Shown: positions 1 to 64,000 of the stretch, one piece after another | How the letters are laid out: the number at the start of each line of letters is the position of its first letter | How positions within the stretch are numbered: position 1 is the first letter of the stretch | IMG/VR virus record: IMGVR_UViG_3300045988_049951 | Length of the DNA: 64,000 nucleotides | Strand: one strand, 5' to 3' | Source of the DNA: a virus | Position numbers and translations under genes: made by a program | Notes under the pieces: model-generated | Told to the model about the DNA's origin: nothing | The model's database searches: none | Seen by the model: the letters and a program-made list of their open reading frames with translations, nothing else

Positions 1-768
1 GGCTTTCTCCAGATCTACACCATTGCTTAGATCAATAAGTAAAGTTCCCATAGCCGTATTTCTAATCTTAGCTATAGGAGACTTAAAGTTTAACCAGCAA
101 TAGTTAGTTCTTACTTCTGGACTCAGAGTTTGAGCAGTAACTAGTGTTCTTCTAAATTCCTCCAAACTCTTCAAGAACTCTGCACCTCTATAGAGATTAT
201 TTCCTTCTATAAGCTCAATAACAGTTTCAACTGCCTCCAGCTTAAGCTCGCTGATAGAGCGTTCAAATACCCCAGCTCTTGCTCTGACATCTCCCCTGTA
301 ACCGGCAGCAGAGTCAAAACCATGAACTCGCCTGTTGAACTTGAAGTTATTCGGAATAGTTACGTACAGATGTGTCCAAGTTCTAGTTGTTCCATCAGGG
401 AGTAGTTGAACATTATGGTCACAACCATGAAATTCGTTCACATCTTGAATAAAGACGTCTCCTATTCCAGCTTCCTTAACCAATTTAGCTAAAGCCTGTG
501 CTGTTTTCTCATATCCAGGAGTATGCACATCGTCCCAGAATGTTTTAATCTTATAAGTTTGAGGGTCAATCGCTACAACTTTACCATAATGCCGGATAAA
601 AGATTTACAGGCATTGCAGTTATGGTCTTGTCTAACAGTTTCGTCCTCAAACGACAGAAGGTAGCCCATCCAAAGGAGGTCTTTATCAACATTAGCAACA
701 AACAGGTTTTCTGCAATCATATTATTGAAAGCAGCTTCTACATCTTTCTTAAAATTCTTAAATTCCAT
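1..768 (-). CDS. hypothetical protein, partial (C-terminus beyond the window edge); start MEFKNFKKDVEAAFNNM at 768
   Basis: Open minus-strand frame from the ATG at 768 running to nt 1 with no stop; it is absent from the ORF track only because it is truncated by the window edge. Confidence 0.45.
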   Translation of the reverse strand, partial: MEFKNFKKDVEAAFNNMIAENLFVANVDKDLLWMGYLLSFEDETVRQDHNCNACKSFIRHYGKVVAIDPQTYKIKTFWDDVHTPGYEKTAQALAKLVKEAGIGDVFIQDVNEFHGCDHNVQLLPDGTTRTWTHLYVTIPNNFKFNRRVHGFDSAAGYRGDVRARAGVFERSISELKLEAVETVIELIEGNNLYRGAEFLKSLEEFRRTLVTAQTLSPEVRTNYCWLNFKSPIAKIRNTAMGTLLIDLSNGVDLEKA

Positions 769-778
769 TTTAAATCTA

Positions 779-1000
779 TTAAGTGTTCAACTTTTTGTTC
801 ATTTCTCCCTCTAAATTTCTAAGAGTTTCTATACTCTCTTCATAGAACTTATCCTTACCTAATTCACAGACTTTGTAATTAGATAATATTTGCTGGAATC
901 GCAAATGTGGGCTACATTCTATGATTTGAGCTAGTCTAGTTAAAATCTTAAAGTTAGCTTTTTCTCTAAGCTCAATAGCCTTTTCAATCTGGGCTTCCAT
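779..1000 (-). CDS. hypothetical small protein (73 aa)
   Basis: ORF track; tight spacing within the minus-strand gene array. Confidence 0.35.
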   Translation of the reverse strand: MEAQIEKAIELREKANFKILTRLAQIIECSPHLRFQQILSNYKVCELGKDKFYEESIETLRNLEGEMNKKLNT

Positions 1001-1481
1001 ACTCGTTGATAATATCTAACTCTAATTCTTTAACTTTACTCTCATATAGAGAATCTTCAGCATATCCAATCCTATCTAGGAATCTATAATAGTCCTCTTC
1101 TGGATCGTACCTACTTAGAATAAATTGCTTATAAGCAAATACACAGCTTATCCAACTGTCAAACTTGAAATAGGACATCGTTCTTGAATTATATAATCCG
1201 AACAAATTATTGTTGTCCTTACAAAGTTTAGACTTGAAATTACCAGATTCTAGAACAGCCTGAGCTGTTATAATAGCAGGACTTGGGAAATCATAGTGTT
1301 TAAGGGTATTATACAATACTTCCTCATTCACCTCCTCCATCAAATAGAATGGATGTTCCGGCATCAGCATAATTTTCTCCTCTGGAAACCTCGCAGAATG
1401 TATCCAGTGGTGCAAGGAATAACCAGTTGCAAATCCGAATACAATACTAATCATTAAAATAATCAAAACTCTCTTTTTCAT
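984..1481 (-). CDS. peptidoglycan hydrolase with glucosaminidase (FlgJ C-terminal-like) domain and N-terminal TM anchor; putative lysin
   Basis: Motif AQAVLESGNFKSKLCKDNNNLFGLY matches the mannosyl-glycoprotein endo-beta-N-acetylglucosaminidase family consensus; hydrophobic N-terminus MKKRVLIILMISIVFGFATG. Confidence 0.55.
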   Translation of the reverse strand: MKKRVLIILMISIVFGFATGYSLHHWIHSARFPEEKIMLMPEHPFYLMEEVNEEVLYNTLKHYDFPSPAIITAQAVLESGNFKSKLCKDNNNLFGLYNSRTMSYFKFDSWISCVFAYKQFILSRYDPEEDYYRFLDRIGYAEDSLYESKVKELELDIINEYGSPD

Positions 1482-1774
1482 ATCTCAATAGAATTAATAA
1501 ATCTTGCATCATTACAAAGTTGATAAACAACCTTGCCAAGTTCCGGAACATAGACTATATAATAGTAATCAAAGAATTGATTATTATCTTCAAATCCTAT
1601 AATTACTCCTTTGTGCCCACTATCTACCACACAGTCTCTAAATAAATATTTTGAAATATCTTGGCGGATGTCATCATGGCCTGCCTGTAGAGCTGATATA
1701 CCCCAGTAGGAAGTATTTGTACCCCTAACTTCCTTTCCTAATAAGTCCTTATCGTATGAAATCTCAGTAATCAT
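1478..1774 (-). CDS. hypothetical protein (98 aa)
   Basis: ORF track; its start overlaps the upstream gene's stop (ATGA), indicating coupled translation. Confidence 0.4.
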   Translation of the reverse strand: MITEISYDKDLLGKEVRGTNTSYWGISALQAGHDDIRQDISKYLFRDCVVDSGHKGVIIGFEDNNQFFDYYYIVYVPELGKVVYQLCNDARFINSIEI

Positions 1775-1931
1775 GATGTTTTCTCAGGCTTATCCTTTTC
1801 TATGTTAACTACTATCATAAGCTCGGAATTAGGATTCTCACGATTCTTCGCCTTCCTGGCATCTTCTTCGGTATCATACTGACCTATAATGAATGGGATA
1901 TTATTTCTGCACTTAATCAGGTAGTATTCCT

Positions 1932-2225
1932 TCATTTTTCAATTCCAAAATAACTCTTTAATAATTCTATATTCCCTTCCTTAAGATGCCTTATAATAGC
2001 TTTTCTCTCCTTTTCATAGAGAATAATCTTGCTTTCTAAGATACTTATCTTATGGTTGAAATTATTTTCATATTCTTCCAAAGCTTCGGCAATGACTTTA
2101 ATCGCAGTACAATCCTTCATCATACTCTTCGTTATAATAGTCCTCGCTTCCACTATCGTCTCCGATAGGATTTTCCCAGCCATACTTTTCCGCAGTAGCC
2201 TTAAATAATGGCAAATACATAGCAT
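1932..2225 (-). CDS. hypothetical protein (start uncertain, possibly an internal Met near 2123)
   Basis: ORF track; the N-terminal part overlaps 2098..2547 in another frame, so the true start is probably the MMKDC methionine. Confidence 0.3.
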   Translation of the reverse strand: MLCICHYLRLLRKSMAGKILSETIVEARTIITKSMMKDCTAIKVIAEALEEYENNFNHKISILESKIILYEKERKAIIRHLKEGNIELLKSYFGIEK

Positions 2226-2547
2226 AGTTATCCTCTGGATAATCCTCTAAGCCTTCCTCAAGAACTCTATTCCATCTAAGAACTACGGCAAACATCAGAC
2301 TTGCAGAAATGCCTCTCCTGTCAAGAGCTTTTTCGAATCCGAACTCTACATCTTCTTTAAGTTGGACAAGAATATTCTCTCTAGTCCACTCTTTGGGTTC
2401 AGGATAAGGTTCATCACTATTCCACTTAAAACCTATTTTCTCTAACTGTTCCTGTGTCAGAAATTGAGCTAATCTAACTCCAAATCTATCGTCAAGAAAT
2501 ACAGACCATTCTTCGTAATTGTTTACGATTTCATCTAATGTTTTCAT
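2098..2547 (-). CDS. hypothetical protein with acidic C-terminus (149 aa)
   Basis: ORF track. Confidence 0.4.
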   Translation of the reverse strand: MKTLDEIVNNYEEWSVFLDDRFGVRLAQFLTQEQLEKIGFKWNSDEPYPEPKEWTRENILVQLKEDVEFGFEKALDRRGISASLMFAVVLRWNRVLEEGLEDYPEDNYAMYLPLFKATAEKYGWENPIGDDSGSEDYYNEEYDEGLYCD

Positions 2548-2873
2548 TATAATTCAGACAAATAAATGTTTTGAGGATATTCGTTAAATACTAGTAGAGT
2601 TACTGGACAAATCCAAACCCTATCGTTATAATTCTTACTCTTACACAAGTAAGTAGCTCCATTCCCATCTTCTTCAATCTTAGATAGAACAATCTTAGCT
2701 ACAGAAGGGTCAACCATCTGCAACCTAACAAATCTATCATCAAGAGAATCAAGAAGATTATCAGCCCCGCCAACCATAGCTAGCTCTCCTGGGTCTCCAT
2801 CGAAATCTGGCCACCAATAAAACCAGACTCCTCCCACTTTTACAAATTCAAATGTTTTTCGCATTAAACACAA
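2547..2873 (-). CDS. hypothetical protein (108 aa)
   Basis: ORF track; overlapping stop/start with the downstream gene. Confidence 0.4.
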   Translation of the reverse strand: MCLMRKTFEFVKVGGVWFYWWPDFDGDPGELAMVGGADNLLDSLDDRFVRLQMVDPSVAKIVLSKIEEDGNGATYLCKSKNYNDRVWICPVTLLVFNEYPQNIYLSEL

Positions 2874-2924
2874 ATTAAATTAAACAAAAAATACCCCAAC
2901 AACTTTCGCTGCTGGGGTACATAG

Positions 2925-2996
2925 TAACGCCAACGGGATTCGAACCCGTATGGCAGGCGTGAAAAGCCTAAATCCTAACCATTAGATGATGGCGCT
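2925..2996 (-). tRNA. tRNA-Glu (anticodon TTC)
   Basis: Manual fold: acceptor AGCGCCA/TGGCGTT, D-stem ATCT/GGAT, anticodon loop TTTTCAC, T-arm GGGTTCGAATCCCGT. Confidence 0.7.
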
Positions 2997-2999
2997 ATC

Positions 3000-3674
3000 C
3001 TACTGCACAATCAAGCTATAAGCTTCTTGCAACAGTTTAATAGTTGGAACCATACGGTTATCAACAACTATTATTTTATAAATGTTCAGAATTTCTTTGT
3101 AGGTTAAAGATGTACAAGTTAGAAATATCTGCACATCTTCGTTTACAGAACCATTTGACAATCCCAAATCTACTTTAATCATACTGGGTAATGTTCCAAT
3201 CTGAGAAATATCCCAAGTAGATTTAGTTCTCCTGAAAACTTCCCGCTGTTTGGAAGTAAGTTGCTTTTCTTTCAATCTAGACTCAATAATAGTACCATCA
3301 AACGTTAACGAACCTCCATCGGTATTACTATTATTTAATGCTAGCTGAATCTTCTGAACTGCAGAGTCTTTAGGTTTTGGCTTAAGTTGCACTCCTTCCT
3401 TCAAGCCCTTAATAACCTGCAATGAAGGAATAAAGTCTTTTATTTGAGTTGCATTCCATACAAGAAATTTTCCAGGACTATCCTTAACAGTAACTATATA
3501 CTTAGTCCCTCCGTTCAATGGGATAATTACTTGTAAGTCTGCATCACTCATTTTACTTAAATGGTCTGATACTCTAACTTTGACGTTTCCAATGACAAAG
3601 TAGCGAGAAACAGTGGTTTCAGCTTCGATAATCTCGGAAGCTGTTGCTAATAAATACTTTTCTAATCTAGTCAT
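3000..3674 (-). CDS. hypothetical protein (224 aa)
   Basis: ORF track; ends with TAG immediately 5' of tRNA-Glu. Confidence 0.45.
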   Translation of the reverse strand: MTRLEKYLLATASEIIEAETTVSRYFVIGNVKVRVSDHLSKMSDADLQVIIPLNGGTKYIVTVKDSPGKFLVWNATQIKDFIPSLQVIKGLKEGVQLKPKPKDSAVQKIQLALNNSNTDGGSLTFDGTIIESRLKEKQLTSKQREVFRRTKSTWDISQIGTLPSMIKVDLGLSNGSVNEDVQIFLTCTSLTYKEILNIYKIIVVDNRMVPTIKLLQEAYSLIVQ

Positions 3675-3702
3675 AAATAATTAATCTATTAAATTACCAA
3701 AG

Positions 3703-3775
3703 ATCCCCCACTCGGATTCGAACCGAGGTCTCGAGATTACAAATCACGTGTTCTAACCAACTAAACTACAGGGGA
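3703..3775 (-). tRNA. tRNA-Thr (anticodon TGT), one T-T mismatch in the anticodon stem
   Basis: Manual fold: acceptor TCCCCTG/TGGGGGA, D-loop AGTTGGTTA, anticodon loop TTTGTAA, T-arm CTCGGTTCGAATCCGAG. Confidence 0.55.
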
Positions 3776-3780
3776 ATAAA

Positions 3781-3819
3781 TGCCGAGACTGGGGGATTCG
3801 AACCCCAACCTTCACAGTG
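3781..3819 (-). other. tRNA 3'-fragment (T-arm GGGGGTTCGAATCCCCC plus acceptor 3' strand AGTCTCGGCA), partial duplicate of the adjacent tRNA 3' end
   Basis: Canonical T-loop and acceptor 3' half but no 5' acceptor, D-arm or anticodon arm; begins only about 11 nt after the upstream tRNA's 3' end, which shares TCTCGGCA. Confidence 0.5.
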
Positions 3820-3891
3820 CCGAGAGTACCAGACTCGAACTGGCGACCTTCGCATAGACAGTGCACTATTCTACCACTGAACTAACCCTCG
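3820..3891 (-). tRNA. tRNA-Asp (anticodon GTC, unusual T at position 37)
   Basis: Manual fold: acceptor CGAGGGT/ACTCTCG, anticodon loop CTGTCTA, T-arm GCCAGTTCGAGTCTGGT. Confidence 0.5.
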
Positions 3892-3902
3892 GTGTAACTG
3901 GA

Positions 3903-4454
3903 TTACTCCAGACTAATTAAACCCTTCTCTAACATAATATGGTGATTCGGACATAACCATACTAAATTATTCTCGTTGTTAATCTCCTTAATAAGAGTGT
4001 CTTCGTCAAATTCTAATATTCCTTTAAGATGATGTACTTCAAGTATTGCATCAAATTCATGATTATGACAATATTGACATACTTTCTCACGTTCGGAACT
4101 TTCTAATACTCTACGAGCATTAGTCCTTATTTCTTGACATTTAGATGATAAGTACTTCTGCCCAGATGTATAATAACCCAATGTTTTGTTACCAATTCCA
4201 TTAAGTTCTTCCCAGCAACTACGACACATTTCTGAATCTTTATGCTTAGGTTTACCACATCTAGGACATATCTTGTTTTCATCGTGCTTTATCCTACCTC
4301 TATTATTGTAAGAAGCAGCACACGAATGACTACAAAACTGTTTCTTCCTCACATCTGCGACCCTCTGATTATCTAGTACTTCGATTACCTTACCACATTC
4401 CTTACAGTGGTTAGGATTCTCATAATACAATTTAAGAGATTGTTCTCGATTCAC
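3903..4454 (-). CDS. HNH endonuclease with zinc-ribbon motifs
   Basis: Several CxxC pairs and a C-terminal HNH-like motif HHLKGI...NLVWLCPNHHIMLEKG. Confidence 0.55.
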   Translation of the reverse strand: MNREQSLKLYYENPNHCKECGKVIEVLDNQRVADVRKKQFCSHSCAASYNNRGRIKHDENKICPRCGKPKHKDSEMCRSCWEELNGIGNKTLGYYTSGQKYLSSKCQEIRTNARRVLESSEREKVCQYCHNHEFDAILEVHHLKGILEFDEDTLIKEINNENNLVWLCPNHHIMLEKGLISLE

Positions 4455-4591
4455 AGATAAGTTTAATTAATTTTAATGACAGTGTGATATGCAAGCCATT
4501 ACACCACAGCCTCGAAAATGCAGGTATTTATCTCGTTACACCTGCGAGTCCGGCAATCCTTTCTTATATACCGCGTGAGCTGGCGGTTTTG

Positions 4592-4665
4592 TAGGGCTAA
4601 TCAGACTTGAACTGATAACCTCCACATTATCAGTGTGGTGCTCTAACCAGTTGAGCTATAGCCCT
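4592..4665 (-). tRNA. tRNA-Ile (anticodon GAT)
   Basis: Manual fold: acceptor AGGGCTA/TAGCCCT, anticodon stem-loop CCACA-CTGATAA-TGTGG, T-arm ATCAGTTCAAGTCTGAT. Confidence 0.75.
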
Positions 4666-4671
4666 ATTATG

Positions 4672-4696
4672 TGGACCTAACGGGAGTCGAACCCGT
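4672..4696 (-). other. orphan tRNA 3'-fragment (T-arm ACGGGTTCGACTCCCGT plus acceptor 3' strand TAGGTCCA)
   Basis: No matching 5' acceptor (GGACCTA) within about 400 nt; the 3' acceptor strand is identical to that of the tRNA(CAT) at 12600..12674. Confidence 0.4.
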
Positions 4697-5242
4697 GTCC
4701 AAACAACCCTCGTTACAAGGATAACGTGCGTCTCATTTTTATTACATCAGCTAGGGAGTTCTAGCATTTAGGTAGTTTTATAAGTCTTACAAGAGTCCAT
4801 ACTAAGTATTTCTCTAGATGCTTATCTACAAGCTACCAAACTATAGGGCTGACCGAAGTCAACGTTCCACCACTCCATTTACGTTGGAGAACGGGATGAT
4901 ACTTTAGAGATTCGTCACATCTCATGGAACACATCTTCCATCTGTTTTATGACGTAGGAGATTCAGTCTTACTAACTCTTAGAGTGTTCTGATTAAGAGT
5001 ATATTACTAGGATTAGAGCCTAGCTCTCCATTATGTCAATATACTCAACCTCTTCTGTTTCTAGGTCTCTCCCGTAACCCGACTTAGTTAATAGTGTCTA
5101 CCAACAAGCCAGCAGCTTAGGCTGCCATTCTTACTTCGCTATAAGTAGCATTTATTGTTTTTTCTTCGTTTAAAGAGATTGCGCTCTACACGTCCTTATA
5201 ATTCGTAATCGCCTGTCAAATCCAAGTAGGCCCATGTTCCCG

Positions 5243-5818
5243 TCAATTAGACGGGAGTTTACATTGTTTAATTATTTCCTTAGTAATTACGTTATTAGCT
5301 TCTCTAGATAACTTATTCAGTTTCTCTAGGTCAAACTCGCTAGATTGAAACTTGAATTGAATCCAAGTTGGCTCGCTTGGTCTATAATCTAACCAAGATT
5401 CACAGTCATCGGTTCCAAGAACTTCTCGTACCATAGCTAAAATACGTTCACCAGCAGCTTTAGTTTTTACGAATCCAGATAAATCATATCCAACCCCTCT
5501 AGAATGCCAATATTCCCCTTCTTCTGGTCTAACATCCTTAGGTTCCCAATGCCAAGGAGGAATACCTTTTCTAGGATGGTCTATTTTTATAGCTTCTTCC
5601 TTTACCCATTCAGAGTTTGGGTCAGATGGATTTTCTGGATAAGCTCCATATAAGCACTTAGCAGTAGGGTTATTGCTCCTGACTTCAAAATGTATACCAC
5701 AATGTTTACAAGTACCAGAAGTTAAACCTCCTCCAGATACGCAACTACCTTTAATGGCATCACAACCACAGTTGGGACAACCCCATTTTAGGTATTCGTC
5801 ATAAAGTATTGATAACAT
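5243..5818 (-). CDS. zinc-ribbon protein (191 aa), function unknown
   Basis: N-terminal GCPNCGCDAIKGSC...TCKHCG cysteine cluster; ORF track. Confidence 0.45.
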   Translation of the reverse strand: MLSILYDEYLKWGCPNCGCDAIKGSCVSGGGLTSGTCKHCGIHFEVRSNNPTAKCLYGAYPENPSDPNSEWVKEEAIKIDHPRKGIPPWHWEPKDVRPEEGEYWHSRGVGYDLSGFVKTKAAGERILAMVREVLGTDDCESWLDYRPSEPTWIQFKFQSSEFDLEKLNKLSREANNVITKEIIKQCKLPSN

Positions 5819-6114
5819 TATTTATTGAGTTTAAATTCCACTTCTTTTAGAACAACATACATTTTACCATCCTCTTTCTGTTCAACACAATTATTAGCTT
5901 GTAAAAAATTAATTATGAAGTCCATAGGAATGTGGTAATTGTCAGTTACAAGCATACTGCCATCAATATGATAGCGTTCTTTTCTCTCTAATCTAGTGGG
6001 ATTACCATTTATAGTAATCTCACCAGAACATTCATTATCCTTATCTGGTTTAATTCCCTTTATGTAAATAGAATAACCAGCTTCAGCTAAATAAACTTGT
6101 TGTATTACACTCAT
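5818..6114 (-). CDS. hypothetical protein (98 aa)
   Basis: ORF track; coupled with neighbours by overlapping stop/start. Confidence 0.4.
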   Translation of the reverse strand: MSVIQQVYLAEAGYSIYIKGIKPDKDNECSGEITINGNPTRLERKERYHIDGSMLVTDNYHIPMDFIINFLQANNCVEQKEDGKMYVVLKEVEFKLNK

Positions 6115-6536
6115 AGTTTTGGAACATCAGAACGATTATCATGATAACCTTCGTCCCCAACAAGTTGAGCCAGACAACCATGCATATAAGGAACAAGCTC
6201 AGGTTTCTCCTTATAACACCTGTATAGCATCCAACTCATACTCATGGAATTTCCACTATGTCCTTTGTCGTAGTACGGAAGTTTGTCTTTGATAGCCTCA
6301 ATCAGCTCAAATAAGCTAGGATATTTCTCATAGAAGGCTTTACATTCCTCCAGACTCATTTCTTTGAAAAACTCAGAAAATGATAGAGCTTGCTTTATAC
6401 AAGCCATTTCATAATCGAATAGGTCATTTTCTTCAAATGTACCATTACCAGCTTCAATGAATAAACGATTGAAACGTTCAATTCTCTCCTGAAATTCTTT
6501 CGGAAGAGATTCCTTCGTAAGATTCTTGAAATCCAT
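6111..6536 (-). CDS. hypothetical protein (141 aa)
   Basis: ORF track. Confidence 0.4.
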   Translation of the reverse strand: MDFKNLTKESLPKEFQERIERFNRLFIEAGNGTFEENDLFDYEMACIKQALSFSEFFKEMSLEECKAFYEKYPSLFELIEAIKDKLPYYDKGHSGNSMSMSWMLYRCYKEKPELVPYMHGCLAQLVGDEGYHDNRSDVPKL

Positions 6537-6567
6537 AATCTAATTTTAATTGTTAAAAATAACTTAG

Positions 6568-6640
6568 TAGCGGGAGTCGGATTCGAACCGACGACCTTCA
6601 GGTTATGAGCCTGACTAGCTACCTCTGCTATCATCCCGCG
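6568..6640 (-). tRNA. tRNA with anticodon CAT (Met, fMet or Ile2), copy 1
   Basis: Anticodon stem-loop TCAGG-CTCATAA-CCTGA, D-stem TAGC/GCTA, T-arm GTCGGTTCGAATCCGAC. Confidence 0.65.
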
Positions 6641-6643
6641 ATA

Positions 6644-6829
6644 TTACAAATGCTTTTTAATTAGTTTACAATGATTATACTCTCCTCCCCATCTAATAGG
6701 AAACTCTTTTTCCTTAGCCTCTTTATACTTCTCTGCCTGTTTCTTGTCTAAAAAGATTTGGCAATCAGTTTCATAATTTTGAGGAGCATTAGCTGGGTGA
6801 TAATTTACTACAACTACATATACTTTCAT
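6644..6829 (-). CDS. hypothetical small protein (61 aa)
   Basis: ORF track. Confidence 0.35.
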   Translation of the reverse strand: MKVYVVVVNYHPANAPQNYETDCQIFLDKKQAEKYKEAKEKEFPIRWGGEYNHCKLIKKHL

Positions 6830-6848
6830 AATTTTTTAAATAAAGTTT

Positions 6849-6921
6849 GTGGACACGCAGGGACTCGAACCCTATCTTCCGGTGTGCAAAACCAGCGCTC
6901 TAGCCATTTGAGCTAACGGCC
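6849..6921 (-). tRNA. tRNA-Ala-like (anticodon TGC) with a poorly paired acceptor stem; possibly a pseudo-tRNA
   Basis: Good D-arm, anticodon arm (CTGGT-TTTGCAC-ACCGG) and T-arm (TAGGGTTCGAGTCCCTG), but 5' GGGCCGT does not pair with 3' CGTGTCC. Confidence 0.35.
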
Positions 6922-7269
6922 CATTTTTGGGATTTTCTTTTTAATTGGTGACATACCCATAAATTTCCACTGTTAAGATTCCACAACTTAACAACACCAG
7001 ATAAGTTTTTTTGTTTGAATCATGTTCTAGTAGCATAAGTCCGCAACCATGCTACTCTCTCAGTTCATCGACTATCGTGTCAGAAAAGGTCTCTATGATT
7101 CCGCAGGGACTGGCTTTAACTTAAACCCCGAATGGATTTTTACCTTGCCAGGTCAGGATATTATTACGTTTCTAGCACTCTGAATTGATTTAGCCTGTTT
7201 AATCTTATAATCACGAACTACTTCTTTCATATAAGAGTTAAATTCCTTCATGTCTTTCCATGAAATCTC

Positions 7270-7428
7270 ATTAGCTAGTTTTGGAGTTTGAAACATTTTG
7301 TACTTTTCTAATAGGTCTTTCATTTCTCTCTTTAGTTTTCAAAGCATTTTCACACGCTTGTTTCTTCATTACATATGGACAATCACAATTTCCACTGTAG
7401 TACCAACAACAATAATCACACTGATGCA
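7270..7428 (-). CDS. hypothetical Cys-rich small protein (52 aa; MHQCDYCCWYYSGNCDCPY...)
   Basis: Manual translation of a minus-strand ORF below the 60-aa track cutoff; low confidence. Confidence 0.25.
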
Positions 7429-7450
7429 TAATCTAATATAAGGTCAATAG

Positions 7451-7522
7451 CTGGGGCACATGGACTCGAACCATGATTCTTTGATTAACAGTCAAAAGTT
7501 CTGACCTTTGAACTATACCCCA
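7451..7522 (-). tRNA. tRNA-Asn (anticodon GTT)
   Basis: Anticodon stem-loop TTTGA-CTGTTAA-TCAAA; T-arm CATGGTTCGAGTCCATG; acceptor TGGGGTA/TGCCCCA. Confidence 0.65.
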
Positions 7523-7767
7523 ATAGTTAATTTTCTCCACGGGTGTAGATAAGTACCCCTTTGGTACTTACCTTTTAGTAGTATCTTTACTCTAGACCTC
7601 TATAAGGAGGCGGAATAGTTCCAGAAACTAACCATGTATAGCTCTTAGAACTCTGTTCAAAATACCACTTAGCAGCTTTCTTCACAACATTAATTACTTT
7701 CTTCATAACATCAAAGTTTAAAATTGTTAATAATTAATCTAATTCAGAGCCACAAAAGGAGTTTAGT

Positions 7768-7844
7768 TGCGGAGGTAGGATTCGAACCGTTTATGACGAT
7801 TTCTAGGTTATGAGCCTAGCGAGATGACCACTTCTCTACTCCAC
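7768..7844 (-). tRNA. tRNA-like with anticodon CAT (copy 2) and a non-canonical T-arm region
   Basis: Perfect anticodon arm CTAGG-CTCATAA-CCTAG and D-arm GAGA/TCTC, but the sequences flanking TTCGAAT do not form a 5-bp T-stem. Confidence 0.35.
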
Positions 7845-8121
7845 GATATTGGTAACTACTTTACATCCGCTACCCAGGGATGCCTCTATCACCAGTGAGG
7901 CACGGACTATTCTAACCGTATAGCACGACTGGTTGGTAACGTCTCCAGACACGGCATTTAGACTGAAAATGTCGAAACAGTGATTTAAAGATTAAATAGG
8001 CTCTGGAAGATATTTTCAAATATAGCCATACTATGATTTGGTTTTATTCTTACAGCATCCTATAATATGACTCTATGCAGATTTATTGTCAGTAATTCCG
8101 TTATTAATTTGTTGCATCTTT

Positions 8122-8229
8122 CTAAAAGTCATAACAATGTTCCTTCCAGCGCTCTTCTATAGAAGTAGTAGTTTTTCCTACGTATCGCTTGCTATTAATT
8201 AAATTTGTAATGCAATAAATATATGCCAT
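8122..8229 (-). pseudogene. GIY-YIG homing-endonuclease N-terminal remnant (about 35 codons)
   Basis: MAYIYCITNLINSKRYVGKTTTSIEERWKEH is the GIY-YIG motif, followed by stop codons with no downstream continuation in any frame. Confidence 0.4.
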
Positions 8230-8249
8230 ATTTTTAAATTTAAAATTAG

Positions 8250-8333
8250 AATCCGTGGAGGGATTCGAACCCTCATTAAAGATTTCTCTTTTCAGTTTTG
8301 CAGACTGATGGCTAAACCATTCACCCACACGGA
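8250..8333 (-). tRNA. 84-nt type-II-like tRNA (long variable arm, 3-bp D-stem) with anticodon GCA (Cys) and discriminator T
   Basis: Acceptor ATCCGTG/CACGGAT, anticodon stem-loop TCAGT-CTGCAAA-ACTGA, variable arm AAAGAGAAATCTTTAAT, T-arm GAGGGTTCGAATCCCTC. Confidence 0.5.
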
Positions 8334-8335
8334 TA

Positions 8336-17187: not shown

Positions 17188-17667
17188 TCAGCCAAATATA
17201 CAAATCATTGAAGATATAAAGAATACAGCTCCTCCTACTACACTTGTCCAACCTCCAGCATCTTCGTCATTCTTAGATAGCTTTCCTCTACCAGTTAGTA
17301 GCATAAACAAGGATATTCCTAATAATATGATACCTATTACAACACCTGCTATCTCTTTGTAAAGTAATTTCCATACTACGATAGTTATTGCTGTTTGTCC
17401 CAAATTAGAGTCTGCTATTCTGATGGCGGAATCTTCAACTGCTTTAAGAGTTTCATTAACAGCCACGCCTATTTCCTTACCAAGGTTAGCATACTCAGAA
17501 ACTTCCTTGATTTCACCCTTTATAGCTTTCTCTGTTGTTATCTTCTCAATTTGAGTTCTAGTATCACTAGGCAACTTATCATAGTCTTCTTGTGATATAG
17601 TTATCTGAGAAAAAGCTGCTACGCTCATCCAGAGCATAGCAAGCATAATTACAAGGAACTTTTTCAT
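17188..17667 (-). CDS. secreted / membrane protein (signal peptide plus two C-terminal TM helices)
   Basis: MKKFLVIMLAMLWMSVAAFSQ signal peptide; C-terminal hydrophobic segments; start overlaps the stop of the upstream gene (TAATG). Confidence 0.45.
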   Translation of the reverse strand: MKKFLVIMLAMLWMSVAAFSQITISQEDYDKLPSDTRTQIEKITTEKAIKGEIKEVSEYANLGKEIGVAVNETLKAVEDSAIRIADSNLGQTAITIVVWKLLYKEIAGVVIGIILLGISLFMLLTGRGKLSKNDEDAGGWTSVVGGAVFFISSMICIFG

Positions 17668-18227
17668 TAGTCAAGCCATTCAAATTCTTCACCCTTGAAA
17701 TGTCTTGCAAAACAAGCATCGAACACTAGCTTTCCAAACTGGGTTGATACGTATTTGGCAATCTCTTCAGATTTGCACGCAAGCATCCCGACAAAGGAAT
17801 TGGCATAGCCGACGTCAAAGTAAGAATTGAAAGAGCCGAGACCCGCATAGCCGCCATAATGCGCGCTGCCGCCCACCAACGCGAATTTCTCGCCCTGATA
17901 ACGGAAGTGACCAATGACTTCTGCATCCTTCGGAACTGATTTCATTCTAAAGAAGCGAACCCAGGGATACCATATAGTACCAGTTAACAGATTGAACTTG
18001 TGACCTTCATTTAGCGCATCCAAGACTGTCTGCAACTTAGCTAGAGAATTTACAGATCTATTGTAGTAAATAGTATCTCTAGTAACACACCCTAGATAGT
18101 TTACAGCATCCTCATAGGTTCTTATCCGTCCCATAATGTTTTCTGGAACGATTTCAACATTGCCAGTTTCGGCATTATAGATGGGTTTATAACCATCTGG
18201 ACATTCAATTTCAATTGTCTTTTTCAT
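17667..18227 (-). CDS. second (remote) DGR target protein: small C-type-lectin/FGE-like protein carrying variable repeat VR2
   Basis: Residues about 116-147 (LVGGSAHYGGYAGLGSFNSYFDVGYANSFVG) are encoded by a GC-rich 90-nt segment homologous to the DGR template repeat; every difference from the template lies at a template adenine. Confidence 0.6.
   Translation of the reverse strand: MKKTIEIECPDGYKPIYNAETGNVEIVPENIMGRIRTYEDAVNYLGCVTRDTIYYNRSVNSLAKLQTVLDALNEGHKFNLLTGTIWYPWVRFFRMKSVPKDAEVIGHFRYQGEKFALVGGSAHYGGYAGLGSFNSYFDVGYANSFVGMLACKSEEIAKYVSTQFGKLVFDACFARHFKGEEFEWLD
17788..17878 (-). repeat. DGR variable repeat 2 (VR2), inside CDS 17667..18227
   Basis: About 90-nt alignment to the TR (43822..43919) with some 18 mismatches, all at TR adenines (A to G/T/C). 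Confidence 0.7.
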
Positions 18228-18256
18228 TCGTTATAATATTTAATAAAACATGATTA

Positions 18257-18331
18257 GGGTGTTATAGCGGACTCGAACCGCTGACCTCTACAGCCACAAT
18301 GTAGCGTTCTGCCAACTGAACTAATAACACC
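18257..18331 (-). tRNA. tRNA-His (anticodon GTG)
   Basis: Acceptor GGTGTTA/TAACACC, anticodon stem-loop CTACA-TTGTGGC-TGTAG, T-arm GCGGTTCGAGTCCGC. Confidence 0.7.
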
Positions 18332-18337
18332 ATCAAA

Positions 18338-18802
18338 TTATTCGAATAGCGGCAGCAACTTCTTTCCTAGTATCTTCACCGCTTTCTGTACATCAGCTAC
18401 AGTTCTAAAATAAACAACACCTGGATATTTTACGTTTTGATGCATGACGACGTACACTCCTTTTATATCAGTTTCCGTCTTTCCAGATAGAGAAGAACCT
18501 TTTCCAAGAAAATAGCCAGTATTACCTTCTGTTTTGATCCATCCTTTATTTAGATAGTTAGCAACTATTTGTAAACTAGCTAGAGAACTGAGTTGTTCTG
18601 TCATGCTTGGAGGACATACTAATGTATTCCAAAAACCATAATCTTCTTCAGACTCTACTATCTCTTTAAAGGAAGGAATTAGCATTTCCTCACTAAATGC
18701 AGTAAGAGCTAATTTCTTCAAGTCTTCATTACCGCTTTCATACCATTCGCGTGCCTGCTCTAAAGTTACCTCAAGATAGGCTTTTGTCTTAATTCTATTC
18801 AT
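18338..18802 (-). CDS. hypothetical protein (154 aa)
   Basis: ORF track. Confidence 0.4.
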   Translation of the reverse strand: MNRIKTKAYLEVTLEQAREWYESGNEDLKKLALTAFSEEMLIPSFKEIVESEEDYGFWNTLVCPPSMTEQLSSLASLQIVANYLNKGWIKTEGNTGYFLGKGSSLSGKTETDIKGVYVVMHQNVKYPGVVYFRTVADVQKAVKILGKKLLPLFE

Positions 18803-19050
18803 TTTTGTTTATTAGTTTTTAATGGACACCAATCCGGAATTAATACCCTTTCGTAAGGTCTTAACATTCCTTCAATTAGTTTATTCTCAGACTCCTTACA
18901 GAGCGCTTTCTCGTCGTCATCATTGAACCAGTCATTAGGATCTGGGTCAGGAACAATTAAGCAGTGCGGACATTCTCTACACTGCTTAATTTCTTTTTGA
19001 AATACTACACTAGTACCAGATTTCTGGTAAGTATCCTTCTCCGTACTCAT
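18799..19050 (-). CDS. hypothetical Cys-containing protein (83 aa)
   Basis: ORF track; CRECPHC...WCP cysteines. Confidence 0.4.
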   Translation of the reverse strand: MSTEKDTYQKSGTSVVFQKEIKQCRECPHCLIVPDPDPNDWFNDDDEKALCKESENKLIEGMLRPYERVLIPDWCPLKTNKQK

Positions 19051-19056
19051 AATTTG

Positions 19057-19272
19057 TCATTTTGTAATTTCTTTAAATTCGTTTATAACTGTTTTTATAA
19101 ATGGTTTAATATCAAATAATAGTATTACAATAACAAATATAGTATTTATTACTGGTAATGCCATTATTGCGAGTCTTCCAACTGTAACAGATCGTTCATT
19201 TACTGCCATATAAAGGCTAACTATGTACGTGCTTATTACGTATATAAATGCTGAATATACAAATATCATCAT
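19057..19272 (-). CDS. small membrane protein (two TM helices)
   Basis: ORF track; strongly hydrophobic sequence. Confidence 0.4.
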   Translation of the reverse strand: MMIFVYSAFIYVISTYIVSLYMAVNERSVTVGRLAIMALPVINTIFVIVILLFDIKPFIKTVINEFKEITK

Positions 19273-19290
19273 AATATATTGAAATTAGTG

Positions 19291-19374
19291 TGGGATTGGG
19301 AGGACTCGAACCTCCAGTCTCAAAAGAGAGCAGATTTACAGTCTGCGCGGCTACCAATTACCGGTTACAATCCC
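19291..19374 (-). tRNA. tRNA-Tyr (anticodon GTA), type II, copy 1
   Basis: Anticodon stem-loop GCAGA-CTGTAAA-TCTGC, long variable arm, acceptor GGGATTG/CAATCCC. Confidence 0.7.
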
Positions 19375-19587
19375 GAATCGACCTAGTAGAGAACCCTGGT
19401 TTCCTCATTTAAATATGACTAACCTATATGCAGTGGGTATACATATTTCTAAAATTCATATCCTAGGTCTCGCTAATAGAGTTTTATTCATAGACAGATT
19501 TATAATAATCTATCCAATAGTCTGCTTCCATATCTTCGAAGATTTCTTTAAGTTCTTCATCAGATAATCCTTCGTATTTGTCTTCCA

Positions 19588-19959
19588 TTATATCTTTCTC
19601 CTATTAAATAGTCTAAAATATTCGTCAGAATATACGCTGCATAAGTCCTTATACTTTTTTGGCATAGGATAATCAAAGTCATCAAATGCAGACTCTTTAA
19701 TAAATCCATCATGTAGAGCCATATTTGCTGTGGTAACAGCAATATTACAATTACGCTCCTTTCCCCAGTCAACAATGTTACTCATAACACTATTAAAGTA
19801 TTCTGTATCATTATCTACTTGGAGATAGATTTCCACTCTGCAAATTGCAGGATTTTTGAATCCTTGTCTACCTTGTCTAAGAGTTATTTTAGATACGAAA
19901 TTCAAGTCTAGCAAATCTGCTATTCTATCCTTAGCTACAATTCTAGAAATTCTTATCAT
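19588..19959 (-). CDS. hypothetical protein (123 aa)
   Basis: ORF track; the overlapping ORF 19560..19775 is judged spurious. Confidence 0.4.
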   Translation of the reverse strand: MIRISRIVAKDRIADLLDLNFVSKITLRQGRQGFKNPAICRVEIYLQVDNDTEYFNSVMSNIVDWGKERNCNIAVTTANMALHDGFIKESAFDDFDYPMPKKYKDLCSVYSDEYFRLFNRRKI

Positions 19960-19986
19960 CTTTTGGTAAGTTATTTTACATAATTG

Positions 19987-20070
19987 TGGGATAGGTAGGA
20001 TTCGAACCTACTAAGCCTAAAGGCAACGGATTTACAGTCCGTCCCAACTCTCCATCGTTGGCGCTATCCC
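19987..20070 (-). tRNA. tRNA-Tyr (anticodon GTA), type II, copy 2 (sequence distinct from copy 1)
   Basis: Anticodon stem-loop ACGGA-CTGTAAA-TCCGT, variable-arm stem GCCT/AGGC, T-arm GTAGGTTCGAATCCTAC. Confidence 0.7.
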
Positions 20071-20279
20071 ATAAAGCAATTAACAGATTTGTTCTAATTA
20101 ACATAGCTACTACAATTCTTCCTCTTGGCACCCCAAGTCCTCTAGTAGCTAATAGCCGCACTAGTGCGTGGTAACAATTTTAAGGGAACTCACCTCTGTT
20201 AATTGGAGTAATCAGGGATTCATCTACGTAGGCACCCAATAGACATTATCTATTCTACTAGTGAATGGTGATTACTTCG

Positions 20280-20352
20280 TCTGGATAGTGTGGCTCGAAC
20301 ACACGACCTCTGCATCCCAAATGCAGCGTTCTACCTACTGAACTATATCCAG
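20280..20352 (-). tRNA. tRNA-Pro (anticodon TGG)
   Basis: Acceptor CTGGATA/TATCCAG, anticodon stem-loop CTGCA-TTTGGGA-TGCAG, T-arm GTGTGTTCGAGCCACAC. Confidence 0.7.
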
Positions 20353-20420
20353 GTGTAAGTATGTGTTTCACAACAAATACTCACTGCGTAAGAAAAAGAA
20401 AAATTCAAGAAAATTGCCTG

Positions 20421-20494
20421 TGACTCCGCTGGGATTCGAACCCAGGACCCCCAAATTAAAAGTTTGGTGCTCTAACCAACTGAGCTACGGAGTC
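20421..20494 (-). tRNA. tRNA-Lys (anticodon TTT)
   Basis: Acceptor GACTCCG/CGGAGTC, anticodon stem-loop CCAAA-CTTTTAA-TTTGG, T-arm CTGGGTTCGAATCCCAG. Confidence 0.75.
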
Positions 20495-20509
20495 ATTTTA
20501 ATGATAAAG

Positions 20510-20583
20510 TATCCCGTGAAGGATTCGAACCTTCGACCCACAGCTTAGAAGGCTGTTGCTCTATCCAACTGAGCTAACGGGAC
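20510..20583 (-). tRNA. tRNA-Arg (anticodon TCT)
   Basis: Anticodon stem-loop ACAGC-CTTCTAA-GCTGT, T-arm GAAGGTTCGAATCCTTC. Confidence 0.7.
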
Positions 20584-20635
20584 ATCGTGTTCGCTATTAT
20601 ATACAGCGAACTACGTTCTTCTTAGTTAATAATTG

Positions 20636-21595
20636 TTAAATCTTCTCTTCGGAAATAAGCGCATTACCGCACGTTATTCTGTCAGCATCTTCTTCTTTAG
20701 AAGGAACAAATACGATAACATCCCAACCTTCTTCAAGTAAAGGCTGTTCGAATTGACGATAAACATTATAATCAGAGTAGCCAGTTACTTCAAAACCATT
20801 CTCAACTGCGGATGCAGTTTCATGAATAGGGGTTATTTTCACAATAAACTTCTCTTTATCGAAAAGTCTAGATAACTCCTTTGCATCCAGAATAGTCTGT
20901 GCAGTAACTGGGAAATTCAACGTATACTTTCTACCTTTCGGCATAGGTAAACGACTAGCCATTTCAGAAATAGTAGCTAATGAATGACTTTTGTTGTCAA
21001 ATAGCTCTCTTCTCTGTTCATCATCAGTAGAATTTATTGAGAATTGAAGACCTGCCTCACCTCCGTAGAAATCATTCTTGATTCCACACCAAGTTTGTAT
21101 GAAGTTCTCTAGTTTTCTATTAGCTCTAGGAAGCATAGTAGAAACTACTGGATGGACAGTCTTAGCTATCAATCCACAACTCTTTACTACTTCTTTTAGA
21201 ACAATCCCAAATGCTAGTACATTATCATTCCAAGTTGGCTCTCCCATTCTTGCGAAATGCACATTGAATCTGTCAGTATTCCTAACAGTCTCATTCTTGA
21301 TAATGTTTCTTATTTGCCATTCCATCTCTTCAATAGAAACGTTTCCATAGAATCCAAATTTCGGAACATCACAGAACTTGCATGTCATCGGACAACCTTT
21401 CTGGGTAGAAATGGTTGCAACCCACTTCTTACTAAGGTCAACTTCAGTATTAGCTACTCCGTTGATCTCCTTAGTTAATCCTAGGAAATTAGCTTTGATA
21501 TTGTTCTCCTTTCCATAGTCTCCTACGGTTAGAAATTCAAGTTTATGTTCTGTATCAACATAAATCTTTCCTGTGTGAGTAAGTATTGTCTTCAT
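20636..21595 (-). CDS. radical-SAM methyltransferase of the RlmN/Cfr family (319 aa)
   Basis: STQKGCPMTCKFCDV (compare RlmN SSQVGCALECKFCST), SAM-binding ARMGEP (RlmN MGMGEPL), C-terminal ITCGNAL (RlmN AACGQLA, second catalytic Cys). Confidence 0.6.
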   Translation of the reverse strand: MKTILTHTGKIYVDTEHKLEFLTVGDYGKENNIKANFLGLTKEINGVANTEVDLSKKWVATISTQKGCPMTCKFCDVPKFGFYGNVSIEEMEWQIRNIIKNETVRNTDRFNVHFARMGEPTWNDNVLAFGIVLKEVVKSCGLIAKTVHPVVSTMLPRANRKLENFIQTWCGIKNDFYGGEAGLQFSINSTDDEQRRELFDNKSHSLATISEMASRLPMPKGRKYTLNFPVTAQTILDAKELSRLFDKEKFIVKITPIHETASAVENGFEVTGYSDYNVYRQFEQPLLEEGWDVIVFVPSKEEDADRITCGNALISEEKI

Positions 21596-21875
21596 TGTTC
21601 TTCAATTGCCTTCCAAATGATAATTAATATTATGAATACTACTATATAGGTCATGGTACAATCCTCCAATCCAATCTATTCATCACTATTCTGAATTTGT
21701 TAGCTTCTGACCAGCTACGGAAAGACCTAACGATCTTCCCGTAACTGTCCAACAGATAATATTTCATACTTAACTAGCTCTCCATTAATATGAATTGTAC
21801 AAAGGATTATATTGCCTACAATAATCATAGTTTCCACCATAATTATCTCACCGTTTATTTCGGTGATTCTTCTCA

Positions 21876-22127
21876 TTATTGCCATAAACTAAATACTTTT
21901 TTTGTTAGTGGATAGTTTCCTCTCCACTTTGTTGCATACTTAAATACACGAGAATCGCCTGTACGACGCCAAGTAGATCGAAATAGCGGGAATAAAATCG
22001 CCATAACGACAAGTCCAAATACTAGAACAATGAAAGTTAAACCTTTCAGTATATGTTCTAATAACCAAACGGGTAAAGTAATGCCCCATCTAACAATTGC
22101 TAATAAATCTTCCATATTAGTTCTCAA
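21876..22127 (-). CDS. small membrane protein (83 aa)
   Basis: ORF track; hydrophobic. Confidence 0.4.
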   Translation of the reverse strand: MRTNMEDLLAIVRWGITLPVWLLEHILKGLTFIVLVFGLVVMAILFPLFRSTWRRTGDSRVFKYATKWRGNYPLTKKVFSLWQ

Positions 22128-22350
22128 CTATCAGAGTGTTATGGATTCTCAATTCCTCTTCCGAAATCGGAATTAATTCTCCAAATACTCTTATGTATTT
22201 TTGTTCTTTGATTACTAATGATGTGGTAATTTCAGTGATTACCTCGATGTTAGCATTGTGCCATCTCTTTAAATACTGAGAATGTATTCTTCTAGACAAT
22301 TCGTAGTTGTCTGAAGATGCTATTCTCGCAGCTTTGAATCTTTTTCTCAT
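22117..22350 (-). CDS. hypothetical protein (77 aa)
   Basis: ORF track. Confidence 0.35.
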   Translation of the reverse strand: MRKRFKAARIASSDNYELSRRIHSQYLKRWHNANIEVITEITTSLVIKEQKYIRVFGELIPISEEELRIHNTLIVEN

Positions 22351-22547
22351 GGTTTTCTTTTTAATTCGTTAAATCTTTTTCTTGCTAATTTTCCATTCAC
22401 AAATGTTTCTGTAACTGTTCTGATGCCTTCTATGTGAATGGTATACTCGAAGGCGTGGGTTCCAGTGAGAGTTATCACTCTTCCCCATGAATCTGTAAAT
22501 CTTGCGCGAACAGTTGAATCGCAGTGTAATCTGTTGAATTTTCTCAT
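22347..22547 (-). CDS. hypothetical protein (66 aa)
   Basis: ORF track; overlapping stop/start with the neighbouring gene. Confidence 0.35.
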   Translation of the reverse strand: MRKFNRLHCDSTVRARFTDSWGRVITLTGTHAFEYTIHIEGIRTVTETFVNGKLARKRFNELKRKP

Positions 22548-22601
22548 TTTCTTTTTCTTTTAATCCTGACTACCTATTTCTAGGTAGTTTCGTCTTAATT
22601 T

Positions 22602-23219
22602 TCAAAGACTCATCAGAGGATCTTCATATAAACCCAATTTATACAATTGCATTATTTCTTCATCTTTACTTTTAGGGTCTAATATAGAAAGACCTTTTCT
22701 TATTTTTTCTAATCTTTCTAAATTGTTTTTCCTCGATAAATCGTTCATGCATGTAACTGCACTGAATCCGTAGTCTGTTTCAGTCATTATAAATAGTCCT
22801 GTATCTGTGACAACTGTAGAATCAAATATTTTTCCTAAGCAAAAATCTTTGCAGATATTCCTTAGTATATTATCTAGTCCTACAATTTTAAACCTCTCGT
22901 TATACCTATCTAAAAAATGACGTGTAAACTCCAGTACTGTAGTATCAGTAGAATAAGCATATATTCTTTTGCCACATTTAGTAAATACCGTATAATTTAA
23001 ACTATTTCTACTTAGACATTTCCATACTAAATAATATCTGTTATTTCCAACTTTCATCTGAGTTATTTCTCCAAAGTGTGGAAAAGTCATTTGATTTTTC
23101 ATTTTCAACAGTATTCGCCTTTTCTTTACGGCCATTCTTTCTGCAATTTTATCTATTGAGTCTATATCGCGGTTAAATTCCCTGACAATATCTTTACCTG
23201 TCATCGTATCTACAATCAT
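22602..23219 (-). CDS. hypothetical protein (205 aa)
   Basis: ORF track. Confidence 0.45.
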   Translation of the reverse strand: MIVDTMTGKDIVREFNRDIDSIDKIAERMAVKKRRILLKMKNQMTFPHFGEITQMKVGNNRYYLVWKCLSRNSLNYTVFTKCGKRIYAYSTDTTVLEFTRHFLDRYNERFKIVGLDNILRNICKDFCLGKIFDSTVVTDTGLFIMTETDYGFSAVTCMNDLSRKNNLERLEKIRKGLSILDPKSKDEEIMQLYKLGLYEDPLMSL

Positions 23220-23293
23220 AAATTACTATCTATTAAATTATTAAAAGTGCTGTTTTACTTCTAAGCCAGCAAAGGGCGAAGGACTTCCAATTC

Positions 23294-23620
23294 TCAGTTT
23301 AATTCGTATCCAAATTTTCTAAAAGCTTCTACTACTAGAGTCAATGTATGCTTTCCTACATTTCTAACTCTTAGTATATCTCTCTTTGAATACTGTTTAA
23401 CGAAAGTACTTAGAGTTATGGTTACGTCATTAGTAACAGACCTTAAAGCATTATTTGCCCTAACATCTAACTCTTCAAATAGAACGTAGATAGGAACATC
23501 TATTTGCTCCTTCTTAATTTTCTCTGTCTCGTAGATTACTCCTAGAGAATCTAACACTTTCTTATAGAGCTTAGATTCTTCTGCATTGATAGACTGTTCT
23601 TTAATCTTGATAATTTCCAT
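23294..23620 (-). CDS. helix-hairpin-helix protein resembling the RNA polymerase alpha-subunit C-terminal domain
   Basis: ELDVRANNALRSVTNDVTITLSTFV...DILRVRNVGKHTLTLVVEAFRKFGYEL parallels the alpha-CTD HhH pair (LSVRSANCLK...DLLRTPNFGKKSLTEI); first gene of the leftward operon next to the intergenic region. Confidence 0.4.
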   Translation of the reverse strand: MEIIKIKEQSINAEESKLYKKVLDSLGVIYETEKIKKEQIDVPIYVLFEELDVRANNALRSVTNDVTITLSTFVKQYSKRDILRVRNVGKHTLTLVVEAFRKFGYELN

Positions 23621-24004
23621 GATAAATATTTTTATTAATTATTACTAGAACTATTAGTTTTAGCTTGAATAGCTTACTTATCTCCTAAACCACGTAAAGG
23701 TTGTTCTTATCTTAGGAGTAGGAGACCTAAGTCTCCAATGCATACAATTGTTTCTCAACAACCTACGCCGTCATATATAATGAAAAGAGATGGATTATCC
23801 TGTGCCTACAATCATTTAAGATTGTCTTCGATTGTTGGTGCAATCTCACAATACTTTGCCTTATCTCTCGATAAGACACCTCTCCAGTATCAAGGTCATA
23901 CTGTTTGATATAAGAGATGCTCTGCATTAGTCTCTGGGCGTACCCATTATAATCCTAGAAAACGTAACAAAAGCTACAAGTAGTTGTAGTCATTGAATAC
24001 CAAG

Positions 24005-24074
24005 TTCCCTACTCTGGACTTGAACCAGAATCTTCTCCTTTAGAGGGAGATATACTGACTTGTACTAGTAGGGA
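24005..24074 (-). tRNA. suppressor tRNA with anticodon CTA (reads UAG); amino-acid identity unknown; 70 nt, short D-loop
   Basis: Acceptor TCCCTAC/GTAGGGA, U8, D-stem GTAC/GTAT, perfect anticodon stem TCTCC/GGAGA with loop CTCTAAA, T-arm TCTGGTTCAAGTCCAGA. Confidence 0.65.
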
Positions 24075-24903
24075 AATACTCCACCTATGCTATCTAGAAT
24101 AAGGTGGAGAGTTATTTAGATAGTTTCCTACGCTATCTACGTTACTAACGTTCACTAAGAATATAGGTAGCTAATCCATATTCTTGCGACTGAGTTCGAG
24201 GTAGGAAATATACCCTTATGAGGTATCCTCTTATCAGCTAGCCTTATTAATCTAGCGGCTTATACTAGGCAACTTCTAATACAATTGCATAACATATAAA
24301 AATATGACATACATGGTCTACTGGTATGTCAGCAGTACTTTCATATATTGCTATAAGTGACCAATCTTATAGCTCAATCCTCCTTACTCATGAGATAAGT
24401 TTGCGAACTCTCATTTTCATTAATAGCAGTTATTTTCGGATATTGGGCTATCTGCGTAACCCCGCTTTTTGTTGCCTTTTATAGGCTAATGTTAGAGTAA
24501 ATAATCATTGTAGTATGAGTTATAAAACTCGTCCTACTGGCGATTTTTTGAAAACTGGAAAAAGTAGGAAAATCTGCCTTTGAGTTTGTGGAACATTCTT
24601 CTCCTTACTCTCCATATTTTCACGTGAAACATACACGATTTTACTAGAAATGATAGTCTTTCCTATCAGCCAGACATAAAAACTAAAACTACTACAAAAG
24701 TTAACTCGGTTTTGATTTTTTTTTGTTTTGTTGTTGATTTCTCCGTTGACCAATGTTCCAATGATGGAGTTCATATGGGCATTTTATTTATACTCGTAAT
24801 ACCTTAGAGTTGCACGTTTGACTTATTTTAAATCTCGTTGTGCGCTGAGATCGACTCTAAGATTCGGTCACACTCTCACTTATTTATACACGAGAGAGTC
24901 GTG

Positions 24904-25098
24904 TTAATCTACAAAGACAATTCTTATTACTTTTGGGATGTCTTCTTCTGACTTTTGATAAGTCATAATCCATGCTTCAGAAGTTTTACAATAAACTCTG
25001 TCCGCCTTGAGATTTAACTTTTCTCCAGTCTTTGGGTCATAGATTATTCCCCAGCTATACAAACACTTTTTCGTTCTGAACTTTTTTCTCGTGTCCAT
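24904..25098 (-). CDS. hypothetical small protein (64 aa)
   Basis: ORF track. Confidence 0.35.
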   Translation of the reverse strand: MDTRKKFRTKKCLYSWGIIYDPKTGEKLNLKADRVYCKTSEAWIMTYQKSEEDIPKVIRIVFVD

Positions 25099-25149
25099 AA
25101 CTACAAAGATTATTTGTATATAAAAGAAAGGGGATTTCTCCCCAATCTT

Positions 25150-25596
25150 TTACTCGTAATCCTCAACCTCAAGTTTGTAAGTTCTCTTGGTGTAAGCCGG
25201 AACTCCTCCGTGTGCCTCGATGTCTTCAGAGGTGATGCTCTTTACCACAAATGTTACTTTATGGTCAATGCACCAAACAAGGAAATTTGCATTTTCCAAA
25301 GGAGTAGAACCAATAGCAGGAGCTTCGTCGTCGATAGTTACGCCAGCGAAGTGTTTAGCTCCGATTGATGCACCACTGTCAGTTGTGAAAGTGATAGGCA
25401 CAAACCTTGCTTGTCCTTCTCTTTGTGTATTGTTTGTCAATTCCATTTTGTTCATAGCAACAATCTGGAACTTATCGCCCTTCTTCAAGCCGACAACAAC
25501 TGAACGTTCATTACCTTCCAAACCTAATGAGTTTACCACTGATTTAGCACGTTCTTCTACGCTGAGATTACTGTTCTTTAATTCTTCGAGTGTCAT
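25150..25596 (-). CDS. hypothetical protein (148 aa), first gene leftward of the divergent region
   Basis: ORF track; the plus-strand ORFs overlapping it are judged shadows. Confidence 0.45.
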   Translation of the reverse strand: MTLEELKNSNLSVEERAKSVVNSLGLEGNERSVVVGLKKGDKFQIVAMNKMELTNNTQREGQARFVPITFTTDSGASIGAKHFAGVTIDDEAPAIGSTPLENANFLVWCIDHKVTFVVKSITSEDIEAHGGVPAYTKRTYKLEVEDYE

Positions 25597-25599
25597 AAT

Positions 25600-25914
25600 A
25601 CTAAAAATTTTTAATTTGTTAATACTGTGAGTTACTTTTGTTTTTGTTTTAGTTTTATATCAATATACAGGGGGGGACTAAAGGGGTTGTGGACCGCCAT
25701 AACAGTCTCTCATATAATTTTCGGAATCTAGGTAACTTTCACCTGTATATAAATTCCGAATTTATTAAACCCCCAGGGGGCTATTTATATAAAGTACCTG
25801 TACCCATTTGCGGATAACTAAATGAAATATGTATAATATTAGAATTAGAATTTTTTAACTTTGTATTTAACTTTTCAGAAGGTATTGTTGTATATAACTA
25901 AAAAAGAAACAATT
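25600..25914. promoter_or_regulatory. divergent intergenic region between the standard-code (minus) and TAG-recoded (plus) modules; G7 tract, CCCCCAGGGGG palindrome, candidate Bacteroidota-type promoter element TAACTTTG
   Basis: Both gene arrays start from here in opposite directions; ggggggg at about 25672; palindrome at about 25770-25782; TAnnTTTG-like motif at about 25856. Confidence 0.3.
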
Positions 25915-26316
25915 ATGATTACAGACTTAAAAACATTACTAAATTAGGACGAGTTTAAGAATCTCGTTGATGCAATTAATAAGAACTAGGAGTATTATCT
26001 ATCAAGTAATGGTCTAACCATTAAAGCGGAATCTACAGATGATTCTTTATTCTTATTAATATCTTATGAGAGATAGAAAGAGGAAAGCTGTCTAGCTAAT
26101 GAAGAAGTAGGCAAATTCCAGAAATACTTAGAATCTTTAGATGATGATTTATTTATAGATGTCTGCGAATATCTAGGGGAATCCGAACTGAATAAAATTC
26201 AAGAATGTTTGGAAAGTGGAAAATTGGAATCAGTAAGAGCTGGAATTACTAAATTCAGAATGGCATTATCTAATGTGGTAACTATGAAAATAGAACAACT
26301 GAAAGCATATGTATGA
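25915..26316 (+). CDS. hypothetical protein (about 133 aa) with three in-frame TAG codons; first gene of the recoded module
   Basis: Continuous frame from ATGATTACAGAC to TGA if TAG is read as sense (MITDLKTLLNQDEFKNLVDAINKNQEYY...). Confidence 0.45.
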
Positions 26317-26453
26317 ACAAATAGCTCAAATAAGAATACTCCTTGCTAATGTAAATGCAACCATGTAGGCTTTATTTCACGAAAACGAACAGCTAAGGAA
26401 AGAACTAGAGAAATTGGCAGCGGAGAATAAATCTCTAAAAGAGAAATAAATAC

Positions 26454-26525
26454 TGCCCTATGGTGTAATGGTCAGCACAGATGACTCTAAATCATTTAGT
26501 CTGGGTTCGAATCCTAGTAGGGCAA
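26454..26525 (+). tRNA. suppressor tRNA-Gln-like with anticodon CTA (reads UAG)
   Basis: TGCCCTA TG GTGT AATGGTCAGCAC A GATGA-CTCTAAA-TCATT TAGTC CTGGGTTCGAATCCTAG TAGGGCA A; the body closely resembles the genome's tRNA-Gln(TTG) (same TGGTGTAATGGT D-arm). Confidence 0.8.
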
Positions 26526-26766
26526 CGCCAAAATTAATAGTTATGATAAATTTAAATGAGAATTATGCTGTAACTCCAACAGGAGCTAAGACCCTTATTA
26601 TTGAAGAGGGAGATGATTGGAATAAAGTTTGCGATAAGGTAGTTGGATGTAGATTTGATTACATATTTGTACCTCAAGAATTTGAGAATCAAGCCTGCTA
26701 CTTTCTTCCACAAATAAGTATTCAAGGAAAGCAGATAGGTAAGATATGTACTTATAAAGTAGTGAA

Positions 26767-27081
26767 ATGAAACAGTGTGCAGTCGTATTGAATGGTAATG
26801 ATGTTGTCAAAGTTTCTAATTTAAAAAGAAAGTATGACAAAATAATGAGTAATCCCAATATGAAAATATTGGAGGAGTGTGATAAGGAAATGCTAGATGA
26901 GAAATACAACTACTGGAATAGAACATTAAATAGAAATATAGAAGAGGAGAAAAATGAGGAAGCAAAACTCCATCATTTTAGGAATCCAAAAACAGGTTGC
27001 ACTATAGCAAGTATCTATCCAGATTTAGAGGAATGTAAATCATATATAAAAGACTGGATGGATTATGTTAAACTTGACTGA
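26767..27081 (+). CDS. hypothetical protein (104 aa, no TAG)
   Basis: ORF track. Confidence 0.45.
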   Translation: MKQCAVVLNGNDVVKVSNLKRKYDKIMSNPNMKILEECDKEMLDEKYNYWNRTLNRNIEEEKNEEAKLHHFRNPKTGCTIASIYPDLEECKSYIKDWMDYVKLD

Positions 27082-27249
27082 TAAATACAATGAACTAACT
27101 AAGCCAAATTTAAAAGAGTTATCTGAAACTATACTCCTAGCAGCAGAATCTTTAATTGAGATTGTTGCAGAAGAAGGAAAACAAAATGAACAATGGTTTC
27201 TAGATTACCTAGATGAATTAAATAGACTAAGTGTAATATACTAAAATAT

Positions 27250-27486
27250 ATGGATAAAGAATTTAAATTTGAAGTCTTTATTAACGGTCAACTAATAAAT
27301 ATGATAAAAGCCGGATATTTAGAAAGTACACTTAGAAGTGTTCCGGAGAATAAATCATTACTGATTGATATATGGAATGTAGTTGACAATTCAGTTAGAA
27401 ATCTAATTAAAAATGGACTATATAAAGACACTACACTAGAAAAAGCAATAATTGATAATACATTTGAGGGATATGATAGACTTTAA
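27250..27486 (+). CDS. hypothetical protein (78 aa)
   Basis: ORF track. Confidence 0.4.
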   Translation: MDKEFKFEVFINGQLINMIKAGYLESTLRSVPENKSLLIDIWNVVDNSVRNLIKNGLYKDTTLEKAIIDNTFEGYDRL

Positions 27487-27692
27487 AAAGACATTGACAA
27501 ACTTACATAATGAATTTCCAGAATTTGACTTGGATACATTATTTAAAATAGTAGATGCTATAGTAGAAACTTCTACTCCTACAATAACCATCCCAAGTGG
27601 TATTAGATAGCCATCAGATAAACCTTGGTGGGAGGATGGTATAAATAGAATCACTTGTACTTATGATACAAAGTATAATGTTAAATAAAAAT

Positions 27693-27730
27693 AGGCGAAC
27701 CTAATCTCTAGGCTCGCCTATTTTGTTATA
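27693..27730. terminator. hairpin AGGCGAACCTA...TAGGCTCGCCT followed by a T-rich tract; probably a bidirectional intrinsic terminator
   Basis: 10-bp stem with one mismatch and a 5-nt loop, followed by ATTTTGTTATATAAT; sits between converging plus- and minus-strand genes. Confidence 0.4.
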
Positions 27731-28011
27731 TAATATAGTACCAATCAGTTCTCTCCATGACTCCCTTTTCTCTAAGCTATTTATTATCTAAATGATAATC
27801 TCCGTTTCTGAAATTCAATTCCTTTTTAGAATAATCCCAATAAAAATATCCTCTCCATCCAGGAAGTAAGAGAGTACGACCTGTTGCCGCGTGTAAAGTT
27901 GCTTTGTTATAGTCCATGTTACTTTTTAAATATAAATAGTAAATATAGATATATTCTTAATACAATCTCTTTAATGCACTTAATAATGTTTTTCATCGTT
28001 TCTTAGTTTTA

Positions 28012-28335
28012 ATAAATCCATAAGTTCCCTTCTTTAATCTAGTAGTAGGAATCCATCCATTATCTAGAATAGACCTATGTCCACTCGGTTTATGTATCTT
28101 AGCCCCATCTTCGTGTTTCCATTTAGAAGCATTTCTAGCAAAATTAGCTCGCTTCTTCTAAAGAGGGGTAGCGTTAGGATTGTTTAGTACATGCTTAGCG
28201 TGTTCTTGTACAGATTCTCCTGCTGCCTTGGCAGATGCTGTAAATTTGCCTCTGTTCTTCTCTTTAATGTGAATGCCCGACCCATTTTTGAAAATTGGAC
28301 ACCCAAATGTTGTAATTTTCTTACTGTTAGACATT
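28012..28335 (-). CDS. basic small protein (108 aa) on the minus strand inside the late module, with one in-frame TAG
   Basis: Manual translation MSNSKKITTFGCPIF...NATPL(TAG)KKRANFARNASKWKHEDG...KKR; shows that the recoding is not strand-specific. Confidence 0.35.
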
Positions 28336-28448
28336 TTTAATATAATGTATTATTTATTGATTTGTATCTTACAAAGAATATTAATATACTTGAAAAGTAT
28401 CAAATAAATATAGATAAATGTGATAAATGATTAAATGAATTATGACTA

Positions 28449-29363
28449 ATGGACAAAAGTAAAATTACAAAACAAAATGGGAACATAGCTTTTGAGGAAG
28501 AAGCTCATATTTATTATGATGTTACAAAGCCAGAGCAGAAGTTTATATCTGTAACGACTTTAATTCATTCTTTCACCCAACCATTTGATAAGGAGTTCTG
28601 GTCAGCATATAAAGCACTAGAGAAACTCTTACCTAAAGAAGATTGGGCTATAGAAAAAAAGTCTTTGTTGAACACTAAGAAATTTGATAAAGTTCTACTT
28701 GAACTTCATAACATTACAGAAGACGAGTTTAATAAAGAGCAACAAGCTATCTTAGATGCTTGGGATTTAGAGAATAGAAACTCATGCGAGAGGGGAACTA
28801 AAATCCATGCAGATTTGGAAAACTCTTTCTATAAAAAGAAACAGAACATAGACCTTAGTAAATATCAAATAGGTGGCAAGTTCGAGTGTATAAAAGACCA
28901 CAATGAATTAGACTTAGAGAATGGTGTATATCCTGAGTATTTAATATCTAGAGTATCGGATGATGGAAAGCTAAGAATAGCAGGACAGATTGACTTATTA
29001 GTTAAAAGGGGAAATAAGATAATTATAGGAGACTGGAAGACCAATAAGAAAATAGAAACTAAGAGTTTCTTCAATTCTAAAACCAAAACTTCTGTTAAGA
29101 TGAAATATCCTCTAAATAATTTAGATGATGTTAATTACTGGCACTATACTTTACAATTAAGTACTTATGCTTGGATGATTCAAAAGAAAAATCCAGAGTT
29201 TGAAATAGAGGATTTGGTTTTGGTACATTTCGATCATAATGACAATATGACAGTATATCACTTGCCATACCTAAAAGATGAGGTTATAAAAATGCTAGCC
29301 TTCTACAAGAAGGAATCTATATTGGCAGAAAATAAAAGAAAACGTCAACGTATTGAATATTAA
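28449..29363 (+). CDS. PD-(D/E)XK-family nuclease (YqaJ / Cas4 / lambda-exo-like), 304 aa, no TAG
   Basis: AHIYYDV...ISVTTLI, then GQIDLLVKRGNKIIIGDWKTNKK and YTLQLSTYAWM, fit the D...D/E-x-K plus QxxxY arrangement of phage exonucleases. Confidence 0.45.
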   Translation: MDKSKITKQNGNIAFEEEAHIYYDVTKPEQKFISVTTLIHSFTQPFDKEFWSAYKALEKLLPKEDWAIEKKSLLNTKKFDKVLLELHNITEDEFNKEQQAILDAWDLENRNSCERGTKIHADLENSFYKKKQNIDLSKYQIGGKFECIKDHNELDLENGVYPEYLISRVSDDGKLRIAGQIDLLVKRGNKIIIGDWKTNKKIETKSFFNSKTKTSVKMKYPLNNLDDVNYWHYTLQLSTYAWMIQKKNPEFEIEDLVLVHFDHNDNMTVYHLPYLKDEVIKMLAFYKKESILAENKRKRQRIEY

Positions 29364-29365
29364 TT

Positions 29366-29581
29366 ATGACACTAGAGGAAATAGAAGAAAGATTTGAGAT
29401 ATGTAGACGCTGCCCAATATGTGACCAAGATAATGGATTATGTAATGGGCATTTGTATCTAAATCCAAAGAATAATGATATAAGTATAAGCCCTAAAGAA
29501 GGGTATATAAAGGGATGTGGATGTTTACTAGAGAAGAAGATTCCAAACGAAAAGAAACATTGCCCAGCAGGGAAATGGTAA
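29366..29581 (+). CDS. small Cys-rich protein (71 aa), paralog of the next gene
   Basis: CRRCPICD...GCGCLL...HCPAGKW; ORF track. Confidence 0.4.
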   Translation: MTLEEIEERFEICRRCPICDQDNGLCNGHLYLNPKNNDISISPKEGYIKGCGCLLEKKIPNEKKHCPAGKW

Positions 29582-29898
29582 TCTATGGAACTCCTATATT
29601 ATATAAACCAGATAAGCATTATATACTTACTGTCCAAAATATAAACGGGAAGGAGGAAGAAGATATGATATGGAAATGGATTAAAGCAATATTTATTAAA
29701 CCTTTAACAATATTGAAAAGTATATATTTCAATATATTCGGAATAAATCAAGATTTGGCAACCAAAAGATTAAAAATTTGTGACACTTGTTCCCATAAAT
29801 TACAAACATCTGTTGGGGAAGTGTGCGATGAATGTGGTTGTATACTAGAGAATAAAACAAGAATTGAAGATGAACATTGTGATTTATGTAAATGGTAA
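29575..29898 (+). CDS. small Cys-rich protein (about 107 aa; start trimmed to MVIYGTP), paralog of the previous gene
   Basis: ICDTCSHK...CDECGCIL...HCDLCKW; ATGGTAA start/stop overlap with the previous gene. Confidence 0.4.
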   Translation: MVIYGTPILYKPDKHYILTVQNINGKEEEDMIWKWIKAIFIKPLTILKSIYFNIFGINQDLATKRLKICDTCSHKLQTSVGEVCDECGCILENKTRIEDEHCDLCKW

Positions 29899-29906
29899 AA
29901 TGAATT

Positions 29907-30509
29907 ATGGAAACTTTAAGAACAGAATTAAACAGTAACGAAAAACTAGCACTATCATTAACCGGAATGGAAGGTACGGGAGAACATTTTATTTTAAATG
30001 GAGAGGCTGCAGACCAAACATTATTAAGAGAAAAACAAGAGAAGTTTAATACCGCAGTAGATGAGTTAGAAGATAAATTCTCTAAACATAATCAGGCACT
30101 AGAGGATTACGCTAAATCATTATCTAACGATATGAATGGAGTTGAAATTATGCCGATGTATGGGTATGCATTAATTAAACCCTTTGAACAAAACCCATTC
30201 CAAAAAATAAAAACTACTAAAAGCGGTCTTATTACTGATTTAGGTGGATTTACTCCTACTTATAAATCTAATGAGACTGGAGAAATTGAAGAAGAGCAAC
30301 AATTTATTAAGGTAGGAACTGTGATAGAAGTAGGACATAAGTGTGAGTTCTTGAAGCCTGGAGATATTGTATTTTATACAATAGCTAGTGAATGTATGGT
30401 TCCATTCTATAAACTAGGATTTGTAGTAGTTAATGAGAATAGAATCATGGCTGTAGTTAATGAGAAACTAACTGAAAGAAGAGACGAATTGAAGCATGGA
30501 AACAATTGA
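29907..30509 (+). CDS. hypothetical protein whose C-terminal region resembles GroES/Hsp10 (possible co-chaperonin, as T4 gp31 is)
   Basis: ...FIKVGTVIEVGHKCEFLKPGDIVFY...VVNENRIMAVV resembles GroES VKVGDRVLF...; weak. Confidence 0.3.
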   Translation: METLRTELNSNEKLALSLTGMEGTGEHFILNGEAADQTLLREKQEKFNTAVDELEDKFSKHNQALEDYAKSLSNDMNGVEIMPMYGYALIKPFEQNPFQKIKTTKSGLITDLGGFTPTYKSNETGEIEEEQQFIKVGTVIEVGHKCEFLKPGDIVFYTIASECMVPFYKLGFVVVNENRIMAVVNEKLTERRDELKHGNN

Positions 30510-30720
30510 TGAAAAAGTTTATTTTAAGCCTGGGGATTGTGTTACTTTACGGTAGTGTAAAGTAATGCACTCTCCAGTTATGCTTGTTCTAAGAAGAGAA
30601 GCAGCTTTATTTAAAGATAACCAAGGATTACGAGGACTAAGATGTAGATGGTTTACTGATTCTGGATTAATGCAGGAAGCAGTATTTAATACAAAGGATT
30701 TAATTAAAGTAGAAGAGTAA
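30496..30720 (+). CDS. DUF2158-like small protein (one in-frame TAG)
   Basis: KPGDCVTLR(TAG)CKVMHSPVMLVL...CRWF matches the GDxVxLKSGGPxMTV...W pattern. Confidence 0.35.
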
Positions 30721-31292
30721 TGGCTAATTAGGAAGAATTACAGAAAGCATTCATGGCATACTTGATACAAGATGCCCAAGCACAAGGGATACAACTACAA
30801 TCAGAGCAAGATTTATAGGCTTACGCTGAGTAGCTTGGAGAAGATGGAATCAAAGCCAAGTATCAAGAATTTATGTAGAAGATGCAAGGCGGAGTTATGG
30901 CTAGACTTGGAGCTAAACTAGAATACTATAAAAAATTAAAAGGAGTATGCCCAGAAGGAGAGGAACTTGTTTATTTTAAACAGGGAGGAAGAATCTGCAA
31001 AGCTTGCCAAAAAGCATAGAAAGGAACTAAGGTTACTAAGAAAGCTAATGAAGTTGACAAGTTCAAGGCTGGAAGAGCTTAGTATAAAAAGGATATGAAA
31101 TCTGCAAAGGATGAAGCATCCAGAGATTCTGTATCTATTAATAAATATAATGACTAGGAGGTCATGGCAAATAGAGGACACAAGGGAAACTTTAAAAATG
31201 GAAAATGGGTTCCAGATAGAACAAAGTATGCTAAGAAAGATGCTTGTGGTTCTAAAATGAAAGTAAGTAAATGCGGTTCTAAAATGAAATAA
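30720..31292 (+). CDS. hypothetical Gln-rich / basic protein (190 aa) with about 13 in-frame TAG codons
   Basis: Continuous frame from the ATG at 30720 (overlapping TAATG) to the TAA at 31290 if TAG is sense. Confidence 0.45.
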
Positions 31293-31322
31293 AAAGATTA
31301 AAGATGTTAATGTTAATGATTG

Positions 31323-31889
31323 ATGAGTATGAATGTATTTAATTATAACACTTTAACTAAATAGTTAGAAATAAATGAACCAGAGCTTCTTCTAGTTAAA
31401 GAGTTTAAGGCTTTGATACAGAGGGATAAATCTGTTGACAAGGAACGAGTAACTAGAGAATTATCTTACATTTATCTAGCTATTGATTGGAAGAGTCCCT
31501 ATAGCCAATATTCAGAACATGAAAGACATGATGAAGCTATTAGTGACTCTGGACTATCTGAATCCGAATTTAATGACCCGTTATTCAGGGAAGCCTGTAG
31601 AAAATACCGAGCATTGTAGGATTCTAACAAATCAATAAAACTTCTAGAAGCAGCTAAAAGAGCAGCTGACTAGTTTATTGATTATTTTGATACTATAGTA
31701 GATTTAAATGAACGTGATAATAATGGCAAACCCGTCTTTCAAGCTGAAAAGGTAATGAAAGAAATGGCTACTCTTCATAAAGTTCATGAAGAATTAGTAA
31801 CACTAGAAGAGCAGGTTAAGAAAGAGCTTACAGAACAATCTACTGTAAGAGGTGGAGCTACAGACGGCTTTGACCCAGGAGACTTTTAA
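31323..31889 (+). CDS. putative terminase small subunit (188 aa, two in-frame TAG); assigned by position only
   Basis: Continuous frame immediately upstream of the terminase large subunit; helical, acidic C-terminus. Confidence 0.3.
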
Positions 31890-31891
31890 TT

Positions 31892-34252
31892 ATGCCTAGA
31901 AAGAAAAAAATATTACCTGAAGAAATCTAGAATATAGTAGATTAGGTAAGAGAGAAAGAACAAAAAGAGGATGCCAAAGAAGCTAGAGAACTAGTATAGA
32001 AGATAAGAGAGGAAAGAGGCAAAAATGCTGATTATTGGGATGTAAAAAGAGGAGATAAGATAGAGGTATTTGACCCTACTTTATCTTATGAAATAACTGG
32101 ATATAGACCAATAGATGAAACACATGGTCTTGATTTCGACCCAGATTGGTTTACTGAGACCAGAGAAGTATATAGAAAAACTGGAAAGTATTGTCCATAT
32201 CTAAAAGATAGTAAGAGATATAATGAGTTTTGGAAGGAATAGTATAGAAGATGTAAATATGGAATGACTGTTAATGGTTATACAATTACTGGAGATAACT
32301 ATTTCTTCCTAAACTTCTACTAGCTTCCTATTATTGATGATAACAAGGCATCTGGAGAAGGAACAAGTAGTGACTTTCCTATATTTTTCGCATCTCATTA
32401 TATGTTCTTTCATTATCTATAGATGGCTAGAGTTCTGCATAAACACGCAGCTCTTATGAAAGCTCGTTCTATTGGATTCTCTGAAATAAATGCATCCTTA
32501 TCTGCAAGAATGTATTCAGTAATCAGAAGAAGCAGAGTAATGATTACCTGTTTTAATGATACCTTCCTTAAAGGTACTTTTAGTAAGTTTGATAATGCTT
32601 TAACATTCTTGAATACTTGTACAGGAGGAGGATTCTTCAAACTACGTTTGATTGACCAAGACTTAAGAAAGAAGTCCGGTAAACAGATTAAGGTAAACGG
32701 ACAGTTTGAGGATGTTGGATTTAAATCGGAAGTAGTTGGAATAAATGGAGCTAAGGCATCTAATATTCGTGGAGACCGTGTTGACCTATTAATATATGAT
32801 GAAGCGGGGTCTTGGCCCGGACTAGATACTGCTGTAGTGCAGGGACAAGAGCTTTGTGAAGTTCAGGGTAAACCTCGTGGAACAATGTTATTTGGAGGTA
32901 CTGGTGGTGATATGGGTGCTCCATTAGCAGGTCTTAAGAAGATATATTACAATCCAAAAGCTTACAAAGTTCTTCCATTTAGACATAATTATACACAGGA
33001 TGGGACTACTATTGAAAGTGGGTTCTTCATTCCATATTTTGTCTAGTCTCTAAATTCAGAATACATGGACCATAGAGGTGTATGTAATACAGTAGAATAT
33101 AAAAAGTATCTATAGGAAGAGCGTGACAATTTATTAGCAGTTCCAGACGACTATCTAAAGAAGTGTGCCGAACGATGTTGGAATGCAGAAGAAGCATTTA
33201 ATCTTGAAGGTGTTAACAAGTTCAACAAGATTCTTATTGCGGACCAGTTAGCTAATATAAGACTTAAGAAAATAGGACCAAGACCAGAATCTGGATACAT
33301 AGACTATTTCTATAAAAATAATAAACACACCTAGGATAATATAGATGGTTTTAAATGGATTCCTAATATTAACGGAAAAGTAAAAATACTTGAACATCCT
33401 GTATGGTCTGATTTGTATAAAGAGTAGATGGATAAACTTAGATAGGAAGCCGAGGAAAGGGGAGAAGAATTTGAATCTCCAGCGTACAAAGAAATGCATG
33501 ATTTATATGTTGCAGGAATAGACGGTATTGATATAGGAGCTAGTCAAACTTCAAAAGAAACAAGAGATCCTTCTGATTTCTGTATAACTATAAAAAGAAG
33601 AGCGTTTGGTCTAAACGAACCGTAGTATGTTGCTATGTATAAAGACAGACCTAATGACATTAGAGAAGCTTATAAAATAGCTATGTGCTTAGCTAGATAC
33701 TATAATTGTAGAATAAACATAGAAGCTACTCGTGTAGGTATGATTACTTGGGCTAGAGAAAAGGGTTGTTTAAACTACTTTATGAAAAGACCTAGAGCTA
33801 CTCTAACAGACGTCAAGAATGGAACTACTAAATAGTACGGAACACCCGCTACCAAAACTATTATAGAACAACATACTGATTTGACAGCAGCCTTTATTGA
33901 GGATTTCTGTCATACTATATGGTTTGAAGAAATGTTAGACCAATTTACTGGATATAATGATGAGAATAAAGGTAAATTCGATATTGTAGCAGCTGTGGGA
34001 ATGACAGAATTGGCAGACTAGGAATTGTCAGGAAGATAGCCAGTGCTTGTTGAAAAAGAAGTTGAACAATTCCAAGATTATGGTTATTATTACGACGAGA
34101 GAGGAATCAAAAGATTTGGGGTTATACCAACTTCTAAGACTTTTGAAACTAACATACAAAAAAATGAATACGATGACCCATACAGAATTGAAACAAGTGA
34201 TCCTAGGTTATATGAGAGACTTGTACAAAATGGAATACGTAGGTGGGCTTGA
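31892..34252 (+). CDS. terL: terminase large subunit (about 786 aa) with about 15 in-frame TAG codons
   Basis: Single frame joins track ORFs 32423, 33635 and 34043; Walker-A-like KARSIGFSE, Walker-B VDLLIYDEAGSW, nuclease motif YVAGIDGIDIGAS...DFCITI...INIEATRVG. Confidence 0.6.
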
Positions 34253-34410
34253 AATTCAGAACCTAGATCCAGTTGGTTATAAGGTATCGTTTAACTTTGA
34301 TAGGTCAGAGATGCCTTTAGTCATTATAGCTGATTTACCTGATGAAGAATTTCTCCCATTTATAAAGGAAGAATTAAGAAGTAGGAAGTTACAAAGAGTT
34401 AAATACTATA

Positions 34411-36621
34411 ATGCAACTAAACTTCCTCCAGAACAGCATAATTTATGTTATGAAAGAAAAAGAACTGATAGACAAGACGAACGAGGCTATTGCGGAGCTT
34501 GTATATGATAAGTACGAATTATAGAAAGCCTATAATTACTATAACGGAAAGAGAGACCCAGAATAGTTTCGTTACCTGGAAGAAAACTTTGGAATAGGTA
34601 GTCCTACTTCTGTAGAATTTACACCATTACTAAAAAAGCACGTAGATGCTCTAGTAGGGGAATATCTAGGAACCCCTATCCTTCCGAAGATTTCTTGTAA
34701 GGATTCAGATACCATTAGTAATATCACCAGAGAAAAATAGTTAGAAATAACTAAAGGAATAGTTAAATTTCTTAGAGACCATTTAAGTAATTCTATTCTG
34801 AAATTTATCGACGGAAAAGATATTACAGATAAAGCCGTGAAGACTTAGTTAGATAAAATTATTCAAGACATTGATTAGTCTTTTATTTCTCAATATGAGA
34901 TAGCTGCATAGAATATTATTCATTATATTATGCAGTCTAGAGAAACCGATTTAATAACTAAACTCCGATAGTTACTTACAGATTTATTAATTACTGGCTA
35001 TACATTTTTCAGAGTAAAATCATCATCTTCTGGAACTAACATAGAAATAGAAGTTCTGAATCCTTTAAATACTTTCGTAGATAGGAATCCAGAATCTCCA
35101 TATGTTAGAAATTCGTATAGAGTAGTAGTTAGAAAATGGATGAGTAAAAGCTAGATATTAGCTAAATACGGAAAAGAAATCTCTAGAGAAGATCTGAAAA
35201 GACTAAAAGATGAATGGAGAGCCGATGATTCAGCTGCAGTTTATAGAAGAGTTTATGGTGACACTTGTACTATAGTAAACGAAGACTAGAATCATGAAAC
35301 TATTCCTGGATATCCAGATAATGAATATAGTGCTCATAGATTTTAGTTAATTCCTGTTTATGATGTAGAGTGGATAGAAACTGATGACGATTTTGTAATG
35401 TAGAGATACAATACCATTAGAATTGGAGAAGAAATATATATTCTGAGAGGTCTAGACAAGACTGTTATGAGGTCAAAAGATAATCCTAATTTCTGCTCTT
35501 TGTCTGTGAATGGGGTATATTTCTTAAATCGTTCTCAACAACCGTACTCTCTGATATTAAAGTGTGCACATCTACAGGATAGATATGACTTGTTAAATTA
35601 TTATAGGGATAACCTGATAGCTAACAGCGGTACTGCTGGAGTAATCATGGATATGTCATTGCTTCCTACTAACCTAGGCGTAAAATGGCCAGAAAGAGTG
35701 TAGAAATGGTTAGCATACAAGAAGGGTGGTATCATGTGGATTGATTCTACTTAGGAAGGGAGAAATGACGGAGCGCAAGCACCTAACTAGATATACAATG
35801 GATTTGATGATACCTTAAAAGCTTAGGCTGTATAGGCTATTGAATTAGCAATTCAATCAGTAGAACAAACTACATCATCTATAACTGGAGTATTTAGAGA
35901 AAGATTAAATGGAATAGAAACTCACGATGCTGTAACTAATATTAAGCAAGGTGTTACTAACTCTTACATAGTAACCAAGCATTATTTCTAGTAGATGGAC
36001 CTAATCACTTGTGAGATATTATTGGATAGTCTAAACTAGGCTAAAATAACATATAAGAAAGGATTGACTGGTACTATTATACTTGGAGATAAATACTAGC
36101 AGATATTTACAGCACTTCCAGAATATTTTACGGTTACTGATTATGACATCCATATAACTTCTAGCTCTGAAGTAATGGAAGATTTACAAACTATTAAAGC
36201 CATTATTCCAGAGTTTGTTAAAAGTCAGCAAATGGATCCTGACATCATATTTGAAGCACTAACTGCTAAGAGTCTTACAGACCTTAAATATAAGGTTAAG
36301 AAAGCAGTATAGATTCGTAAAGAAGAAAACAATTAGCTATAGCAGCTATAGGAAAAACTGGAAGAAACTTCACAATAGGCACAGCAGTTACAGCAAGAAC
36401 TATAGAAAGCTTAGTAGAAGATAGAAAGTTTGGATGAATAGAGATTAGGATTAGAGTAGCAGAAAATGTAGTTAGAATATAAAGTTAACTGGCTCAAAGC
36501 TCAATCTGATTCTACATATAAAGATAGACAAATGGATATAGAAGAAAAGAGAACTGAAATAGAGTTAGCTTAGCTTCATGATGGAAATCCATATAATGAC
36601 AAAATAAGACAAATACATTAA
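34411..36621 (+). CDS. portal protein (about 735 aa) with many in-frame TAG codons; start 34411 or 34450
   Basis: Single frame through track ORF 35467; position after terL; Gln-rich coiled-coil C-terminus. Confidence 0.5.
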
Positions 36622-36622
36622 T

Positions 36623-37357
36623 ATGGCAACTGGAACAATTGTATATAATAAGGATTAGCAATAGATTTATCCTATTTCAGATGGTTCAGTAATTATTAGT
36701 AATGCTTCTGGTTCCAAATCAAATGTGGAAGAAGATTTAAAGAAACTATTTAAATAGGTGTCAGATCTTTCTGGTTCTAGTGAAGCGGTAAATAATATTA
36801 TTATTAAGATTCATTACTTACCTGCTGATACTGCTGAAGAATCTGAGATAAAATTATCTACTAAATAGTGGACTGATACTTTTGAACTTCCAACTGAAGA
36901 GAATCCATACATCTGGAAAAGAACTAAATTTACTTTCTAGGGAGCTGACGAATCTCAGGGAACTACTATTTATGAGATTGTGGCAAGCGATGTTTCTACT
37001 ATTATCTAGAATATATACACTAGAACTGAGGGAATAACTCCAGTTATTGAGTATAAGCAGAAAACAGATGAGGATGGAAATCCTCTATATGTAGATTCAG
37101 AAGGACATGAAACAACGACTGTTACTCCAACTAAGGCATATGACTATAATTATTATTGGAATGGGAAACCAGCTGGTAAATTAAATAGTCTACCACCAAC
37201 TCCTGAAGGTTAGTCATATACATGGACAGACTATCCTCAAGATATTAGTTTATCATTTAGTTCAGTTTTTATGTCTAGACGTATACGACAAGAAGGTAAG
37301 TGGAAACCATTTTCTACTCCTGCTCAATATGGTCAATGGCCTACTACTGAGTCTTAA
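36623..37357 (+). CDS. virion structural protein (about 244 aa)
   Basis: Continuous TAG-containing frame MATGTIVYNKDQQQIYPISDGS... Confidence 0.4.
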
Positions 37358-37367
37358 TTATTATAAT

Positions 37368-38097
37368 ATGGAATTTAGTATTGATATACATACCCAGATT
37401 AACGGGGAAATAACTATTGAAGACTTTTCAAAGGAATATGGATAGTATATTGATGAAGATTTAGAGGTAGTAACTTCCTATGATTCTTATAAGTATAGTG
37501 AAAGTGCTACCCTAAATACTATCATAAAAGTTAGTATAGGAGATGCTACTTTGATAGACGTACTTCTCAATGACCATACAGAGGATTTAGACTCTTGTAC
37601 ATTTAAGGTGAAAGAAGATGGATATTATGTAGTAGACCACATAATTCTTCCTAATATGAAATGGTATGAAAATTCATCTGATGAATACAAGGAGTATTAT
37701 GAAACTATCTATATAACTGATGGAGAGAAACTATATAAAGAAGTAGATCGAGAGCTAGAGGAATGTACTGTAAAAGAAATCCTTGAGAGAAATATAGAAG
37801 GAACTACTATCAAAAAATGTAAGGTAGATGTATTCTTTACAGGAAATCTGCAATAGTGTTATATTAACTACTGTAAGAAACTCTTTGACTCTTTATTAAA
37901 TAAGTGTCTAACTAGAGAACATGATGCAGATATATTTGCAAGAGATTTTATCTGGATGACACTTAACATTATAGATTATTTAATAGGCTTTAAACAATTC
38001 ATGGAAGCTGAAAGATTGTTAGCAATGTTCCGCACTTGCGGTGGATTCTGTGACAATCACCATGAACATAAACGTATAGGTTGTGGATGCTCTTAAA
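37368..38097 (+). CDS. hypothetical protein (243 aa) with Cys-rich C-terminus
   Basis: Frame contains track ORF 37551..37856; ends ...CGGFCDNHHEHKRIGCGCS. Confidence 0.45.
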
Positions 38098-38251
38098 AGA
38101 AAGGCTATTAAAAGGTATGAGGATTTCCTTAAAAGGGTTAGAAAGGGATATAGACCAGATTATTAGGATATTTTGAATCTAATTTGTTTTATTAACCTAC
38201 CCATAAAATTAGATAATCACGAATTTATTAAATAGCAATTATTGAATCATA

Positions 38252-39839
38252 ATGATACAGCCTATTTACACTTCGGTAAGCAATGCTGATATAAAGCCTT
38301 GTGGAAAGAAAGGACATTTAATAAAAAGTGAACCTATACCTCTCCTAAGAAACAACTATCTTGGAGAATATAGAACTGAATTAGAAAGAGCTAAGGTTAG
38401 AAAGAATCTAGGTATTGCTGATGAGTAGAGTCTTCTTTGGGGAAATATAGAAGGAACTATAGAAGCCTAGAAAGATTTAGTATAGTACATAGAATAGAAA
38501 TGGACTTATACTAGTGATGTTGCAGAGAATATCAATACTGTAAAAGATGCCTTAGATTATGCTTTATTCTTTATAAGTTAGTACGAAGCTAATACAGAAG
38601 AAATAGAGGAAATAAAAGTTGATATAAGTAATATCAGAACTTCTATTACTGTACTTAAGGAAGAACTTGAAGAAGAAATTGAATCTAACAGAACTGGCAT
38701 AAACAATCTTTCTGAGAAAATAACCTAGATTAATGAGGCAATAGAGGATATTAACGAGTCTATCAAAAATATAGATGTTGACAAAAACATCTAGAATTGG
38801 ATAACTAATAGTCTAAAAAACTCCAAAACCATAGAAATAAAGGATGATAATACTCTAGAAGTAATTCTATCCTAGTAGGAGGATAATGCAATACATCTGA
38901 TTCAGTAGGAAATTCCTCCAGTAGAGGAGGAAGGAGAACCTTCCACAGTAGTTCTACCTGGAATATATGTAAAAGACCTGGAACCATCTCTAACAGAGGT
39001 AAAGGAAGAAGTTAAGGGAGTATAGGAAGCTTAGAAGAACACTGATTCTAAAGTAGATTCTAATACTGAGAATATCACAAATATATAGACAAGTTTAGAA
39101 ACTATAGCTACTTATCAAACTGAACTTCCAGATGATACTACTTCTACTGTTATTCAAGGAACTACAGTTGAAAAATTGAAAGGAAAGCCGTTTAATGAGA
39201 TTATAGACACTCTATTATTTCCTACTGTTGTTAGAGATTTGGTTTATCCTTAGTTGTATTATAGCTTCACCTCTTAGATTGTGGAGGTAGGATCCGCTTT
39301 ACTTACCCCTACTTTAACATTTATAAAAAATGATGCTGGAGAGGAAACTGGTAGAGAAGAAACTATTACCTATAATGATTCTCCTGTAGAATCTGGAACA
39401 TATGATTCTATCGGTGTCTATGTGCATTCTGGTACCGTAAATTATGCTGCTGGAGAATATCTTATTAACAACAAGGGAGAGGTTACGGACAAGAGGGTGG
39501 AGGCTGGTTCAATATCAACTACAGCGTAGGTGACTGCCACCTACCCTTGGTATTCTGGTAATACAGATAGTTTAATCAAATAGAGTCTTGTTCCATTTGG
39601 ACAATCTTCTGGAATTATTACATTTTCATTAAGTGGAAAGGCTATTATAAAATTACCTGGAAGTAATACTTAGCTAAATTCATTTACAGTAGATGGAGGA
39701 CTAGGATACCTAAATGTTGATTTAAGTGGATGGGAAACTTCTACTGAATAGATAAATGGATTTCCTTATAAAGTATGGACTAAGAAGGATACTTATTCTT
39801 CAGCATTGCCTCATCAAATTAACTTTACTTTATCACAAT
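38252..39839 (+). CDS. tail fibre / structural protein (about 529 aa)
   Basis: Continuous TAG-containing frame including track ORF 39281..39529. Confidence 0.45.
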
Positions 39840-39840
39840 A

Positions 39841-41709
39841 ATGGCATTTAAATATACAGGTGATGCTACATTAGGTGTTGCTTTAACCGTAGAAACTCCT
39901 AAACCTCTTGATAATAGAACAGTAGTCGATAATTTAGACGAATTATATTCTATTCCGGAGAAATATGCTTATCAAGGCATGACCGTTTCAAATATAGATA
40001 ACGGAAATATTTATATGCTAGTAGATAAGTCTAAGATTAAATACAAAGAAGGTTGGAAAGCTTCTTATGAATCTATTTAGATAATCACCTGTACAGAGGC
40101 TGAATATAAGGAATGGTCTAAAAATACCACAGAAGATTTTAAACCTATAGACGAAGATAAAACATATCTTCATGCAGAAACATATTATTATATATATGAA
40201 GACAGCCTAGATGATGATTAGTTTTACTTATCAGCAGAATGGGGTAAAAAGATAGAGGAATAGTTGAAATAGAAAGCTCTAAATACTACTGTCGTACAGA
40301 TTAGAACGGATTTAGACTAGACAATCTCTAACCTTTCCAAGTATGCTACCCTTGAAGAGTTAACTGAGAATTATGCCCCTAAAACTGATCTAGATTTAGA
40401 GGACCCAGAGTCCTTGTTATCTAAAGCCTTATCTAACCATTATACTAAGGAAGAAACTGATGACATATTTGTTACCAAAGAAAGTCTTAGAGGAGAAGGA
40501 ATGGAAGGAGATGATTTTGTCTTTGTTACAAAGAAATAGTATGACGAAGACCAATAGGCTATTCAAGATGAGCTAGATAAGACTTTAAAGGTAGATGGGA
40601 ATGGTTCCCTAGAAAGTATTACTGTAGGACAGATAAAGTCTCCAGTAGTAGAAGGAGAGGATTAGCTAGTAGTAGATGTTAAATCTGATGGGTTGTTTGT
40701 TGGAGAGGACCAACTCGCCATGATGTCAGATGTTCCTAACCTGGTTACATTAACTGAAGAGGAATATTTAAAACTGGTAGAAGATGAGGCTATAGAACCT
40801 GACACATATTACTATGTGTATGATGTAACAAATGATGCTAAAGTCTATATTACTAAGGAGTACTTAGATCAAAATTACCATACTACACATCAGTATTAGT
40901 CCTGGGTTGCTACTAATTATTACTCAAAGACATAGATTGATGAAATTGTTTCTGGTTTATAGAAACTAGGAAGCTACGTTACTACAGAAGATATTAAAGC
41001 ATACTACACTAGCTCGTAGGTAGATGAAAAGTTTCTTACAAAAGAAAATGCTCAATCTACATACGCCACTCAATAGTCATTAACCGACCTTTCCGATTAG
41101 ATAGCAGAGGAGTATGTGACAAAAGAAAGTTTGAGAGGAGATTCTCCCGAAACTGGTGATGACGATTTTATATTTGTTACCTAGAAGAAATATTAGGAAG
41201 ATTAGGATGCCGCTTCTAAGGAATTTAGTACAGAGCTTCTGAAATCAACCTCTATAGAAACTTCTGATATTACTATTTAGAAAATTGTCGAAAAAGAAGT
41301 ACAATAGGTAACAACTGGAGAAAGTTCAGAAGATGAAACAACTGAACAGACTATTGAAAGTTCTGTTAAACTTACTACAGAAGATGATAGATTATTAGCA
41401 TCTGGAAAGCAAGTTGCTCTTACAGAAGAGGTTCCTAAATTGGTATGTCTTCCACAAACAGATTATGATGACCTAGTTGAAAATAATAAGACAGAGAACG
41501 ATACATACTACTGTACTTATGGAGAAAAAGATATATAGGATACAGGATATGTTAGAAGTGAATATCTGACAGAACGTTACTATACAAAAGCTGAGGTGGA
41601 AGAATTAATAAAGGCTGCTGTAGACGAATTGTAGAAGAAAATAGATGCAATATAGCCTGGTTCTGGTAACGTACAGGTAGATGGAGAAAATGAACAATTA
41701 ATATTTTAA
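39841..41709 (+). CDS. tail-fibre protein with internal repeats (about 622 aa)
   Basis: Repeated units (T[KE]ESLRG...DDF[VI]FVT[KQ]K.Y.ED and EEYLKLVE...DTYYYVYD...YITKEYL); frame includes track ORFs 39841 and 40693. Confidence 0.5.
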
Positions 41710-41714
41710 TAGTA

Positions 41715-41921
41715 TGGGAACAATTTGGGTTGAAGGGTAGTTTAAGAACTCAGCAAAACCAGTAAAAGTTGTTGGAGGAAATGTAGGAGGATCTGGAATA
41801 GACCCAGATACATTAAAGAACTACGCTACCAAGGCTGAACTATAGAAAGCTGTTGAAGACTTAACTGCCTCCATAGAAGGAATAGATCATAATGTAGAAG
41901 AAGAAACTTTAATAATACAAT
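41715..41921 (+). CDS. hypothetical small protein (68 aa)
   Basis: Manual translation MGTIWVEG(TAG)FKNSAKPVKVVGG... Confidence 0.3.
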
Positions 41922-41924
41922 AAT

Positions 41925-43745
41925 ATGGCAGCTATCAAATCTATAAAGGTTGAAGAAACCGTATATGACTTAAAGGCTACCTATGATGGCTCTGGAAATG
42001 TTATAGATTAGACATATGCAAAATCTAGTGCCATTCCAACTAAAGTGTCTTAGTTATAGAATGATGAAAATTATTTAAAGGAACACTAGGATATAAGCGG
42101 TTTAGCTACTAAAACGGAGTTGGAAAGTAAGGTAGATAAAGAATTAGGAAAAGGACTTTCTGAAGCTAATTACACAGAAACTGAAAAACAGAAACTTAGT
42201 GGTATTGCAGATAATGCAAATAATTATGTACACCCAACTACTTCTGGAAATAAACACATACCTGCTGGAGGAGCACTTGGATAGATTTTAACCTTTTCTG
42301 AAGATGGGACTGCATAGTGGGCAGATACTAGTACTAAGTTAGAGGAACAATTTAATGTTCTTAATACTGCTTGGGAAGAATTACAAAAAGAACAATAGAG
42401 TCTAAGCAAACAAGTCACAGAGTTAAGCAGTAACGTAGACTTATACTCTTATGGAGTAGAATGGGATATTACCGTATCTTCTCCTATCCTTACTAGAATA
42501 GGAAACCCACTATTACATAAATCCCTCCCTATTTAGTCCGCTTACAGAGGATGTGTAGCAAATAACGGTGTGGTAAATTACTATTTATATCCGGACGATT
42601 GGGCTTACAAAGAAGATGGAAGTACTCCTTCTGTGCTTGATGGAACTGATGGAACTGTAAGAGTCCACACTCCTAAATTTTATGGTAAATCAGGCTCTAA
42701 TGGAAATAAAAGATGGGTTAGAATTTCTCTAGTAAAGCTTGATGATTCATGGGTAGAAATACCAGAACTATTAATTGACGCATATAGAAATACCGTTGAT
42801 AATACTGTGTCAGCAACCCCTAAAGCTGTGTCTGTGGTCAATACTACAGAAGCATTTAGAGGTGGTGGAAATAGAGCACAATTCGATGAGTATCTAACTA
42901 CTGAACTTGATACCAAAGATGCTTTTAGAAGCGATTTAGGAAAACCTAGAACTAATGTTTCTAGAGCTAATATGAGAACTTATGCTACAAATGCAGGTTC
43001 TGAATTATTATGCTATGAATATTATAAATGGATATTCTACTGGAACTATGTAATAGAATATGCTAACTTTAACTCCCAGGCTGCCTATAATGCCGAACTT
43101 ACTTCTGATGGTTATCGTCAAGGAGGACTTGGTCCTGGAGTTACAGACTGGAGTAACTCTGCTACAAGTTGGTCTGGATATAATGGAACTTATCCTATTA
43201 CTCCATGTGGTTATTGTAATGATATTGGTAACTTCACTGGAATCAAAGATTTAGTTATTCCAGAGTGTACTGCAACAAACGAAACAGATACAGTAGCGAC
43301 TAAGACATTTAAAGTTCCAAGATGGAGAGGTTTTGATAATCCATTTGGAGATATTTGGACAAACCTAGATGGAGTAGTTATTCAAAGAACTGCGGCAAAT
43401 GAAATCAGTAGTGTGTATACTACCACAAACAAGGAAGAGTTTACTGACGTAATTGGCAGCAAGACCATAGCAGGATACGAGGTAGCGCAAGATGGATACA
43501 TTAAAGAGTTTGACTTAGGAGAGACAGCAGAGATTATACCATCTTCTTGTACTGGAGCCTCAGCTACAACTTATATATGTGACTACCACTCTTGCAATGC
43601 TACCTCTACAGAGCTTCGCACGCTGCTGGTGGGCAGCAGCGCGTATTATGGCGGCTATGCGGGTCTCGGCTGTTTCACTTCTAGCAATGCGGTCGGCAGT
43701 GCCGTTTCCGTTGTCGGGTTTAGGACTCTAAATAGAGTATCTTAA
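41925..43745 (+). CDS. DGR target 1: tail-fibre / receptor-binding protein (about 606 aa) with C-terminal variable repeat VR1
   Basis: Frame from the ATG at 41925 through about 9 TAG codons into track ORF 42570..43745; N-terminal tail-fibre repeat GLSEANYTETEKQKLSGIADNANNYVHP; C-terminus LLVGSSAYYGGYAGLGCFTSSNAVGSAVSVVGF. Confidence 0.65.
43622..43720 (+). repeat. DGR variable repeat 1 (VR1), last about 35 codons of CDS 41925..43745
   Basis: About 98-nt alignment to the TR; essentially all mismatches lie at TR adenines (A to G/T/C); locally GC-rich. Confidence 0.8.
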
Positions 43746-43821
43746 GATAAAATATAGAAAATCGATTTAGATATAAATCGTAGGATATTACTTCTAAAAA
43801 CCGTTGATTGGCAAAAAAGAA

Positions 43822-43919
43822 CTGCTAGTAGGCAGCAACGCGAATAATGGCAGCAATGCAGGTCTCAGCTATTTCAATTCTAACAATGACGTCAGCAATG
43901 CCAATTCCAATGTCGAGTT
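43822..43919 (+). repeat. DGR template repeat (TR), adenine-rich, noncoding
   Basis: ctgctAgtAggcagcaAcgcgAaTaatggcAgcAatgcAggtctcAgctAtttcaAttctaAcaatgAcgtcAgcaAtgccAattccAatgtcgAg; it would translate as an Asn(AAY)-rich LLVGSNANNGSNAGLSYFNSNNDVSNANSNV. Confidence 0.8.
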
Positions 43920-44058
43920 ATTATATATTTAGAACAATTTATTTTATTTTTTTAGTTTGCTAAGTAATATCCTTGCCTCTAGGCAAAAGACAACGTAGTG
44001 TTAAATGAAGGGTGTTAGTAGGTTAAATCTCGAAAGCTTCCGATGAAATATATAAAAA

Positions 44059-45267
44059 TTGAAACGTGTAGGATATTTGCACGAACGAGTGTATGATTTG
44101 AAAAACATCGAATTAGCTGATGATAAGGCTAGAAGAAATAAATCAATTCGATGTGGTATTAAGTAGCATGATAAGAATAGATTAGAAGAAAATAAGGAAT
44201 TATCAGACAAATTAAAATAGCTAATCTATTAGACTTCTGAATATAGTACATTTATAATATATGAGCTTAAAGAAAGATTAATCTTTAGACTTCCATATTA
44301 CCCTGATAGAATCACTCATCATGCTATAATGAATATTATGGAACCTATCTGGACCAGTATTTTTATAGATTAGACATATTCCTCTATAAGAAACAGAGGG
44401 ATTCATAAGGTAGAGTATGATTTATTCAAGGTATTGTAGAAATACTCAGATGAAACTAAATACTGCCTAAAAATGGATATAAGAAAATTTTATCCATCTA
44501 TAACACATGACATCCTGTATGAGATGTTGTAGAAGAAAATAAAGGATAAGAAACTGTTAAGTCTATTGAAGGAAATAATATATTCAGCCAAAGGAGTTCC
44601 TATTGGAAACTATCTATCATAGTTCTTTGCAAATTTATATCTGACATATTTTGACCACTGGATAAAAGAGGAGTTAAAATGTAAGTACTACTTTCGATAT
44701 GCTGACGATATTGTGATTCTTGGTAATGACAAGAATTATTTGAGAAATGTATTAGTATCTATAAAACTGTATTTGAAACAAGTTCTTAATTTAGAATTAA
44801 AACCTAACTACTAGATATTTCCAGTAGAAAGTAGAGGAGTAGATTTTGTAGGTTACAAATTTTATCACACTCACGTTCTATTAAGAAAATCTATAAAAAT
44901 GAGAATGTTTAGGCTTATAAATCTATATAAGCAAAATAAGATTGATAAAGAAGAATTGGAAAGAAGAATGAGATCTTATTTCGGCTGGATGAAATTCTGT
45001 GATTCTAAGAATTTGTTGAAAAAGATAGAAACTTTGACTGGTTTGAAGTTCTCAAATTGGAATGGAAAGGAAGTCAATATATCTAAGTTTTATAATAAGT
45101 ATATTCATATCATAGAGGTGGTTGATTATCATAGCCATTTCAGAGTGCACTTTATGTATAACAACAAACCCTATTATTTTAAAAGCAAGAATAAGAAATT
45201 ACATTATTCTTTGCTTAGATACAAATTTCCTATAAATTTTAAAGTAACACCTTATGTTAGAACCGAA
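44059..45267 (+). CDS. DGR reverse transcriptase (about 400 aa; probable non-ATG start, TTG 44059 or GTG 44089), four in-frame TAG codons
   Basis: Motifs ...RLPYYPDRITHHAIMNIMEPI..., GVPIGNYLSQFFANLYL, RYADDIVILG (YADD), C-terminal SYFGWMKF thumb-like region; the frame is continuous from the TAA at 44053. Confidence 0.75.
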
Positions 45268-45277
45268 TAGAATACAA

Positions 45278-45643
45278 ATGAACGTTTGTCCTTAGGTAAT
45301 TCAAAAACTTGGGAACGGTACTTATTATTATAATTACGATATAAGAGAAGTTGAGGCTGAAGTTGAAATACTAGATGAGAAAGACAGTACTAAATTTGAA
45401 ACTTAGTACAATTTCATCTAGGTTTTACTTAATGGGCAACCTAATTATAAGGATTGCGTAAGAGCTATTATTAGAAGTTTTATAACCATAGATGAAGAAT
45501 TTGATTTAATCAACTCGTATAATAGTTATACAAAAAACCTTAGCACAGATTCTTCTATCATAACAGATTATCAAGAATATCTTACTAAATTAATGGATAT
45601 TAAAGACAAAGTCAAAAAAGATTTTGGACTTGTGAATAAATAA
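45278..45643 (+). CDS. hypothetical protein (121 aa, three TAG) downstream of the RT; possible DGR accessory protein, not a recognisable Avd
   Basis: Manual translation MNVCPQVIQKLGNGTYYYNYDIREVEAEV... Confidence 0.3.
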
Positions 45644-45690
45644 TTTAAAATTGTTAAGTATTATACTTTACAATATTAAAAATCTAATAA

Positions 45691-48357
45691 ATGGAAAATT
45701 ACAAAAATTTAAATTTCTCCGCTGAACAAATAAACCAAAAGCTAGCTTGGGTTGGAGATAAGTCTAAGTTAGCAACTACATTATAGGAGACCCCTGTAAA
45801 CTAGTTTATGTTTACTAAGGACTAGAAAACTTTAAAAACTATCATAGACGCAAATAACTAGATAATTACCGTAGAGACTAATGATATGATAACAGAACCT
45901 GGGTCTAAATTGGAGTCGTGGAATGTATATGTGGACCATTTACTCTGCATAAACTCTATATCTTGTGAAGGAACAATGTGTTCTCATAATTATGTTGAGT
46001 TAGGTAATGGCTCTAAAAAGGATATCAATTTAAATGGTTTATACTTATTATACACAGATTGTTCTAAGAGATTAGAATCTGACATTGGGTATGTTTGGCA
46101 ATATCTCCCATTGACTGGAGTTATCAAGGCAGGGTCTACTTTTGTTATTAGGGGAAAGCAAACTAATACAATTAAAGGTAGTATGATAAAAGTAGACTCT
46201 TATGATATGGAGTGGGATATAGAATTTAAATAGAATAAAGCTGCCTTCTATTTATGTGCTGGAGATTCTTTTAAACCCTTATTAGAATCTAATAGCCTTG
46301 GCAATCCTTGGGAAGCTAATTTAATTGGGTATATTGATTCTTGTGGATTTGGAGCAGAAGCACCAGCAGAGGGGAATTCTCCTTTGCTGGTTAATGATAA
46401 TTGGAATGATATTATCTTTGTTAGATGGTTTATGTTTGAAACGGCTAAACAAGGTACTAAAGCTTTTGCTAAAAGAAAAACCAAAGATTTATGGACTTAT
46501 ATAGATTTAACTAAGAATACTACTAAAGCAGGAAATAGTATATAGTATTATTATAGTGACAATATAAAGTTAAAATATGCTCCTAAAGCTTCATATCTAG
46601 GTAAAGATTTCTTTACTATATCTACATTATTTAGATAGGATATTCCTAATTATGTAAATTTAACTTTTGGAAGATAGGCAACCGACTCTGGAAGTGGTGC
46701 AACTAGATGCTTCAACTGGATTTCTGTTGGATATTATGATGAATATGTGGAGATAAGAAAATAGGGAGAAGAGTGGTCAAAACATTATTCTATAATTGAA
46801 AAAGATAGTAGTAATACTGCTAACATTAATAAGTTTATAAATTATTATAAAAGATATAAATGGATTGCTCCAGATGGGACTTTTGTTACTACTCATAAAT
46901 GTATTATAGATAAATTAACAGCTGGAACTTATGAATATCGAATTAGAAGAGATAATTCTAATTATTCAAGTAAAATTTATATTTTTAAAGTGTTAGGGGA
47001 TTCAGAAGTAACTACTTTTAGTTATATTTAGACTTCTGATTAGCAGGGATTTAATTGGCAAGAATATCAAGCTTGGAAAAAATCTTCTTATATGATAAGT
47101 AAAGAACAAAATATTGAATTTACTATCAATACAGGAGATATTACTCAAAATGGTAATAGAGTTAGCGAATGGTTAGATTATTATGATGGTAGAGAATACT
47201 TAAATAATCTCCCAGAGATGTTTACTGTTGGAAATAATGATTTGTGTGGAAAAGATTTCTCAGAACTAACAGATGGAGAGGTAAATACTTCAAAATATAA
47301 TCATATCAATGTTTTAAGATATTTTACTTTTGAAATGGATCCAAATAATCCATGTTAGGTTACTTGGGAGGAAAATACTTATCCTATTTATTCTACATAT
47401 TCATTTAATTATGGTAAATATCATTTTGTATCTTTAAATTCTGAATATGCTCAAGCTTCTAGTAAAATGTATAAAAATAAAGATATTGATTCTGATAAAG
47501 GAGATATTACATTTGCTCAAGCTGTAAATGCGGCTATTGAAGAATGGTTTATAAAAGATTTAAAATCATGGAAACAAACTGAAGAATTTCCAACTGGCTG
47601 CGAAAAATGTATTGTTTACACTCACGATGCCCCATTTTCAATAGTTACCTATGATTTTATGAATACTAGTACTACTGCTAGAGCTGGTTCTAAATTAAAT
47701 ACTATAAATAATAATGGAACTTATAGATTTTCTAGGCTCTTTAAAAAGATGGGAATTAGATTAGTAATGGCTGGTCATAAACATACTTATGGAATAAGCA
47801 AACCTATCTATGATGCACCTATTGAGTATCTAGAAGGTAATAAGGCTAGTTCTGCAGTAGACATATTGTCAGGAGAAATTACTACAGATATGTCTAGAAA
47901 ACCTGTTATTTAGGTGCTACGACAAGATTAGGTATAGGTAAATAATTTTGCTAGATACGAAGTTGTAGAAAATATTACAGCCCCAACCTATGTAACTTGC
48001 TAGGCAACTGGATATAAATTAATCTCTAATAAAGAATAGCCATCTGGGGATGCTTATAGAATACCTTGGTTGCTGGCTTACTTTCCCGCAGCTACTAGTT
48101 CTTCAAATCCTAAAGAAAATACTGCATAGCATAAGCCTATGTACATTAAATATGATGTGTCCGATACTAATATAAAAATAACCGCAGTCTAGATAAACGG
48201 AATTTGGGAAGTAGACTCAAGCTCAACAAAATATGATTTTAATAATTAGATAGAAAACCTTACTATTGATAAAATGACTTTGAGCACTTCCACAGAGGAA
48301 GATTTAGCTATATATAGTCCAGACAATCAAAATTTTTATACCCTTAAATTATAGTAA
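45691..48357 (+). CDS. large late / structural protein (about 888 aa) containing a calcineurin-like metallophosphoesterase domain
   Basis: Single frame through track ORFs 45886, 47092 and 47467; phosphoesterase motifs GDITQNG, FTVGNNDL (GNH[DE]-like), YTHDAPF, MAGHKHTY (GHxH). Confidence 0.5.
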
Positions 48358-48359
48358 AA

Positions 48360-48638
48360 ATGATTTTTCGTAATGGGAAGTTAGTTACTCAAGTCTTTAA
48401 GACTATATTAAAAGGTAGAGATCTTAGGATATATGATTCAAATGGATTTATTTTAAGAGATATAAATCAAACAGTTCTTAATTTTAAAAAAGAAACTGAC
48501 AAAAAAATAGGAGCCATATATAAAGGGTCGTAGTTAGTCTGGCTTACCGTATATGACGCTGTTAGAAGCTGTTTTGGTAGCGGAACTTGGCTACAAGATA
48601 GACCTTGGTTAAAAGATGATTCATGGAAAAATAATTGA
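48360..48638 (+). CDS. hypothetical protein (92 aa)
   Basis: Manual translation MIFRNGKLVTQVFKTILKG... Confidence 0.3.
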
Positions 48639-48701
48639 TTTGTAAAAATGGCAAAATTTGAAAATTTACCTAATCAGATTACAGATTTACTGACAGAGTG
48701 G

Positions 48702-51700
48702 GATGGTCACTCTGGAATGGAGGTCGAGGATTTTATTTGCCGAAAAATAGAAAAAGTAGAAGGATAGGACATAACTGATATGTCTTATGACTCAGCTACT
48801 AGTATGCTTACTCTTCTAAAGAGTAATGGAGAGAAGGTAGAAACTGAAGTATCAGTTATTCCTCCTACCTATTCTTATGGTATAATGGTATATGGGGTGA
48901 TGTTGGACAATAAGTCTGATAAGATATATACCGAGGCAAATGGCTCTTTGTTAATGCAGTACAATTCAGACAGAAATGTTAAGGTAGGTATTGCTATGTA
49001 TGCTGTTGCTACAACTTCTGTAACAACAGATAGAATTGGACCTTTTAATGTCAAGATTAGTTATGGAACTTAGTCAGGAACATTTAGAGTAAATAATATT
49101 AAGTATAGCTAGTGTATTATAGATCCATCTACAGGTGCTATAACAGGAGTTAACATACCATCAGAGAATTTAATAAATACCTTAGCTTGGATTGATATAA
49201 CTAGCTTGTTTACTAAAACTTAGTCTGCTAAGAAGATTACAGCCCAAGTTGTAGATGACCTAGATGTGGAAGATACACTAGACTTACCAATCACTACAGA
49301 GGTAATTACGTTAAATTATAATGGTGAAATTGTATTAGGTAACAACCTAGTTAATTTCTCACTTACTGGTGGAACTACTAGCAATTATCACCTAGAAGGT
49401 TTCAACAATGGAACGCCTTTCTCTACTAGTGGTGGAGTTTTAAATTATTCTAGTCTAACATCTGGACTTAATCAATTAGCTGTTAGAGCAGTTCATAATA
49501 CTGAAAGTTCAATCTACACTGATTACTTATACGTAGATATTATTTATACATATAACTGCTAGGATACTATAGTAGCTATCAATGGTGTAAGTAATGGTAT
49601 AGCTAATAATGGTGTTGCTACTCTATATGAATTAACAGTATTTAGTCCAGATAATAGTTCGATGGCTATTACTACATATCTGGAAAATGAAATGCCAGAT
49701 TCTGGAAGTATGAACCCCACTGAAATTATGAAGTATGAAATCATAGGAGCTTCTTCATATGACGAGTAGGGAGTATATGATACTTCATATAAGAAATATA
49801 TAGAAATAAACAGTAGTGATTCTGAGAAATATCTAGTTATTAAGGTAGATGATACATATTACAAATTCTATACTGTGTTCACTAACAGTTTAGGACAGAC
49901 TACTGCATATACTAGTAATTTCAAAACTATGAAAGTGGAAGCAGTAAATCCAGAGTTTATATATTCTCAGGATGTTGCTCCATCTAAAAACTTTGACTAG
50001 ATTGCAGGTTATCTAAATGATATTTTCGTCACAGATGAGTATGCAACTCCATCTAATCCAGCTACAGTGATTTCTACTCTAGAATCATCTGACGGATGGT
50101 AGGAAGAAGACGGTCGCACTATATTTAAAGTATCTGCTCAAGATACTCCTATTCTTAAATCTCCTATAAGTCTAGGACTTGGAAATAACTTTACCATAGA
50201 GTTAGGATTTAAGACATATAATATTAGTGATGAAAGTAAGCCTATTGCTACTTTAGGAAATTTCCAATTAAGACCTACGTAGTTCTGTTGGAATACTGAA
50301 GATAATGATTTATTCAATGCTAGAAACGCACAGTTCCAAGAAGGTGTAGAAACTCATGTGATAGTAACTGTATAGAAAGGGTTTGTAATATCTAAAAGCG
50401 ATATTTACTATCCTAATTTCTTAGCCAGTTTCTAGGATGCTTTTGACCAAGCTGCTCCTACAACAAGCATAAATTTAGTTAGAATTTTTGTCAACGGAGT
50501 AATAGATAGAGAAATTTCTCTAACTGATTCTGAGCTTAATACATTTACTTCTGCTGCTTTGTAGATAAATCCTACTACTGCTGATATAGATTTTTATCTA
50601 TTTAGAGTATATAATAGTGTAGCTCTTACCTTTAATTAGGTTCAGAAAAATTATCTTTCTTTCTTAAAGGAAAAAACTTCTAAGGAAGACTTTTATGATA
50701 AGAATGATATTCTAGGAACTGATGGAGAAATATCATTTGTAAAAGCTAATGAGAAATATAATACACTTGTTTATGTGTTCCCATAGGGAGCTAAGTTCCC
50801 AAATAGAGCATGGGGAGGAGAGGATAATGAAACTCCGCCGCAAGAAAATGTCCAAAAGAAGTCCCCAGTAACATTGTTTGTTAATTATGTAAATCAGGCA
50901 GTTAATAATCAATATGGAGGTAGACTTACTTATGGACAGGTTAAAGGACAAGGTTCTTCTGCAATGAGATATTTGATTTGGAATGTAACATATGCTCTTA
51001 ATAAGTTAAAAACTTCAGAAGGAGAAAAAATAAAGAGTCCGTTTATTCCATATTCTCAGCTTGATCCAGAGACTAATACATTTAGAGAAGATGCGTCTTC
51101 TACTAGTGGTTATTATGTAATGCCTCCGTATGATGGACAGCAAGACACTACTGCTTATAAGATTACTAAGTTAGTCGGAAAGGTTAACTTTGCTTCTTCT
51201 ATGCAATCTCATAAGATTGGTTCTTGTAAGCTATTTGATGATGCTTATAAAGAATCTAGAGGTAATCTAATATCTGGAGGATAGAAGGCTGTTCATGAAG
51301 AGCCATTCTTATATTTCTATTGGGAAACAGATATGGAAGATGTTTCTAATATCCAGTTAGCCGATTTAATAGACAATGACGAGTCTATTAAATTTATGGG
51401 ATTTCAAACTTGGGGTGCTGGTAAGGGAGACGATGCTTCTAGCGGATATGATGAAAATAAAACTCCAGAATATTTGATGCTTGAGGGTGGTGAGAATACT
51501 GACCCATCTGTCAACTTTAGACGTCCTTGGCAAGCTTTACAAAGAGCTACTGGAGTTCTCGGAGAGGATACTTATAGACTAACTAATCAACCCACAATTA
51601 CTTATGCCAATTCTCTTCTTCGTCCTTGGGACAATCTTTTGATTGAAGATGAATCTGTAGTCTATGACTAGAGAGGAGCATGGGACATTGATTATGGTTG

Positions 51701-54700
51701 TGAAGAAGTGGAAAATGATAGTGGAAAGACTTACTTCCAATTTGCAGAATCAGTTCATGAATCTTTAAAAAAGTTTAGAGAATTTTATGATTTTGTATAT
51801 GGACACGATTACAATATGACACAAACTAGTGCAACCAGTCCTTCAGGATGGGATGTTACTAGAAAGTACATTGTAACTGCAAGTAGCTGTACAATAAACC
51901 CAACTGGTCACAAGTCTGGAGACATTTATCGTTATGATGATATTAACGGGACTTGGGTATGCGCTGGAGTAAGTTATGAATCAGCTACTGGATGGGCTAG
52001 AGCAAACGTATATGAATTAGCTGGAACAAGTAGTACATTAGGTATTCCAGCAGCCCTTGATTCAATCAAGGCAAACTTTATTACTGGAATAAAGAAATAT
52101 GTAGACGTAAATGATATTGCTTTCCACTAGGCTTTCATAAAGTTTGTATCTGGAACTGATAACAGAGCAAAAAATACATACTTCCAAATTATTGGAAAAC
52201 TGAAAGAAGATAATGGAGAAGGATAGTTTGTAGAAAATGGAAAAGGGGACTATTTAGTTAGACTTATTGGAGACGACTTAGATACTATTCTAGTAACTGA
52301 TAACAACGGTCTTCAATCTAAACCTTATAATCTACTAGAAACTTCATATAGAGAATCTGACTCAGTTTACTGGGGAGATGCTAATAACATATTCTTCTAT
52401 ATGTTTGACCAATGCTTCGAGTCTGAGATTAAAACATATTTAGCAAGTGTTATAAATACCGCATTTAAGAATAGTAATAGTATGGAGGATAAATCTAACT
52501 ATTTCTATAAAGTATTCTTTAATGTTTAGGAGACATTCCCTGCAGTAGCATATAATCATACTGCTAAGATATATTATGAAAACGCTCAAGCTATTAAGAA
52601 CTCAAAAGTTCTTTCTTACTATGGTAATAATGAAATCGAACCAATAGAACAAAGTCACGGTTCTTGCTTAGCCTGTGAAAAACAATTCATGACTAAGAGA
52701 TTCGCTTTCTTATCTACATATGCTCAAACATCATTGGGAGCTATTGCGTTAAGAACTGCAAGTTCTGCTGGTAGTGGTGATACTTTAAGATTAAGAATGG
52801 AGTTTGAACCATATCAAGATTGTTATCCTGTATATCATTACAATGGAAAGAATCTATATCTGTCAGACTTCTAGGCTTCTAACTTTGATGCAATTAAGAA
52901 TCTGGCATAGGCTGGAAATGAATATGTTGCTTAGATTAATCAGGGAGACCCTGCAATCAACCAAGGTATCTATTTAACTACTTTGTATAAGAAATTAAAT
53001 ATCCTTGGTCTAAAGATGTCTACTATTGACGCAGACTTCTCAAGAGCTACTGAGTTCCAAATTGATAATGCTTAGCTAGATGACTATTCTAGTCTATTCC
53101 CAAGCGATTATCCAGATTTAGCAATCAGCTTGTTCACACCTTCATTCCCAGTATTGGAGAGTTTAACTCTTAGAAATATGACACTTCCTACAGAAATGGA
53201 CTTGTCTAAATTCTTAAAGTTGGAAACTATAGACTTCTCTAAGACTACTACTAAGAGTGTAGTATTCCCACAGACTGGTAGATTAAAGAATGTAATTCTT
53301 CCAGATACTATAGAAACATTTAGAATCTATGATAATCCAGGATTGACTGATATTACATTTGAGGGATTAAATAATCTATCTACAGTTTACGTTGACTGTG
53401 ATAATGTCGGAAGCTTCGACGTAGCTAACTTCTGTGAATAGTTGATAAATTGTAACGCACTATAGTCAGTGACTATTAGAAATGCAAATTTATATATAAC
53501 AGAAGATGCTTTAAGAAAGATAATTCTTACAAATACTTGTAACTTAACTGGAGATATTTACATTGTAAATACTGCAGGAAGTACAACTCTTAAAGCAATT
53601 AGCTTTGCTACTAAATAGTTACTTGTTAACACATTTGGTGACATTTCTGACCCTGAATCTAAGATTAGAATACACTTCCAAAGTGCAGAAATTTTGGATT
53701 TCAGTTGTGCTGGAGAGGTTTCTGTATACTACCAAGCTGGAGAATCTGGAACGATTGTTCGTCAAAATCTATTTGATATTACCGTAGCATCTGGTAATGA
53801 TGTTGAAATTAAATAGGGAACTAACCCATATAATCCATCTGTAAATGGATACTTAGATATTACATACTCTATGTCAGGAGTATCTACTGATGTAGCTACA
53901 ATTGATTAGACTGGTGCTATTACTTTAAAGAAAGAATCTAGTAGTACAGTCACTGTGACTATCAGTATGAAAGTTGCTAATAGTGGAACCGCTATTAAGA
54001 AAACTGTTAAAGTGAGCTTTACTTGGAAGGCTCCGCAACTTGGAGACTTTGCTTATGCAGATGGTACATTTACAAGTTCATTTGATGCAACTAAAACTCT
54101 TGTAGGATTAGTTTATGCTAAAGATGAAACGAATAGCACTTCTGGAGTAGTTTATATAATTGGTAAGGAGTATACAGATGATGAGAAATCCTATTATCTA
54201 GGATATAGTGCTGATGGAAACCAAGGTTCTCAGGAATAGATACTATAGCAATTATATTAGGTACAAGCCTATTTGAATAGTGTATCAGTACAAAATTATG
54301 AAACTGTTTCTGGTACTGCAACTGCGAATTTGATTAACAATATCAATGTGTCTACTTATAATATCCAAGTAAATACAGCGTTTGCTGGAGAAGCAGATAC
54401 AGCTTCATATATTAATCATGTAAATAGCAAGTTGCTTCCTATACTATACAACAATTCAGCTTGTAAACCATATATAAGTAGAAAATAGGTATCCTCTGGA
54501 GGAGGAACTAACTGGGAATATTATATTGAATCTAAGGCTAATCTTAACAACTTGTGTGAAGCTATTCGAACTGTCTGGGCAAACGCTTCTGGAACAGATA
54601 TTATGAGTTGCTTGTTATATCCATACTTCTATAGTATGCACGTGTATGAACCATAGGTTAAAGAAGATGAAACACTGAATGCTGCATATTAGAAAGGAAA

Positions 54701-55158
54701 ATGGTACGCTCCTTCTGTAGCCGAATTCTCAAGAATTATTTACTACAGAGGATATAGTGTATCAGGAAGTAATTTCAATACTGGAGATACAGTAAGATAG
54801 CCAATTAGCACTTCAGTTTCTAATGGAGGTGGAGTATTAACTACTCCTATATTCTCTATCGCTTATTCTAGAGCTACTAATTAGTTCCCATCTGTATGGT
54901 CCAATATTGTAGGTTCTGGAGATAATGCTGGAGTTAATAACATAACTACTTCTATTAACTCATCTGCTGCTAATAATTATTCTTATCAAAGAACTTAGCA
55001 ATATGATGGAAGTGGATATACCTACCAAAATGAATGGGTTACTGGTAGCTACAATGACCCATCTTACTGGAATACTGTTCAGTATAATAATGCTTGGAGA
55101 TTAACTAAACATCAAGGAGTACCATTTACTAAATTTAATTATTCTAAGAATGGCTAAT
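48702..55158 (+). CDS. giant tail / structural protein (about 2150 aa) with about 45 in-frame TAG codons
   Basis: One frame (positions congruent to 0 mod 3) joins track ORFs 48780, 49266, 50874, 51333, 51708, 52689, 53130, 53955 and 54273; Ser/Thr/Asn-rich, beta-rich composition typical of fibres. Confidence 0.5.
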
Positions 55159-55664
55159 AATTTCATGCAAATAAGTCATAACGATCGTTATTATGTAATT
55201 AATAAGGATGACTCTTTGAAAACCTTACTAACTCAAGAGGAGCTTCTAAAGCTTCCTCTGAGTGTTTGGAAGGAACTGTTTGAGTTAAAGGATGGAGTAT
55301 GTTATTTTAGACTTATGCTTCAAGTATTAGAAGCTGTAATAAAAGCCTATGATAAATCTTCAAATATTAATTCTTTTACTTATAATGGGGAAGAGTATTG
55401 GTTAGATAAGGCTACTAGAGTAGGACTAAGAAATTTAGTTGATTCTAATCCAGAAGAAATGTCCATAGTTCTTGGGGATAAAATTATTGAGATGCCTGTT
55501 GATAATGCTAAAGATTTTCTATCTCAATTAGAAGTATATGCTGGAAAGTGTTTCGTTACAACTACAAAACATCTATAGGCGATAAAAGAACTTAGGACAG
55601 TTGAAGATGTTGTAAACTATGATTATACATCTGGATACCCAGATAAGATTACATTAAATGAATG
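55150..55664 (+). CDS. hypothetical protein (about 171 aa; extended through one TAG beyond track ORF 55150..55578)
   Basis: ORF track plus TAG read-through; followed by a GCTAGGG...CCCTAGC hairpin at about 55690-55712. Confidence 0.4.
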
Positions 55665-55819
55665 AAAATTTAGAAAAGGATAAAATATAGCTAGGGGGCG
55701 AAAAACCCTAGCTACTTCCTTCTAAATCATTACTTAATACTATAAAACTTGGCTACAATGTTAAGCCAGTCCCTCCACCTCCTGCGAATCATATTGATTT
55801 CATAGAAGGGGATTCTGTG

Positions 55820-56250
55820 ATGACTACTATAAGTACGGGATTTGAACATAACGATAAGCCAGTCCCTCCACCTCCTGAAATAAATCTAGGTTGTAAGATT
55901 CCTAAGAAAAAGAATCCAGATTCGGTCATAGGAAGTATAGATACAGGATTTGGTTGTGATAATTAGATCGTTATAGATTGTCCCAAACCGAAATATAAAA
56001 CTCATTTATGTAAAGAAAATTATCTAGGAGAGTTTAAAACAGAATCTGAGAAAACATTAGCTAGAAATAATCTAGGAGTTTATAGTAAAGAAGAAATAGA
56101 TAAGATTGTTGGTTAGATTGTAGAAAATAACAACAACAATTTTATTACTAGAAAGGAAGTTCAGAATATGATAGCCAACTTAGATTTTGTAGACTCTACA
56201 CTTAAATCTTATGCAGACTACCAAATACCTAATAATTTATTTAAATTATG
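55820..56250 (+). CDS. hypothetical protein (about 143 aa; start uncertain) with a Pro-rich repeat KPVPPPP
   Basis: The 23-nt direct repeat taagccagtccctccacctcctg occurs twice (55762 and 55857); the frame is open from the TAA at 55736, with the first ATG at 55820. Confidence 0.3.
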
Positions 56251-56934
56251 AGTACAATACAAATTAAAAGATTATTTCAATCAAAAACCGAATTTGTACC
56301 TATTACTCTAGCGGAAGCAGTAGTTGTAAATACTTCTAATCTCCCTGGGCTTTCATCATTAGGGATAACAACTCTCGATAAAGTATTGAGAACTACTATG
56401 GGAGTAGTTGGAACTAATGCTGCAGATATTGCTAAATTAAAAACTACAGTCCAAGAAATTAATACTGCTCTAGAAGGAAAATAGGACAAACTTACTGCTG
56501 GTGTAGGTATTACTATATCTCCAGATGGAGTTATTAGTACTACTAATAGCATAGAACTATACAAGATAGTTACTTAGCTACCAACAGCATCAAAAGACTG
56601 TTTAAATTCTATATATTTAGTTCCTGCAACATCTGGTACAGCAGGAAACATTTTTGTTGAGTATATTTGTGTCTATGAAAACACATAGGCTAAGTATATT
56701 TGGGAAAAAATTGGGGAAGTTCAAACAGATGTAGATTTATCTGGATATGTAACTACAGAAACCTTTAACTAGACTATCAACACGATTAATGGTTAGCTAG
56801 CTAATGCTATAACAGCATAGGATGTTACGACATCAGATGGTAGTGCTAAGGTTGTAGTTAATTATACTATTCCTAGAGATTTATATGACAGTATGGTCGA
56901 AACAGATTCCTCAGACCAAGTAATAGGAGGATAA
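56248..56934 (+). CDS. tail-fibre-like protein (about 228 aa)
   Basis: Frame through track ORF 56248; motif KQDKLTAGVGITISPDGVIST is common in phage fibres. Confidence 0.45.
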
Positions 56935-56936
56935 TC

Positions 56937-57359
56937 ATGGAACTAACTATTAAACAACTTAAGCAACATGGTTAGATATTCGTTCCTTAGACTACTGCTG
57001 AAGCTGTTTTAGTTAAAGATGGTGAGGAAGTTATTACTCTTGATAATATGCTAGAAAGAAAGATTGAGCAGATTATTACTCCTGCTGGGTCTGGCTTGTA
57101 GGCATTTAAACAAGGGTCTAATATAATTCTTGCTCACTCCAATTCCATAACTGCAAATGAATCTCCTTCTTTAGTAAAGGTAAAATATGATAGCCGAGGA
57201 CATATAGTTGAAGTAGCCCCAACAAGTGAAATGACTGTAGTTGTAGATCAAGAAGGCTATTTTTAGTATAATGGTTCAGAAGACCGGAATCTACTTCTGG
57301 GGAATGATTTTGGAATAGATGAAGATAATAAAATTATATTAAAATGGAATTATTTATAA
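56937..57359 (+). CDS. hypothetical structural protein (141 aa)
   Basis: Manual translation MELTIKQLKQHG(TAG)IFVP... Confidence 0.35.
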
Positions 57360-57360
57360 T

Positions 57361-58550
57361 ATGGCACTATTAAATTTTGCTAATACCTATGCTGAAATAT
57401 CTGGCAATCTTTCTTTGCCGGAATCTACTTCTGGGGATTTTGTGAAGCTATTCTTTTCCAAGGATGGACATATTATATCCCATGGAAAAGATTTTACACC
57501 TACGTTCACTCCGAATATGAGGGGTCTAGTTCCTATTTCTAGCGGAAAAGCTACAGAAATATTTAGAGGAAATGCTACATGGGCGGAGATAACTACTGCC
57601 GATTTACCTATTGCCTCTAGTATTTCTGATGCTATTACTAATGGTACTGCATCTACTACTATATTAAACACCCAACAGATAGTAGAGTACGTTGGTAATG
57701 CTTTTGCAGCAAATGACGCTATGAGATATAAGGGAACTATTACCTATAGTAATGGTAATTATACAACTCATACAGTTGCTGGAGTAGAAGTTTAGGGATT
57801 CCCAACTAAATGTGAAGTTGGAGATACTTATAGAGTAACGTCTTAGGGAACATATGCTGGATAGACTTGTTCCGCTGGAGACTTACTTATTTGTATACAG
57901 GATGGAACTGGAAGTAGCTTAAATACTGCAGCTTATTGGACTGTCGTAGAAGCAAATATTAACGGACAGGTAAAACATACAGTGAACGGTACTTCTATCT
58001 ATGTTTATAGTAATAGTACTAATACCTTCACTATTTACGCTCCGACTACAAGTGGAACACAAGGATAGGTATTACTAAGTAATGGAAGTTCTGCTCCTAT
58101 ATGGGCAGCTTAGTCTACCCTAGTAGTAGGGGAAGCTAAGAAAGTAAGTAATGCCCTCTCACTAGGAGCCGGTTTAACCTTTGGAGCATCTGGAGCTACT
58201 TATGATGGTAGCGTTGCAAGAACTGTGTCTTTGGTAGCTGCTACAACAACTACTATAGGAGGAGTAATTGTAGACAAGGATTCTACTAATAAGACAATAT
58301 CTGTTACCAGTGCTGGTAGTATATATCTTACTAAGTAGAATGTTATTAATGCTCTTGGTTATGACCCAGCATCTAAGGATACATGGAGACCTATCACTAT
58401 AGGTGGAGTATCTATTGGCGAGAAGACTTTAAATTTCGTACCATCTGGAGACGTTTATTTAAAGGCAGACTCTAATGGAGATGATATACAAGATATTAGT
58501 TTTGGAATAAGCTGGTATAACATCAGTACTAAGAAATACGAAACGGCATA
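57361..58550 (+). CDS. tail-fibre protein (about 396 aa)
   Basis: Frame through track ORF 57361..57795 and onward via TAG codons; Gly/Ser/Thr-rich. Confidence 0.45.
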
Positions 58551-58554
58551 ATTT

Positions 58555-59994
58555 ATGAAGATAGCATACAATCCTAAAACGGCTGCAGCTCTCACAACTG
58601 CTCCCGCGAACAATGATATAACTTTCGACCTTAGGAGCTTAAATATATTCGTTAGAGGGGAGAAATTCAAGGGAACAGATACTACCTACTCAGTATTTAA
58701 GAAACATACTTCTGCTGGAAGTGGAGGTTATAACGGATTGGTGCCTGTTCCCTCATATACTGCAACTAATATTAGATTTTTAAGGGAAGATGGCACCTGG
58801 TCCATACCTGCGGCTGCGGCATTCATTTATACATAGTTGACTAATCAAGATCTAGATGATTACTTAGACGAAGGAAAATGGTACTATGCTGGTGGAGGTA
58901 ATAGTGTAACTAACAAACCAAGTGGTGTAGATGCATTTGAGTTATATGTTGGTAGAAATGCTAGTGGTTATCGCTACTAGAAATTAATTACCTCAGATGG
59001 AAAAATATGGTTTAGATATTACAACTCTACAGCTTGGTAGAATTGGATTAGATGGTATACAGATATGAATACTGACCAAAAGGTATTACAGTCTGCTACC
59101 ACTACTGCAAATTTTAGACCTGTAATCTTAGGTTATACCAATACAAACACTCCTTCTGATTTAAGTGCTAATGTTACTCAGTAGGTTTATACTACTACTA
59201 CTATATATGCACAACCAAGTACTGGTAGTCTGTGGGCCAATAAATTATATTCAGGTGGAAAGCCCGTTCTTACAGAACATCAATCATTAGCTAACTATGT
59301 TACTCTAAATACAGCTTAGACTATTACGGGAACTAAAACTTTTGGCTCTAATATACAGTTTAATGGACCTCAAAGTATTCATTGGAATACTGGAACTTAT
59401 TAGTAGAGGATATCTATAACAGATGATTCCACAGCTAATACTTCTGTTTTTAACTTTTAGCAGTCTACTAATACTGGAACCTCGTGGAATAATATATTAC
59501 AAATATATGATAATGGGATTTTACACGCTAATGGATATTATAAAAATGGTTCTTCTGATTCATATGTGCTACTAGGAGGTGGAGGACACAAATTAGTATC
59601 AGACTTTATGTTAAAAACTGATGAGCTGTCTAACAACCTTACCACTATCACAAAATCATTAAATGTCACACAGGCATGGATGGATACTGGTATTACTTCC
59701 ACAAATCTTCCTGCAAATGGTACCTATATAGTATAGGTTCAAGTTAATGCTAATGATAGCACTGGACGTATGTACAATTGCTACAGTTCTGGTGTAATGA
59801 GTTGGTACAAAGATGATACTAATGATACAGAGGCAGATGAAATTATATTACATCGCTCTGGTCATGCATATGGAAAAACAATCTACTTAAGAACTGTTAT
59901 GCAGAGTTCTGGAGTTTTAAAATTATAGATAGGTGCAAGTTCTGGTATTGGAAAGGCTTACACTTATACATTTAAATTTAAGAGAATAATATGA
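58555..59994 (+). CDS. tail-fibre protein (about 479 aa) with a KPSGVDAF motif shared with the next gene
   Basis: Frame through track ORF 58555..58836; ...GGNSVTNKPSGVDAFELYVG... Confidence 0.45.
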
Positions 59995-62900
59995 TAAAGG
60001 TTAAAGATGGATATGGTAAGCTTATAGGAACCACATATCAAGGAAGTGCTGCACAAGTTCTTCTTAGTAATGGAGGAAATCTAGAGTTCTCTTCTGAAAC
60101 CAAAGCCAATACACTTGTCTAGAGAAATGCTAGCTAGCATATATACGCTACCTACTTTAACTCTGCAATTTCAGATGAAGCATTAACAGATATTGGTTCC
60201 GTATATGTGAGAAATACTTCTGATACATTTATCAGGAGAATAAGTAAGACTCAATTTTATTCAATTATAGATAACAAGTTTGTAACCCTAGATACAGCTT
60301 AGACCATTACTGGGGTGAAAACATTTTCTACTGGTCCTATTCTAGCTAATAATGCTATTATTACTTAGAATTAGAATAGTACAAGTAATTATACGACAGT
60401 TGTTAGATGGTTAAAAGGAGGAACATCTTAGGGAACTTATAACCCATCTATTGGGCAGCATAATACTGGAGGAGATGGAACTGGTTCTATTTGTATTCTT
60501 CCATATCCTACTAGTACAGACCCGTTGGGCGGAACTGTAGGTTTATTTATAGGTAAAGGAGTTCTCAGGTTAGACGGAAAGGCTGTTGCTATTGCTGAAA
60601 ATTATTATACAAAGACAGAATCAGATGAACGCTATGTAAATGTTACTGGAGATACTATGACTGGCCCTCTGATAGTCAAGGCTTCAATAACTGGAACTTA
60701 GCTAATTTCAAATATAGCTGATGGAACTGCTCCCCTAAAAGTGACTAGTAAGACGGTAGTCACGAATCTTAATTCTGACCTATTGGATGGTTATCACGAA
60801 ACATCATTCTTTAGAGCTAGGGGAAGTTAGACTATAGCAAGTTCTATTCCAACTACAACTGAGTTATCTAGCAATAATAACCTAAGTGGTAATTGGAATG
60901 TAACTTATCCTGGAGCATCTGGACATCTTGTTCAATTCAATACTGGAAGTGGAAGTACTAGATATATGCAATTCTACTCTTATTATAGTGGTAGTTTGTA
61001 TTGGAGAAATAGTACTGATTCTACACTCAACACTAAATCTTGGAAAACTATAGTAGATAGTGCAAACTATACTGGAATAGTTTTAAAGATTGGTACAGCT
61101 ACAAAAGGTTCTGCAACTCTTCCCATATATTTAAATGCTGGAACTCCTACGGCTTGTAGTACAACTCTTGGAGTTTCTATTACGGGAAATGCAGCTACTG
61201 CAACTAAATTGTAGACAGCTAGAACAATAAACGGAACATCGTTTGATGGTTCTGCTAACATTACTACTGCTTATTGGGGAGCAACTAGAACAATCACATT
61301 ATCTGGAGCTGTGACTGGTAGCGCCTCTGTTAACGGAAGCTAGAATGTTACTATTACTACCACGTATCAAACTGGTTCTATAGACGGACGCTATGTTGGA
61401 GGTAAGAAAACAGCAGGACATGGCTCTCAAGGAACTGCGTATACGGCTGATACATACTCTTCTAATTTCGTAAATAAAGCTTTTGTAGCGTATGCGGAAA
61501 GAGGTTCTTGGGCTTATGCTAACAATGGATACATAACAACAGATACAGGAGTAAATATTCCTCTTGCTGGAACTGCTATATTCCAATGGGGAGCTAGTGA
61601 TACAAATAAAACTTAGTTATTCATAACTCCAATGAATAACAGTGGTGTTAGTAATCCAGCCGTTAATGAAATGTTGTTTTATACAAGCAACGGAAGTGAA
61701 TATAGCTCTGGGTGGTCTAGAGTATTAACTAACAGAAATTACACTATTTATACTGTAACTAAGACTGGTGGAGGAGCAAGTGGTACTTGGGGAATCTCAA
61801 TCACTGGTAATGCAGCAACGGCCAATAGGATAATATCTCATAGTATAAGCGATACCTTAGCTAATAAGACTACCCCAGGATACTTATATCACGCTGGAGG
61901 AAGTAATAGTGTGAAGGATAAACCTTCTGGAGTTGACGCTTTTGGTGTATTTACTATGTAGACAGCATCTGGATGGTATGGGCAATTACTAATGTCTTCT
62001 AATACTTCTACAGGATTATATTGGAGAACAGCCACGTCCCTTAATGGTGGATGGAAAAAAATATTAGACTCTTCTAATTATACTGCCTATGTAAATCCAG
62101 CTAATTTCGTAACATCTCTTGGAACTAATGGAAACTATGTAACCTGGACTAAAAATGGTACTACTAATAACTTAACAGTTCCCTTTGCTACTACTTCTAA
62201 CGTATTAAATAACCTAGGAAATAGAACAGCTATATCTGGAACTACTGTTGGATATAGGGGGCTTAGGTTGTACGAAGTTTATGATAATGGTTATCCAGTA
62301 ACCTATGGTAATGTTTTGAATATTGGTGGGCAGGGTTACGGAGAACTTTTGTTTTAGTGGACTGCGGATAGTAATCCTGGACATTTGTACTACAGAAGTA
62401 AAAGAGATGTGGCTTCACAGGCTTGGAGTAATTGGGTTACTATACTAGATAATAATAACTATTCTTCTACTCTAGATGGTAGATATGTAACTCTTGCTAC
62501 AAACTAGACAGTTAGTGGAATTAAAACTTTCAGTACACAATAGAAATTTACTGTAGCGACTGGAACATCTCCTTTCACAGTATCTTCTACTACTGTTGTT
62601 TCTAACCTAAATGCTGATATGCTAGATGGATGGCATCTAAATTATATACTAAAAGATGGATTTGTCACAAGTGCCACGTCTGGACTTTCGTCGTATTGGA
62701 GAAAGGTGTGGGACATAACATTAAATAATTAGTATAATGATGTTGACATTAATCTTCTTGTGCATTCAGCTTATAATTAGTAGTGGGGAATAATATCTTT
62801 TAAATTAAGATAGAATGGAACTGGAACCGCAAAGAATATATCTGCTTACCTGGCTGAAGTTGTAGGAAATATACCACTAGATAGATTCAGATTATACTAT

Positions 62901-63953
62901 AACAATAGTAGTGGATTATGTTAGCTATGGTGCAATCCAAGTGGTTAGTATAACGTCTATAACTATAGAGTTCTAGCTAAGACTTGGAGAACAGGTACTG
63001 AGGTTGCTACTCTTGGGACATTTTATACTGGTGATACTTCCACAGCACAGTCTCTTCCTTCTGATAGTTATGTTTCTATGGCTGGAATAACTATAGTTAA
63101 TACGGCTGCAAAGGTTGCTAATACCCTAACATTTTCTGCAGGAAAATTTTCTTCTAAAACGTATAACGGAAGTTCTGCAATAACAGTTAATGTTCCGACT
63201 CACACTAGTCATTTAACAAATGATAGTGGATTCTGGACTGGAACAAGATATTGGGCTAACATAGCAGTATCTACTTCTTCTAGTACAAGTACTTCACCTA
63301 CGTTTAGTACTGCCTATACTTCAAATTGGTTTAGAAGTACTGGATCTACGGGATGGTATTCTTAGACTTATGGTGGTGGATGGTATATGTCCGACAGTAC
63401 TTGGATTAGAACCTATGGGAGTAAATCGGTTTATCAGGATACTGGATAGATAAGAACTGACGGCTATCTAGTTACAAATGGGGGAATTACTGTAGGAGCT
63501 ACTTCTCCGAATAATGGTACTTATAAATCACATGTTACTGGAAACTCATGGTCTTCTGGATATATTAGAGCAGGTGCTGGTTTTTATCATAATTCAGTAA
63601 ATAGTAATAGCTATGTATTGTTAGCTGGAGGCTCCTACAAATCATTAGCAGACTTCGCCAAGGGTAATGCTGGTGCCTCAAATAGAGGAGTATATGTAAC
63701 TAATGGAACTGTTACTGCTATGACATATTACTTAAATGCTACAGTTAACTCTGGAGCATCTGGCAAACTAGCTTATTATAGCGGTACTAACTCTATTGAC
63801 GACTATACTAATACTATAGGATCTTCATCGACTCCTATATATATTAATAATGGAATTCCTAATGCAGCCAACAGTTATAAAGTTGTGAATAGTGGTCATT
63901 ATTTTAGCGCTTTTGGTATAAGCGGATATATTTATGTAATTAGATATGGTTAG
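59991..63953 (+). CDS. long tail-fibre protein (about 1320 aa) with repeated ITGNAATA[NT][KR][IL] and KPSGVDAFGVF motifs
   Basis: One frame joins track ORFs 60966, 61632, 61992, 63078 and 63618; start ATG overlaps the upstream stop (ATGA). Confidence 0.5.
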
Positions 63954-64000
63954 GTGGTATGTGTATCTATAAATATGTCTTCAGGTGGGAACGGGTCTAC

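Follow-up and report, generated by a model that had tools for sequence, protein, structure and literature searches.

The DGR of Bordetella phage BPP-1 (Mtd/Avd/TR/Brt) serves as the reference DGR, and phage DGRs are usually taken for host-range devices on tail fibres. The DGR of Quimbyvirus (OMAC01000147.1) has in addition a distal non-structural target, ORF 84/80, for which a role in phage-host conflict or counter-defence was suggested, and both targets of this phage contain C-type lectin (CLec) domains (Benler et al. 2021, Microbiome 9:78, PMC8008677). The largest DGR survey states that remote targets are not detectable by it (Roux et al. 2021). For the Zeta crAss-like phages, PMC12386605 describes, among the genomes tabulated, sizes of 156-177 kb with a tRNA gene block, as well as DGRs that mostly lack Avd, and tail-fibre targets modelled as C-terminal CLec domains.

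The window analysed here is a stretch of 64,000 nucleotides from the IMG/VR virus record IMGVR_UViG_3300045988_049951, belonging to a crAss-like gut phage of ~185 kb with relatives of 178-192 kb. Its TerL is crAss-like at 26-29% identity, and a DNA search of GenBank phages for close relatives returned only tRNA matches. The DGR cassette and the second, remote target consist of the following features.

43827..43916, plus strand: template repeat (TR), non-coding, rich in adenine (30 of 90 nt) and flanked by the VR1 gene and the RT gene
43628..43717, plus strand: cassette-adjacent variable repeat (VR1), at the 3' end of the tail-protein gene
41925..43745, plus strand: target gene 1, encoding a tail protein of 606 aa (phrog_5302); its translation requires read-through of 8 in-frame TAG codons
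44059..45333, plus strand: DGR reverse transcriptase (RT), phrog_1423 'Reverse transcriptase', E 1.4e-111, whose exact start and terminal TAG are uncertain
17667..18227, minus strand: target gene 2, a 186-aa protein (phrog_11581) with no signal peptide, TM segment or in-frame TAG
17788..17877, minus strand: remote variable repeat (VR2), beginning at the third base of codon 117 and ending within codon 147

The translation of the RT gene contains nine in-frame TAG codons and the motifs IGNYLSQ and YADD, which are of the DGR type (GxxxSQ and YADD), and the protein has 41% identity with its counterpart in phage Versailles. Public gene callers yield the same 606-aa product for the tail target. A scan of the cassette alone revealed no Avd gene, as the gaps between the tail gene and the TR (81 nt) and between the TR and the RT gene (142 nt) are both without an ORF.

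The product of the CDS at 17667..18227 (minus strand) contains LVGGSAHYGGYAGLGSFNSYFDVGYANSFVG, and the sequence-only reading had proposed that the GC-rich island encoding this segment derives from the TR. A 24-nt probe from the island gives 2 matches in the window and 0 in 100 shuffles, and blastn on the window finds exactly three copies: VR2 at 17787..17878 (minus), VR1 at 43627..43718 (plus) and the TR at 43828..43915 (plus). VR2 aligns with both the TR and VR1, as had been claimed, and does so without gaps. In the ungapped 88-nt core, in which 28 of the TR bases are adenines, 17 of 17 mismatches between the TR and VR2 fall on TR adenines, in agreement with the earlier estimate of roughly 18; by our own calculation, the probability of this by chance is (28/88)^17, or ~3.5e-9. 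VR1 differs from the TR at 19 positions, 18 of them adenines, and non-adenine mismatches occur only outside 43826..43917. At the last position, a TR adenine is replaced by G in all 62 VRs (62/62), which is the only VR-specific difference common to VR1 and VR2.

The expected population variation opposite TR adenines was found in related IMG/VR genomes. The TR itself is conserved, with the same sequence in 24 of 29 such genomes. In a set of 34 genomes, 753 of the 1020 adenine sites of VR2 (73.8%) depart from the TR, as against 11 of 2040 non-adenine sites (0.4-0.6%); for VR1, 73.1% of the adenine sites differ in 28 genomes. In pairwise comparisons, adenine sites differ by 49.9% on average, non-adenine VR sites by 1.1% and the flanking coding sequence by 8.5-13.8%, the last being computed from short flanks, with the VR1 flank values, which are inflated by indels, left out. 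At the protein level, a set of 120 homologues of 85-95% identity exhibits an entropy above 2 bits only at aa 121, 123, 124, 127, 132, 134, 136, 137, 141, 143 and 145, with a maximum of 3.6 bits; six residue types occur at aa 132 and 11-16 at each of the other ten sites. The TR codons at these 11 hypervariable positions are AAY in ten cases and TAT at aa 132, and 98.9% of the VR residues in 121 proteins belong to the set that mutation of the adenines in the TR codon can produce. Clustering at 90% identity yields 830 protein clusters, one of which comprises 3514 distinct sequences. TR-derived, adenine-mutagenised sequence thus repeatedly overwrites VR1 and, ~26 kb away on the other strand, VR2, and this overwriting locks the non-adenine positions of VR2 to the TR and randomises 11 codons.

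An alternative is that VR2 is a decayed or passive copy, the diversity of which is historical or arose via recombination with VR1 and not by direct retrohoming. The surroundings of VR2 lend this some support: the VR lies away from the C-terminus, the folds downstream of the VRs are no better than those of shuffled sequences (z = -0.5 and -1.1), so that no hairpin was identified there, and no IMH-like GC block was found 3' of VR2. However, a decayed copy would gain non-adenine changes, whereas the adenine sites of VR2 are near saturation and its non-adenine sites are ~10-fold more conserved than the flanking coding sequence. Additionally, 33 of the 34 genomes carry distinct VR2 sequences, and the reading frame is intact in 120 of 120 homologues. 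VR2 also resembles the VR1 in the same genome no more than it does that in other genomes, the identity at the hypervariable sites being 0.321 within and 0.322 between genomes (permutation p = 0.52). The writing of VR1 and that of VR2 are therefore independent. Gene conversion between the two repeats and selection for matching VR1 and VR2 sequences were each considered and were rejected on this same lack of within-genome co-variation. We regard a decayed copy as extremely improbable; VR2 is almost certainly an active remote DGR target. The mismatch pattern and the population variation agree with the proposal that the DGR diversifies a second, remote protein encoded on the minus strand of the tRNA-rich left module.

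The 186-aa protein is composed of two modules, the first of which is also present in an adjacent paralogue.

17994..18227, minus strand: N-terminal module (aa 1-78), consisting of a beta-hairpin and then helices, the last of which is the conserved 'KLQxxxxALN' helix
17670..17993, minus strand: C-terminal, VR-bearing module (aa 79-186), with three strands, the VR loops and two conserved helices at aa 154-176
18338..18802, minus strand: sibling paralogue of 154 aa without a VR, which has the N-terminal module in common with the target

The sibling is matched by the family profile (alignment A1) with a probability of 96% (hhalign, E 3.8e-9, aa 4-78) and contains no adenine-depleted island. A tRNA-His gene lies between it and the target gene, and a homologous sibling adjoins the target in another family locus, L076. 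The AlphaFold2 model of the 186-aa protein is confident (pLDDT 93.6), and a Foldseek search of the full PDB with this model matched no solved structure (best E 0.63). A PDB sequence search found no relative of the protein, searches of NCBIfam and PADLOC returned nothing for it, and no Pfam match to the CLec-type profiles (FGE-sulfatase, DUF1566, Fib_succ_major) was obtained for the target or 95 family members. The model of the C-terminal domain of the VR1 tail protein has a pLDDT of 41.5 and thus provides no positive control for CLec detection. A CLec/FGE fold, for which the sequence-only reading had suggested a search, was not recovered. This outcome, the lack of a CLec or Ig match, is a further point in favour of a decayed copy, and the sequence-only reading had equated the two; the equation fails, as the protein matches no solved fold and yet its diversification is ongoing. 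The ~39 residues that follow VR2 had been counted correctly, but they are not an oddity of this gene: they form a conserved helical C-terminal extension of the family.

The target matches phrog_11581 (E 4.8e-16, aa 25-176), an unannotated family without a Pfam match that comprises 239 cluster representatives at 50% identity. Its members are ~170-220 aa long and exhibit the motifs KLxIIxxALN, YYP, GG and GLGxF, followed by a C-terminal helix, EIAxHxSKYFGKLIF. The members in LoVEphage and Versailles, which are 30-33% identical to the target, are likewise remote second DGR targets and have a TR in common with a tail protein: 19 of 20 mismatches in the remote VR of LoVEphage and 15 of 16 in that of Versailles fall on adenines. 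The nearest collection representative to the LoVEphage protein is 42% identical to it. Versailles (ON453897), in which the family member is encoded at 10181..10762, is a prophage of B. caecimuris I48 that has been cultured and shows activity in OMM12 mice. Three further members have an adenine-depleted island at the corresponding position, and a fourth has a weaker one; the K/E/Q/M content of 95 family representatives is 3.9% in the VR-equivalent segment versus 22.8% elsewhere. No RT was found within the flanks of 6 other family loci. At least about half of the family members appear to be DGR-written, always remotely, and the TR is that of the tail protein in the three fully resolved cases. 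The members P0246 and P0254 are not diversified, and therefore the function of the scaffold does not require a DGR. The N-terminal module recurs with different C-terminal parts in many crAss-like phages, an arrangement that also resembles modular receptor-binding anchor domains.

The genomic setting of the target bears on its role, and the relevant features are listed below.

17188..17667, minus strand: protein of 159 aa encoded downstream, the N-terminus of which resembles a signal peptide, with two hydrophobic segments towards the C-terminus
14162..16135, minus strand (that of the target): flotillin, FloT-like (SPFH), E 5.5e-39
24004..24074, minus strand: amber-suppressor tRNA (anticodon CTA), required for translation of the RT and of target 1
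26454..26526, plus strand: second tRNA with a CTA anticodon (amber suppressor)

The target gene had been described as translationally coupled to a signal-peptide/TM protein and as lying a few kb from a flotillin operon. The flotillin gene is indeed present at that distance, and the stop codon of the target overlaps the ATG of 17188..17667 by 1 nt (TAATG). An envelope role of the 186-aa protein, exerted with this coupled membrane protein and a flotillin/NfeD-like operon, would be in line with the overlap and with the presence of a flotillin gene and a further membrane-protein gene 1-3.5 kb downstream on the same strand; possible functions are superinfection exclusion or the masking of a receptor that the diversified tail protein recognises. 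The pairing, however, is not conserved: the membrane neighbour is absent beside the family members in LoVEphage, Versailles, L076 and L077, and it is therefore weak evidence for function. The variable protein itself carries no export signal, and tRNA genes lie between the target and the flotillin genes, which makes an envelope role very unlikely. A radical-SAM neighbour was also considered as part of the system and was dropped; it is present in Versailles (52% identity) and not in LoVEphage.

All nine family loci examined (9/9) are located among small accessory, replication or counter-defence-type genes, which include methyltransferases, a tRNA ligase, PNKP and RNA ligase, NUDIX, NAMPT and helicases. 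In the window, the VR2 gene and its neighbours contain no in-frame TAG codon, and neither do the remaining long ORFs on the minus strand in the left module, where 24 minus-strand tRNA genes are found at 2.9-20.6 kb. The TerL gene, by comparison, carries 15 in-frame TAG codons and the portal protein gene 32. A non-virion, ligand-binding role, as suggested earlier from the position of the gene, is plausible in view of the lack of TAG codons and of a signal peptide and the non-structural context in the nine loci. The best explanation overall, drawn from context, is that the 186-aa product is an early, intracellular, non-virion protein (a probability of roughly 0.6) that would act as a hypervariable binder in phage-host conflict. 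That it is specifically a counter-defence protein or a host-factor binder can be put forward only tentatively, as less likely than not.

In the mechanism that we propose, retrohoming would occur late, once the amber-suppressor tRNAs work, since the RT and tail genes carry TAG codons and the VR2 gene carries none. Each progeny genome would then receive a new VR2 allele that would be expressed early in the next infection, and the 186-aa protein, having no export signal, would act inside the infected cell. The N-terminal module is the part common to it and the non-variable paralogues, and the C-terminal module may display the variable loops. A phage population would thereby carry a repertoire of allelic binders directed at some factor of the host or a competitor that is itself polymorphic, for use in counter-defence or in the conflict between phage and host; this corresponds to the role that Benler et al. 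suggested for the distal target of Quimbyvirus. As for timing, a gene free of TAG codons can be translated without suppression, but it need not be expressed early.

A small protein without a signal peptide could still be a virion component, and a function related to the receptor could be read from the TR that it has in common with the tail protein. The 186-aa protein might accordingly be an accessory adhesin associated with the virion, a subunit that binds the receptor, or a partner of the VR1 protein at the tail tip, its gene merely happening to lie outside the structural block, with the N-terminal module docking it on the particle and the DGR diversifying two host-recognition surfaces together. 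The common TR in three unrelated phages is consistent with this, as are the recurrence of the N-terminal module with varied C-terminal parts, as in anchor domains, and the published phage DGRs with two targets, both of which are read as adhesins (Bacuni, PMC8143477; tentaclins, PMC10743442). The VR segment is also homologous to that of the tail target, with 35-38 aligned columns (aa 115-152) that include the terminal 'GF-x-C' strand. Outside the VR, however, the scaffold is not detectably related to the tail protein, and VR1 and VR2 do not co-vary within genomes. The nine loci are all non-structural, and the gene lacks TAG, whereas the structural genes of the window phage contain 2-4% TAG codons. 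An adhesin is thus somewhat unlikely, and we favour the intracellular binder. A broader proposal, which we hold to be unlikely, is that the family is an unrecognised DGR scaffold, not recognisably CLec or Ig, that serves unrelated Bacteroidales phages as an early intracellular 'antibody library'. If true, such a library would insure the phages against polymorphism in host defences or in takeover targets, and the genetic-code switch would separate writing (late) from use (early, in the next infection).

One small non-structural family is the remote co-target in three unrelated Bacteroidales phages. DGR scans confined to the surroundings of the RT miss this whole class of targets, and annotation by VR similarity mislabels such small proteins as tail proteins. 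As Versailles is cultured, the question raised by Benler et al. concerning the role of a hypervariable non-structural phage protein becomes directly testable.

A comparison with the described systems reveals likenesses and differences at several levels. As in BPP-1, transfer from TR to VR is adenine-specific, AAY-type codons that cannot mutate to stop are used, and a tail protein is targeted. In BPP-1, however, only one protein is targeted, and its VR forms the very end of a C-terminal C-type-lectin fold; the system also includes an Avd protein and a GC-rich IMH that is followed by a hairpin. For VR2, neither such a fold nor an Avd protein nor an IMH with hairpin was found. The Bacuni phages of Bacteroides uniformis (PMC8143477) likewise carry a second target in a distant part of the genome; the Bacuni targets are fimbrial-tip-like, with DUF1566/Fib_succ_major motifs and the VR in the last 35 aa, whereas the window protein has no such features. 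The tentaclins (PMC10743442) are also second phage DGR targets, with an N-terminal C-lectin domain followed by Ig domains, whereas the window protein carries its VR in the C-terminal half and no Ig domain is present in its model or detected with Pfam. The Zeta crAss-like phages described in PMC12386605 resemble the window phage in their genome size, the tRNA gene block, the CTA suppressor tRNAs, the amber codons of the RT gene, the GxxxSQ motif, a tail-fibre target adjoining the RT, and the lack of Avd in most cases; that source describes only cassette-adjacent tail-fibre targets and, in two phages, extra TR-VR pairs, with no remote small target mentioned.

A remote non-structural co-target is already known in Quimbyvirus (Benler 2021) and is found here in a crAss-like phage, LoVEphage and Versailles. 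Quimbyvirus is a temperate phage of 71-75 kb, whereas the window phage is a crAss-like, TAG-recoded phage of ~185 kb in which the target and the RT lie on opposite sides of the genetic-code switch. Additionally, the Quimbyvirus targets are stated to be CLec proteins, whereas fold and profile searches did not recover CLec for the window family. The arrangement is nevertheless the same in both phages: a structural target lies beside the RT, and a distal target lies on the opposite strand among non-structural, counter-defence-type genes. LoVEphage contains a match to a 35-nt protospacer of Quimbyvirus, with 1 mismatch, and thus belongs to the Quimbyvirus lineage. From this link and the matching neighbourhood of methyltransferases and a tRNA ligase, we infer that ORF 84 of Quimbyvirus is a member of the phrog_11581 family.

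Codons 117-147 of the minus-strand gene at 17667..18227 form a GC-rich, adenine-poor island, in which the adenine fraction is 0.13, compared with 0.27-0.43 across most of the gene once this segment and its margins are set aside. A 24-nt probe taken from it hits one additional position in the window (zero expected by chance), and sensitive blastn reveals exactly three copies in the window, at 17787..17878 (-; VR2), 43627..43718 (+) and 43828..43915 (+). The last copy is adenine-rich and non-coding and is therefore the template repeat (TR), and the second, VR1, closes a tail-protein gene at its 3' end. Over 88 ungapped nt, 28 of which are A in the TR, VR2 exhibits 17 mismatches, all at TR adenines (probability by chance approximately 3.5e-9, our own calculation), and VR1 exhibits 19, of which 18 are at adenines. 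A sequence-only reading had proposed VR2 as a second, remote DGR target and suggested this pairwise alignment; its coordinates, peptide and mismatch count, as well as the 39 residues that it placed downstream of VR2, all hold.

Features of the window
14162..16899, minus strand: flotillin operon (SPFH/Band_7, FloT-like E 5.5e-39)
17667..18227, minus strand: VR2 gene, 186-aa product
18338..18802, minus strand: VR-less paralogue of 154 aa, adjoining the VR2 gene
20636..21595, minus strand: radical-SAM protein (phrog_24834; weak RlmN/Cfr-like RNA methyltransferase matches)
24004..24074, minus strand: suppressor tRNA, CTA anticodon
26454..26526, plus strand: suppressor tRNA, CTA anticodon
41925..43745: target 1, 606-aa tail protein (phrog_5302), 8 TAGs
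44059..45333: DGR reverse transcriptase (RT), downstream of the TR (phrog_1423, E 1.4e-111; motifs IGNYLSQ and YADD)

Homologues of the VR2 protein form 830 clusters at 90% identity, one of which holds 3514 distinct sequences. Among the best 120 homologues (85-95% identical, almost all 180-186 aa, range 180-192), the column entropy is 2.0-3.6 bits at aa 121, 123, 124, 127, 132, 134, 136, 137, 141, 143 and 145 and is close to zero beyond the VR, save for moderate variability at a few C-terminal residues (aa 178 and 180; at most 1.9 bits). The TR codon is AAY at ten of these 11 hypervariable positions and TAT at aa 132, and 98.9% of all VR residues are amino acids that adenine-only mutation of the TR codon can produce. 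Gaps inside the VR of the homologues occur at aa 121-126 and 136-141, and, among the assembled "TRs", a few are chimeric between TR and VR or have one nucleotide inserted; these variants could be real indels or assembly artefacts at a hypervariable repeat.

Retrieval at the DNA level with a TR-derived pattern, with N at adenines, yields 71 loci in approximately 41 IMG/VR genomes, which usually carry a VR1-TR pair about 200 nt apart and a single VR2 on the opposite strand. Of 29 genomes, 24 share one identical TR, and distinct alleles number 28 of 28 for VR1 and 33 of 34 for VR2. Departures from the TR affect 73.8% of the adenine sites in VR2, against 0.4-0.6% of its C, G and T sites (73.1% and 1.4-2.1% for VR1), so the population variation opposite TR adenines that the sequence-only reading had named as a check is present. 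Pairwise comparison of 33 genomes gives average differences of 49.9% at VR2 adenines, 1.1% at other VR2 sites and 8.5-13.8% in flanking coding sequence. Because the adenine sites are variable and the non-adenine sites fall below the flanks, VR2 is homogenised towards the TR while its adenine positions are randomised, which is the signature of continuing retrohoming and confirms VR2 as a second target; the same pattern excludes a decayed copy. The likeness of VR1 and VR2 at hypervariable sites is 0.321 within a genome and 0.322 between genomes (p = 0.52), and the targets are therefore written independently and not kept matched. Two genes 26 kb apart are thus rewritten from one TR, independently and specifically at adenines. 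Additionally, the adenines of AGC and GCA codons are nearly always G in VR1 and VR2 alike, which yields Gly or a silent change, a sequence pattern that indicates selection on a putative common local structure. No IMH block or stable hairpin for recognition of the remote VR is found, and the DGR cassette contains no Avd gene, the space being too small.

The VR2 protein matches phrog_11581 (E 4.8e-16), a family with no assigned function, and has no match in Pfam, NCBIfam or PADLOC and no relative among PDB sequences. An exhaustive HMMER search gives 239 family representatives (clustered at 50% identity), the majority of them stand-alone proteins 170-220 aa long, and none of 95 aligned members matches the CLec-type Pfam families. 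The tail-protein target can be aligned only to aa 115-152, the VR itself, even profile against profile. The AlphaFold2 model from the 95-sequence alignment is confident (pLDDT 93.6, pTM 0.86) and shows a beta-hairpin, helices, a three-stranded sheet leading into the VR loops and two post-VR helices. The best Foldseek match in the full PDB has an E of 0.63, and the BFVD matches are uncharacterised gut-phage proteins only. A model of the VR1 domain, intended as a positive control for C-type-lectin detection, failed (pLDDT 41.5). The fold prediction that had been suggested for a CLec/FGE fold therefore gives a confident model in which the C-type-lectin fold is not recovered, rather than disproved.

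The adjacent 154-aa ORF shares the N-terminal ~78 aa of the VR2 protein (hhalign probability 96%) and may be a functional partner of the DGR target. Such a VR-less paralogue of ~150 aa, with the motifs "TLExAxEWYxSGN..LKxLAL" (N-terminal) and "NTGYFLG...VKYPGxVYF" (C-terminal), lies beside the DGR target in two phages, here and at 10583..11017 of family locus L076. A second N-terminal type within the family is also present in crAss001 Gp100, DAC15 and other crAss-like phages; its carriers in cultured crAss-like phages, the PhiCrAssBcn series included, are hypothetical proteins, and the Gp100 gene sits in a tRNA-rich region with small genes. In some phages, two family paralogues lie within 3 kb of each other (L080, 2182..2793 and 4889..5488; L082, 8562..9098 and 10001..10516).

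Features in other phages
crAss001 locus L083, 1777..2517: second-type N-terminal module (Gp100)
DAC15, 95008..95262: second-type N-terminal module
LoVEphage OY731433: TR 70752..70865; VR1 71039..71152; RT 69656..70471
LoVEphage, within CDS 54812..55396, other strand: remote VR2, 19 of 20 mismatches at A
Versailles ON453897: TR 53832..53943; VR1 53630..53741 (tail gene); RT 54082..55269
Versailles, 10550..10661, in CDS 10181..10762, 43 kb away: remote VR2, 15 of 16 mismatches at A

By tblastn, homologues with 30-33% identity are found in the Bacteroides phages LoVEphage and Versailles, in recombination, methyltransferase or radical-SAM neighbourhoods, and both are remote DGR targets. The Versailles gene (5863..6444 of locus L002) is mis-annotated as a "tail protein", apparently owing solely to the likeness of its VR to that of the tail target. 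Between the window phage and Versailles, the tail targets are 32%, the RTs 41% and the nearby radical-SAM proteins 52% identical; the radical-SAM protein of the window, located among tRNA genes, matches that of the unrelated Versailles over its full length, and the latter lies a few kb from the small DGR target. The LoVEphage record opens (1..21) with a 21-nt duplicate of the VR start (71132..71152), and the linear record seems to be broken in or next to the VR1 gene, which would have split it. Among metagenomic contigs, an adenine-depleted island at the same position is clear in family members P0131, P0169 and P0186 and weaker in P0224, with no TR within 10 kb of any of the four; it is absent in P0246 and P0254. 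K, E, Q and M make up 3.9% of the VR-equivalent 30 residues across 95 representatives, versus 22.8% elsewhere, and 44 of the 95 have none in this segment; on this basis, about half of the family, or more, appears to be DGR-written.

Read with TAG as sense, the window is sharply partitioned between 1..24000 (-) and 28000..60000 (+), and both amber-suppressor tRNA genes lie at the junction of the left and virion modules. Of the 26 tRNA genes in the window, 24 occupy the minus strand, within 2.9-20.6 kb. In-frame TAGs are absent from nearly all the long ORFs that the left module has on this strand, the VR2 gene and the genes beside it among them; the exceptions are 2982..3674, 8843..9688 and 23712..24179 with 1, 5 and 6. 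Each of the packaging and virion genes on the plus strand has 2-37 (TerL 15, portal 32), and downstream of the DGR a very large ORF of 2169 aa (48648..55157, +) contains 37. The RT, with 9 in-frame TAGs, is readable only with TAG as a sense codon and depends on amber suppression, whereas the VR2 gene does not. Borges and colleagues (2022) are said to have placed the recoded genes of stop-codon-recoded phages late in infection. On that basis, VR2 alleles would be written late and then used early in the next infection.

The VR2 protein has no signal peptide or TM segment, and the genomic context is non-structural at all nine family loci examined; from sequence, the protein is probably cytoplasmic and non-virion. 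Its conserved two-module scaffold would present a variable surface, and we favour, with a probability of about 0.35, a host or competitor factor as the protein's ligand, that is, counter-defence. That it is instead a virion-accessory adhesin is possible but doubtful. Joint action with the downstream membrane protein at the envelope is improbable: the secreted membrane neighbour noticed earlier is real at this locus but is not conserved alongside the family. The nearby flotillin-type membrane-scaffold operon is unusual for a phage; its flotillin (657 aa) follows a 172-aa membrane protein that occupies the NfeD position and a 76-aa lipoprotein-like ORF. The recurrence of the family, its writing by DGRs and its lack of a recognisable fold make the function worth experiment in the cultured Versailles system.

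TerL of the window phage is 26-29% identical to crAss-like TerL and its relatives are 178-192 kb; its features are compatible with the "Zeta crAss-like" group of PMC12386605, for which only cassette-adjacent tail-fibre targets are described. Remote targets were undetectable by design in Roux et al. 2021. Two-target phage DGRs are also known from Bacuni phages (PMC8143477) and tentaclins (PMC10743442), but with different proteins. For the distal target of Quimbyvirus, Benler et al. 2021 (PMC8008677) proposed a role in phage-host conflict. LoVEphage contains a Quimbyvirus protospacer from their supplement (35 nt, 1 mismatch), and the distal-target neighbourhoods of the two match; the phrog_11581 family therefore very probably corresponds to theirs. 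The present case belongs to the kind already described once in Quimbyvirus, with a crAss-like, code-switching phage as a newly seen setting, and this analysis adds the recurrence, across three phage lineages, of a family that looks predominantly DGR-written and is without recognisable fold or annotation.

Follow-up and report, generated by a model that had tools for sequence, protein, structure and literature searches.

A phage-encoded radical-SAM enzyme with the class A methyltransferase fold, altered catalytic equipment and a possible small-metabolite substrate

The open reading frame (ORF) located at positions 20636 to 21595 of a 64,000-nucleotide viral stretch (IMG/VR record IMGVR_UViG_3300045988_049951, hereafter the window) encodes a 319 amino-acid protein that belongs to a separate family descended from the fold of the class A methyltransferases RlmN and Cfr. 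This protein is an intact, highly conserved and apparently functional radical-SAM enzyme of class A fold, devoid of both the N-terminal domain and the resolving cysteine of RlmN. To our knowledge, class A radical-SAM methyltransferases have been known only as RlmN and Cfr, which act on RNA by a mechanism involving two cysteines; what is new here is a class A radical-SAM family with altered catalytic equipment and non-ribosomal genomic contexts. The explanation that best accounts for the whole of the data, and to which we give somewhat less than even confidence, is that of a radical-SAM enzyme of a separate family acting on a small metabolite, possibly one related to NAD. The features of the ORF are as follows:

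20636..21595, minus strand: radical-SAM enzyme with the predicted RlmN/Cfr (class A) fold, PHROG 24834 family, 319 amino acids (ORF, profile and fold)
21371..21394, minus strand: putative CxxxCxxC [4Fe-4S]/SAM cluster motif C68-P-M-T-C72-K-F-C75, aligned with C125, C129 and C132 of RlmN
21413..21415, minus strand: Thr61, at the position of the RlmN resolving cysteine C118 in the alignment (second mechanistic cysteine absent)
21236..21250, minus strand: R116-M-G-E-P120, putative SAM-binding motif of the GxGEP type (alignment)
20669..20671, minus strand: Cys309, in the C-terminal loop ITCGNAL (residues 307-313), homologous to the methyl-carrier Cys355 of RlmN (AACGQL)
21425..21520, minus strand: clade-specific insertion of about 30 residues (residues about 26-57, GDYGKENNIKANFLG...), separating the N-terminal beta-strands from the cluster loop

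The ORF has a single ATG start and no internal stop codon, and its product carries the three motifs on which the sequence-only reading was based, i.e., GCPMTCKFC (residues 67-75), MGEP (residues 117-120, positions 21236-21247) and ITCGNAL. These motifs are not fortuitous, since the protein matches PHROG 24834 with an E-value of 8e-104, has 7085 homologues in databases and is modelled with a mean pLDDT of 93. In the assembly collection, 200 indexed blocks contain exact copies, and the contigs read reach 189 kb; the presence of a 100% identical copy on a 187-kb IMG/VR viral contig supports the phage origin proposed earlier. In an alignment of 34 family members, C68 and C75 are invariant, whereas C72 is a cysteine in 33 sequences and the position of Cys309 in 31. 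The residues G118-E-P120 align with G179-E-P of RlmN, and the preceding Arg116, which is specific for the family and nearly invariant, stands in for Gly177 of RlmN. The insertion is shared with proteins fused to an ECF transporter component (see below) and is absent from both the cellular operon clade and RlmN.

The protein had been assigned to the RlmN/Cfr family, and this assignment stands as far as its nearest neighbours in fold, profile and tree are concerned; the protein itself is neither RlmN nor Cfr. Among NCBIfam models, the top match is the RlmN model TIGR00048 (E = 5.5e-10), with a score of only 38.7 bits versus a cutoff of 290. The second RlmN model, NF008396, yields 25.6 bits versus 633 and the Cfr models 27.5-29.8 bits versus 530-550, so that the curated cutoffs are missed about 7- to 20-fold. 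No other NCBIfam subfamily scores better than E = 0.005, and the only Pfam match, to the beginning of the generic Radical_SAM domain, is subthreshold. The best-matching subfamily is thus RlmN and the C-terminal cysteine is kept, as opposed to a match to another radical-SAM subfamily accompanied by the loss of this cysteine. The uncharacterised phrog_24834 profile, on the other hand, aligns over nearly the entire protein (residues 2-316 versus profile positions 5-324 of 336, E = 7.9e-104). JGI automatic annotation labels close homologues '23S rRNA (adenine2503-C2)-methyltransferase'; the RlmN profile score contradicts this label, which is a mislabelling.

The best sequence matches in the PDB are also RlmN proteins, covering residues 59-148 only. 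An AlphaFold2 model built from 34 diverse relatives (mean pLDDT 93, pTM 0.92) retrieved RlmN structures as the ten best Foldseek matches in the PDB (E about 1e-10), whereas the next family appeared at 4e-5; the PDB entries retrieved include crosslinked complexes of the C118A RlmN. The model thus points to a class A radical-SAM fold at the superfamily level, with RlmN/Cfr as nearest neighbours clearly above other families. When the family profile was aligned by hhalign to that of seven bona fide RlmN/Cfr sequences, the probability was 99.8% (E = 6e-29), with a colinear alignment from RlmN position 91-93 or so to the C-terminus. The identity to the RlmN/Cfr references is 18-20%, and these references are split from the family in 100 out of 100 bootstraps of the NJ tree.

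The protein had been described as shorter than RlmN, and this is borne out in a specific way: the first 90 or so residues of RlmN have no counterpart, as the protein possesses only about 20 residues ahead of that point, modelled by AlphaFold2 as short beta-strands only. In RlmN, the N-terminal domain contacts RNA, the methyl group is carried by C355, and resolution of the covalent intermediate between enzyme and RNA depends on C118, such that C118 mutants stay crosslinked to RNA. The two mechanistic cysteines met with different fates in the family: the methyl carrier is kept as C309, whereas the resolving cysteine, located seven residues ahead of the cluster and present in all seven RlmN/Cfr references, is replaced by Thr61 in the protein and is never a cysteine in the 34 family sequences (15 Ile, 8 Thr, 5 Asn, 3 Ala and others). 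Since the family keeps C355 and never has C118, the canonical RlmN cycle cannot run unchanged. Many other positions are retained (RlmN/319 amino-acid protein: E105/E20, S120/S63, Q122/Q65, Q151/Q94, the GEP motif, N184/N123, T212/T153, S233/S186, R242/R195, C355/C309 and G356/G310, as well as G338), whereas C118, the ND286-287 motif (deleted), R344 and the N-terminal domain are lost and the G177 position is occupied by a nearly invariant Arg in the merged alignment. The family also has conserved basic residues (K57, R116, K173, R222 and K253) that would suit RNA equally well, a point against a metabolite substrate.

The sequence-only reading had placed the ORF downstream of about 27 tRNA genes and had taken this array as a pointer to the modification of tRNAs or ribosomes. 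The array is real, with a slightly lower count: ARAGORN detected 26 tRNA genes, 24 of them forming an array on the minus strand at 2924-20583 and two, with CUA anticodons, located at 24004-24074 and 26454-26526. The ORF lies downstream of the array in plus-strand coordinates only; as both are on one strand, it precedes the array transcriptionally, its stop codon preceding the first tRNA (Arg-TCT, 20509-20583, same strand) by 52 nt, with a short hairpin devoid of a T-run in between. A tRNA is present 56-263 nt away in all 28 viral loci encoding a protein at least 84% identical, versus only 7 of the 52 viral loci with a protein 69-83% identical (tRNA within 10 kb); in related loci from genome assemblies, a tRNA is present within 8 kb in 19 of 32. 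The tRNA adjacency is the synteny of one phage group and not a property of the family, and the array is accordingly a weak pointer to function. Its failure outside this phage group is a caution that the gene order of a single lineage can be misleading. In several phages, RNA-repair genes and tRNAs are nevertheless found near the gene, an observation that counts against a metabolite substrate.

The PHROG 24834 family, for which our literature search retrieved no publication, is widespread, with members on hundreds of viral contigs. Only 766 clusters at 50% identity, among 1.84 billion representatives, reach an E-value of 1e-3, a number that also speaks against an RlmN or Cfr identity. The NJ tree and the alignment led to the definition of four groups. 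Group (a), a cellular clade, comprises proteins 30-36% identical to the 319 amino-acid protein with the C-terminal motif SNCGQ. Group (b), the clade of our protein (99 out of 100 bootstraps), includes Bacteroides phage Versailles (51-52% identical), many gut viral contigs, copies about 70% identical on contigs binned into assemblies of Alphaproteobacteria, Bacilli and Clostridia, and the transporter-fusion proteins. Group (c) is a phage subfamily with both cysteines (Vibrio phage 166E36-1, Salmonella phage Arash and Stenotrophomonas phage BUCTxx99) and group (d) a phage subfamily with neither cysteine and without the C-terminal loop (Pectobacterium phage Wc4, Vibrio phage D479, Kehishuvirus and Moorella phage MTATph1). 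Because groups (c) and (d) are separate subfamilies, their genomic contexts are not transferable to the 319 amino-acid protein. We thus rejected as supporting contexts those of BUCTxx99 (gene within a tRNA array) and Vibrio phage 166E36-1 (gene beside NAMPT), both of the both-cysteine subfamily, and that of Kehishuvirus (gene beside SPFH), of the neither-cysteine subfamily.

In the more distant cellular clade, the loci that we examined came from Elusimicrobia, Myxococcota, Aminicenantes, Thermotogae, Asgard and DPANN archaea and others, and the enzyme belongs to a conserved operon: it has an isochorismatase-family amidohydrolase as a neighbour or fusion partner in 34 loci, and a gene for a thioredoxin-reductase-like flavoprotein lies directly upstream in 36 loci; both amidohydrolase fusions and flavoprotein fusions exist. 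A flavoprotein is also found on the phage side, where the gene of an 83% identical copy overlaps with the FMN_red flavoprotein gene that comes after it. In group (b), four bacterial representative clusters (38-42% identical full length, three of the four with the clade-specific insertion) encode the enzyme fused behind a QueT-like ECF S-component, an assignment that is borderline (QueT, 37-40 bits versus a cutoff of 33.7). The enzyme is followed by a MTA/SAH nucleosidase domain in P0131 and P0134 (223.9 bits versus a cutoff of 169 for the latter) and by the start of such a domain in P0160, where the sequence breaks off; P0132 ends after the radical-SAM domain. P0134 lies among genes typical of an ordinary bacterial chromosome (ffh, ftsY, rnc, plsX and recG), and the neighbours of P0131 are ordinary cellular genes too. 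Neither a preQ1 nor any other riboswitch was detected ahead of the four transporter-fusion genes. Sequence searches of the PDB with the fused membrane domain, and with DUF5662 (see below), returned no meaningful match.

Several loci of group (b) link the enzyme to NAD salvage. Four related loci present the order NAPRTase, nicotinamidase-like isochorismatase, X, NadE and DUF5662, with gaps of 6-16 nt, X being here and below the radical-SAM enzyme of the family (NAPRTase, 441 bits versus a cutoff of 297; NadE, 199 versus 64). The order is NAPRTase..X-NadE in L039, PRTase-NadE-98 aa-X in the viral contig L189 and NAPRTase-X-PTH2-NUDIX-NAD kinase-Prs-Rnl1 in the phage-like contig L109. NAD-salvage adjacency is thus present in four lineages of group (b), which is well above chance by an informal estimate that allows for accessory-gene islands. 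In the 64-kb window, no NAD-salvage gene was found by tblastn. In a reverse test, only one of 74 viral loci seeded with NAMPT/NAPRT had a family member within 6 kb, on a contig already known, the family HMM having recovered every positive control at an E-value of 1e-41 or better; the enzyme is therefore not obligate in phage NAD modules. All-against-all clustering of the neighbours within 5 kb in 37 diverse loci detected no family present in more than three of them, and most group (b) loci are without any recurrent neighbour. Considering its absence from the window, the result of the reverse test and this lack of a recurrent partner, the NAD link appears real in several lineages but facultative.

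Since cluster, SAM motifs and cysteine loop are all conserved, and since relatives have dedicated flavoprotein partners that are plausible electron donors, we infer that the protein is catalytically active. The electrons for the reductive cleavage of SAM would come from a flavoprotein, host-encoded in the case of the window phage and dedicated in relatives. Cys309 would lie close to the substrate and be either a methyl carrier or a hydrogen-atom donor: with C118 missing, Cys309 might carry the methyl group, the adduct being resolved reductively or in trans, or it might donate a hydrogen atom. The fusion to a transporter component, the amidohydrolase partners and the salvage operons are hard to square with an RNA enzyme and suggest a substrate that would be a small, probably anionic metabolite rather than 23S rRNA or tRNA, an assignment that we consider tentative and short of an even chance. 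Our most specific guess, a compound with a pyridine or adenine moiety that would enter NAD+ synthesis and salvage through the nicotinate branch, is speculative and rather doubtful. The nucleosidase fusion fits the clearing of SAH and 5′-deoxyadenosine, by-products that are inhibitory. By analogy with MqnE/MqnB and HpnH/HpnG, in which a nucleosidase processes an adenosylated product, it could alternatively process such a product; the fused nucleosidases have a weaker similarity to nucleosidases of the MqnB/HpnG type. In the window phage, the gene would serve auxiliary metabolism or counter-defence, and its expression, like that of the tRNA array, would be driven from the standard-code early region. 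A full scenario would combine RlmN-type chemistry repurposed to a free metabolite in a large family, gut phages carrying the enzyme as a stand-alone auxiliary gene, and a metabolite imported by ECF transporters in some bacteria and processed with an amidohydrolase and a flavoprotein reductase in others, to feed nicotinate-branch NAD+ synthesis; as a whole, it seems to us rather unlikely.

RNA is, as far as we know, the substrate of all the characterised relatives of the family. The main alternative, an RNA C-methyltransferase of new specificity, is accordingly a plausible explanation, if an unlikely one, given the homology, the local tRNA array and the nearby RNA-repair genes. The protein would then be a mini-RlmN modifying phage or host tRNA (e.g., at A37) or rRNA, either to tune decoding by the phage tRNAs, including amber suppressors, or to shield tRNAs from anticodon nucleases, and the resolution of its crosslink would not depend on C118. 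RlmN/Cfr are indeed its closest relatives in fold and profile, the loop of the methyl-carrier cysteine is conserved, and the array of 24 tRNAs starts 52 nt from the gene on the same strand, an arrangement with a tRNA close by in every locus of the lineage (28/28) and in 19 of the 32 related assembly loci. RNA-repair neighbours include a tRNA-ligase CPD domain near the gene in the phage of the window, Rnl1 and PTH2 in L109 and, in P0175, a Pnkp-like kinase/phosphatase joined to a family fragment. The loss of the RNA-contacting N-terminal domain of RlmN and of C118 throughout the clade argues against such a role, considering that RlmN mutated at C118 stays attached to RNA, as do the 45 of 52 other viral loci without tRNA within 10 kb, the fusion of clade members to a membrane transporter component and their embedding in NAD-salvage clusters. 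A homologue does lie inside the tRNA array of BUCTxx99, but it belongs to the different, both-cysteine subfamily. A true RlmN/Cfr orthologue methylating A2503 of 23S rRNA, with possible antibiotic resistance, is extremely improbable: RlmN is the best named profile match and the JGI label of close homologues agrees with it, but the scores for RlmN (38.7 bits versus 290) and Cfr (27.5-29.8 versus 530-550), the missing C118 and N-terminal domain, the 18-20% identity and the 100/100 bootstrap split refute this reading at the level of family membership. We found nothing in support of the antibiotic resistance suggested earlier.

Modification of DNA or of the nucleotide pool, such as the C-methylation of adenine in phage DNA or dNTPs as an escape from restriction, appears improbable, and we know of no such C-methylated adenine base in DNA. 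In smaller phages, the gene does belong to replication and recombination modules: it is flanked by ParB and a Holliday-junction resolvase in Bacteroides phage Versailles and by an AAA_15 ATPase and RNase_T/SSB in L190, and is near a topoisomerase and ParB-HNH in L108. A more distant homologue from a Moorella phage adjoins thymidylate synthase, but no comparison can be drawn with the Moorella-type subfamily, which has neither cysteine. This reading leaves the transporter, amidohydrolase and NAD contexts unexplained, and the protein has no DNA-binding domain and is acidic (pI 5.8; as an indicator of RNA binding, pI or net charge is uninformative, the pI within the family spanning 4.9 to 9.1). 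Still less probable is an analogue of QueL or another enzyme salvaging queuosine precursors. The QueT Pfam match of the fused S-component and the four GUN-anticodon tRNA types in the array are in line with it, as is the trio of transporter, radical-SAM enzyme and nucleosidase, which parallels the QueK/QrtT/QueL cluster of C. difficile; a streptococcal replacement for a missing QueL has moreover been proposed in the literature. Neither the sequence nor the fold, by contrast, resembles the solved QueL (6P78), and the identity with QueL was rejected on the basis of the fold comparison and of the absence of a preQ1 riboswitch.

The predicted function of the 319 amino-acid protein rests on genomic context, and is of relevance to both radical-SAM enzymology and phage auxiliary metabolism. 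A family that has kept one cysteine, dropped the other together with the N-terminal domain, and formed, in some members, fusions with a vitamin-type transporter component, an amidohydrolase or a flavoprotein reductase would imply either a new ending of the RlmN reaction or a different reaction, with a new class of substrates. If the free-metabolite reading is true, no class A radical-SAM enzyme before this protein would have had a substrate other than RNA; the protein would work without the resolving cysteine, and it might be a new component of the reconstitution of NAD+ by phages facing NAD-depleting immunity; should the NAD link hold, it would add one more enzyme to the arms race over NAD+ at the metabolite level. 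In any case, the gene is highly conserved and common among the accessory genes of abundant gut phages.

Among phage NAD+ pathways, some members of the clade resemble NARP1, NARP2 and NARP3 in being located within phage or bacterial NAD-salvage clusters (NAPRTase/NAMPT-family, NadE, NUDIX, NAD kinase and Prs); they differ in that the window is without a NAD gene and most phage NAMPT/NAPRT loci are without the family enzyme. The word 'radical' is absent from the NARP3 paper, and NARP1 and NARP2 are described in it as consisting of other enzymes (PMC13464706). The published phage NAD+ pathways that we checked (NARP1, NARP2 and NARP3) contain no radical-SAM enzyme. QueL (PDB 6P78), a radical-SAM enzyme whose substrate is a salvaged base, has genomic links to an ECF S-component and a nucleosidase, as do the fusion relatives of our protein.

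RlmN is a C2-methyltransferase with dual specificity for A2503 of 23S rRNA and A37 of tRNA (TIGR00048; PDB 3RFA, 5HR7 and 6FZ6). Compared to RlmN, with which it shares 19-20% identity, the 319 amino-acid protein is devoid of the N-terminal domain of about 90 residues, has a Thr in place of C118 and an Arg in place of G177, has lost ND286-287 (deleted) and R344 and presents an additional insertion of about 30 residues before the cluster loop; it belongs to a separate clade and the contexts of its family are non-ribosomal. Cfr, the C8-methyltransferase of A2503 in 23S rRNA (TIGR04432 and NF000424; PDB 9P0P), is more distant from our protein than RlmN and has an aligned resolving cysteine that our protein has not. 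The mini-RlmN subfamily with both cysteines (Vibrio phage 166E36-1, Salmonella phage Arash and BUCTxx99), encoded by large tRNA-rich phages and picked up by the same family HMM (E about 1e-41), is also without the N-terminal domain and similar in length (308-319 amino acids). These proteins are only 23-25% identical to the 319 amino-acid protein and, unlike it, keep the C118 equivalent (VMCISTQ) along with the motif GGGCGQLW. They branch nearest to RlmN/Cfr in the NJ tree, and a genuine phage RNA methyltransferase is more likely to be found in this subfamily.

Among the phage homologues of the radical-SAM protein, a separate 'mini-RlmN' subfamily lacks the N-terminal domain and retains both mechanistic cysteines of RlmN (C118, the resolving cysteine, and C355, the methyl carrier), and is the stronger candidate for an RNA methyltransferase encoded by phages. 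Its members are located in three loci:

L002 (Stenotrophomonas phage BUCTxx99), 4881-5840
L101, 6896-7822
L102, 5878-6807

In BUCTxx99, the gene lies within a tRNA array and is labelled 'prohibitin family protein' in the record; in Vibrio phage 166E36-1, it directly follows a NAMPT gene. Another phage subfamily, composed of proteins of 262-291 aa, presents a glycine at the position of C118 and is missing the entire C-terminal cysteine loop, and its members cannot use either of the RlmN cysteines:

L003, 4938-5813
L103, 5839-6684
L100 (Kehishuvirus 'tikkala'), 6842-7630
L104 (Moorella phage MTATph1), 5833-6657

In cellular genomes, we identified a conserved three-gene cassette in which the radical-SAM enzyme is encoded together with an isochorismatase-family amidohydrolase and a thioredoxin-reductase-like flavoprotein (L053 6414-8855, L057 6450-8939, L068 6403-8867 and about 30 more loci). 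This cassette is present in very diverse bacteria and archaea, including one Heimdallarchaeum chromosome. Two bacterial proteins of 814-820 aa correspond to fusions of a QueT-like ECF S-component, a radical-SAM domain and a MTA/SAH nucleosidase (P0134, encoded at L086 8001-10445, and P0131, at L087 3423-5885); no riboswitch was found upstream of these two genes. In the cluster encoding NAPRTase, an amidase, the radical-SAM protein and NadE (L007), the end of nadE is overlapped by a DUF5662 gene (6359-6856), and Moorella phage MTATph1 carries a copy 38% identical (L104 3222-3641), some 2 kb away from its radical-SAM homologue. DUF5662 has no match in PDB or NCBIfam.

The tRNA array of the window (2924-20583, minus strand) contains 24 tRNA genes with small ORFs in between, and several of these tRNAs exceed the length usual for their type. 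The following features, all on the minus strand, are located in this region:

7766-7845, tRNA-Met, 80 nt (long for type)
8249-8334, tRNA-Cys, 86 nt (long for type)
10217-11401, AAA+ ATPase, 394 aa (PHROG 2376, E 2e-52)
12168-12584, 138-aa ORF within the array (Pfam tRNA_lig_CPD)
13675-13752, tRNA-Phe, 78 nt (long for type)
14162-16135, 657-aa protein with a SPFH/Band 7 domain (E 1e-19)

The match of the 138-aa ORF to tRNA_lig_CPD, the cyclic phosphodiesterase of tRNA ligase, comes from precomputed Pfam annotations of identical contigs (NCBIfam gave none) and suggests a role in RNA repair. The AAA+ ATPase is conserved in the phage lineage. The SPFH/Band 7 gene is kept across the whole lineage, with about 6 kb between it and the radical-SAM gene; SPFH/prohibitin genes are also found near the distant radical-SAM homologues of Kehishuvirus 'tikkala' and BUCTxx99.

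The plus-strand half of the window (27000-64000) is amber-recoded. When TAG is read as sense, its plus strand contains 12 ORFs that span 303-2172 codons, and 11 of these carry in-frame TAGs (2-37 per ORF); the standard code yields only four ORFs of at least 200 codons. Two tRNAs with a CUA anticodon, both labelled 'Pyl' by ARAGORN, separate this half from the standard-code half, which holds the radical-SAM gene as well as the tRNA array:

24004-24074, minus strand, CUA-anticodon tRNA
26454-26526, plus strand, CUA-anticodon tRNA

Amber recoding is a known phenomenon among gut phages.

Follow-up and report, generated by a model that had tools for sequence, protein, structure and literature searches.

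Two dissimilar candidate amber suppressor tRNAs, one adjoining a RAGATH-14 RNA, in a TAG-recoded crAss-like phage segment

Results

Organization of the locus

The window analyzed here, a 64,000-nt stretch of viral DNA (IMG/VR record IMGVR_UViG_3300045988_049951), carries a leftward module of ORFs and tRNAs and a rightward module that includes the late genes (Table 1). The left-module ORFs on the minus strand are uninterrupted in code 11 and stop at TAA (27), TGA (14) or TAG (5), bearing out an earlier note, which had described this module as standard code with some TAG ends. One solid TAG-terminated ORF of the module spans 3000-3674, with a TAA five codons on. The tRNA array rises to 25 members if an Ala-like tRNA at 6850-6922 is counted. 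The window also holds a DGR, and the DGR reverse transcriptase lies inside the late block.

Table 1 Features of the window.
Feature	Position	Strand	Remarks
Ordinary tRNA array	2924..20583	-	24 tRNAs, interspersed with standard-code ORFs
tRNA-Gln(UUG)	13541-13612	-	Member of the array
Minus-strand tRNA(CUA), probable accessory amber suppressor	24005..24074 (ARAGORN 24004-24074)	-	70 nt; anticodon CTA; Rfam tRNA 57.2 bits (gathering 29)
Spacer	24075..24105	-	With the last RAGATH-14 bases, forms a conserved covarying hairpin
RAGATH-14 RNA (Rfam RF03145)	24106..24277	-	173.1 bits (gathering 149.1); directly 5' of the minus-strand tRNA
Divergent intergenic region	25.6-25.9 kb		Flanked by the two CUA tRNAs, on opposite strands
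Small recoded ORF	25915-26316	+	133 aa, 3 TAG; upstream of the plus-strand tRNA
Small recoded ORF	26309-26449	+	46 aa, 1 TAG; upstream of the plus-strand tRNA
Plus-strand tRNA(CUA), putative main amber suppressor	26454..26525 (ARAGORN 26454-26526)	+	Anticodon CTA; Rfam tRNA 66.3 bits (gathering 29)
Standard-code-compatible block	26543..30509	+	~4 kb, directly after the plus-strand tRNA
PD-(D/E)XK nuclease	28449-29363	+	304 aa, no in-frame TAG
GroES-like protein	29907-30509	+	200 aa, no in-frame TAG
TAG-recoded late gene block	30496..63998	+	Packaging, portal, tail/fibre, DGR reverse transcriptase, large structural proteins
TerL (large terminase)	31892..34252	+	786 codons, 15 in-frame TAG; PHROG phrog_6681, E 8e-60
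Portal protein	34411..36621	+	736 codons, 32 in-frame TAG; PHROG phrog_6547, E 2e-42
Restored single frame	48648-55157	+	2169 codons, 37 TAG

On sequence resemblance, we assign the window to a Zeta-group crAss-like phage (Crassvirales), a group for which late-gene TAG/TGA recoding, numerous tRNAs and DGRs have been described (PMC7886860; PMC12386605). In addition to their PHROG families, the TerL and portal proteins match Crassvirales sequences by tblastn. The amber-suppressing clade of the Zeta group (PMC7886860) comprises cthgQ11, ctoVY1, 3717_85572 and ctHMy13 (PMC12386605), and these four published genomes measure 176-189 kb, compared to 185-192 kb for the contigs of the window's relatives. 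Their whole-genome GC content is 34.5-35.1%, compared to mostly 31-38% per 2 kb in the window, and they encode 23-27 tRNAs each, compared to 27 in the window alone. Shared between the window and this clade are a DGR, a CTA suppressor, TAG codons in TerL, portal and structural genes, and the standard code in the rest.

TAG recoding of the late genes

Reading TAG as sense raised the length covered by stop-to-stop ORFs (150 codons or longer), on the plus strand right of 25.8 kb, from 7.3 kb in code 11 to 34.7 kb; the controls, with TGA or TAA as sense, gave 7.4 kb and 9.9 kb, respectively. The TAG-only interruption that had been noticed is therefore real, and TerL, the portal gene and the 2169-codon ORF are among the single frames regained. 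In-frame TAG codons number 244 over the 24 ORFs of the late block (summed from per-ORF counts) and make up ~51% of its Gln-type codons (TAG+CAA+CAG). The earlier claim that every long plus-strand gene is broken by TAG fails for the region 26543-30509. Recoding is not uniform over the right-hand module, and this region is essentially TAG-free, with 0 TAG vs 26 CAA/CAG codons if a doubtful ORF with one TAG (27473-27688) is excepted. Nor is the plus-strand tRNA located at the head of the recoded module, as had been proposed, since the two small recoded ORFs come before it; both ORFs show a third-codon-position bias of variation and exchange TAG with CAA/CAG in relatives.

Codon evolution, together with tRNA resemblance, indicates that, within the late plus-strand genes, TAG behaves like one more synonymous codon for Gln. 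Among 121 TAG positions in the window, CAA occurs in at least one relative at 74 and CAG at 65. Conversely, TAG is found in some relative at 57 of the 73 CAA and 26 of the 34 CAG positions, compared to 4/181 for TAT, 1/51 for TGG and 0/30 for TTG. Homologous TerL genes have CAA or CAG in at least one relative at 13 of the 15 TAG positions. That the TAG codons might be real stops, arising from pseudogenes, assembly errors or programmed frameshifts and unrelated to the CTA tRNAs, was rejected as virtually inconceivable given the 244 in-frame TAG without any in-frame TAA or TGA, the exchange with CAA/CAG, and the same TAG pattern in nearly all independently assembled relatives with a single-frame TerL. 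TAG-to-Gln recoding of late genes, given in the earlier note as known in crAss-like and other gut phages, is already published for the Zeta group, with CTA suppressors, and is not new here (PMC7886860; PMC12386605).

Two amber suppressor tRNAs

Both CTA tRNAs reported previously are supported, being called by ARAGORN and scoring above the Rfam gathering score (Table 1). The plus-strand tRNA is Gln-like, as had been suggested: it is 83% identical to the tRNA-Gln(CTG) of mycobacteriophage Wildcat, and its nearest non-suppressor tRNA within the window is tRNA-Gln(UUG). We interpret its backbone as a conserved one of tRNA-Gln(CUG) type in which G36 has become A. Its sequence is near-invariant among carriers (relatives at 86-98% TerL identity), and most recoded relatives examined have a CUA suppressor in this slot, which in two of them (L038, L060) bears an E. 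coli-type Gln acceptor stem (UGGGGUA/UACCCCA) and G73. One relative (L023) has neither tRNA within 10 kb upstream of TerL though it is TAG-recoded (24 TAG in TerL), so a filled plus slot is not universal among recoded relatives.

The minus-strand tRNA, 68% identical to the plus-strand one, 70 nt long and with a 6-nt D-loop (AAGUCA) without GG, is dissimilar to it, as the earlier note had said, and belongs to a separate lineage. Its minimum-energy structure is a cloverleaf, and across the family the cloverleaf has 96% of cells paired and 6 covarying pairs, with 0 of 500 shuffles as good. Its efficiency is in doubt because the D-loop of the window allele lacks G18G19. The identity elements G2-C71, G3-C70 and G73 are missing, and U1-A72 is also found in the window's tRNA-Thr and tRNA-Asn. 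Comparison of the variable loop and T arm gave 12-13 cases for bacterial tRNA-Gln and 10 for tRNA-Arg(CCU), and the 5' half did not discriminate between these two.

Across 33 contigs, the minus slot holds CUA (19), UUA (9) or non-suppressor (5) alleles, and even near-identical genomes vary between a CUA, UUA or CUG anticodon and a malformed or missing loop. The allele with the Gln anticodon CUG (L047) is syntenic with the window's minus-strand tRNA. UUA alleles retain UAG reading and occur where TAA is the predominant stop codon. Types A and B share a constant CUCUAAA loop on an anticodon stem changed by compensatory substitutions, and the D-loops of types B and C read AAUGCA and AAUGGA, respectively. 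Anticodon loops of 6 nt (L007, L008) and 8 nt (L025) also occur, and in one allele (L020) the D arm is gone and a CGCU tetraloop replaces the anticodon loop, while acceptor, anticodon stem and T arm are still present. Sister clades (67-74% TerL identity, still TAG-recoded) have no minus-strand tRNA within 10 kb upstream of TerL. The minus-strand tRNA is probably an accessory, Gln-inserting suppressor, and it appears dispensable for recoding.

A RAGATH-14 RNA precedes the minus-strand tRNA

The hairpin that closes the RAGATH-14 RNA, CUCCACCU...AGGUGGAG, ends 4 nt ahead of the 5' end of the minus-strand tRNA in the window and 2-4 nt ahead in all alleles, and it is present in every distinct allele, the CUG one included. 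RAGATH-14 lies ~26-31 nt before the tRNA in the scored relatives, which belong to types A, B, B', C and D. Judged only from their 31-nt adjacency, the RNA and the tRNA are probably on one transcript. At other crAss-like loci, 10 of 11 have a hammerhead at the point of the minus-strand tRNA; these matches score 37-42 bits, under the Rfam gathering score of 48.5, yet recur at one position. The same hairpin is followed, in ~100-kb crAss-like phages, by a type III hammerhead whose GUC cleavage triplet is ~8 nt past the hairpin, and a sister clade has a RAGATH-1 hammerhead at the same distance from the plus-strand tRNA. In two cases (L074, L077), RAGATH-14 is followed by neither a tRNA nor a recognized ribozyme. 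A search of the whole window detected no ribozyme.

Discussion

We consider it likely that the window derives from a Zeta-group phage with TAG read as Gln in its late genes, a conserved plus-strand suppressor and an accessory minus-strand suppressor linked to RAGATH-14. Host ribosomes could translate the leftward tRNA/auxiliary module unaided, since its ORFs avoid in-frame TAG. Rightward of ~30.5 kb, as far as the window extends, TAG accounts for half of the Gln positions, and completion of these proteins would, following the published model, need a suppressor tRNA. The UAG-reading activity would be supplied by the two phage CUA tRNAs, both presumably charged by host GlnRS. Lying inside the rightward transcription direction, the plus-strand tRNA would act as the core suppressor, and the minus-strand tRNA would be an accessory copy of separate origin that adds UAG-reading capacity. 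An RNase P cut at the 5' end of the latter would release the tRNA and a RAGATH-14 RNA ending just past its terminal hairpin; by its position, the type III hammerhead of the ~100-kb crAss-like phages may serve the same release role.

Two other accounts of the minus-strand tRNA deserve weight. It may be mainly an RNA-processing handle (tRNA punctuation) for RAGATH-14, with RNase P and RNase Z setting the 3' end of the ncRNA and decoding secondary, which we regard as possible, if tentatively; this is compatible with the explanation above, the sole difference being the function on which selection acts. The 2-4 nt spacing past the conserved hairpin in all alleles, the type III hammerhead at the equivalent point, the equally distant RAGATH-1 hammerhead of the sister clade, and the conservation of acceptor and T arms alongside a variable D arm and anticodon loop (including the L020, L007, L008 and L025 alleles) all fit such a role. 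However, 28 of 33 alleles retain a UAG-reading anticodon, CUA or UUA, in a loop of 7 nt, the CUCUAAA loop is constant across types A and B despite the compensatory stem changes, pointing to selection on decoding, and RAGATH-14 stands without tRNA or recognized ribozyme in L074 and L077. Staged expression, an idea of the earlier note, would have an early minus-strand tRNA, made with the leftward module, prime low-level suppression for the two small recoded ORFs, with the plus-strand tRNA, made with the rightward genes, as the late bulk supply; we see it as a weaker possibility. Sister clades, as searched over ~10 kb upstream of TerL, and five same-clade genomes manage without a functional minus-strand suppressor, so such priming cannot be essential, and a sigma-70-type promoter scan found 32 sites vs a shuffled mean of 37, in a phage group whose promoters are undefined. 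On its side are the placement of the tRNAs on opposite strands of the divergent intergenic region, the recoded ORFs that precede the plus-strand tRNA, and the TAG avoidance and single solid, TAA-backed TAG end of the left genes, owing to which early suppression would be harmless. It also agrees with the published model that suppressors from standard-code regions precede translation of recoded genes (bioRxiv 10.1101/2021.08.26.457843).

The earlier note had also raised two amino-acid identities, with the plus-strand tRNA carrying, for example, Gln and the minus-strand tRNA Lys or another residue, leaving TAG ambiguous. Most E. coli-type GlnRS acceptor elements are missing from the minus-strand tRNA, its backbone resembles bacterial tRNA-Arg(CCU) as often as it does tRNA-Gln, and CUA tRNAs of lost identity are said to be often charged with Gln or Lys, from the work of Normanly and Abelson on E. 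coli amber suppressors. Exchange with AAA (Lys) is nevertheless no commoner at TAG (15/121) than at CAA (11/73) positions, and a syntenic CUG allele would be harmful on a body charged with another residue. ArgRS recognizes A20, for which the short type B and C D-loops, like those of the Gln-type tRNAs compared, have no room. Because TAG exchanges with CAA/CAG as a synonym, two identities are improbable, in line with the Gln found at TAG by metaproteomics in two crAss-like phages (PMC9523058).

What is new is that the second TAG-reading tRNA would be a fast-changing accessory copy joined to a structured RNA, at the junction where related phages have a self-cutting ribozyme. Published Zeta genomes give 'CTA' once each, and in the accessible text of those papers, supplementary tables aside, there is no description of a dissimilar pair of CTA tRNAs, of a link to RAGATH-14, of the TAG-free stretch by the tRNA or of the allele series of the second slot. 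Recoded structural genes, phage-encoded suppressors and presumed GlnRS charging are shared with the regulatory-recoding model of Borges et al. (bioRxiv 10.1101/2021.08.26.457843), for which Peters et al. (PMC9523058) give proteomic validation; the window differs in having two suppressors in different contexts, and no 'code-change module' with a release factor or aminoacyl-tRNA synthetase was noticed in it.

The CUG, CUA and UUA anticodons found on one tRNA body in the minus slot are single-base changes. They resemble the E. coli Gln suppressors supE (glnV, CUG to CUA) and supB (glnU, UUG to UUA), and position 36 is likewise where the plus-strand tRNA departs from a tRNA-Gln(CUG)-type backbone. 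Unlike supE and supB, the minus alleles are found side by side in nature, in a phage population already dependent on UAG reading. An alpha-group crAss-like phage also has a documented change of tRNA-Gln(TTG) to TTA (PMC7886860).

Theta (HDV-like) ribozymes have been described abutting phage tRNAs, of which one fifth are suppressors (Kienbeck et al. 2024, PMC10879173), and there, as here, coupled processing is suggested by the joining of a structured RNA to the suppressor tRNA of a recoded gut phage. The window differs in that its RNA is a 172-nt RAGATH-14 located 5' of the tRNA, and an HDV-like search gave no match at E<=1. In the ~100-kb crAss-like phages, RAGATH-14 heads ribozyme-rich ncRNA arrays in which the shared terminal hairpin is followed by the type III hammerhead and then by RAGATH-6, RAGATH-7, hatchet ribozymes and others, whereas in the window the same RNA and hairpin are followed by the suppressor tRNA.

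TAG is read as sense in the late genes

On the plus strand beyond 25.8 kb, stop-to-stop open reading frames (ORFs) with a minimum length of 150 codons occupy 7.3 kb in code 11 and 34.7 kb once TAG is read as sense; under the same criterion the TGA-sense and TAA-sense controls were both negative (7.4 and 9.9 kb). The long single frames that the earlier note had seen in this right-hand module are recovered by this reading and include, beside TerL and portal (see table), frames of 888, 2169 (37 TAG) and >1335 codons. PHROGs profiles recognized TerL, portal and a tail protein in the window, where Pfam matched a reverse transcriptase and a PD-(D/E)XK nuclease and gave no match for TerL or portal. 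The minus-strand ORFs of the left module run uninterrupted in the standard code, as had been claimed, and stop at TAA (27), TGA (14) or TAG (5); the clearest TAG-terminated case, 3000-3674, has a TAA five codons further on. The sign of the GC skew flips at ~25-26 kb, in keeping with the leftward direction of the left-hand genes and the rightward direction of the right-hand ones.

From 30496 onward, TAG accounts for 244 of 480 Gln-type codons (51%). The plus-strand ORFs at 26543-30509 hold 26 CAA/CAG codons and no TAG, save one in a doubtful ORF (27473-27688), and by our own arithmetic the probability of at most one TAG among these 27 codons at the 51% rate is ~1e-7. The claim that every long plus-strand gene of the module is broken by TAG thus stands for the late genes, with no other stop interrupting TerL or portal, but not for this essentially TAG-free block. 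Nor does the plus-strand suppressor tRNA lie at the head of the recoded module, since two small recoded ORFs precede it; both look gene-like in relatives, with third-position-biased variation and TAG exchanging with CAA or CAG.

One left-module candidate for recoding, 8843-9664(-) with five TAG, was rejected, as its middle, flanked by two standard ORFs, gives a translation of low quality. These same-frame ORFs, 9446-9664 and 8843-9184 (-), are ~260 nt apart, and the gap, which has five TAG, could be an intron or other non-coding insertion rather than part of a recoded gene. Zeta phages have been reported to be intron-rich (PMC7886860).

Features of the window and of the equivalent tRNA site in related loci (L-handles are fetched loci)
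Feature	Position	Strand	Description
TerL		+	786 codons, 15 in-frame TAG, 0 in-frame TAA/TGA; PHROGs E 8e-60
Portal		+	736 codons, 32 in-frame TAG, 0 in-frame TAA/TGA; PHROGs E 2e-42
Small recoded ORF	25915-26316	+	upstream of plus-strand suppressor; 3 TAG
Small recoded ORF	26309-26449	+	upstream of plus-strand suppressor; 1 TAG
Plus-strand suppressor	26454-26526	+	ARAGORN, CTA anticodon
ORF block	26543-30509	+	includes 304-aa nuclease and 200-aa GroES-like protein
RAGATH-14 RNA	24106-24277	-	Rfam RF03145
Minus-strand suppressor	24004-24074	-	ARAGORN, CTA anticodon
DGR template repeat (TR)	43822-43919		found by permissive blastn
DGR variable repeat 1 (VR1)	43623-43720		20/21 mismatches at TR adenines; 3' end of tail-protein gene 41925-43745
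DGR variable repeat 2 (VR2)	17789-17876	-	17/17 mismatches at TR adenines; in standard-code left-module gene 17667-18227
L047	minus-tRNA site		CUG allele, syntenic orthologue
L007, L008	minus-tRNA site		6-nt anticodon loop; acceptor and T arms kept; decoding-dead
L025	minus-tRNA site, 2092-2164	-	8-nt anticodon loop; acceptor and T arms kept; decoding-dead
L020	minus-tRNA site, 745-802	-	no D arm, CGCU tetraloop for anticodon loop; acceptor and T arms kept; decoding-dead

TAG evolves as a glutamine codon

A TerL protein query yielded 64 related IMG/VR loci, almost all of them with in-frame TAG in TerL; those readable as a single frame contain no TAA or TGA, and TAG is absent from the TerL of one relative (49% identity). 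We compared codons between window genes at 25.9-43.7 kb and relatives. Among 121 in-frame TAG positions, at least one relative has CAA at 74 and CAG at 65, the next commonest codons being GAA (23) and AAA (15). In the reverse direction, TAG occurs in some relative at 57 of 73 CAA (78%) and 26 of 34 CAG (76%) positions, and at 4 of 181 TAT, 1 of 51 TGG and 0 of 30 TTG positions. Within TerL, 13 of the 15 TAG columns have CAA or CAG in at least one relative, so the glutamine reading that the earlier note had mentioned for other phages is borne out by the homologues. TAG and CAA exchange frequently though two substitutions apart, as would be expected of a synonymous Gln codon, and the homologue alignments show TAG to behave as a Gln-like sense codon in the late genes. 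A metaproteomic study reports Gln at TAG in two other crAss-like phages (PMC9523058).

The two dissimilar suppressors had also been taken to suggest either two amino-acid identities for TAG or staged expression. The first is unlikely, given that exchange between TAG and Lys codons is no commoner than for ordinary Gln codons and that a syntenic CUG allele of the minus-strand suppressor exists.

Two suppressor tRNAs of separate lineages

ARAGORN identified 26 tRNAs, of which 24 are minus-strand genes within 2924-20583 and two have CTA anticodons and lie on opposite strands (see table). Both of the latter exceed the Rfam tRNA gathering score of 29 bits (57.2 for the minus-strand and 66.3 for the plus-strand gene), which upholds the proposed pair. 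A further tRNA at 6850-6922(-), scoring 39.5 bits with Rfam and not called by ARAGORN, has an imperfect acceptor stem and the loop UUUGCAC, which gives anticodon UGC (Ala); it brings the window total to 27.

The Gln-like character ascribed to the plus-strand suppressor was confirmed: it is ~83% identical to the tRNA-Gln(CTG) of mycobacteriophage Wildcat, with which it has the acceptor 5' strand, D arm and anticodon loop (position 36 excepted) in common. Among the ordinary tRNAs of the window, tRNA-Gln(UUG) comes closest to it. The 'tRNA-Gln' annotations of cr60_1 and cr7_1 were discarded as independent support for Gln, as both genes have CTA anticodons. Among relatives with 86-98% TerL identity that have it, the plus-strand suppressor is near-invariant, and a clade at 74% TerL identity keeps it with compensatory stem changes. 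Two loci (L038, L060) hold a different CUA tRNA at this site, with the acceptor stem UGGGGUA/UACCCCA and G73 of classical (E. coli) tRNA-Gln. Every tRNA found at the site has anticodon CUA. In one relative (L023; TerL 86% identical, with 24 TAG), the 10 kb upstream of TerL contain no tRNA at all, and the suppressor must be encoded elsewhere or be supplied by another source.

The minus-strand suppressor folds at minimum energy into a cloverleaf (z -2.9), is 68% identical to the plus-strand tRNA and has a 6-nt D-loop (AAGUCA) that lacks the usual GG; it belongs to a separate lineage and is as structurally different as had been described. Over 33 contigs its site carries CUA in 19 (three backbones, types A, B and B'), UUA in nine (type C) and alleles unable to suppress amber in five. 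This polymorphism occurs among otherwise near-identical genomes; allele types do not track TerL clades, and together with the mosaic flanks this suggests recombination. Over 12 distinct alleles, 96% of cells fit the cloverleaf and both bases of six pairs have changed, a result that none of 500 shuffles equalled. Recoding of TAA in the UUA-allele genomes was considered and rejected: TerL has no in-frame TAA there, and orthologous genes keep the same TAA stops. Since TAA also remains the main stop in those genomes, the ochre-reading UUA allele is tolerated rather than exploited.

TAG recoding is complete in the clades at 67-74% TerL identity, although the 10 kb fetched upstream of TerL contain neither the minus-strand suppressor nor RAGATH-14. 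The plus-strand tRNA is the only one found in that stretch, and recoding appears to persist there without the minus-strand tRNA. In one locus (L033), a RAGATH-1 hammerhead lies ~2.3 kb upstream of the plus-strand tRNA, the same distance as that of the minus-strand tRNA in the window.

Judged from sequence, the minus-strand suppressor is probably a glutamine tRNA. Of the E. coli GlnRS elements, U1-A72, G10, U35 and A37 are present and G2-C71, G3-C70 and G73 absent. The variable loop and T arm occur in 12-13 bacterial tRNA-Gln and also in 10 tRNA-Arg(CCU), between which the 5' half does not discriminate. U1-A72 was dropped as a Gln marker because tRNA-Thr and tRNA-Asn of the window share it, and when types A and C were compared by blastn with 50,697 phage records, there were only partial matches of 23-34 nt (E 0.04-0.5), none of which assigned an identity. 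What favours Gln is that TAG evolves as Gln, that a CUG allele exists, that TAG-Lys exchange stays at the level of ordinary Gln codons, that the UUA and CUA alleles parallel classical Gln suppressors, and that type B and C D-loops are short, like those of the Gln-type tRNAs compared.

A variable region has its edge at the 3' end of the minus-strand tRNA, with a mosaic junction at 22625-24003; in place of the two genes downstream of this tRNA (22602-23219 and 23294-23620), L029 and L025 have ~140 nt. Exact copies of the type-C (UUA) tRNA with its RAGATH-14 region occur in a 186,052-bp contig of a 'Bacteroides sp.' metagenome-assembled genome (MAG) (L116, DXLM01000001.1) and in a 153-kb contig of an 'uncultured Clostridium sp.' MAG (L119). 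Both contigs, filed in GTDB bacterial MAGs, are most likely complete phage genomes that were binned wrongly, and host labels from such bins would be unreliable.

A RAGATH-14 RNA precedes the minus-strand tRNA and, in ~100-kb phages, a putative hammerhead

Directly 5' of the minus-strand suppressor, on the same strand, lies a RAGATH-14 RNA (173.1 bits against a gathering score of 149.1, model positions 1-190). Together with a 31-nt spacer, its last bases fold into a hairpin, CUCCACCU...AGGUGGAG, which stops 4 nt short of the tRNA. Relatives with each of the allele types have the same succession of RAGATH-14, hairpin, 2-4 nt and tRNA, with covariation in the hairpin stem. In 10 of 11 loci from ~100-kb crAss-like phages, a type III hammerhead stands ~25 nt after RAGATH-14, just past the same hairpin; these matches (37-42 bits, E 7e-6 to 2e-4) fall under the gathering score of 48.5, yet recur at one position. 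The GUC cleavage triplet of cr53_1 lies ~8 nt past the hairpin, and the 5' end of the window tRNA, the expected site of an RNase P cut, 4 nt past it.

From this shared position we infer that a tRNA may serve in place of a hammerhead as the 3'-end-forming element of RAGATH-14, although two loci (L074, L077) have RAGATH-14 followed by neither. The arrangement differs from the theta/HDV-like ribozyme-tRNA unit in that no HDV-like ribozyme was found to abut the tRNA: Rfam searches for a theta/HDV-like or other ribozyme beside either suppressor were negative, with no match, HDV-like included, at E<=1 in 23200-27000 or at E<=0.05 in the whole window. In the proposed working, host GlnRS would charge both suppressors and late proteins would be finished only after suppressor tRNA builds up. 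The minus-strand tRNA, presumably co-transcribed with RAGATH-14 and freed by RNase P, would add suppressor capacity and may double as a processing signal. A fuller and rather unlikely scenario has the Zeta suppressor replacing the hammerhead as 3'-end-former, with production of the conserved non-coding RNA and release of extra suppressor coupled through RNase P. The allele series maintained by the phage population at this one site (CUA amber, UUA amber-plus-ochre, CUG sense and dead tRNA-like forms) would then tune the amount and kind of readthrough in the infected cell, while the conserved plus-strand tRNA secures late-gene decoding. A sigma-70-type promoter and terminator scan for signs of staged expression was uninformative: promoter-like sites were no more frequent than by chance (32 sites, 37 expected from shuffles), and one terminator-like hairpin follows gene 25150-25596(-).

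In the ~100-kb loci (L082, which is cr53_1, and L083-L098), RAGATH-14 opens a densely packed array of non-coding RNAs: hammerhead III, RAGATH-6, weak twister-P1-like matches, RAGATH-7 and a RAGATH-7-associated element, up to four hatchet ribozymes, a tRNA, RAGATH-9 and a permuted tmRNA.

Placement among crAss-like phages and novelty

By tblastn, TerL matched only Crassvirales and related Bacteroidota phages (24-45% identity), and the portal also matches Crassvirales sequences. Contigs of relatives at 98% TerL identity measure 183-193 kb, and the window holds 27 tRNAs by ARAGORN and Rfam together. The Zeta group of Yutin et al. has genomes of 145-192 kb, many tRNAs and TAG/TGA reassignment mostly in late genes (PMC7886860); the Zeta clade of a 2025 paper has genomes of 176-189 kb with 34.5-35.1% GC, 23-27 tRNAs, a CTA suppressor, amber suppression and a DGR (PMC12386605). 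On signature genes, size, tRNAs and the published table, the window fits a Zeta-group crAss-like phage. Late-gene recoding is already known for this group and is in itself nothing new, and a published model holds that it restrains late, lytic proteins until suppressors are made (bioRxiv 10.1101/2021.08.26.457843). Windows of such recoded phages need a TAG-sense table for annotation.

The novelty is modest and lies in the RAGATH-14-tRNA unit, its positional equivalence to the hammerhead and the CUA/UUA/CUG/dead allele series, none of which we found in the searchable literature. That a tRNA and a hammerhead naturally share one position after the same structured RNA could matter, as a testable clue that the orphan RAGATH-14 needs a defined 3' end and as a clue to how phage non-coding RNA arrays are processed. 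The allele series, occurring in otherwise near-identical genomes, amounts to a natural experiment that could show what suppressor capacity is required by a recoded phage and whether ochre-reading alleles are tolerated with TAA as the main stop.

Other elements of the window

The window encodes a DGR, with a reverse transcriptase (RVT_1, E 1.7e-16, 44329-45333) and a template repeat whose variable repeats mismatch it at adenines. A stricter repeat search found none of these repeats; permissive blastn found them. The DGR has two targets, the second 26 kb away on the opposite strand.

A tmRNA-like RNA at 4669-5233(-), directly upstream of tRNA-Ile, scores 61.7 bits against the Rfam tmRNA gathering score of 47 and was not called by ARAGORN. 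The 374-position model is spread over 565 nt, indicating large insertions, and the ~100-kb crAss-like loci have permuted-tmRNA matches instead. A tmRNA in a phage with UAG readthrough may be relevant to ribosome rescue.

A 92-nt stretch at 24812-24903 containing CUCUAAG was rejected as a third, degenerate suppressor, with no tRNA or other Rfam match and no significant fold (z -0.9 and -1.5). This non-coding insertion is missing at exactly that point in three relatives (L003, L007, L010), has copies of 90-91% identity in the unrelated crAss-like cr272_1 and cr273_1 (pig faeces), and looks like a small mobile element.

The AT-rich divergent intergenic region between the modules carries G/C-rich motifs, CAGGGGGGGACTAAAGGGG ... 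CCCCCAGGGGGC, at 25670-25790, where the GC skew flips; the site may be an origin or a regulatory element. Three relatives (L006, L024, L047) have ~1 kb of extra DNA between 25696 and 25750, a mosaic junction in this divergent intergenic region.

Follow-up and report, generated by a model that had tools for sequence, protein, structure and literature searches.

In the diversity-generating retroelement (DGR) of Bordetella phage BPP-1, the components are arranged in the order mtd, avd, TR, Sp and brt, and Avd is required in the Bordetella system. To our knowledge, Avd is not universal in DGRs. The reverse transcriptases (RTs) of the DGR clade carry [LIV]GxxxSQ as motif 4 in place of QGxxxSP. A 2025 publication describes, for the Zeta crAss-like phages, DGRs that lack Avd and have an amber-suppressed RT (Int J Mol Sci 26:7694; PMC12386605). 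The available part of that account describes phages with genomes of 182–189 kb, 24–27 tRNAs, a CTA suppressor tRNA and amber recoding, in which the cassette runs from a tail-fibre target to the template repeat (TR) and then to a long (414 aa), amber-interrupted RT with a GxxxSQ motif and without Avd. It describes one variable repeat (VR) per cassette and a CLec fold of the fibre proteins in AF3 models, and the examples closest to the present locus among those given there are ctoVY1, cthgQ11 and 3717_85572 (PMC12386605).

The DNA analysed here, called the window, is the whole stretch of 64,000 nucleotides from IMG/VR record IMGVR_UViG_3300045988_049951, in which an earlier note made from the sequence had proposed a DGR. 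The related IMG/VR contigs are 183–193 kb in size. The TerL protein was 26–29% identical to that of classified Crassvirales and 42–45% identical to that of unannotated gut phage records, and no near relative emerged when 25 kb of the window were compared with the GenBank phages by megablast. We are nearly certain that the locus is an active DGR in a large (~186 kb), TAG-recoded crAss-like phage of the gut. The features of the element are given in Table 1.

Table 1. Features of the retroelement, its targets and the associated tRNA genes in the window.
Feature	Position	Strand	Description
Target gene 1	41925..43745	+	606-aa tail protein; 8 in-frame TAG; ORF read with TAG as sense
VR1	43623..43720	+	Variable repeat; ~33 last codons of target 1
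TR	43822..43919	+	Template repeat; 98 nt, 30 A; non-coding; 139 nt 5' of RT start
Conserved structured RNA	43969..44057	+	In TR–RT spacer 43920–44058 (139 nt); resembles Rfam RT-17
DGR reverse transcriptase	44059..45333	+	Starts with TTG; 424 aa; nine TAG codons in frame, read as Gln
121-aa ORF	45278..45643	+	3 TAGs; overlaps RT 3' end; syntenic with RT type
Target gene 2	17667..18227	-	186-aa protein; no TAG; un-recoded minus-strand module
VR2	17785..17882 (core 17787–17878)	-	Second variable repeat, inside target gene 2
Suppressor tRNA, anticodon CTA	26454..26526	+	Gln-like; ARAGORN
Second tRNA, anticodon CTA	24004..24074	-	ARAGORN; more divergent in alignment

One template repeat and two diversified targets

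The earlier note had aligned a TR of about 98 nt (43822..43919) with the last ~35 codons of a tail-fibre gene; this was confirmed over 98 ungapped nucleotides at an offset of -199, with 77 matches and 21 mismatches; the end that it gave for VR1 was correct, and its start at 43622 had to be moved to 43623. Twenty of the 21 mismatches fell at TR adenines, with G opposite 13 of them, T opposite 5 and C opposite 2, as expected from the description of differences almost only at these positions, and the sole non-adenine mismatch was C to G at 43890. The chance of at least 20 of 21 mismatches falling at A was P = 7.8e-10 (Fisher test, 1.6e-12). When translated in the VR frame, the TR contained many AAY (Asn) codons, in keeping with the Asn-rich peptide that had been predicted for it. 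VR1 ends 25 nt upstream of the target 1 stop codon. The target 1 protein matched phrog_5302 'tail protein' (E = 1.8e-83), and its homologue in phage cr7_1 is annotated as a tail protein. The homology between VR and TR reaches its limit where both VRs end in TGTCGGG and the TR has TGTCGAG. Neither a long invariant IMH-like block nor a common hairpin was found downstream of VR1 and VR2, and a 6-bp hairpin followed VR1 only. In addition, a sigma-70 promoter scan gave hits at chance level only, and no plus-strand terminator was found between target, TR and RT.

A third copy of the repeat, VR2, had been missed by the earlier note and lies 26 kb from the TR. It showed 84% complementarity to VR1 and 81% to TR, and all 19 mismatches between its core and the TR were at TR adenines. 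VR2 is internal to its gene and is placed 38 codons before the target gene 2 stop. The target 2 protein matched phrog_11581, a family of unknown function, and was represented in the protein database by 830 clusters at 90% identity with near-identical length. The likeness between the two targets was confined to 31 VR-encoded residues; one TR serves two otherwise unrelated proteins. Searches of both targets in Pfam, NCBIfam and PDB (sequence and profile) gave no matches, and the structure that AF2 predicted for the target 2 protein (pLDDT 47) was unusable for judging a C-type-lectin fold. When all viral contigs were searched with a degenerate TR pattern for further VRs, a maximum of three copies per contig was obtained. 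The location of the VR2 gene in the un-recoded, presumably early, module may point to a target other than a virion receptor-binding protein.

The variation of both targets was followed in related genomes, 21 of which had a TR identical to that of the window at 98 of 98 positions. There were 22 distinct VR1 sequences (including that of the window) and 33 distinct VR2 sequences among 34; VR1 was different in every relative, and VR2 was different in nearly every relative, at adenine sites only. Over the 22 VR1 and 33 VR2 sequences, 1211 of 1650 cells at TR adenines (73%) were changed as against 11 of 3300 cells (0.33%) at non-adenine sites, figures that compare assemblies of different samples and so describe activity over evolutionary time and not a rate. 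A loss of adenine specificity in related genomes, which had been named beforehand as an outcome that would speak against a DGR, was thus not found, and we therefore take the element to be active. Among the seven closest relatives, one could be compared only out of register in the 400 nt located 5' of VR1, and the other six were 96–100% identical there; in four of these seven the same upstream 400 nt were 99.5–100% identical, with VR1 only 80–84% identical. In the more distant clades the TR had itself diverged, and there the VR tracked the TR at non-A sites (1010 of 1023 identical). Both targets are diversified across genomes, and because these relatives all keep the same TR, they show which mutations a non-Bordetella DGR RT makes in vivo.

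Adenines of the TR that stand before G were found as G in at least 93% of VRs, silent sites included. The same change was seen at 93–96% in three independent natural sets of TR/VR pairs, again with silent codon positions included. We tentatively propose, as a possibility that is at present the less probable one, that in the clade of DGR RTs to which the present one belongs an A before G is not diversified and is copied near-deterministically as G, that TRs conserve such 'masked guanines', and that the VR2 protein is a target other than a virion receptor-binding protein. If masked guanines were functional, the cDNA would gain blocks of perfect homology to the target (GGTGGGCGGC, GCGGGTCTCGGC and GTCGGG), and the TR DNA itself would remain unlike the target, which would amount to a distributed equivalent of the IMH/IMH* distinction.

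Reverse transcriptase, TAG recoding and the spacer RNA

The DGR-type motifs that had been recognised earlier in the RT downstream of the TR, IGNYLSQFFANLY and YADD, were borne out. Among solved structures the best relative was Bordetella bRT (8ub7; 155 bits, E = 2.4e-44), and group II intron and retron RT structures scored at most 60 bits (E = 1e-14 or weaker); the grouping with group II or retron RTs that would have argued for another origin was therefore not seen. The family matches were RVT_1 and phrog_1423, the latter at 375 bits. In NCBIfam, the group II model TIGR04416 reached 110.7 bits, below its cut-off of 300, and the retron model NF038233 reached 70 bits, below its cut-off of 235. 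Motif 4 reads IGNYLSQ; its Q188, the glutamine that does not vary in the SQxFAN motif of DGRs, is encoded by TAG. Residues R73, I182, Q188, D140 and D216/D217 aligned with R74, I181, Q187, D138 and D215/D216 of bRT, so that the bRT residues for adenine mutagenesis (R74 and I181), the dNTP-contacting Q187 and the catalytic Asp residues are kept. Judged by its best PDB match and these aligned residues, the RT belongs to the DGR clade. Furthermore, it carries a basic C-terminal extension of ~96 aa past the length of bRT, which is conserved in relatives, including the part after TAG codon 404.

The RT gene had been thought to contain four TAG codons and to end at TAG 45268; we counted nine (codons 36, 54, 58, 105, 127, 158, 188, 252 and 404), and the true end is the TAA at 45331–45333. 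A TAA at 44053–55 precedes the start codon at 44059, which is the TTG of the TTG or GTG that had been considered likely; it is TTG in 35 of 35 close relatives, and L051, L055 and L056 have an ATG there instead. In relatives, CAA or CAG stands in place of the RT TAG codons, two of which correspond to glutamines of bRT in the alignment; in turn, 23 of the 25 TAGs of the relatives land on CAA of the window. The suppressor tRNA at 26454..26526 is similar both to the tRNA-Gln(TTG) that the phage itself encodes and to the cr7_1 tRNA that is annotated as Gln. The density of TAG at 30.7–60 kb was 1.3–4.3 per 100 codons in most genes, and the confident (long) minus-strand genes at 1–25.6 kb contained 0 TAGs. 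From these comparisons TAG reads as Gln, and, going by the reading frames, this suppressor tRNA is needed for translation of the RT and target 1. The dependence of RT expression on a suppressor tRNA, as claimed in the earlier note, is therefore upheld by the CAA/CAG exchange and by the tRNA(CTA). Because its TAGs would be read as Gln by the phage tRNA(CTA), the RT should be makeable only after suppression is established, presumably in late infection, and hypermutation would thus be tied to the late, recoded programme of the phage. The locus would then be a natural DGR whose enzyme is makeable only under stop-codon suppression, and elements of this sort will escape gene callers that work with the standard genetic code.

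The spacer between TR and RT matched Rfam RT-17 (RF03020) over the full length of the model with 29.7 bits (E = 4e-4), which is below the gathering score of 40.4, and the window copy is thus a divergent relative of RT-17 and not a curated member; in relative L060, the RNA at the same position scored 43.7 bits, above the gathering score. Rfam RT-17 and the window spacer share a CCUUGCC...GGCAAAA hairpin, a UAGUAG...CGAA core and a position directly upstream of the RT start. The blocks CCTTGCC-NCTN-GGCAAAA, AACGTAGT, GGTGTTAGTAGG and CGAA of the spacer were kept where the RTs were only 58–72% identical. A search of the literature on Rfam RT-17 found nothing. The 3' flank of the TR (TTATATATTT) is predicted to form an AU-rich long-range pairing with the last part of the spacer (AAATATATAA), and L051 carries a single compensatory change; the 5' strand of this pairing is partly deleted in L002, and the pairing is therefore not relied on. 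By analogy, the spacer RNA probably corresponds to 'Sp', the segment used in Bordetella for priming and RT binding, and we infer that it primes the cDNA.

An active element weighed against other readings

In the mechanism that we propose, an RNA with the TR and the downstream structured spacer would be bound by the RT from the adjacent gene, and the cDNA would replace the homologous 92–98 nt in two genes, namely where the C-terminal tip of the tail protein is encoded (VR1, lying 200 nt upstream) and at an internal stretch of the gene for a small protein (VR2, 26 kb off on the other strand), with the TR itself staying unchanged. The locus could also be read as a fossil DGR, whose repeats and RT are relics and whose TAGs are inactivating stops, since in the standard code nine TAGs interrupt the RT, Avd is absent and one VR1 mismatch is not at an adenine. 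However, all genes of the 30.7–60 kb block use in-frame TAG, terminase and portal included, and the TAGs of the RT alternate with glutamine codons in relatives, one of these TAGs standing at the invariant Gln of the catalytic site; moreover, the TR is invariant with VRs different in almost every genome, and the RT protein is 87–98% identical to its relatives. The fossil reading is thus already contradicted by the present data, and we regard it as very improbable. Still less credible, to the point of being negligible, is the reading in which the RT comes from a different kind of retroelement or from a defence system (group II intron, retron or DRT/Abi) and the repeats owe their variation to positive selection or ordinary recombination. 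What can be cited for it are scores under the cut-off for the models of group II (110 bits), retron St85 (70 bits) and Drt3a (62 bits), together with at most 121 bits for the PADLOC RT/DRT models, but none of these models reached its curated cut-off, and both bRT (155 bits) and the phage RT PHROG (375 bits) scored higher. No group II match with E up to 1 was obtained in the Rfam scan of 43600–44200, and no retron RNA family was matched in the Rfam scans beside the RT. The substitutions are restricted to adenines in a single invariant copy, a pattern that neither selection nor recombination produces.

For the active DGR, the partner of the RT was considered separately. The intervals between VR1, TR and RT leave no space for an Avd gene, which agrees with the earlier observation of no Avd between target and TR, and none of the 36 small ORFs of the window gave an Avd-type Pfam match. 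With no Avd gene in the window, the RT, with its C-terminal extension, would act alone or with an unrecognised partner. An accessory factor could take the place of Avd, namely the product of the 121-aa ORF, or an Avd gene could lie beyond the window, whose 64 kb make up only about one third of the ~186-kb genome. The 121-aa ORF had been described as following the RT; it does so, and it also overlaps the RT 3' end. It lies directly 3' of the RT in ~55 related loci, the distantly related cr7_1 included, where it follows the RT type, and it is missing from most loci with a short (323-aa) RT. On the other side, this ORF is acidic, had no match in Pfam or NCBIfam and matched only phrog_11557, a family of unknown function; the AF2 model of a 98%-identical homologue was poor (pLDDT 54), with mostly strands and one helix and no four-helix bundle; and it diverges faster, at 65–69% identity where the RT is at ~91%. 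The available part of the published survey likewise reports Avd in only two Zeta crAss-like phages, with most Zeta crAss-like DGRs lacking it (PMC12386605). We thus hold such a replacement to be rather unlikely as compared with an RT that acts alone through its C-terminal extension.

Comparison with known systems

The cassette of cr7_1 (Suoliviridae, NC_055895) could be aligned to 69% of the region, with 66% of the nucleotides identical, and like the window it has a tail protein, an RT and a small hypothetical protein in this order, with a tRNA of anticodon CTA (annotated Gln) upstream. It differs in its 104-kb genome, its family, its RT annotated at 319 aa and its TerL, which is ~28% identical. 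With the BPP-1 DGR the window shares bRT as the closest solved RT, adenine-specific mutagenesis, a VR at the C-terminal end of the tail fibre and a TR located 5' of the RT with a structured spacer of 139 nt as against the 140-nt Bordetella Sp. Unlike in BPP-1, neither Avd nor a GC-rich IMH nor a hairpin common to both targets was recognised in the window, its TR has AAT more than AAC, one of its two targets is remote, and its RT carries the ~96-aa C-terminal extension and needs stop-codon suppression. The remote TAG-free second target and the diversification of both targets across many genomes are not reported in the available part of the Zeta crAss-like account. The recoding, the order of target, TR and RT, the long amber-interrupted RT and the lack of Avd are common to both, and, as far as that part of the account extends, the element of the window is a further case of the Zeta crAss-like DGR architecture described in 2025 (PMC12386605). 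The window element leaves the general understanding of DGRs unchanged.

Repeats, target genes and reverse transcriptase

The template repeat (TR) of the diversity-generating retroelement (DGR) and the variable repeat of target gene 1 (VR1) match at 77 of 98 nt, and 20 of the 21 mismatches fall at TR adenines (13 to G, 5 to T and 2 to C; P = 7.8e-10 for at least 20 of 21, given 30 A in 98 nt). The sole non-adenine mismatch, C>G at 43890, adjoins a changed adenine. VR1 lies within the last ~33 codons of an ORF that is open only with TAG as sense, and the TR taken in the VR frame is a series of AAT, AAC and AGC codons. The repeats had been described in an earlier note made from the window sequence alone, which was off by one base at most.

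A variable repeat in a second gene (VR2) was an addition to that note. All 19 differences between its core and the TR are at adenines, and four non-adenine differences lie at its two edges. VR2 is internal to its ORF, 38 codons ahead of the stop, and the likeness between the two target proteins is limited to the 31 VR-encoded residues. No fourth copy was found in any genome of the group. Among DGRs at large, remote targets and more than one target per element are known. The VR2 protein forms 830 clusters at 90% identity, all nearly equal in length. No extended IMH (the motif at the VR 3' end) or hairpin common to both targets was seen, and for the possible C-type-lectin fold of the targets, sequence searches gave no hits and predicted models were poor. 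Target gene 2 is situated in what looks like a membrane-associated module. It overlaps by ATGA the start of the gene of a 159-aa protein (module 14162-17667, minus strand), of which the N-terminus is signal-peptide-like by eye with hydrophobic stretches beyond. Downstream are a candidate small lipoprotein, also by eye (16669-16899), a 172-aa hydrophobic, possibly membrane protein and a 657-aa SPFH/Band 7 protein with 66-nt tandem repeats in its gene (15038-15256).

Positions of the DGR components and associated genes in the window
Feature	Position	Strand	Remarks
Target gene 1 ORF	41925-43745	+	606 aa, 8 TAGs
VR1	43623-43720	+	199 nt upstream of TR copy; gap-free alignment to TR
TR	43822-43919	+	98 nt, 30 A
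reverse TRANSCRIPTASE (RT)	44059-45333	+	424 aa, TTG start, TAA stop
121-aa ORF	45278-45643	+	phrog_11557, without assigned function
Target gene 2 ORF	17667-18227	-	186 aa, no TAG; phrog_11581, without assigned function
VR2	17785-17882 (core 17787-17878)	-	third repeat copy, 25.7 kb from TR
tRNA, anticodon CTA	24004-24074		
tRNA, anticodon CTA	26454-26526		resembles the phage's tRNA-Gln(TTG) and a tRNA annotated Gln in crAss-like phage cr7_1

The RT frame opens after a TAA (44053-55), and its first start-like codon is TTG. All 35 close relatives (35 of 35) share this codon, and three relatives further off have ATG there, which supports TTG, one of the two starts (TTG or GTG) considered likely in the earlier note. 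That note had counted four in-frame TAGs, and nine are found (codons 36, 54, 58, 105, 127, 158, 188, 252 and 404). The length of 424 aa, also new, was assigned because five relatives have a sense codon, GAG or AAG, at position 404, conservation of the next 21 residues extends to a clade with 72% identical RT, and the TAA at 45331-33 is kept in 32 of 35 relatives.

The protein matches Pfam RVT_1 and the phage RT family phrog_1423 (375 bits) and contains the YADD catalytic box. Its best solved-structure match, by far, was chain A of 8ub7 (155 bits, E 2.4e-44), of which the residue numbering (D138, I181, Q187, D215/D216) agrees with that of the Bordetella DGR enzyme, bRT, in a cryo-EM study (bioRxiv 10.1101/2023.10.23.563531). 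Residues R73, I182 and Q188 align with R74, I181 and Q187 of bRT, which are named at the template and dNTP site in the same study. The group II intron and retron RT structures scored 60 bits at most, which upholds the DGR-type assignment against these classes. NCBIfam scores for group II maturase, retron and Drt RTs were far below the cut-offs, and PADLOC models of defence RTs gave 121 bits or less. A basic C-terminal extension of ~96 aa is present on this RT and not on bRT.

Diversification in related genomes and copying of adenines before G

The relatives comprised 80 loci fetched through the RT and 38 through the VR2 protein, on IMG/VR contigs mostly of 183-193 kb. The window's TR recurs unchanged (98/98) in 21 genomes, yet the VR1 sequences are all different and those of VR2 nearly all. 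Among 22 distinct VR1 and 33 distinct VR2, adenine-templated sites were changed in 1211 of 1650 cells (73%) against 11 of 3300 (0.33%) at non-adenine core sites, so the adenine specificity recognized in the earlier note extends to related genomes. Four of the seven closest relatives retain 99.5-100% identity over the 400 nt upstream of VR1, against 80-84% in VR1 itself. In clades with 66-73% identical RT the TR has diverged, and the VR tracks it at non-adenine sites (1010/1023). Repeated mutagenic homing from an invariant template yields such a pattern, and ordinary selection or recombination does not; both targets are in use. VR-like adenine substitutions were observed inside the TR of two related loci (L010 and L032, both 5762-5859; 26/30 and 24/30 adenines kept), and a third (L066, about 5830-5880) has VR-like sequence at the TR's expected place; the cause could be homing that now and then strikes the TR itself, or metagenome assemblies that are chimeric.

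Eight TR adenines precede G (43827, 43830, 43834, 43852, 43860, 43867, 43894 and 43916). Of the 440 VR cells at these sites, 422 read G, 16 read A and 2 read T or C; at adenines before A or T the VRs show a spread of all four bases. Such sites were 93% G in a clade with 66-73% identical RTs (L034-L059, n=123) and again 93% G (n=112) in about 20 further DGRs (L053-L081) with RTs 54-61% identical and quite different TRs; these adenines are retained in diverged TRs. Protein-level selection cannot be the whole cause because silent third-codon positions (CTA, GTA, GCA), which make up three of the eight sites, behave alike, and a property of the RT is the likelier explanation. With bRT in E. coli, the nucleotide 3' of the template adenine governs error, and slippage followed by re-copying of this nucleotide has been proposed (2026, PMC12875486). 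Re-copying a G would yield exactly A to G. The -1-nucleotide context effect and slippage model fit the window, although conversion here is far more complete. Its near-completeness in nature and the retention of these adenines in the TR seem not to have been described before, and the observation is worth a specialist's look. Under AT mutation pressure the adenines may be of no consequence (neutral), or else they may hold TR and targets dissimilar and give the cDNA perfect G-rich homology blocks.

TAG recoding, spacer RNA and Avd

In the recoded genes TAG is read as glutamine, as judged from four lines of sequence evidence, namely codon alternation in the RT, the Gln of SQxFAN, the homologues of the 121-aa ORF and the tRNA(CTA) genes. 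Of the nine TAG positions in the RT, six are CAA or CAG in most relatives. Of 25 TAGs in the relatives' RT genes, 23 face CAA in the window. The Gln of the DGR signature SQxFAN is encoded by the TAG at codon 188, a bRT Gln stands opposite the TAG at codon 252, and homologues of the 121-aa ORF have Q at its TAG positions. Since the RT frame carries recoded TAGs, suppression is needed for RT synthesis, in line with the dependence on a suppressor tRNA stated in the earlier note.

In-frame TAG is limited to a plus-strand block between ~30.7 and 60 kb, where most genes carry 1.3-4.3 per 100 codons and which includes terminase (31892-34252), portal (34411-36621), the DGR and tail genes. The long, confident genes of the minus strand (1-25.6 kb) have none, nor do plus-strand genes at 26.4-30.5 kb, which gives a sharp switch of code use at 30.7 kb. 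Both tRNA(CTA) genes (24.0 and 26.5 kb) are found where the two divergent modules meet. The window has 26 tRNA genes (2924-26526): 25 are scattered among the minus-strand genes at 1-25.6 kb, and 24 belong to a minus-strand array with small ORFs in between. Several are unusually long for their type, including Met (80 nt, 7766-7845) and Cys (86 nt, 8249-8334), a hint of introns or of miscalls. The dependence on suppression may confine mutagenesis to late infection, which agrees with a published idea on recoded phages cited in PMC12386605.

The 139-nt spacer between TR and RT contains blocks conserved across RTs 58-72% identical, in the order hairpin CCTTGCC-NCTN-GGCAAAA, AACGTAGT, GGTGTTAGTAGG and CGAA. 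Rfam RT-17 matched 43969-44057 at full length below threshold (29.7 bits against 40.4), and the same position in the related locus L060 above it (43.7 bits). In the Bordetella DGR RNA a 140-nt segment, Sp, is bound by the enzyme and provides the adenosine for priming (bioRxiv 10.1101/2023.10.23.563531); on this analogy the spacer RNA would be the RT-binding and priming part.

No gene of the accessory protein Avd was found. The earlier note had seen none between the target and the TR, the space around the TR is too small for one, and a Pfam scan of 36 small ORFs in the window turned up nothing of Avd type. The 121-aa ORF directly follows an RT of this type in about 55 loci, cr7_1 included; it gave no recognisable family and a weak predicted model of mostly strands. 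Over these loci and the window its length is 117-129 aa; it always follows the long RT form with slight overlap and is missing from most loci with a short 323-aa RT. The RT extension and the 121-aa ORF are candidates for an Avd replacement.

Comparison with known systems

Confidence in the DGR interpretation is high. The tail protein/RT cassette of cr7_1, a crAss-like phage of Suoliviridae, is 66% identical to the window region at the DNA level. The window TerL (31892-34252) is 26-29% identical to classified Crassvirales, and 42-45% to unannotated human-gut 'Bacteriophage sp.' records (MT835470, MT835539). No near-identical GenBank phage record was found for 25 kb of the window.

The accessible text of a 2025 survey of Zeta crAss-like phages (PMC12386605) contains no report of a remote second target in a TAG-free small gene or of many-genome evidence for diversification of both targets. 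It describes DGRs in 18 of 43 genomes, with a GxxxSQ motif, RTs that reach 414 aa and vary at the C-terminus, Avd confined to two phages, and a subgroup (ctoVY1, cthgQ11, 3717_85572) of 182-189 kb with 24-27 tRNAs and a CTA suppressor. All these features fit the window and its relatives; the window DGR therefore belongs to this published kind and is a well-documented, not surprising instance of it.
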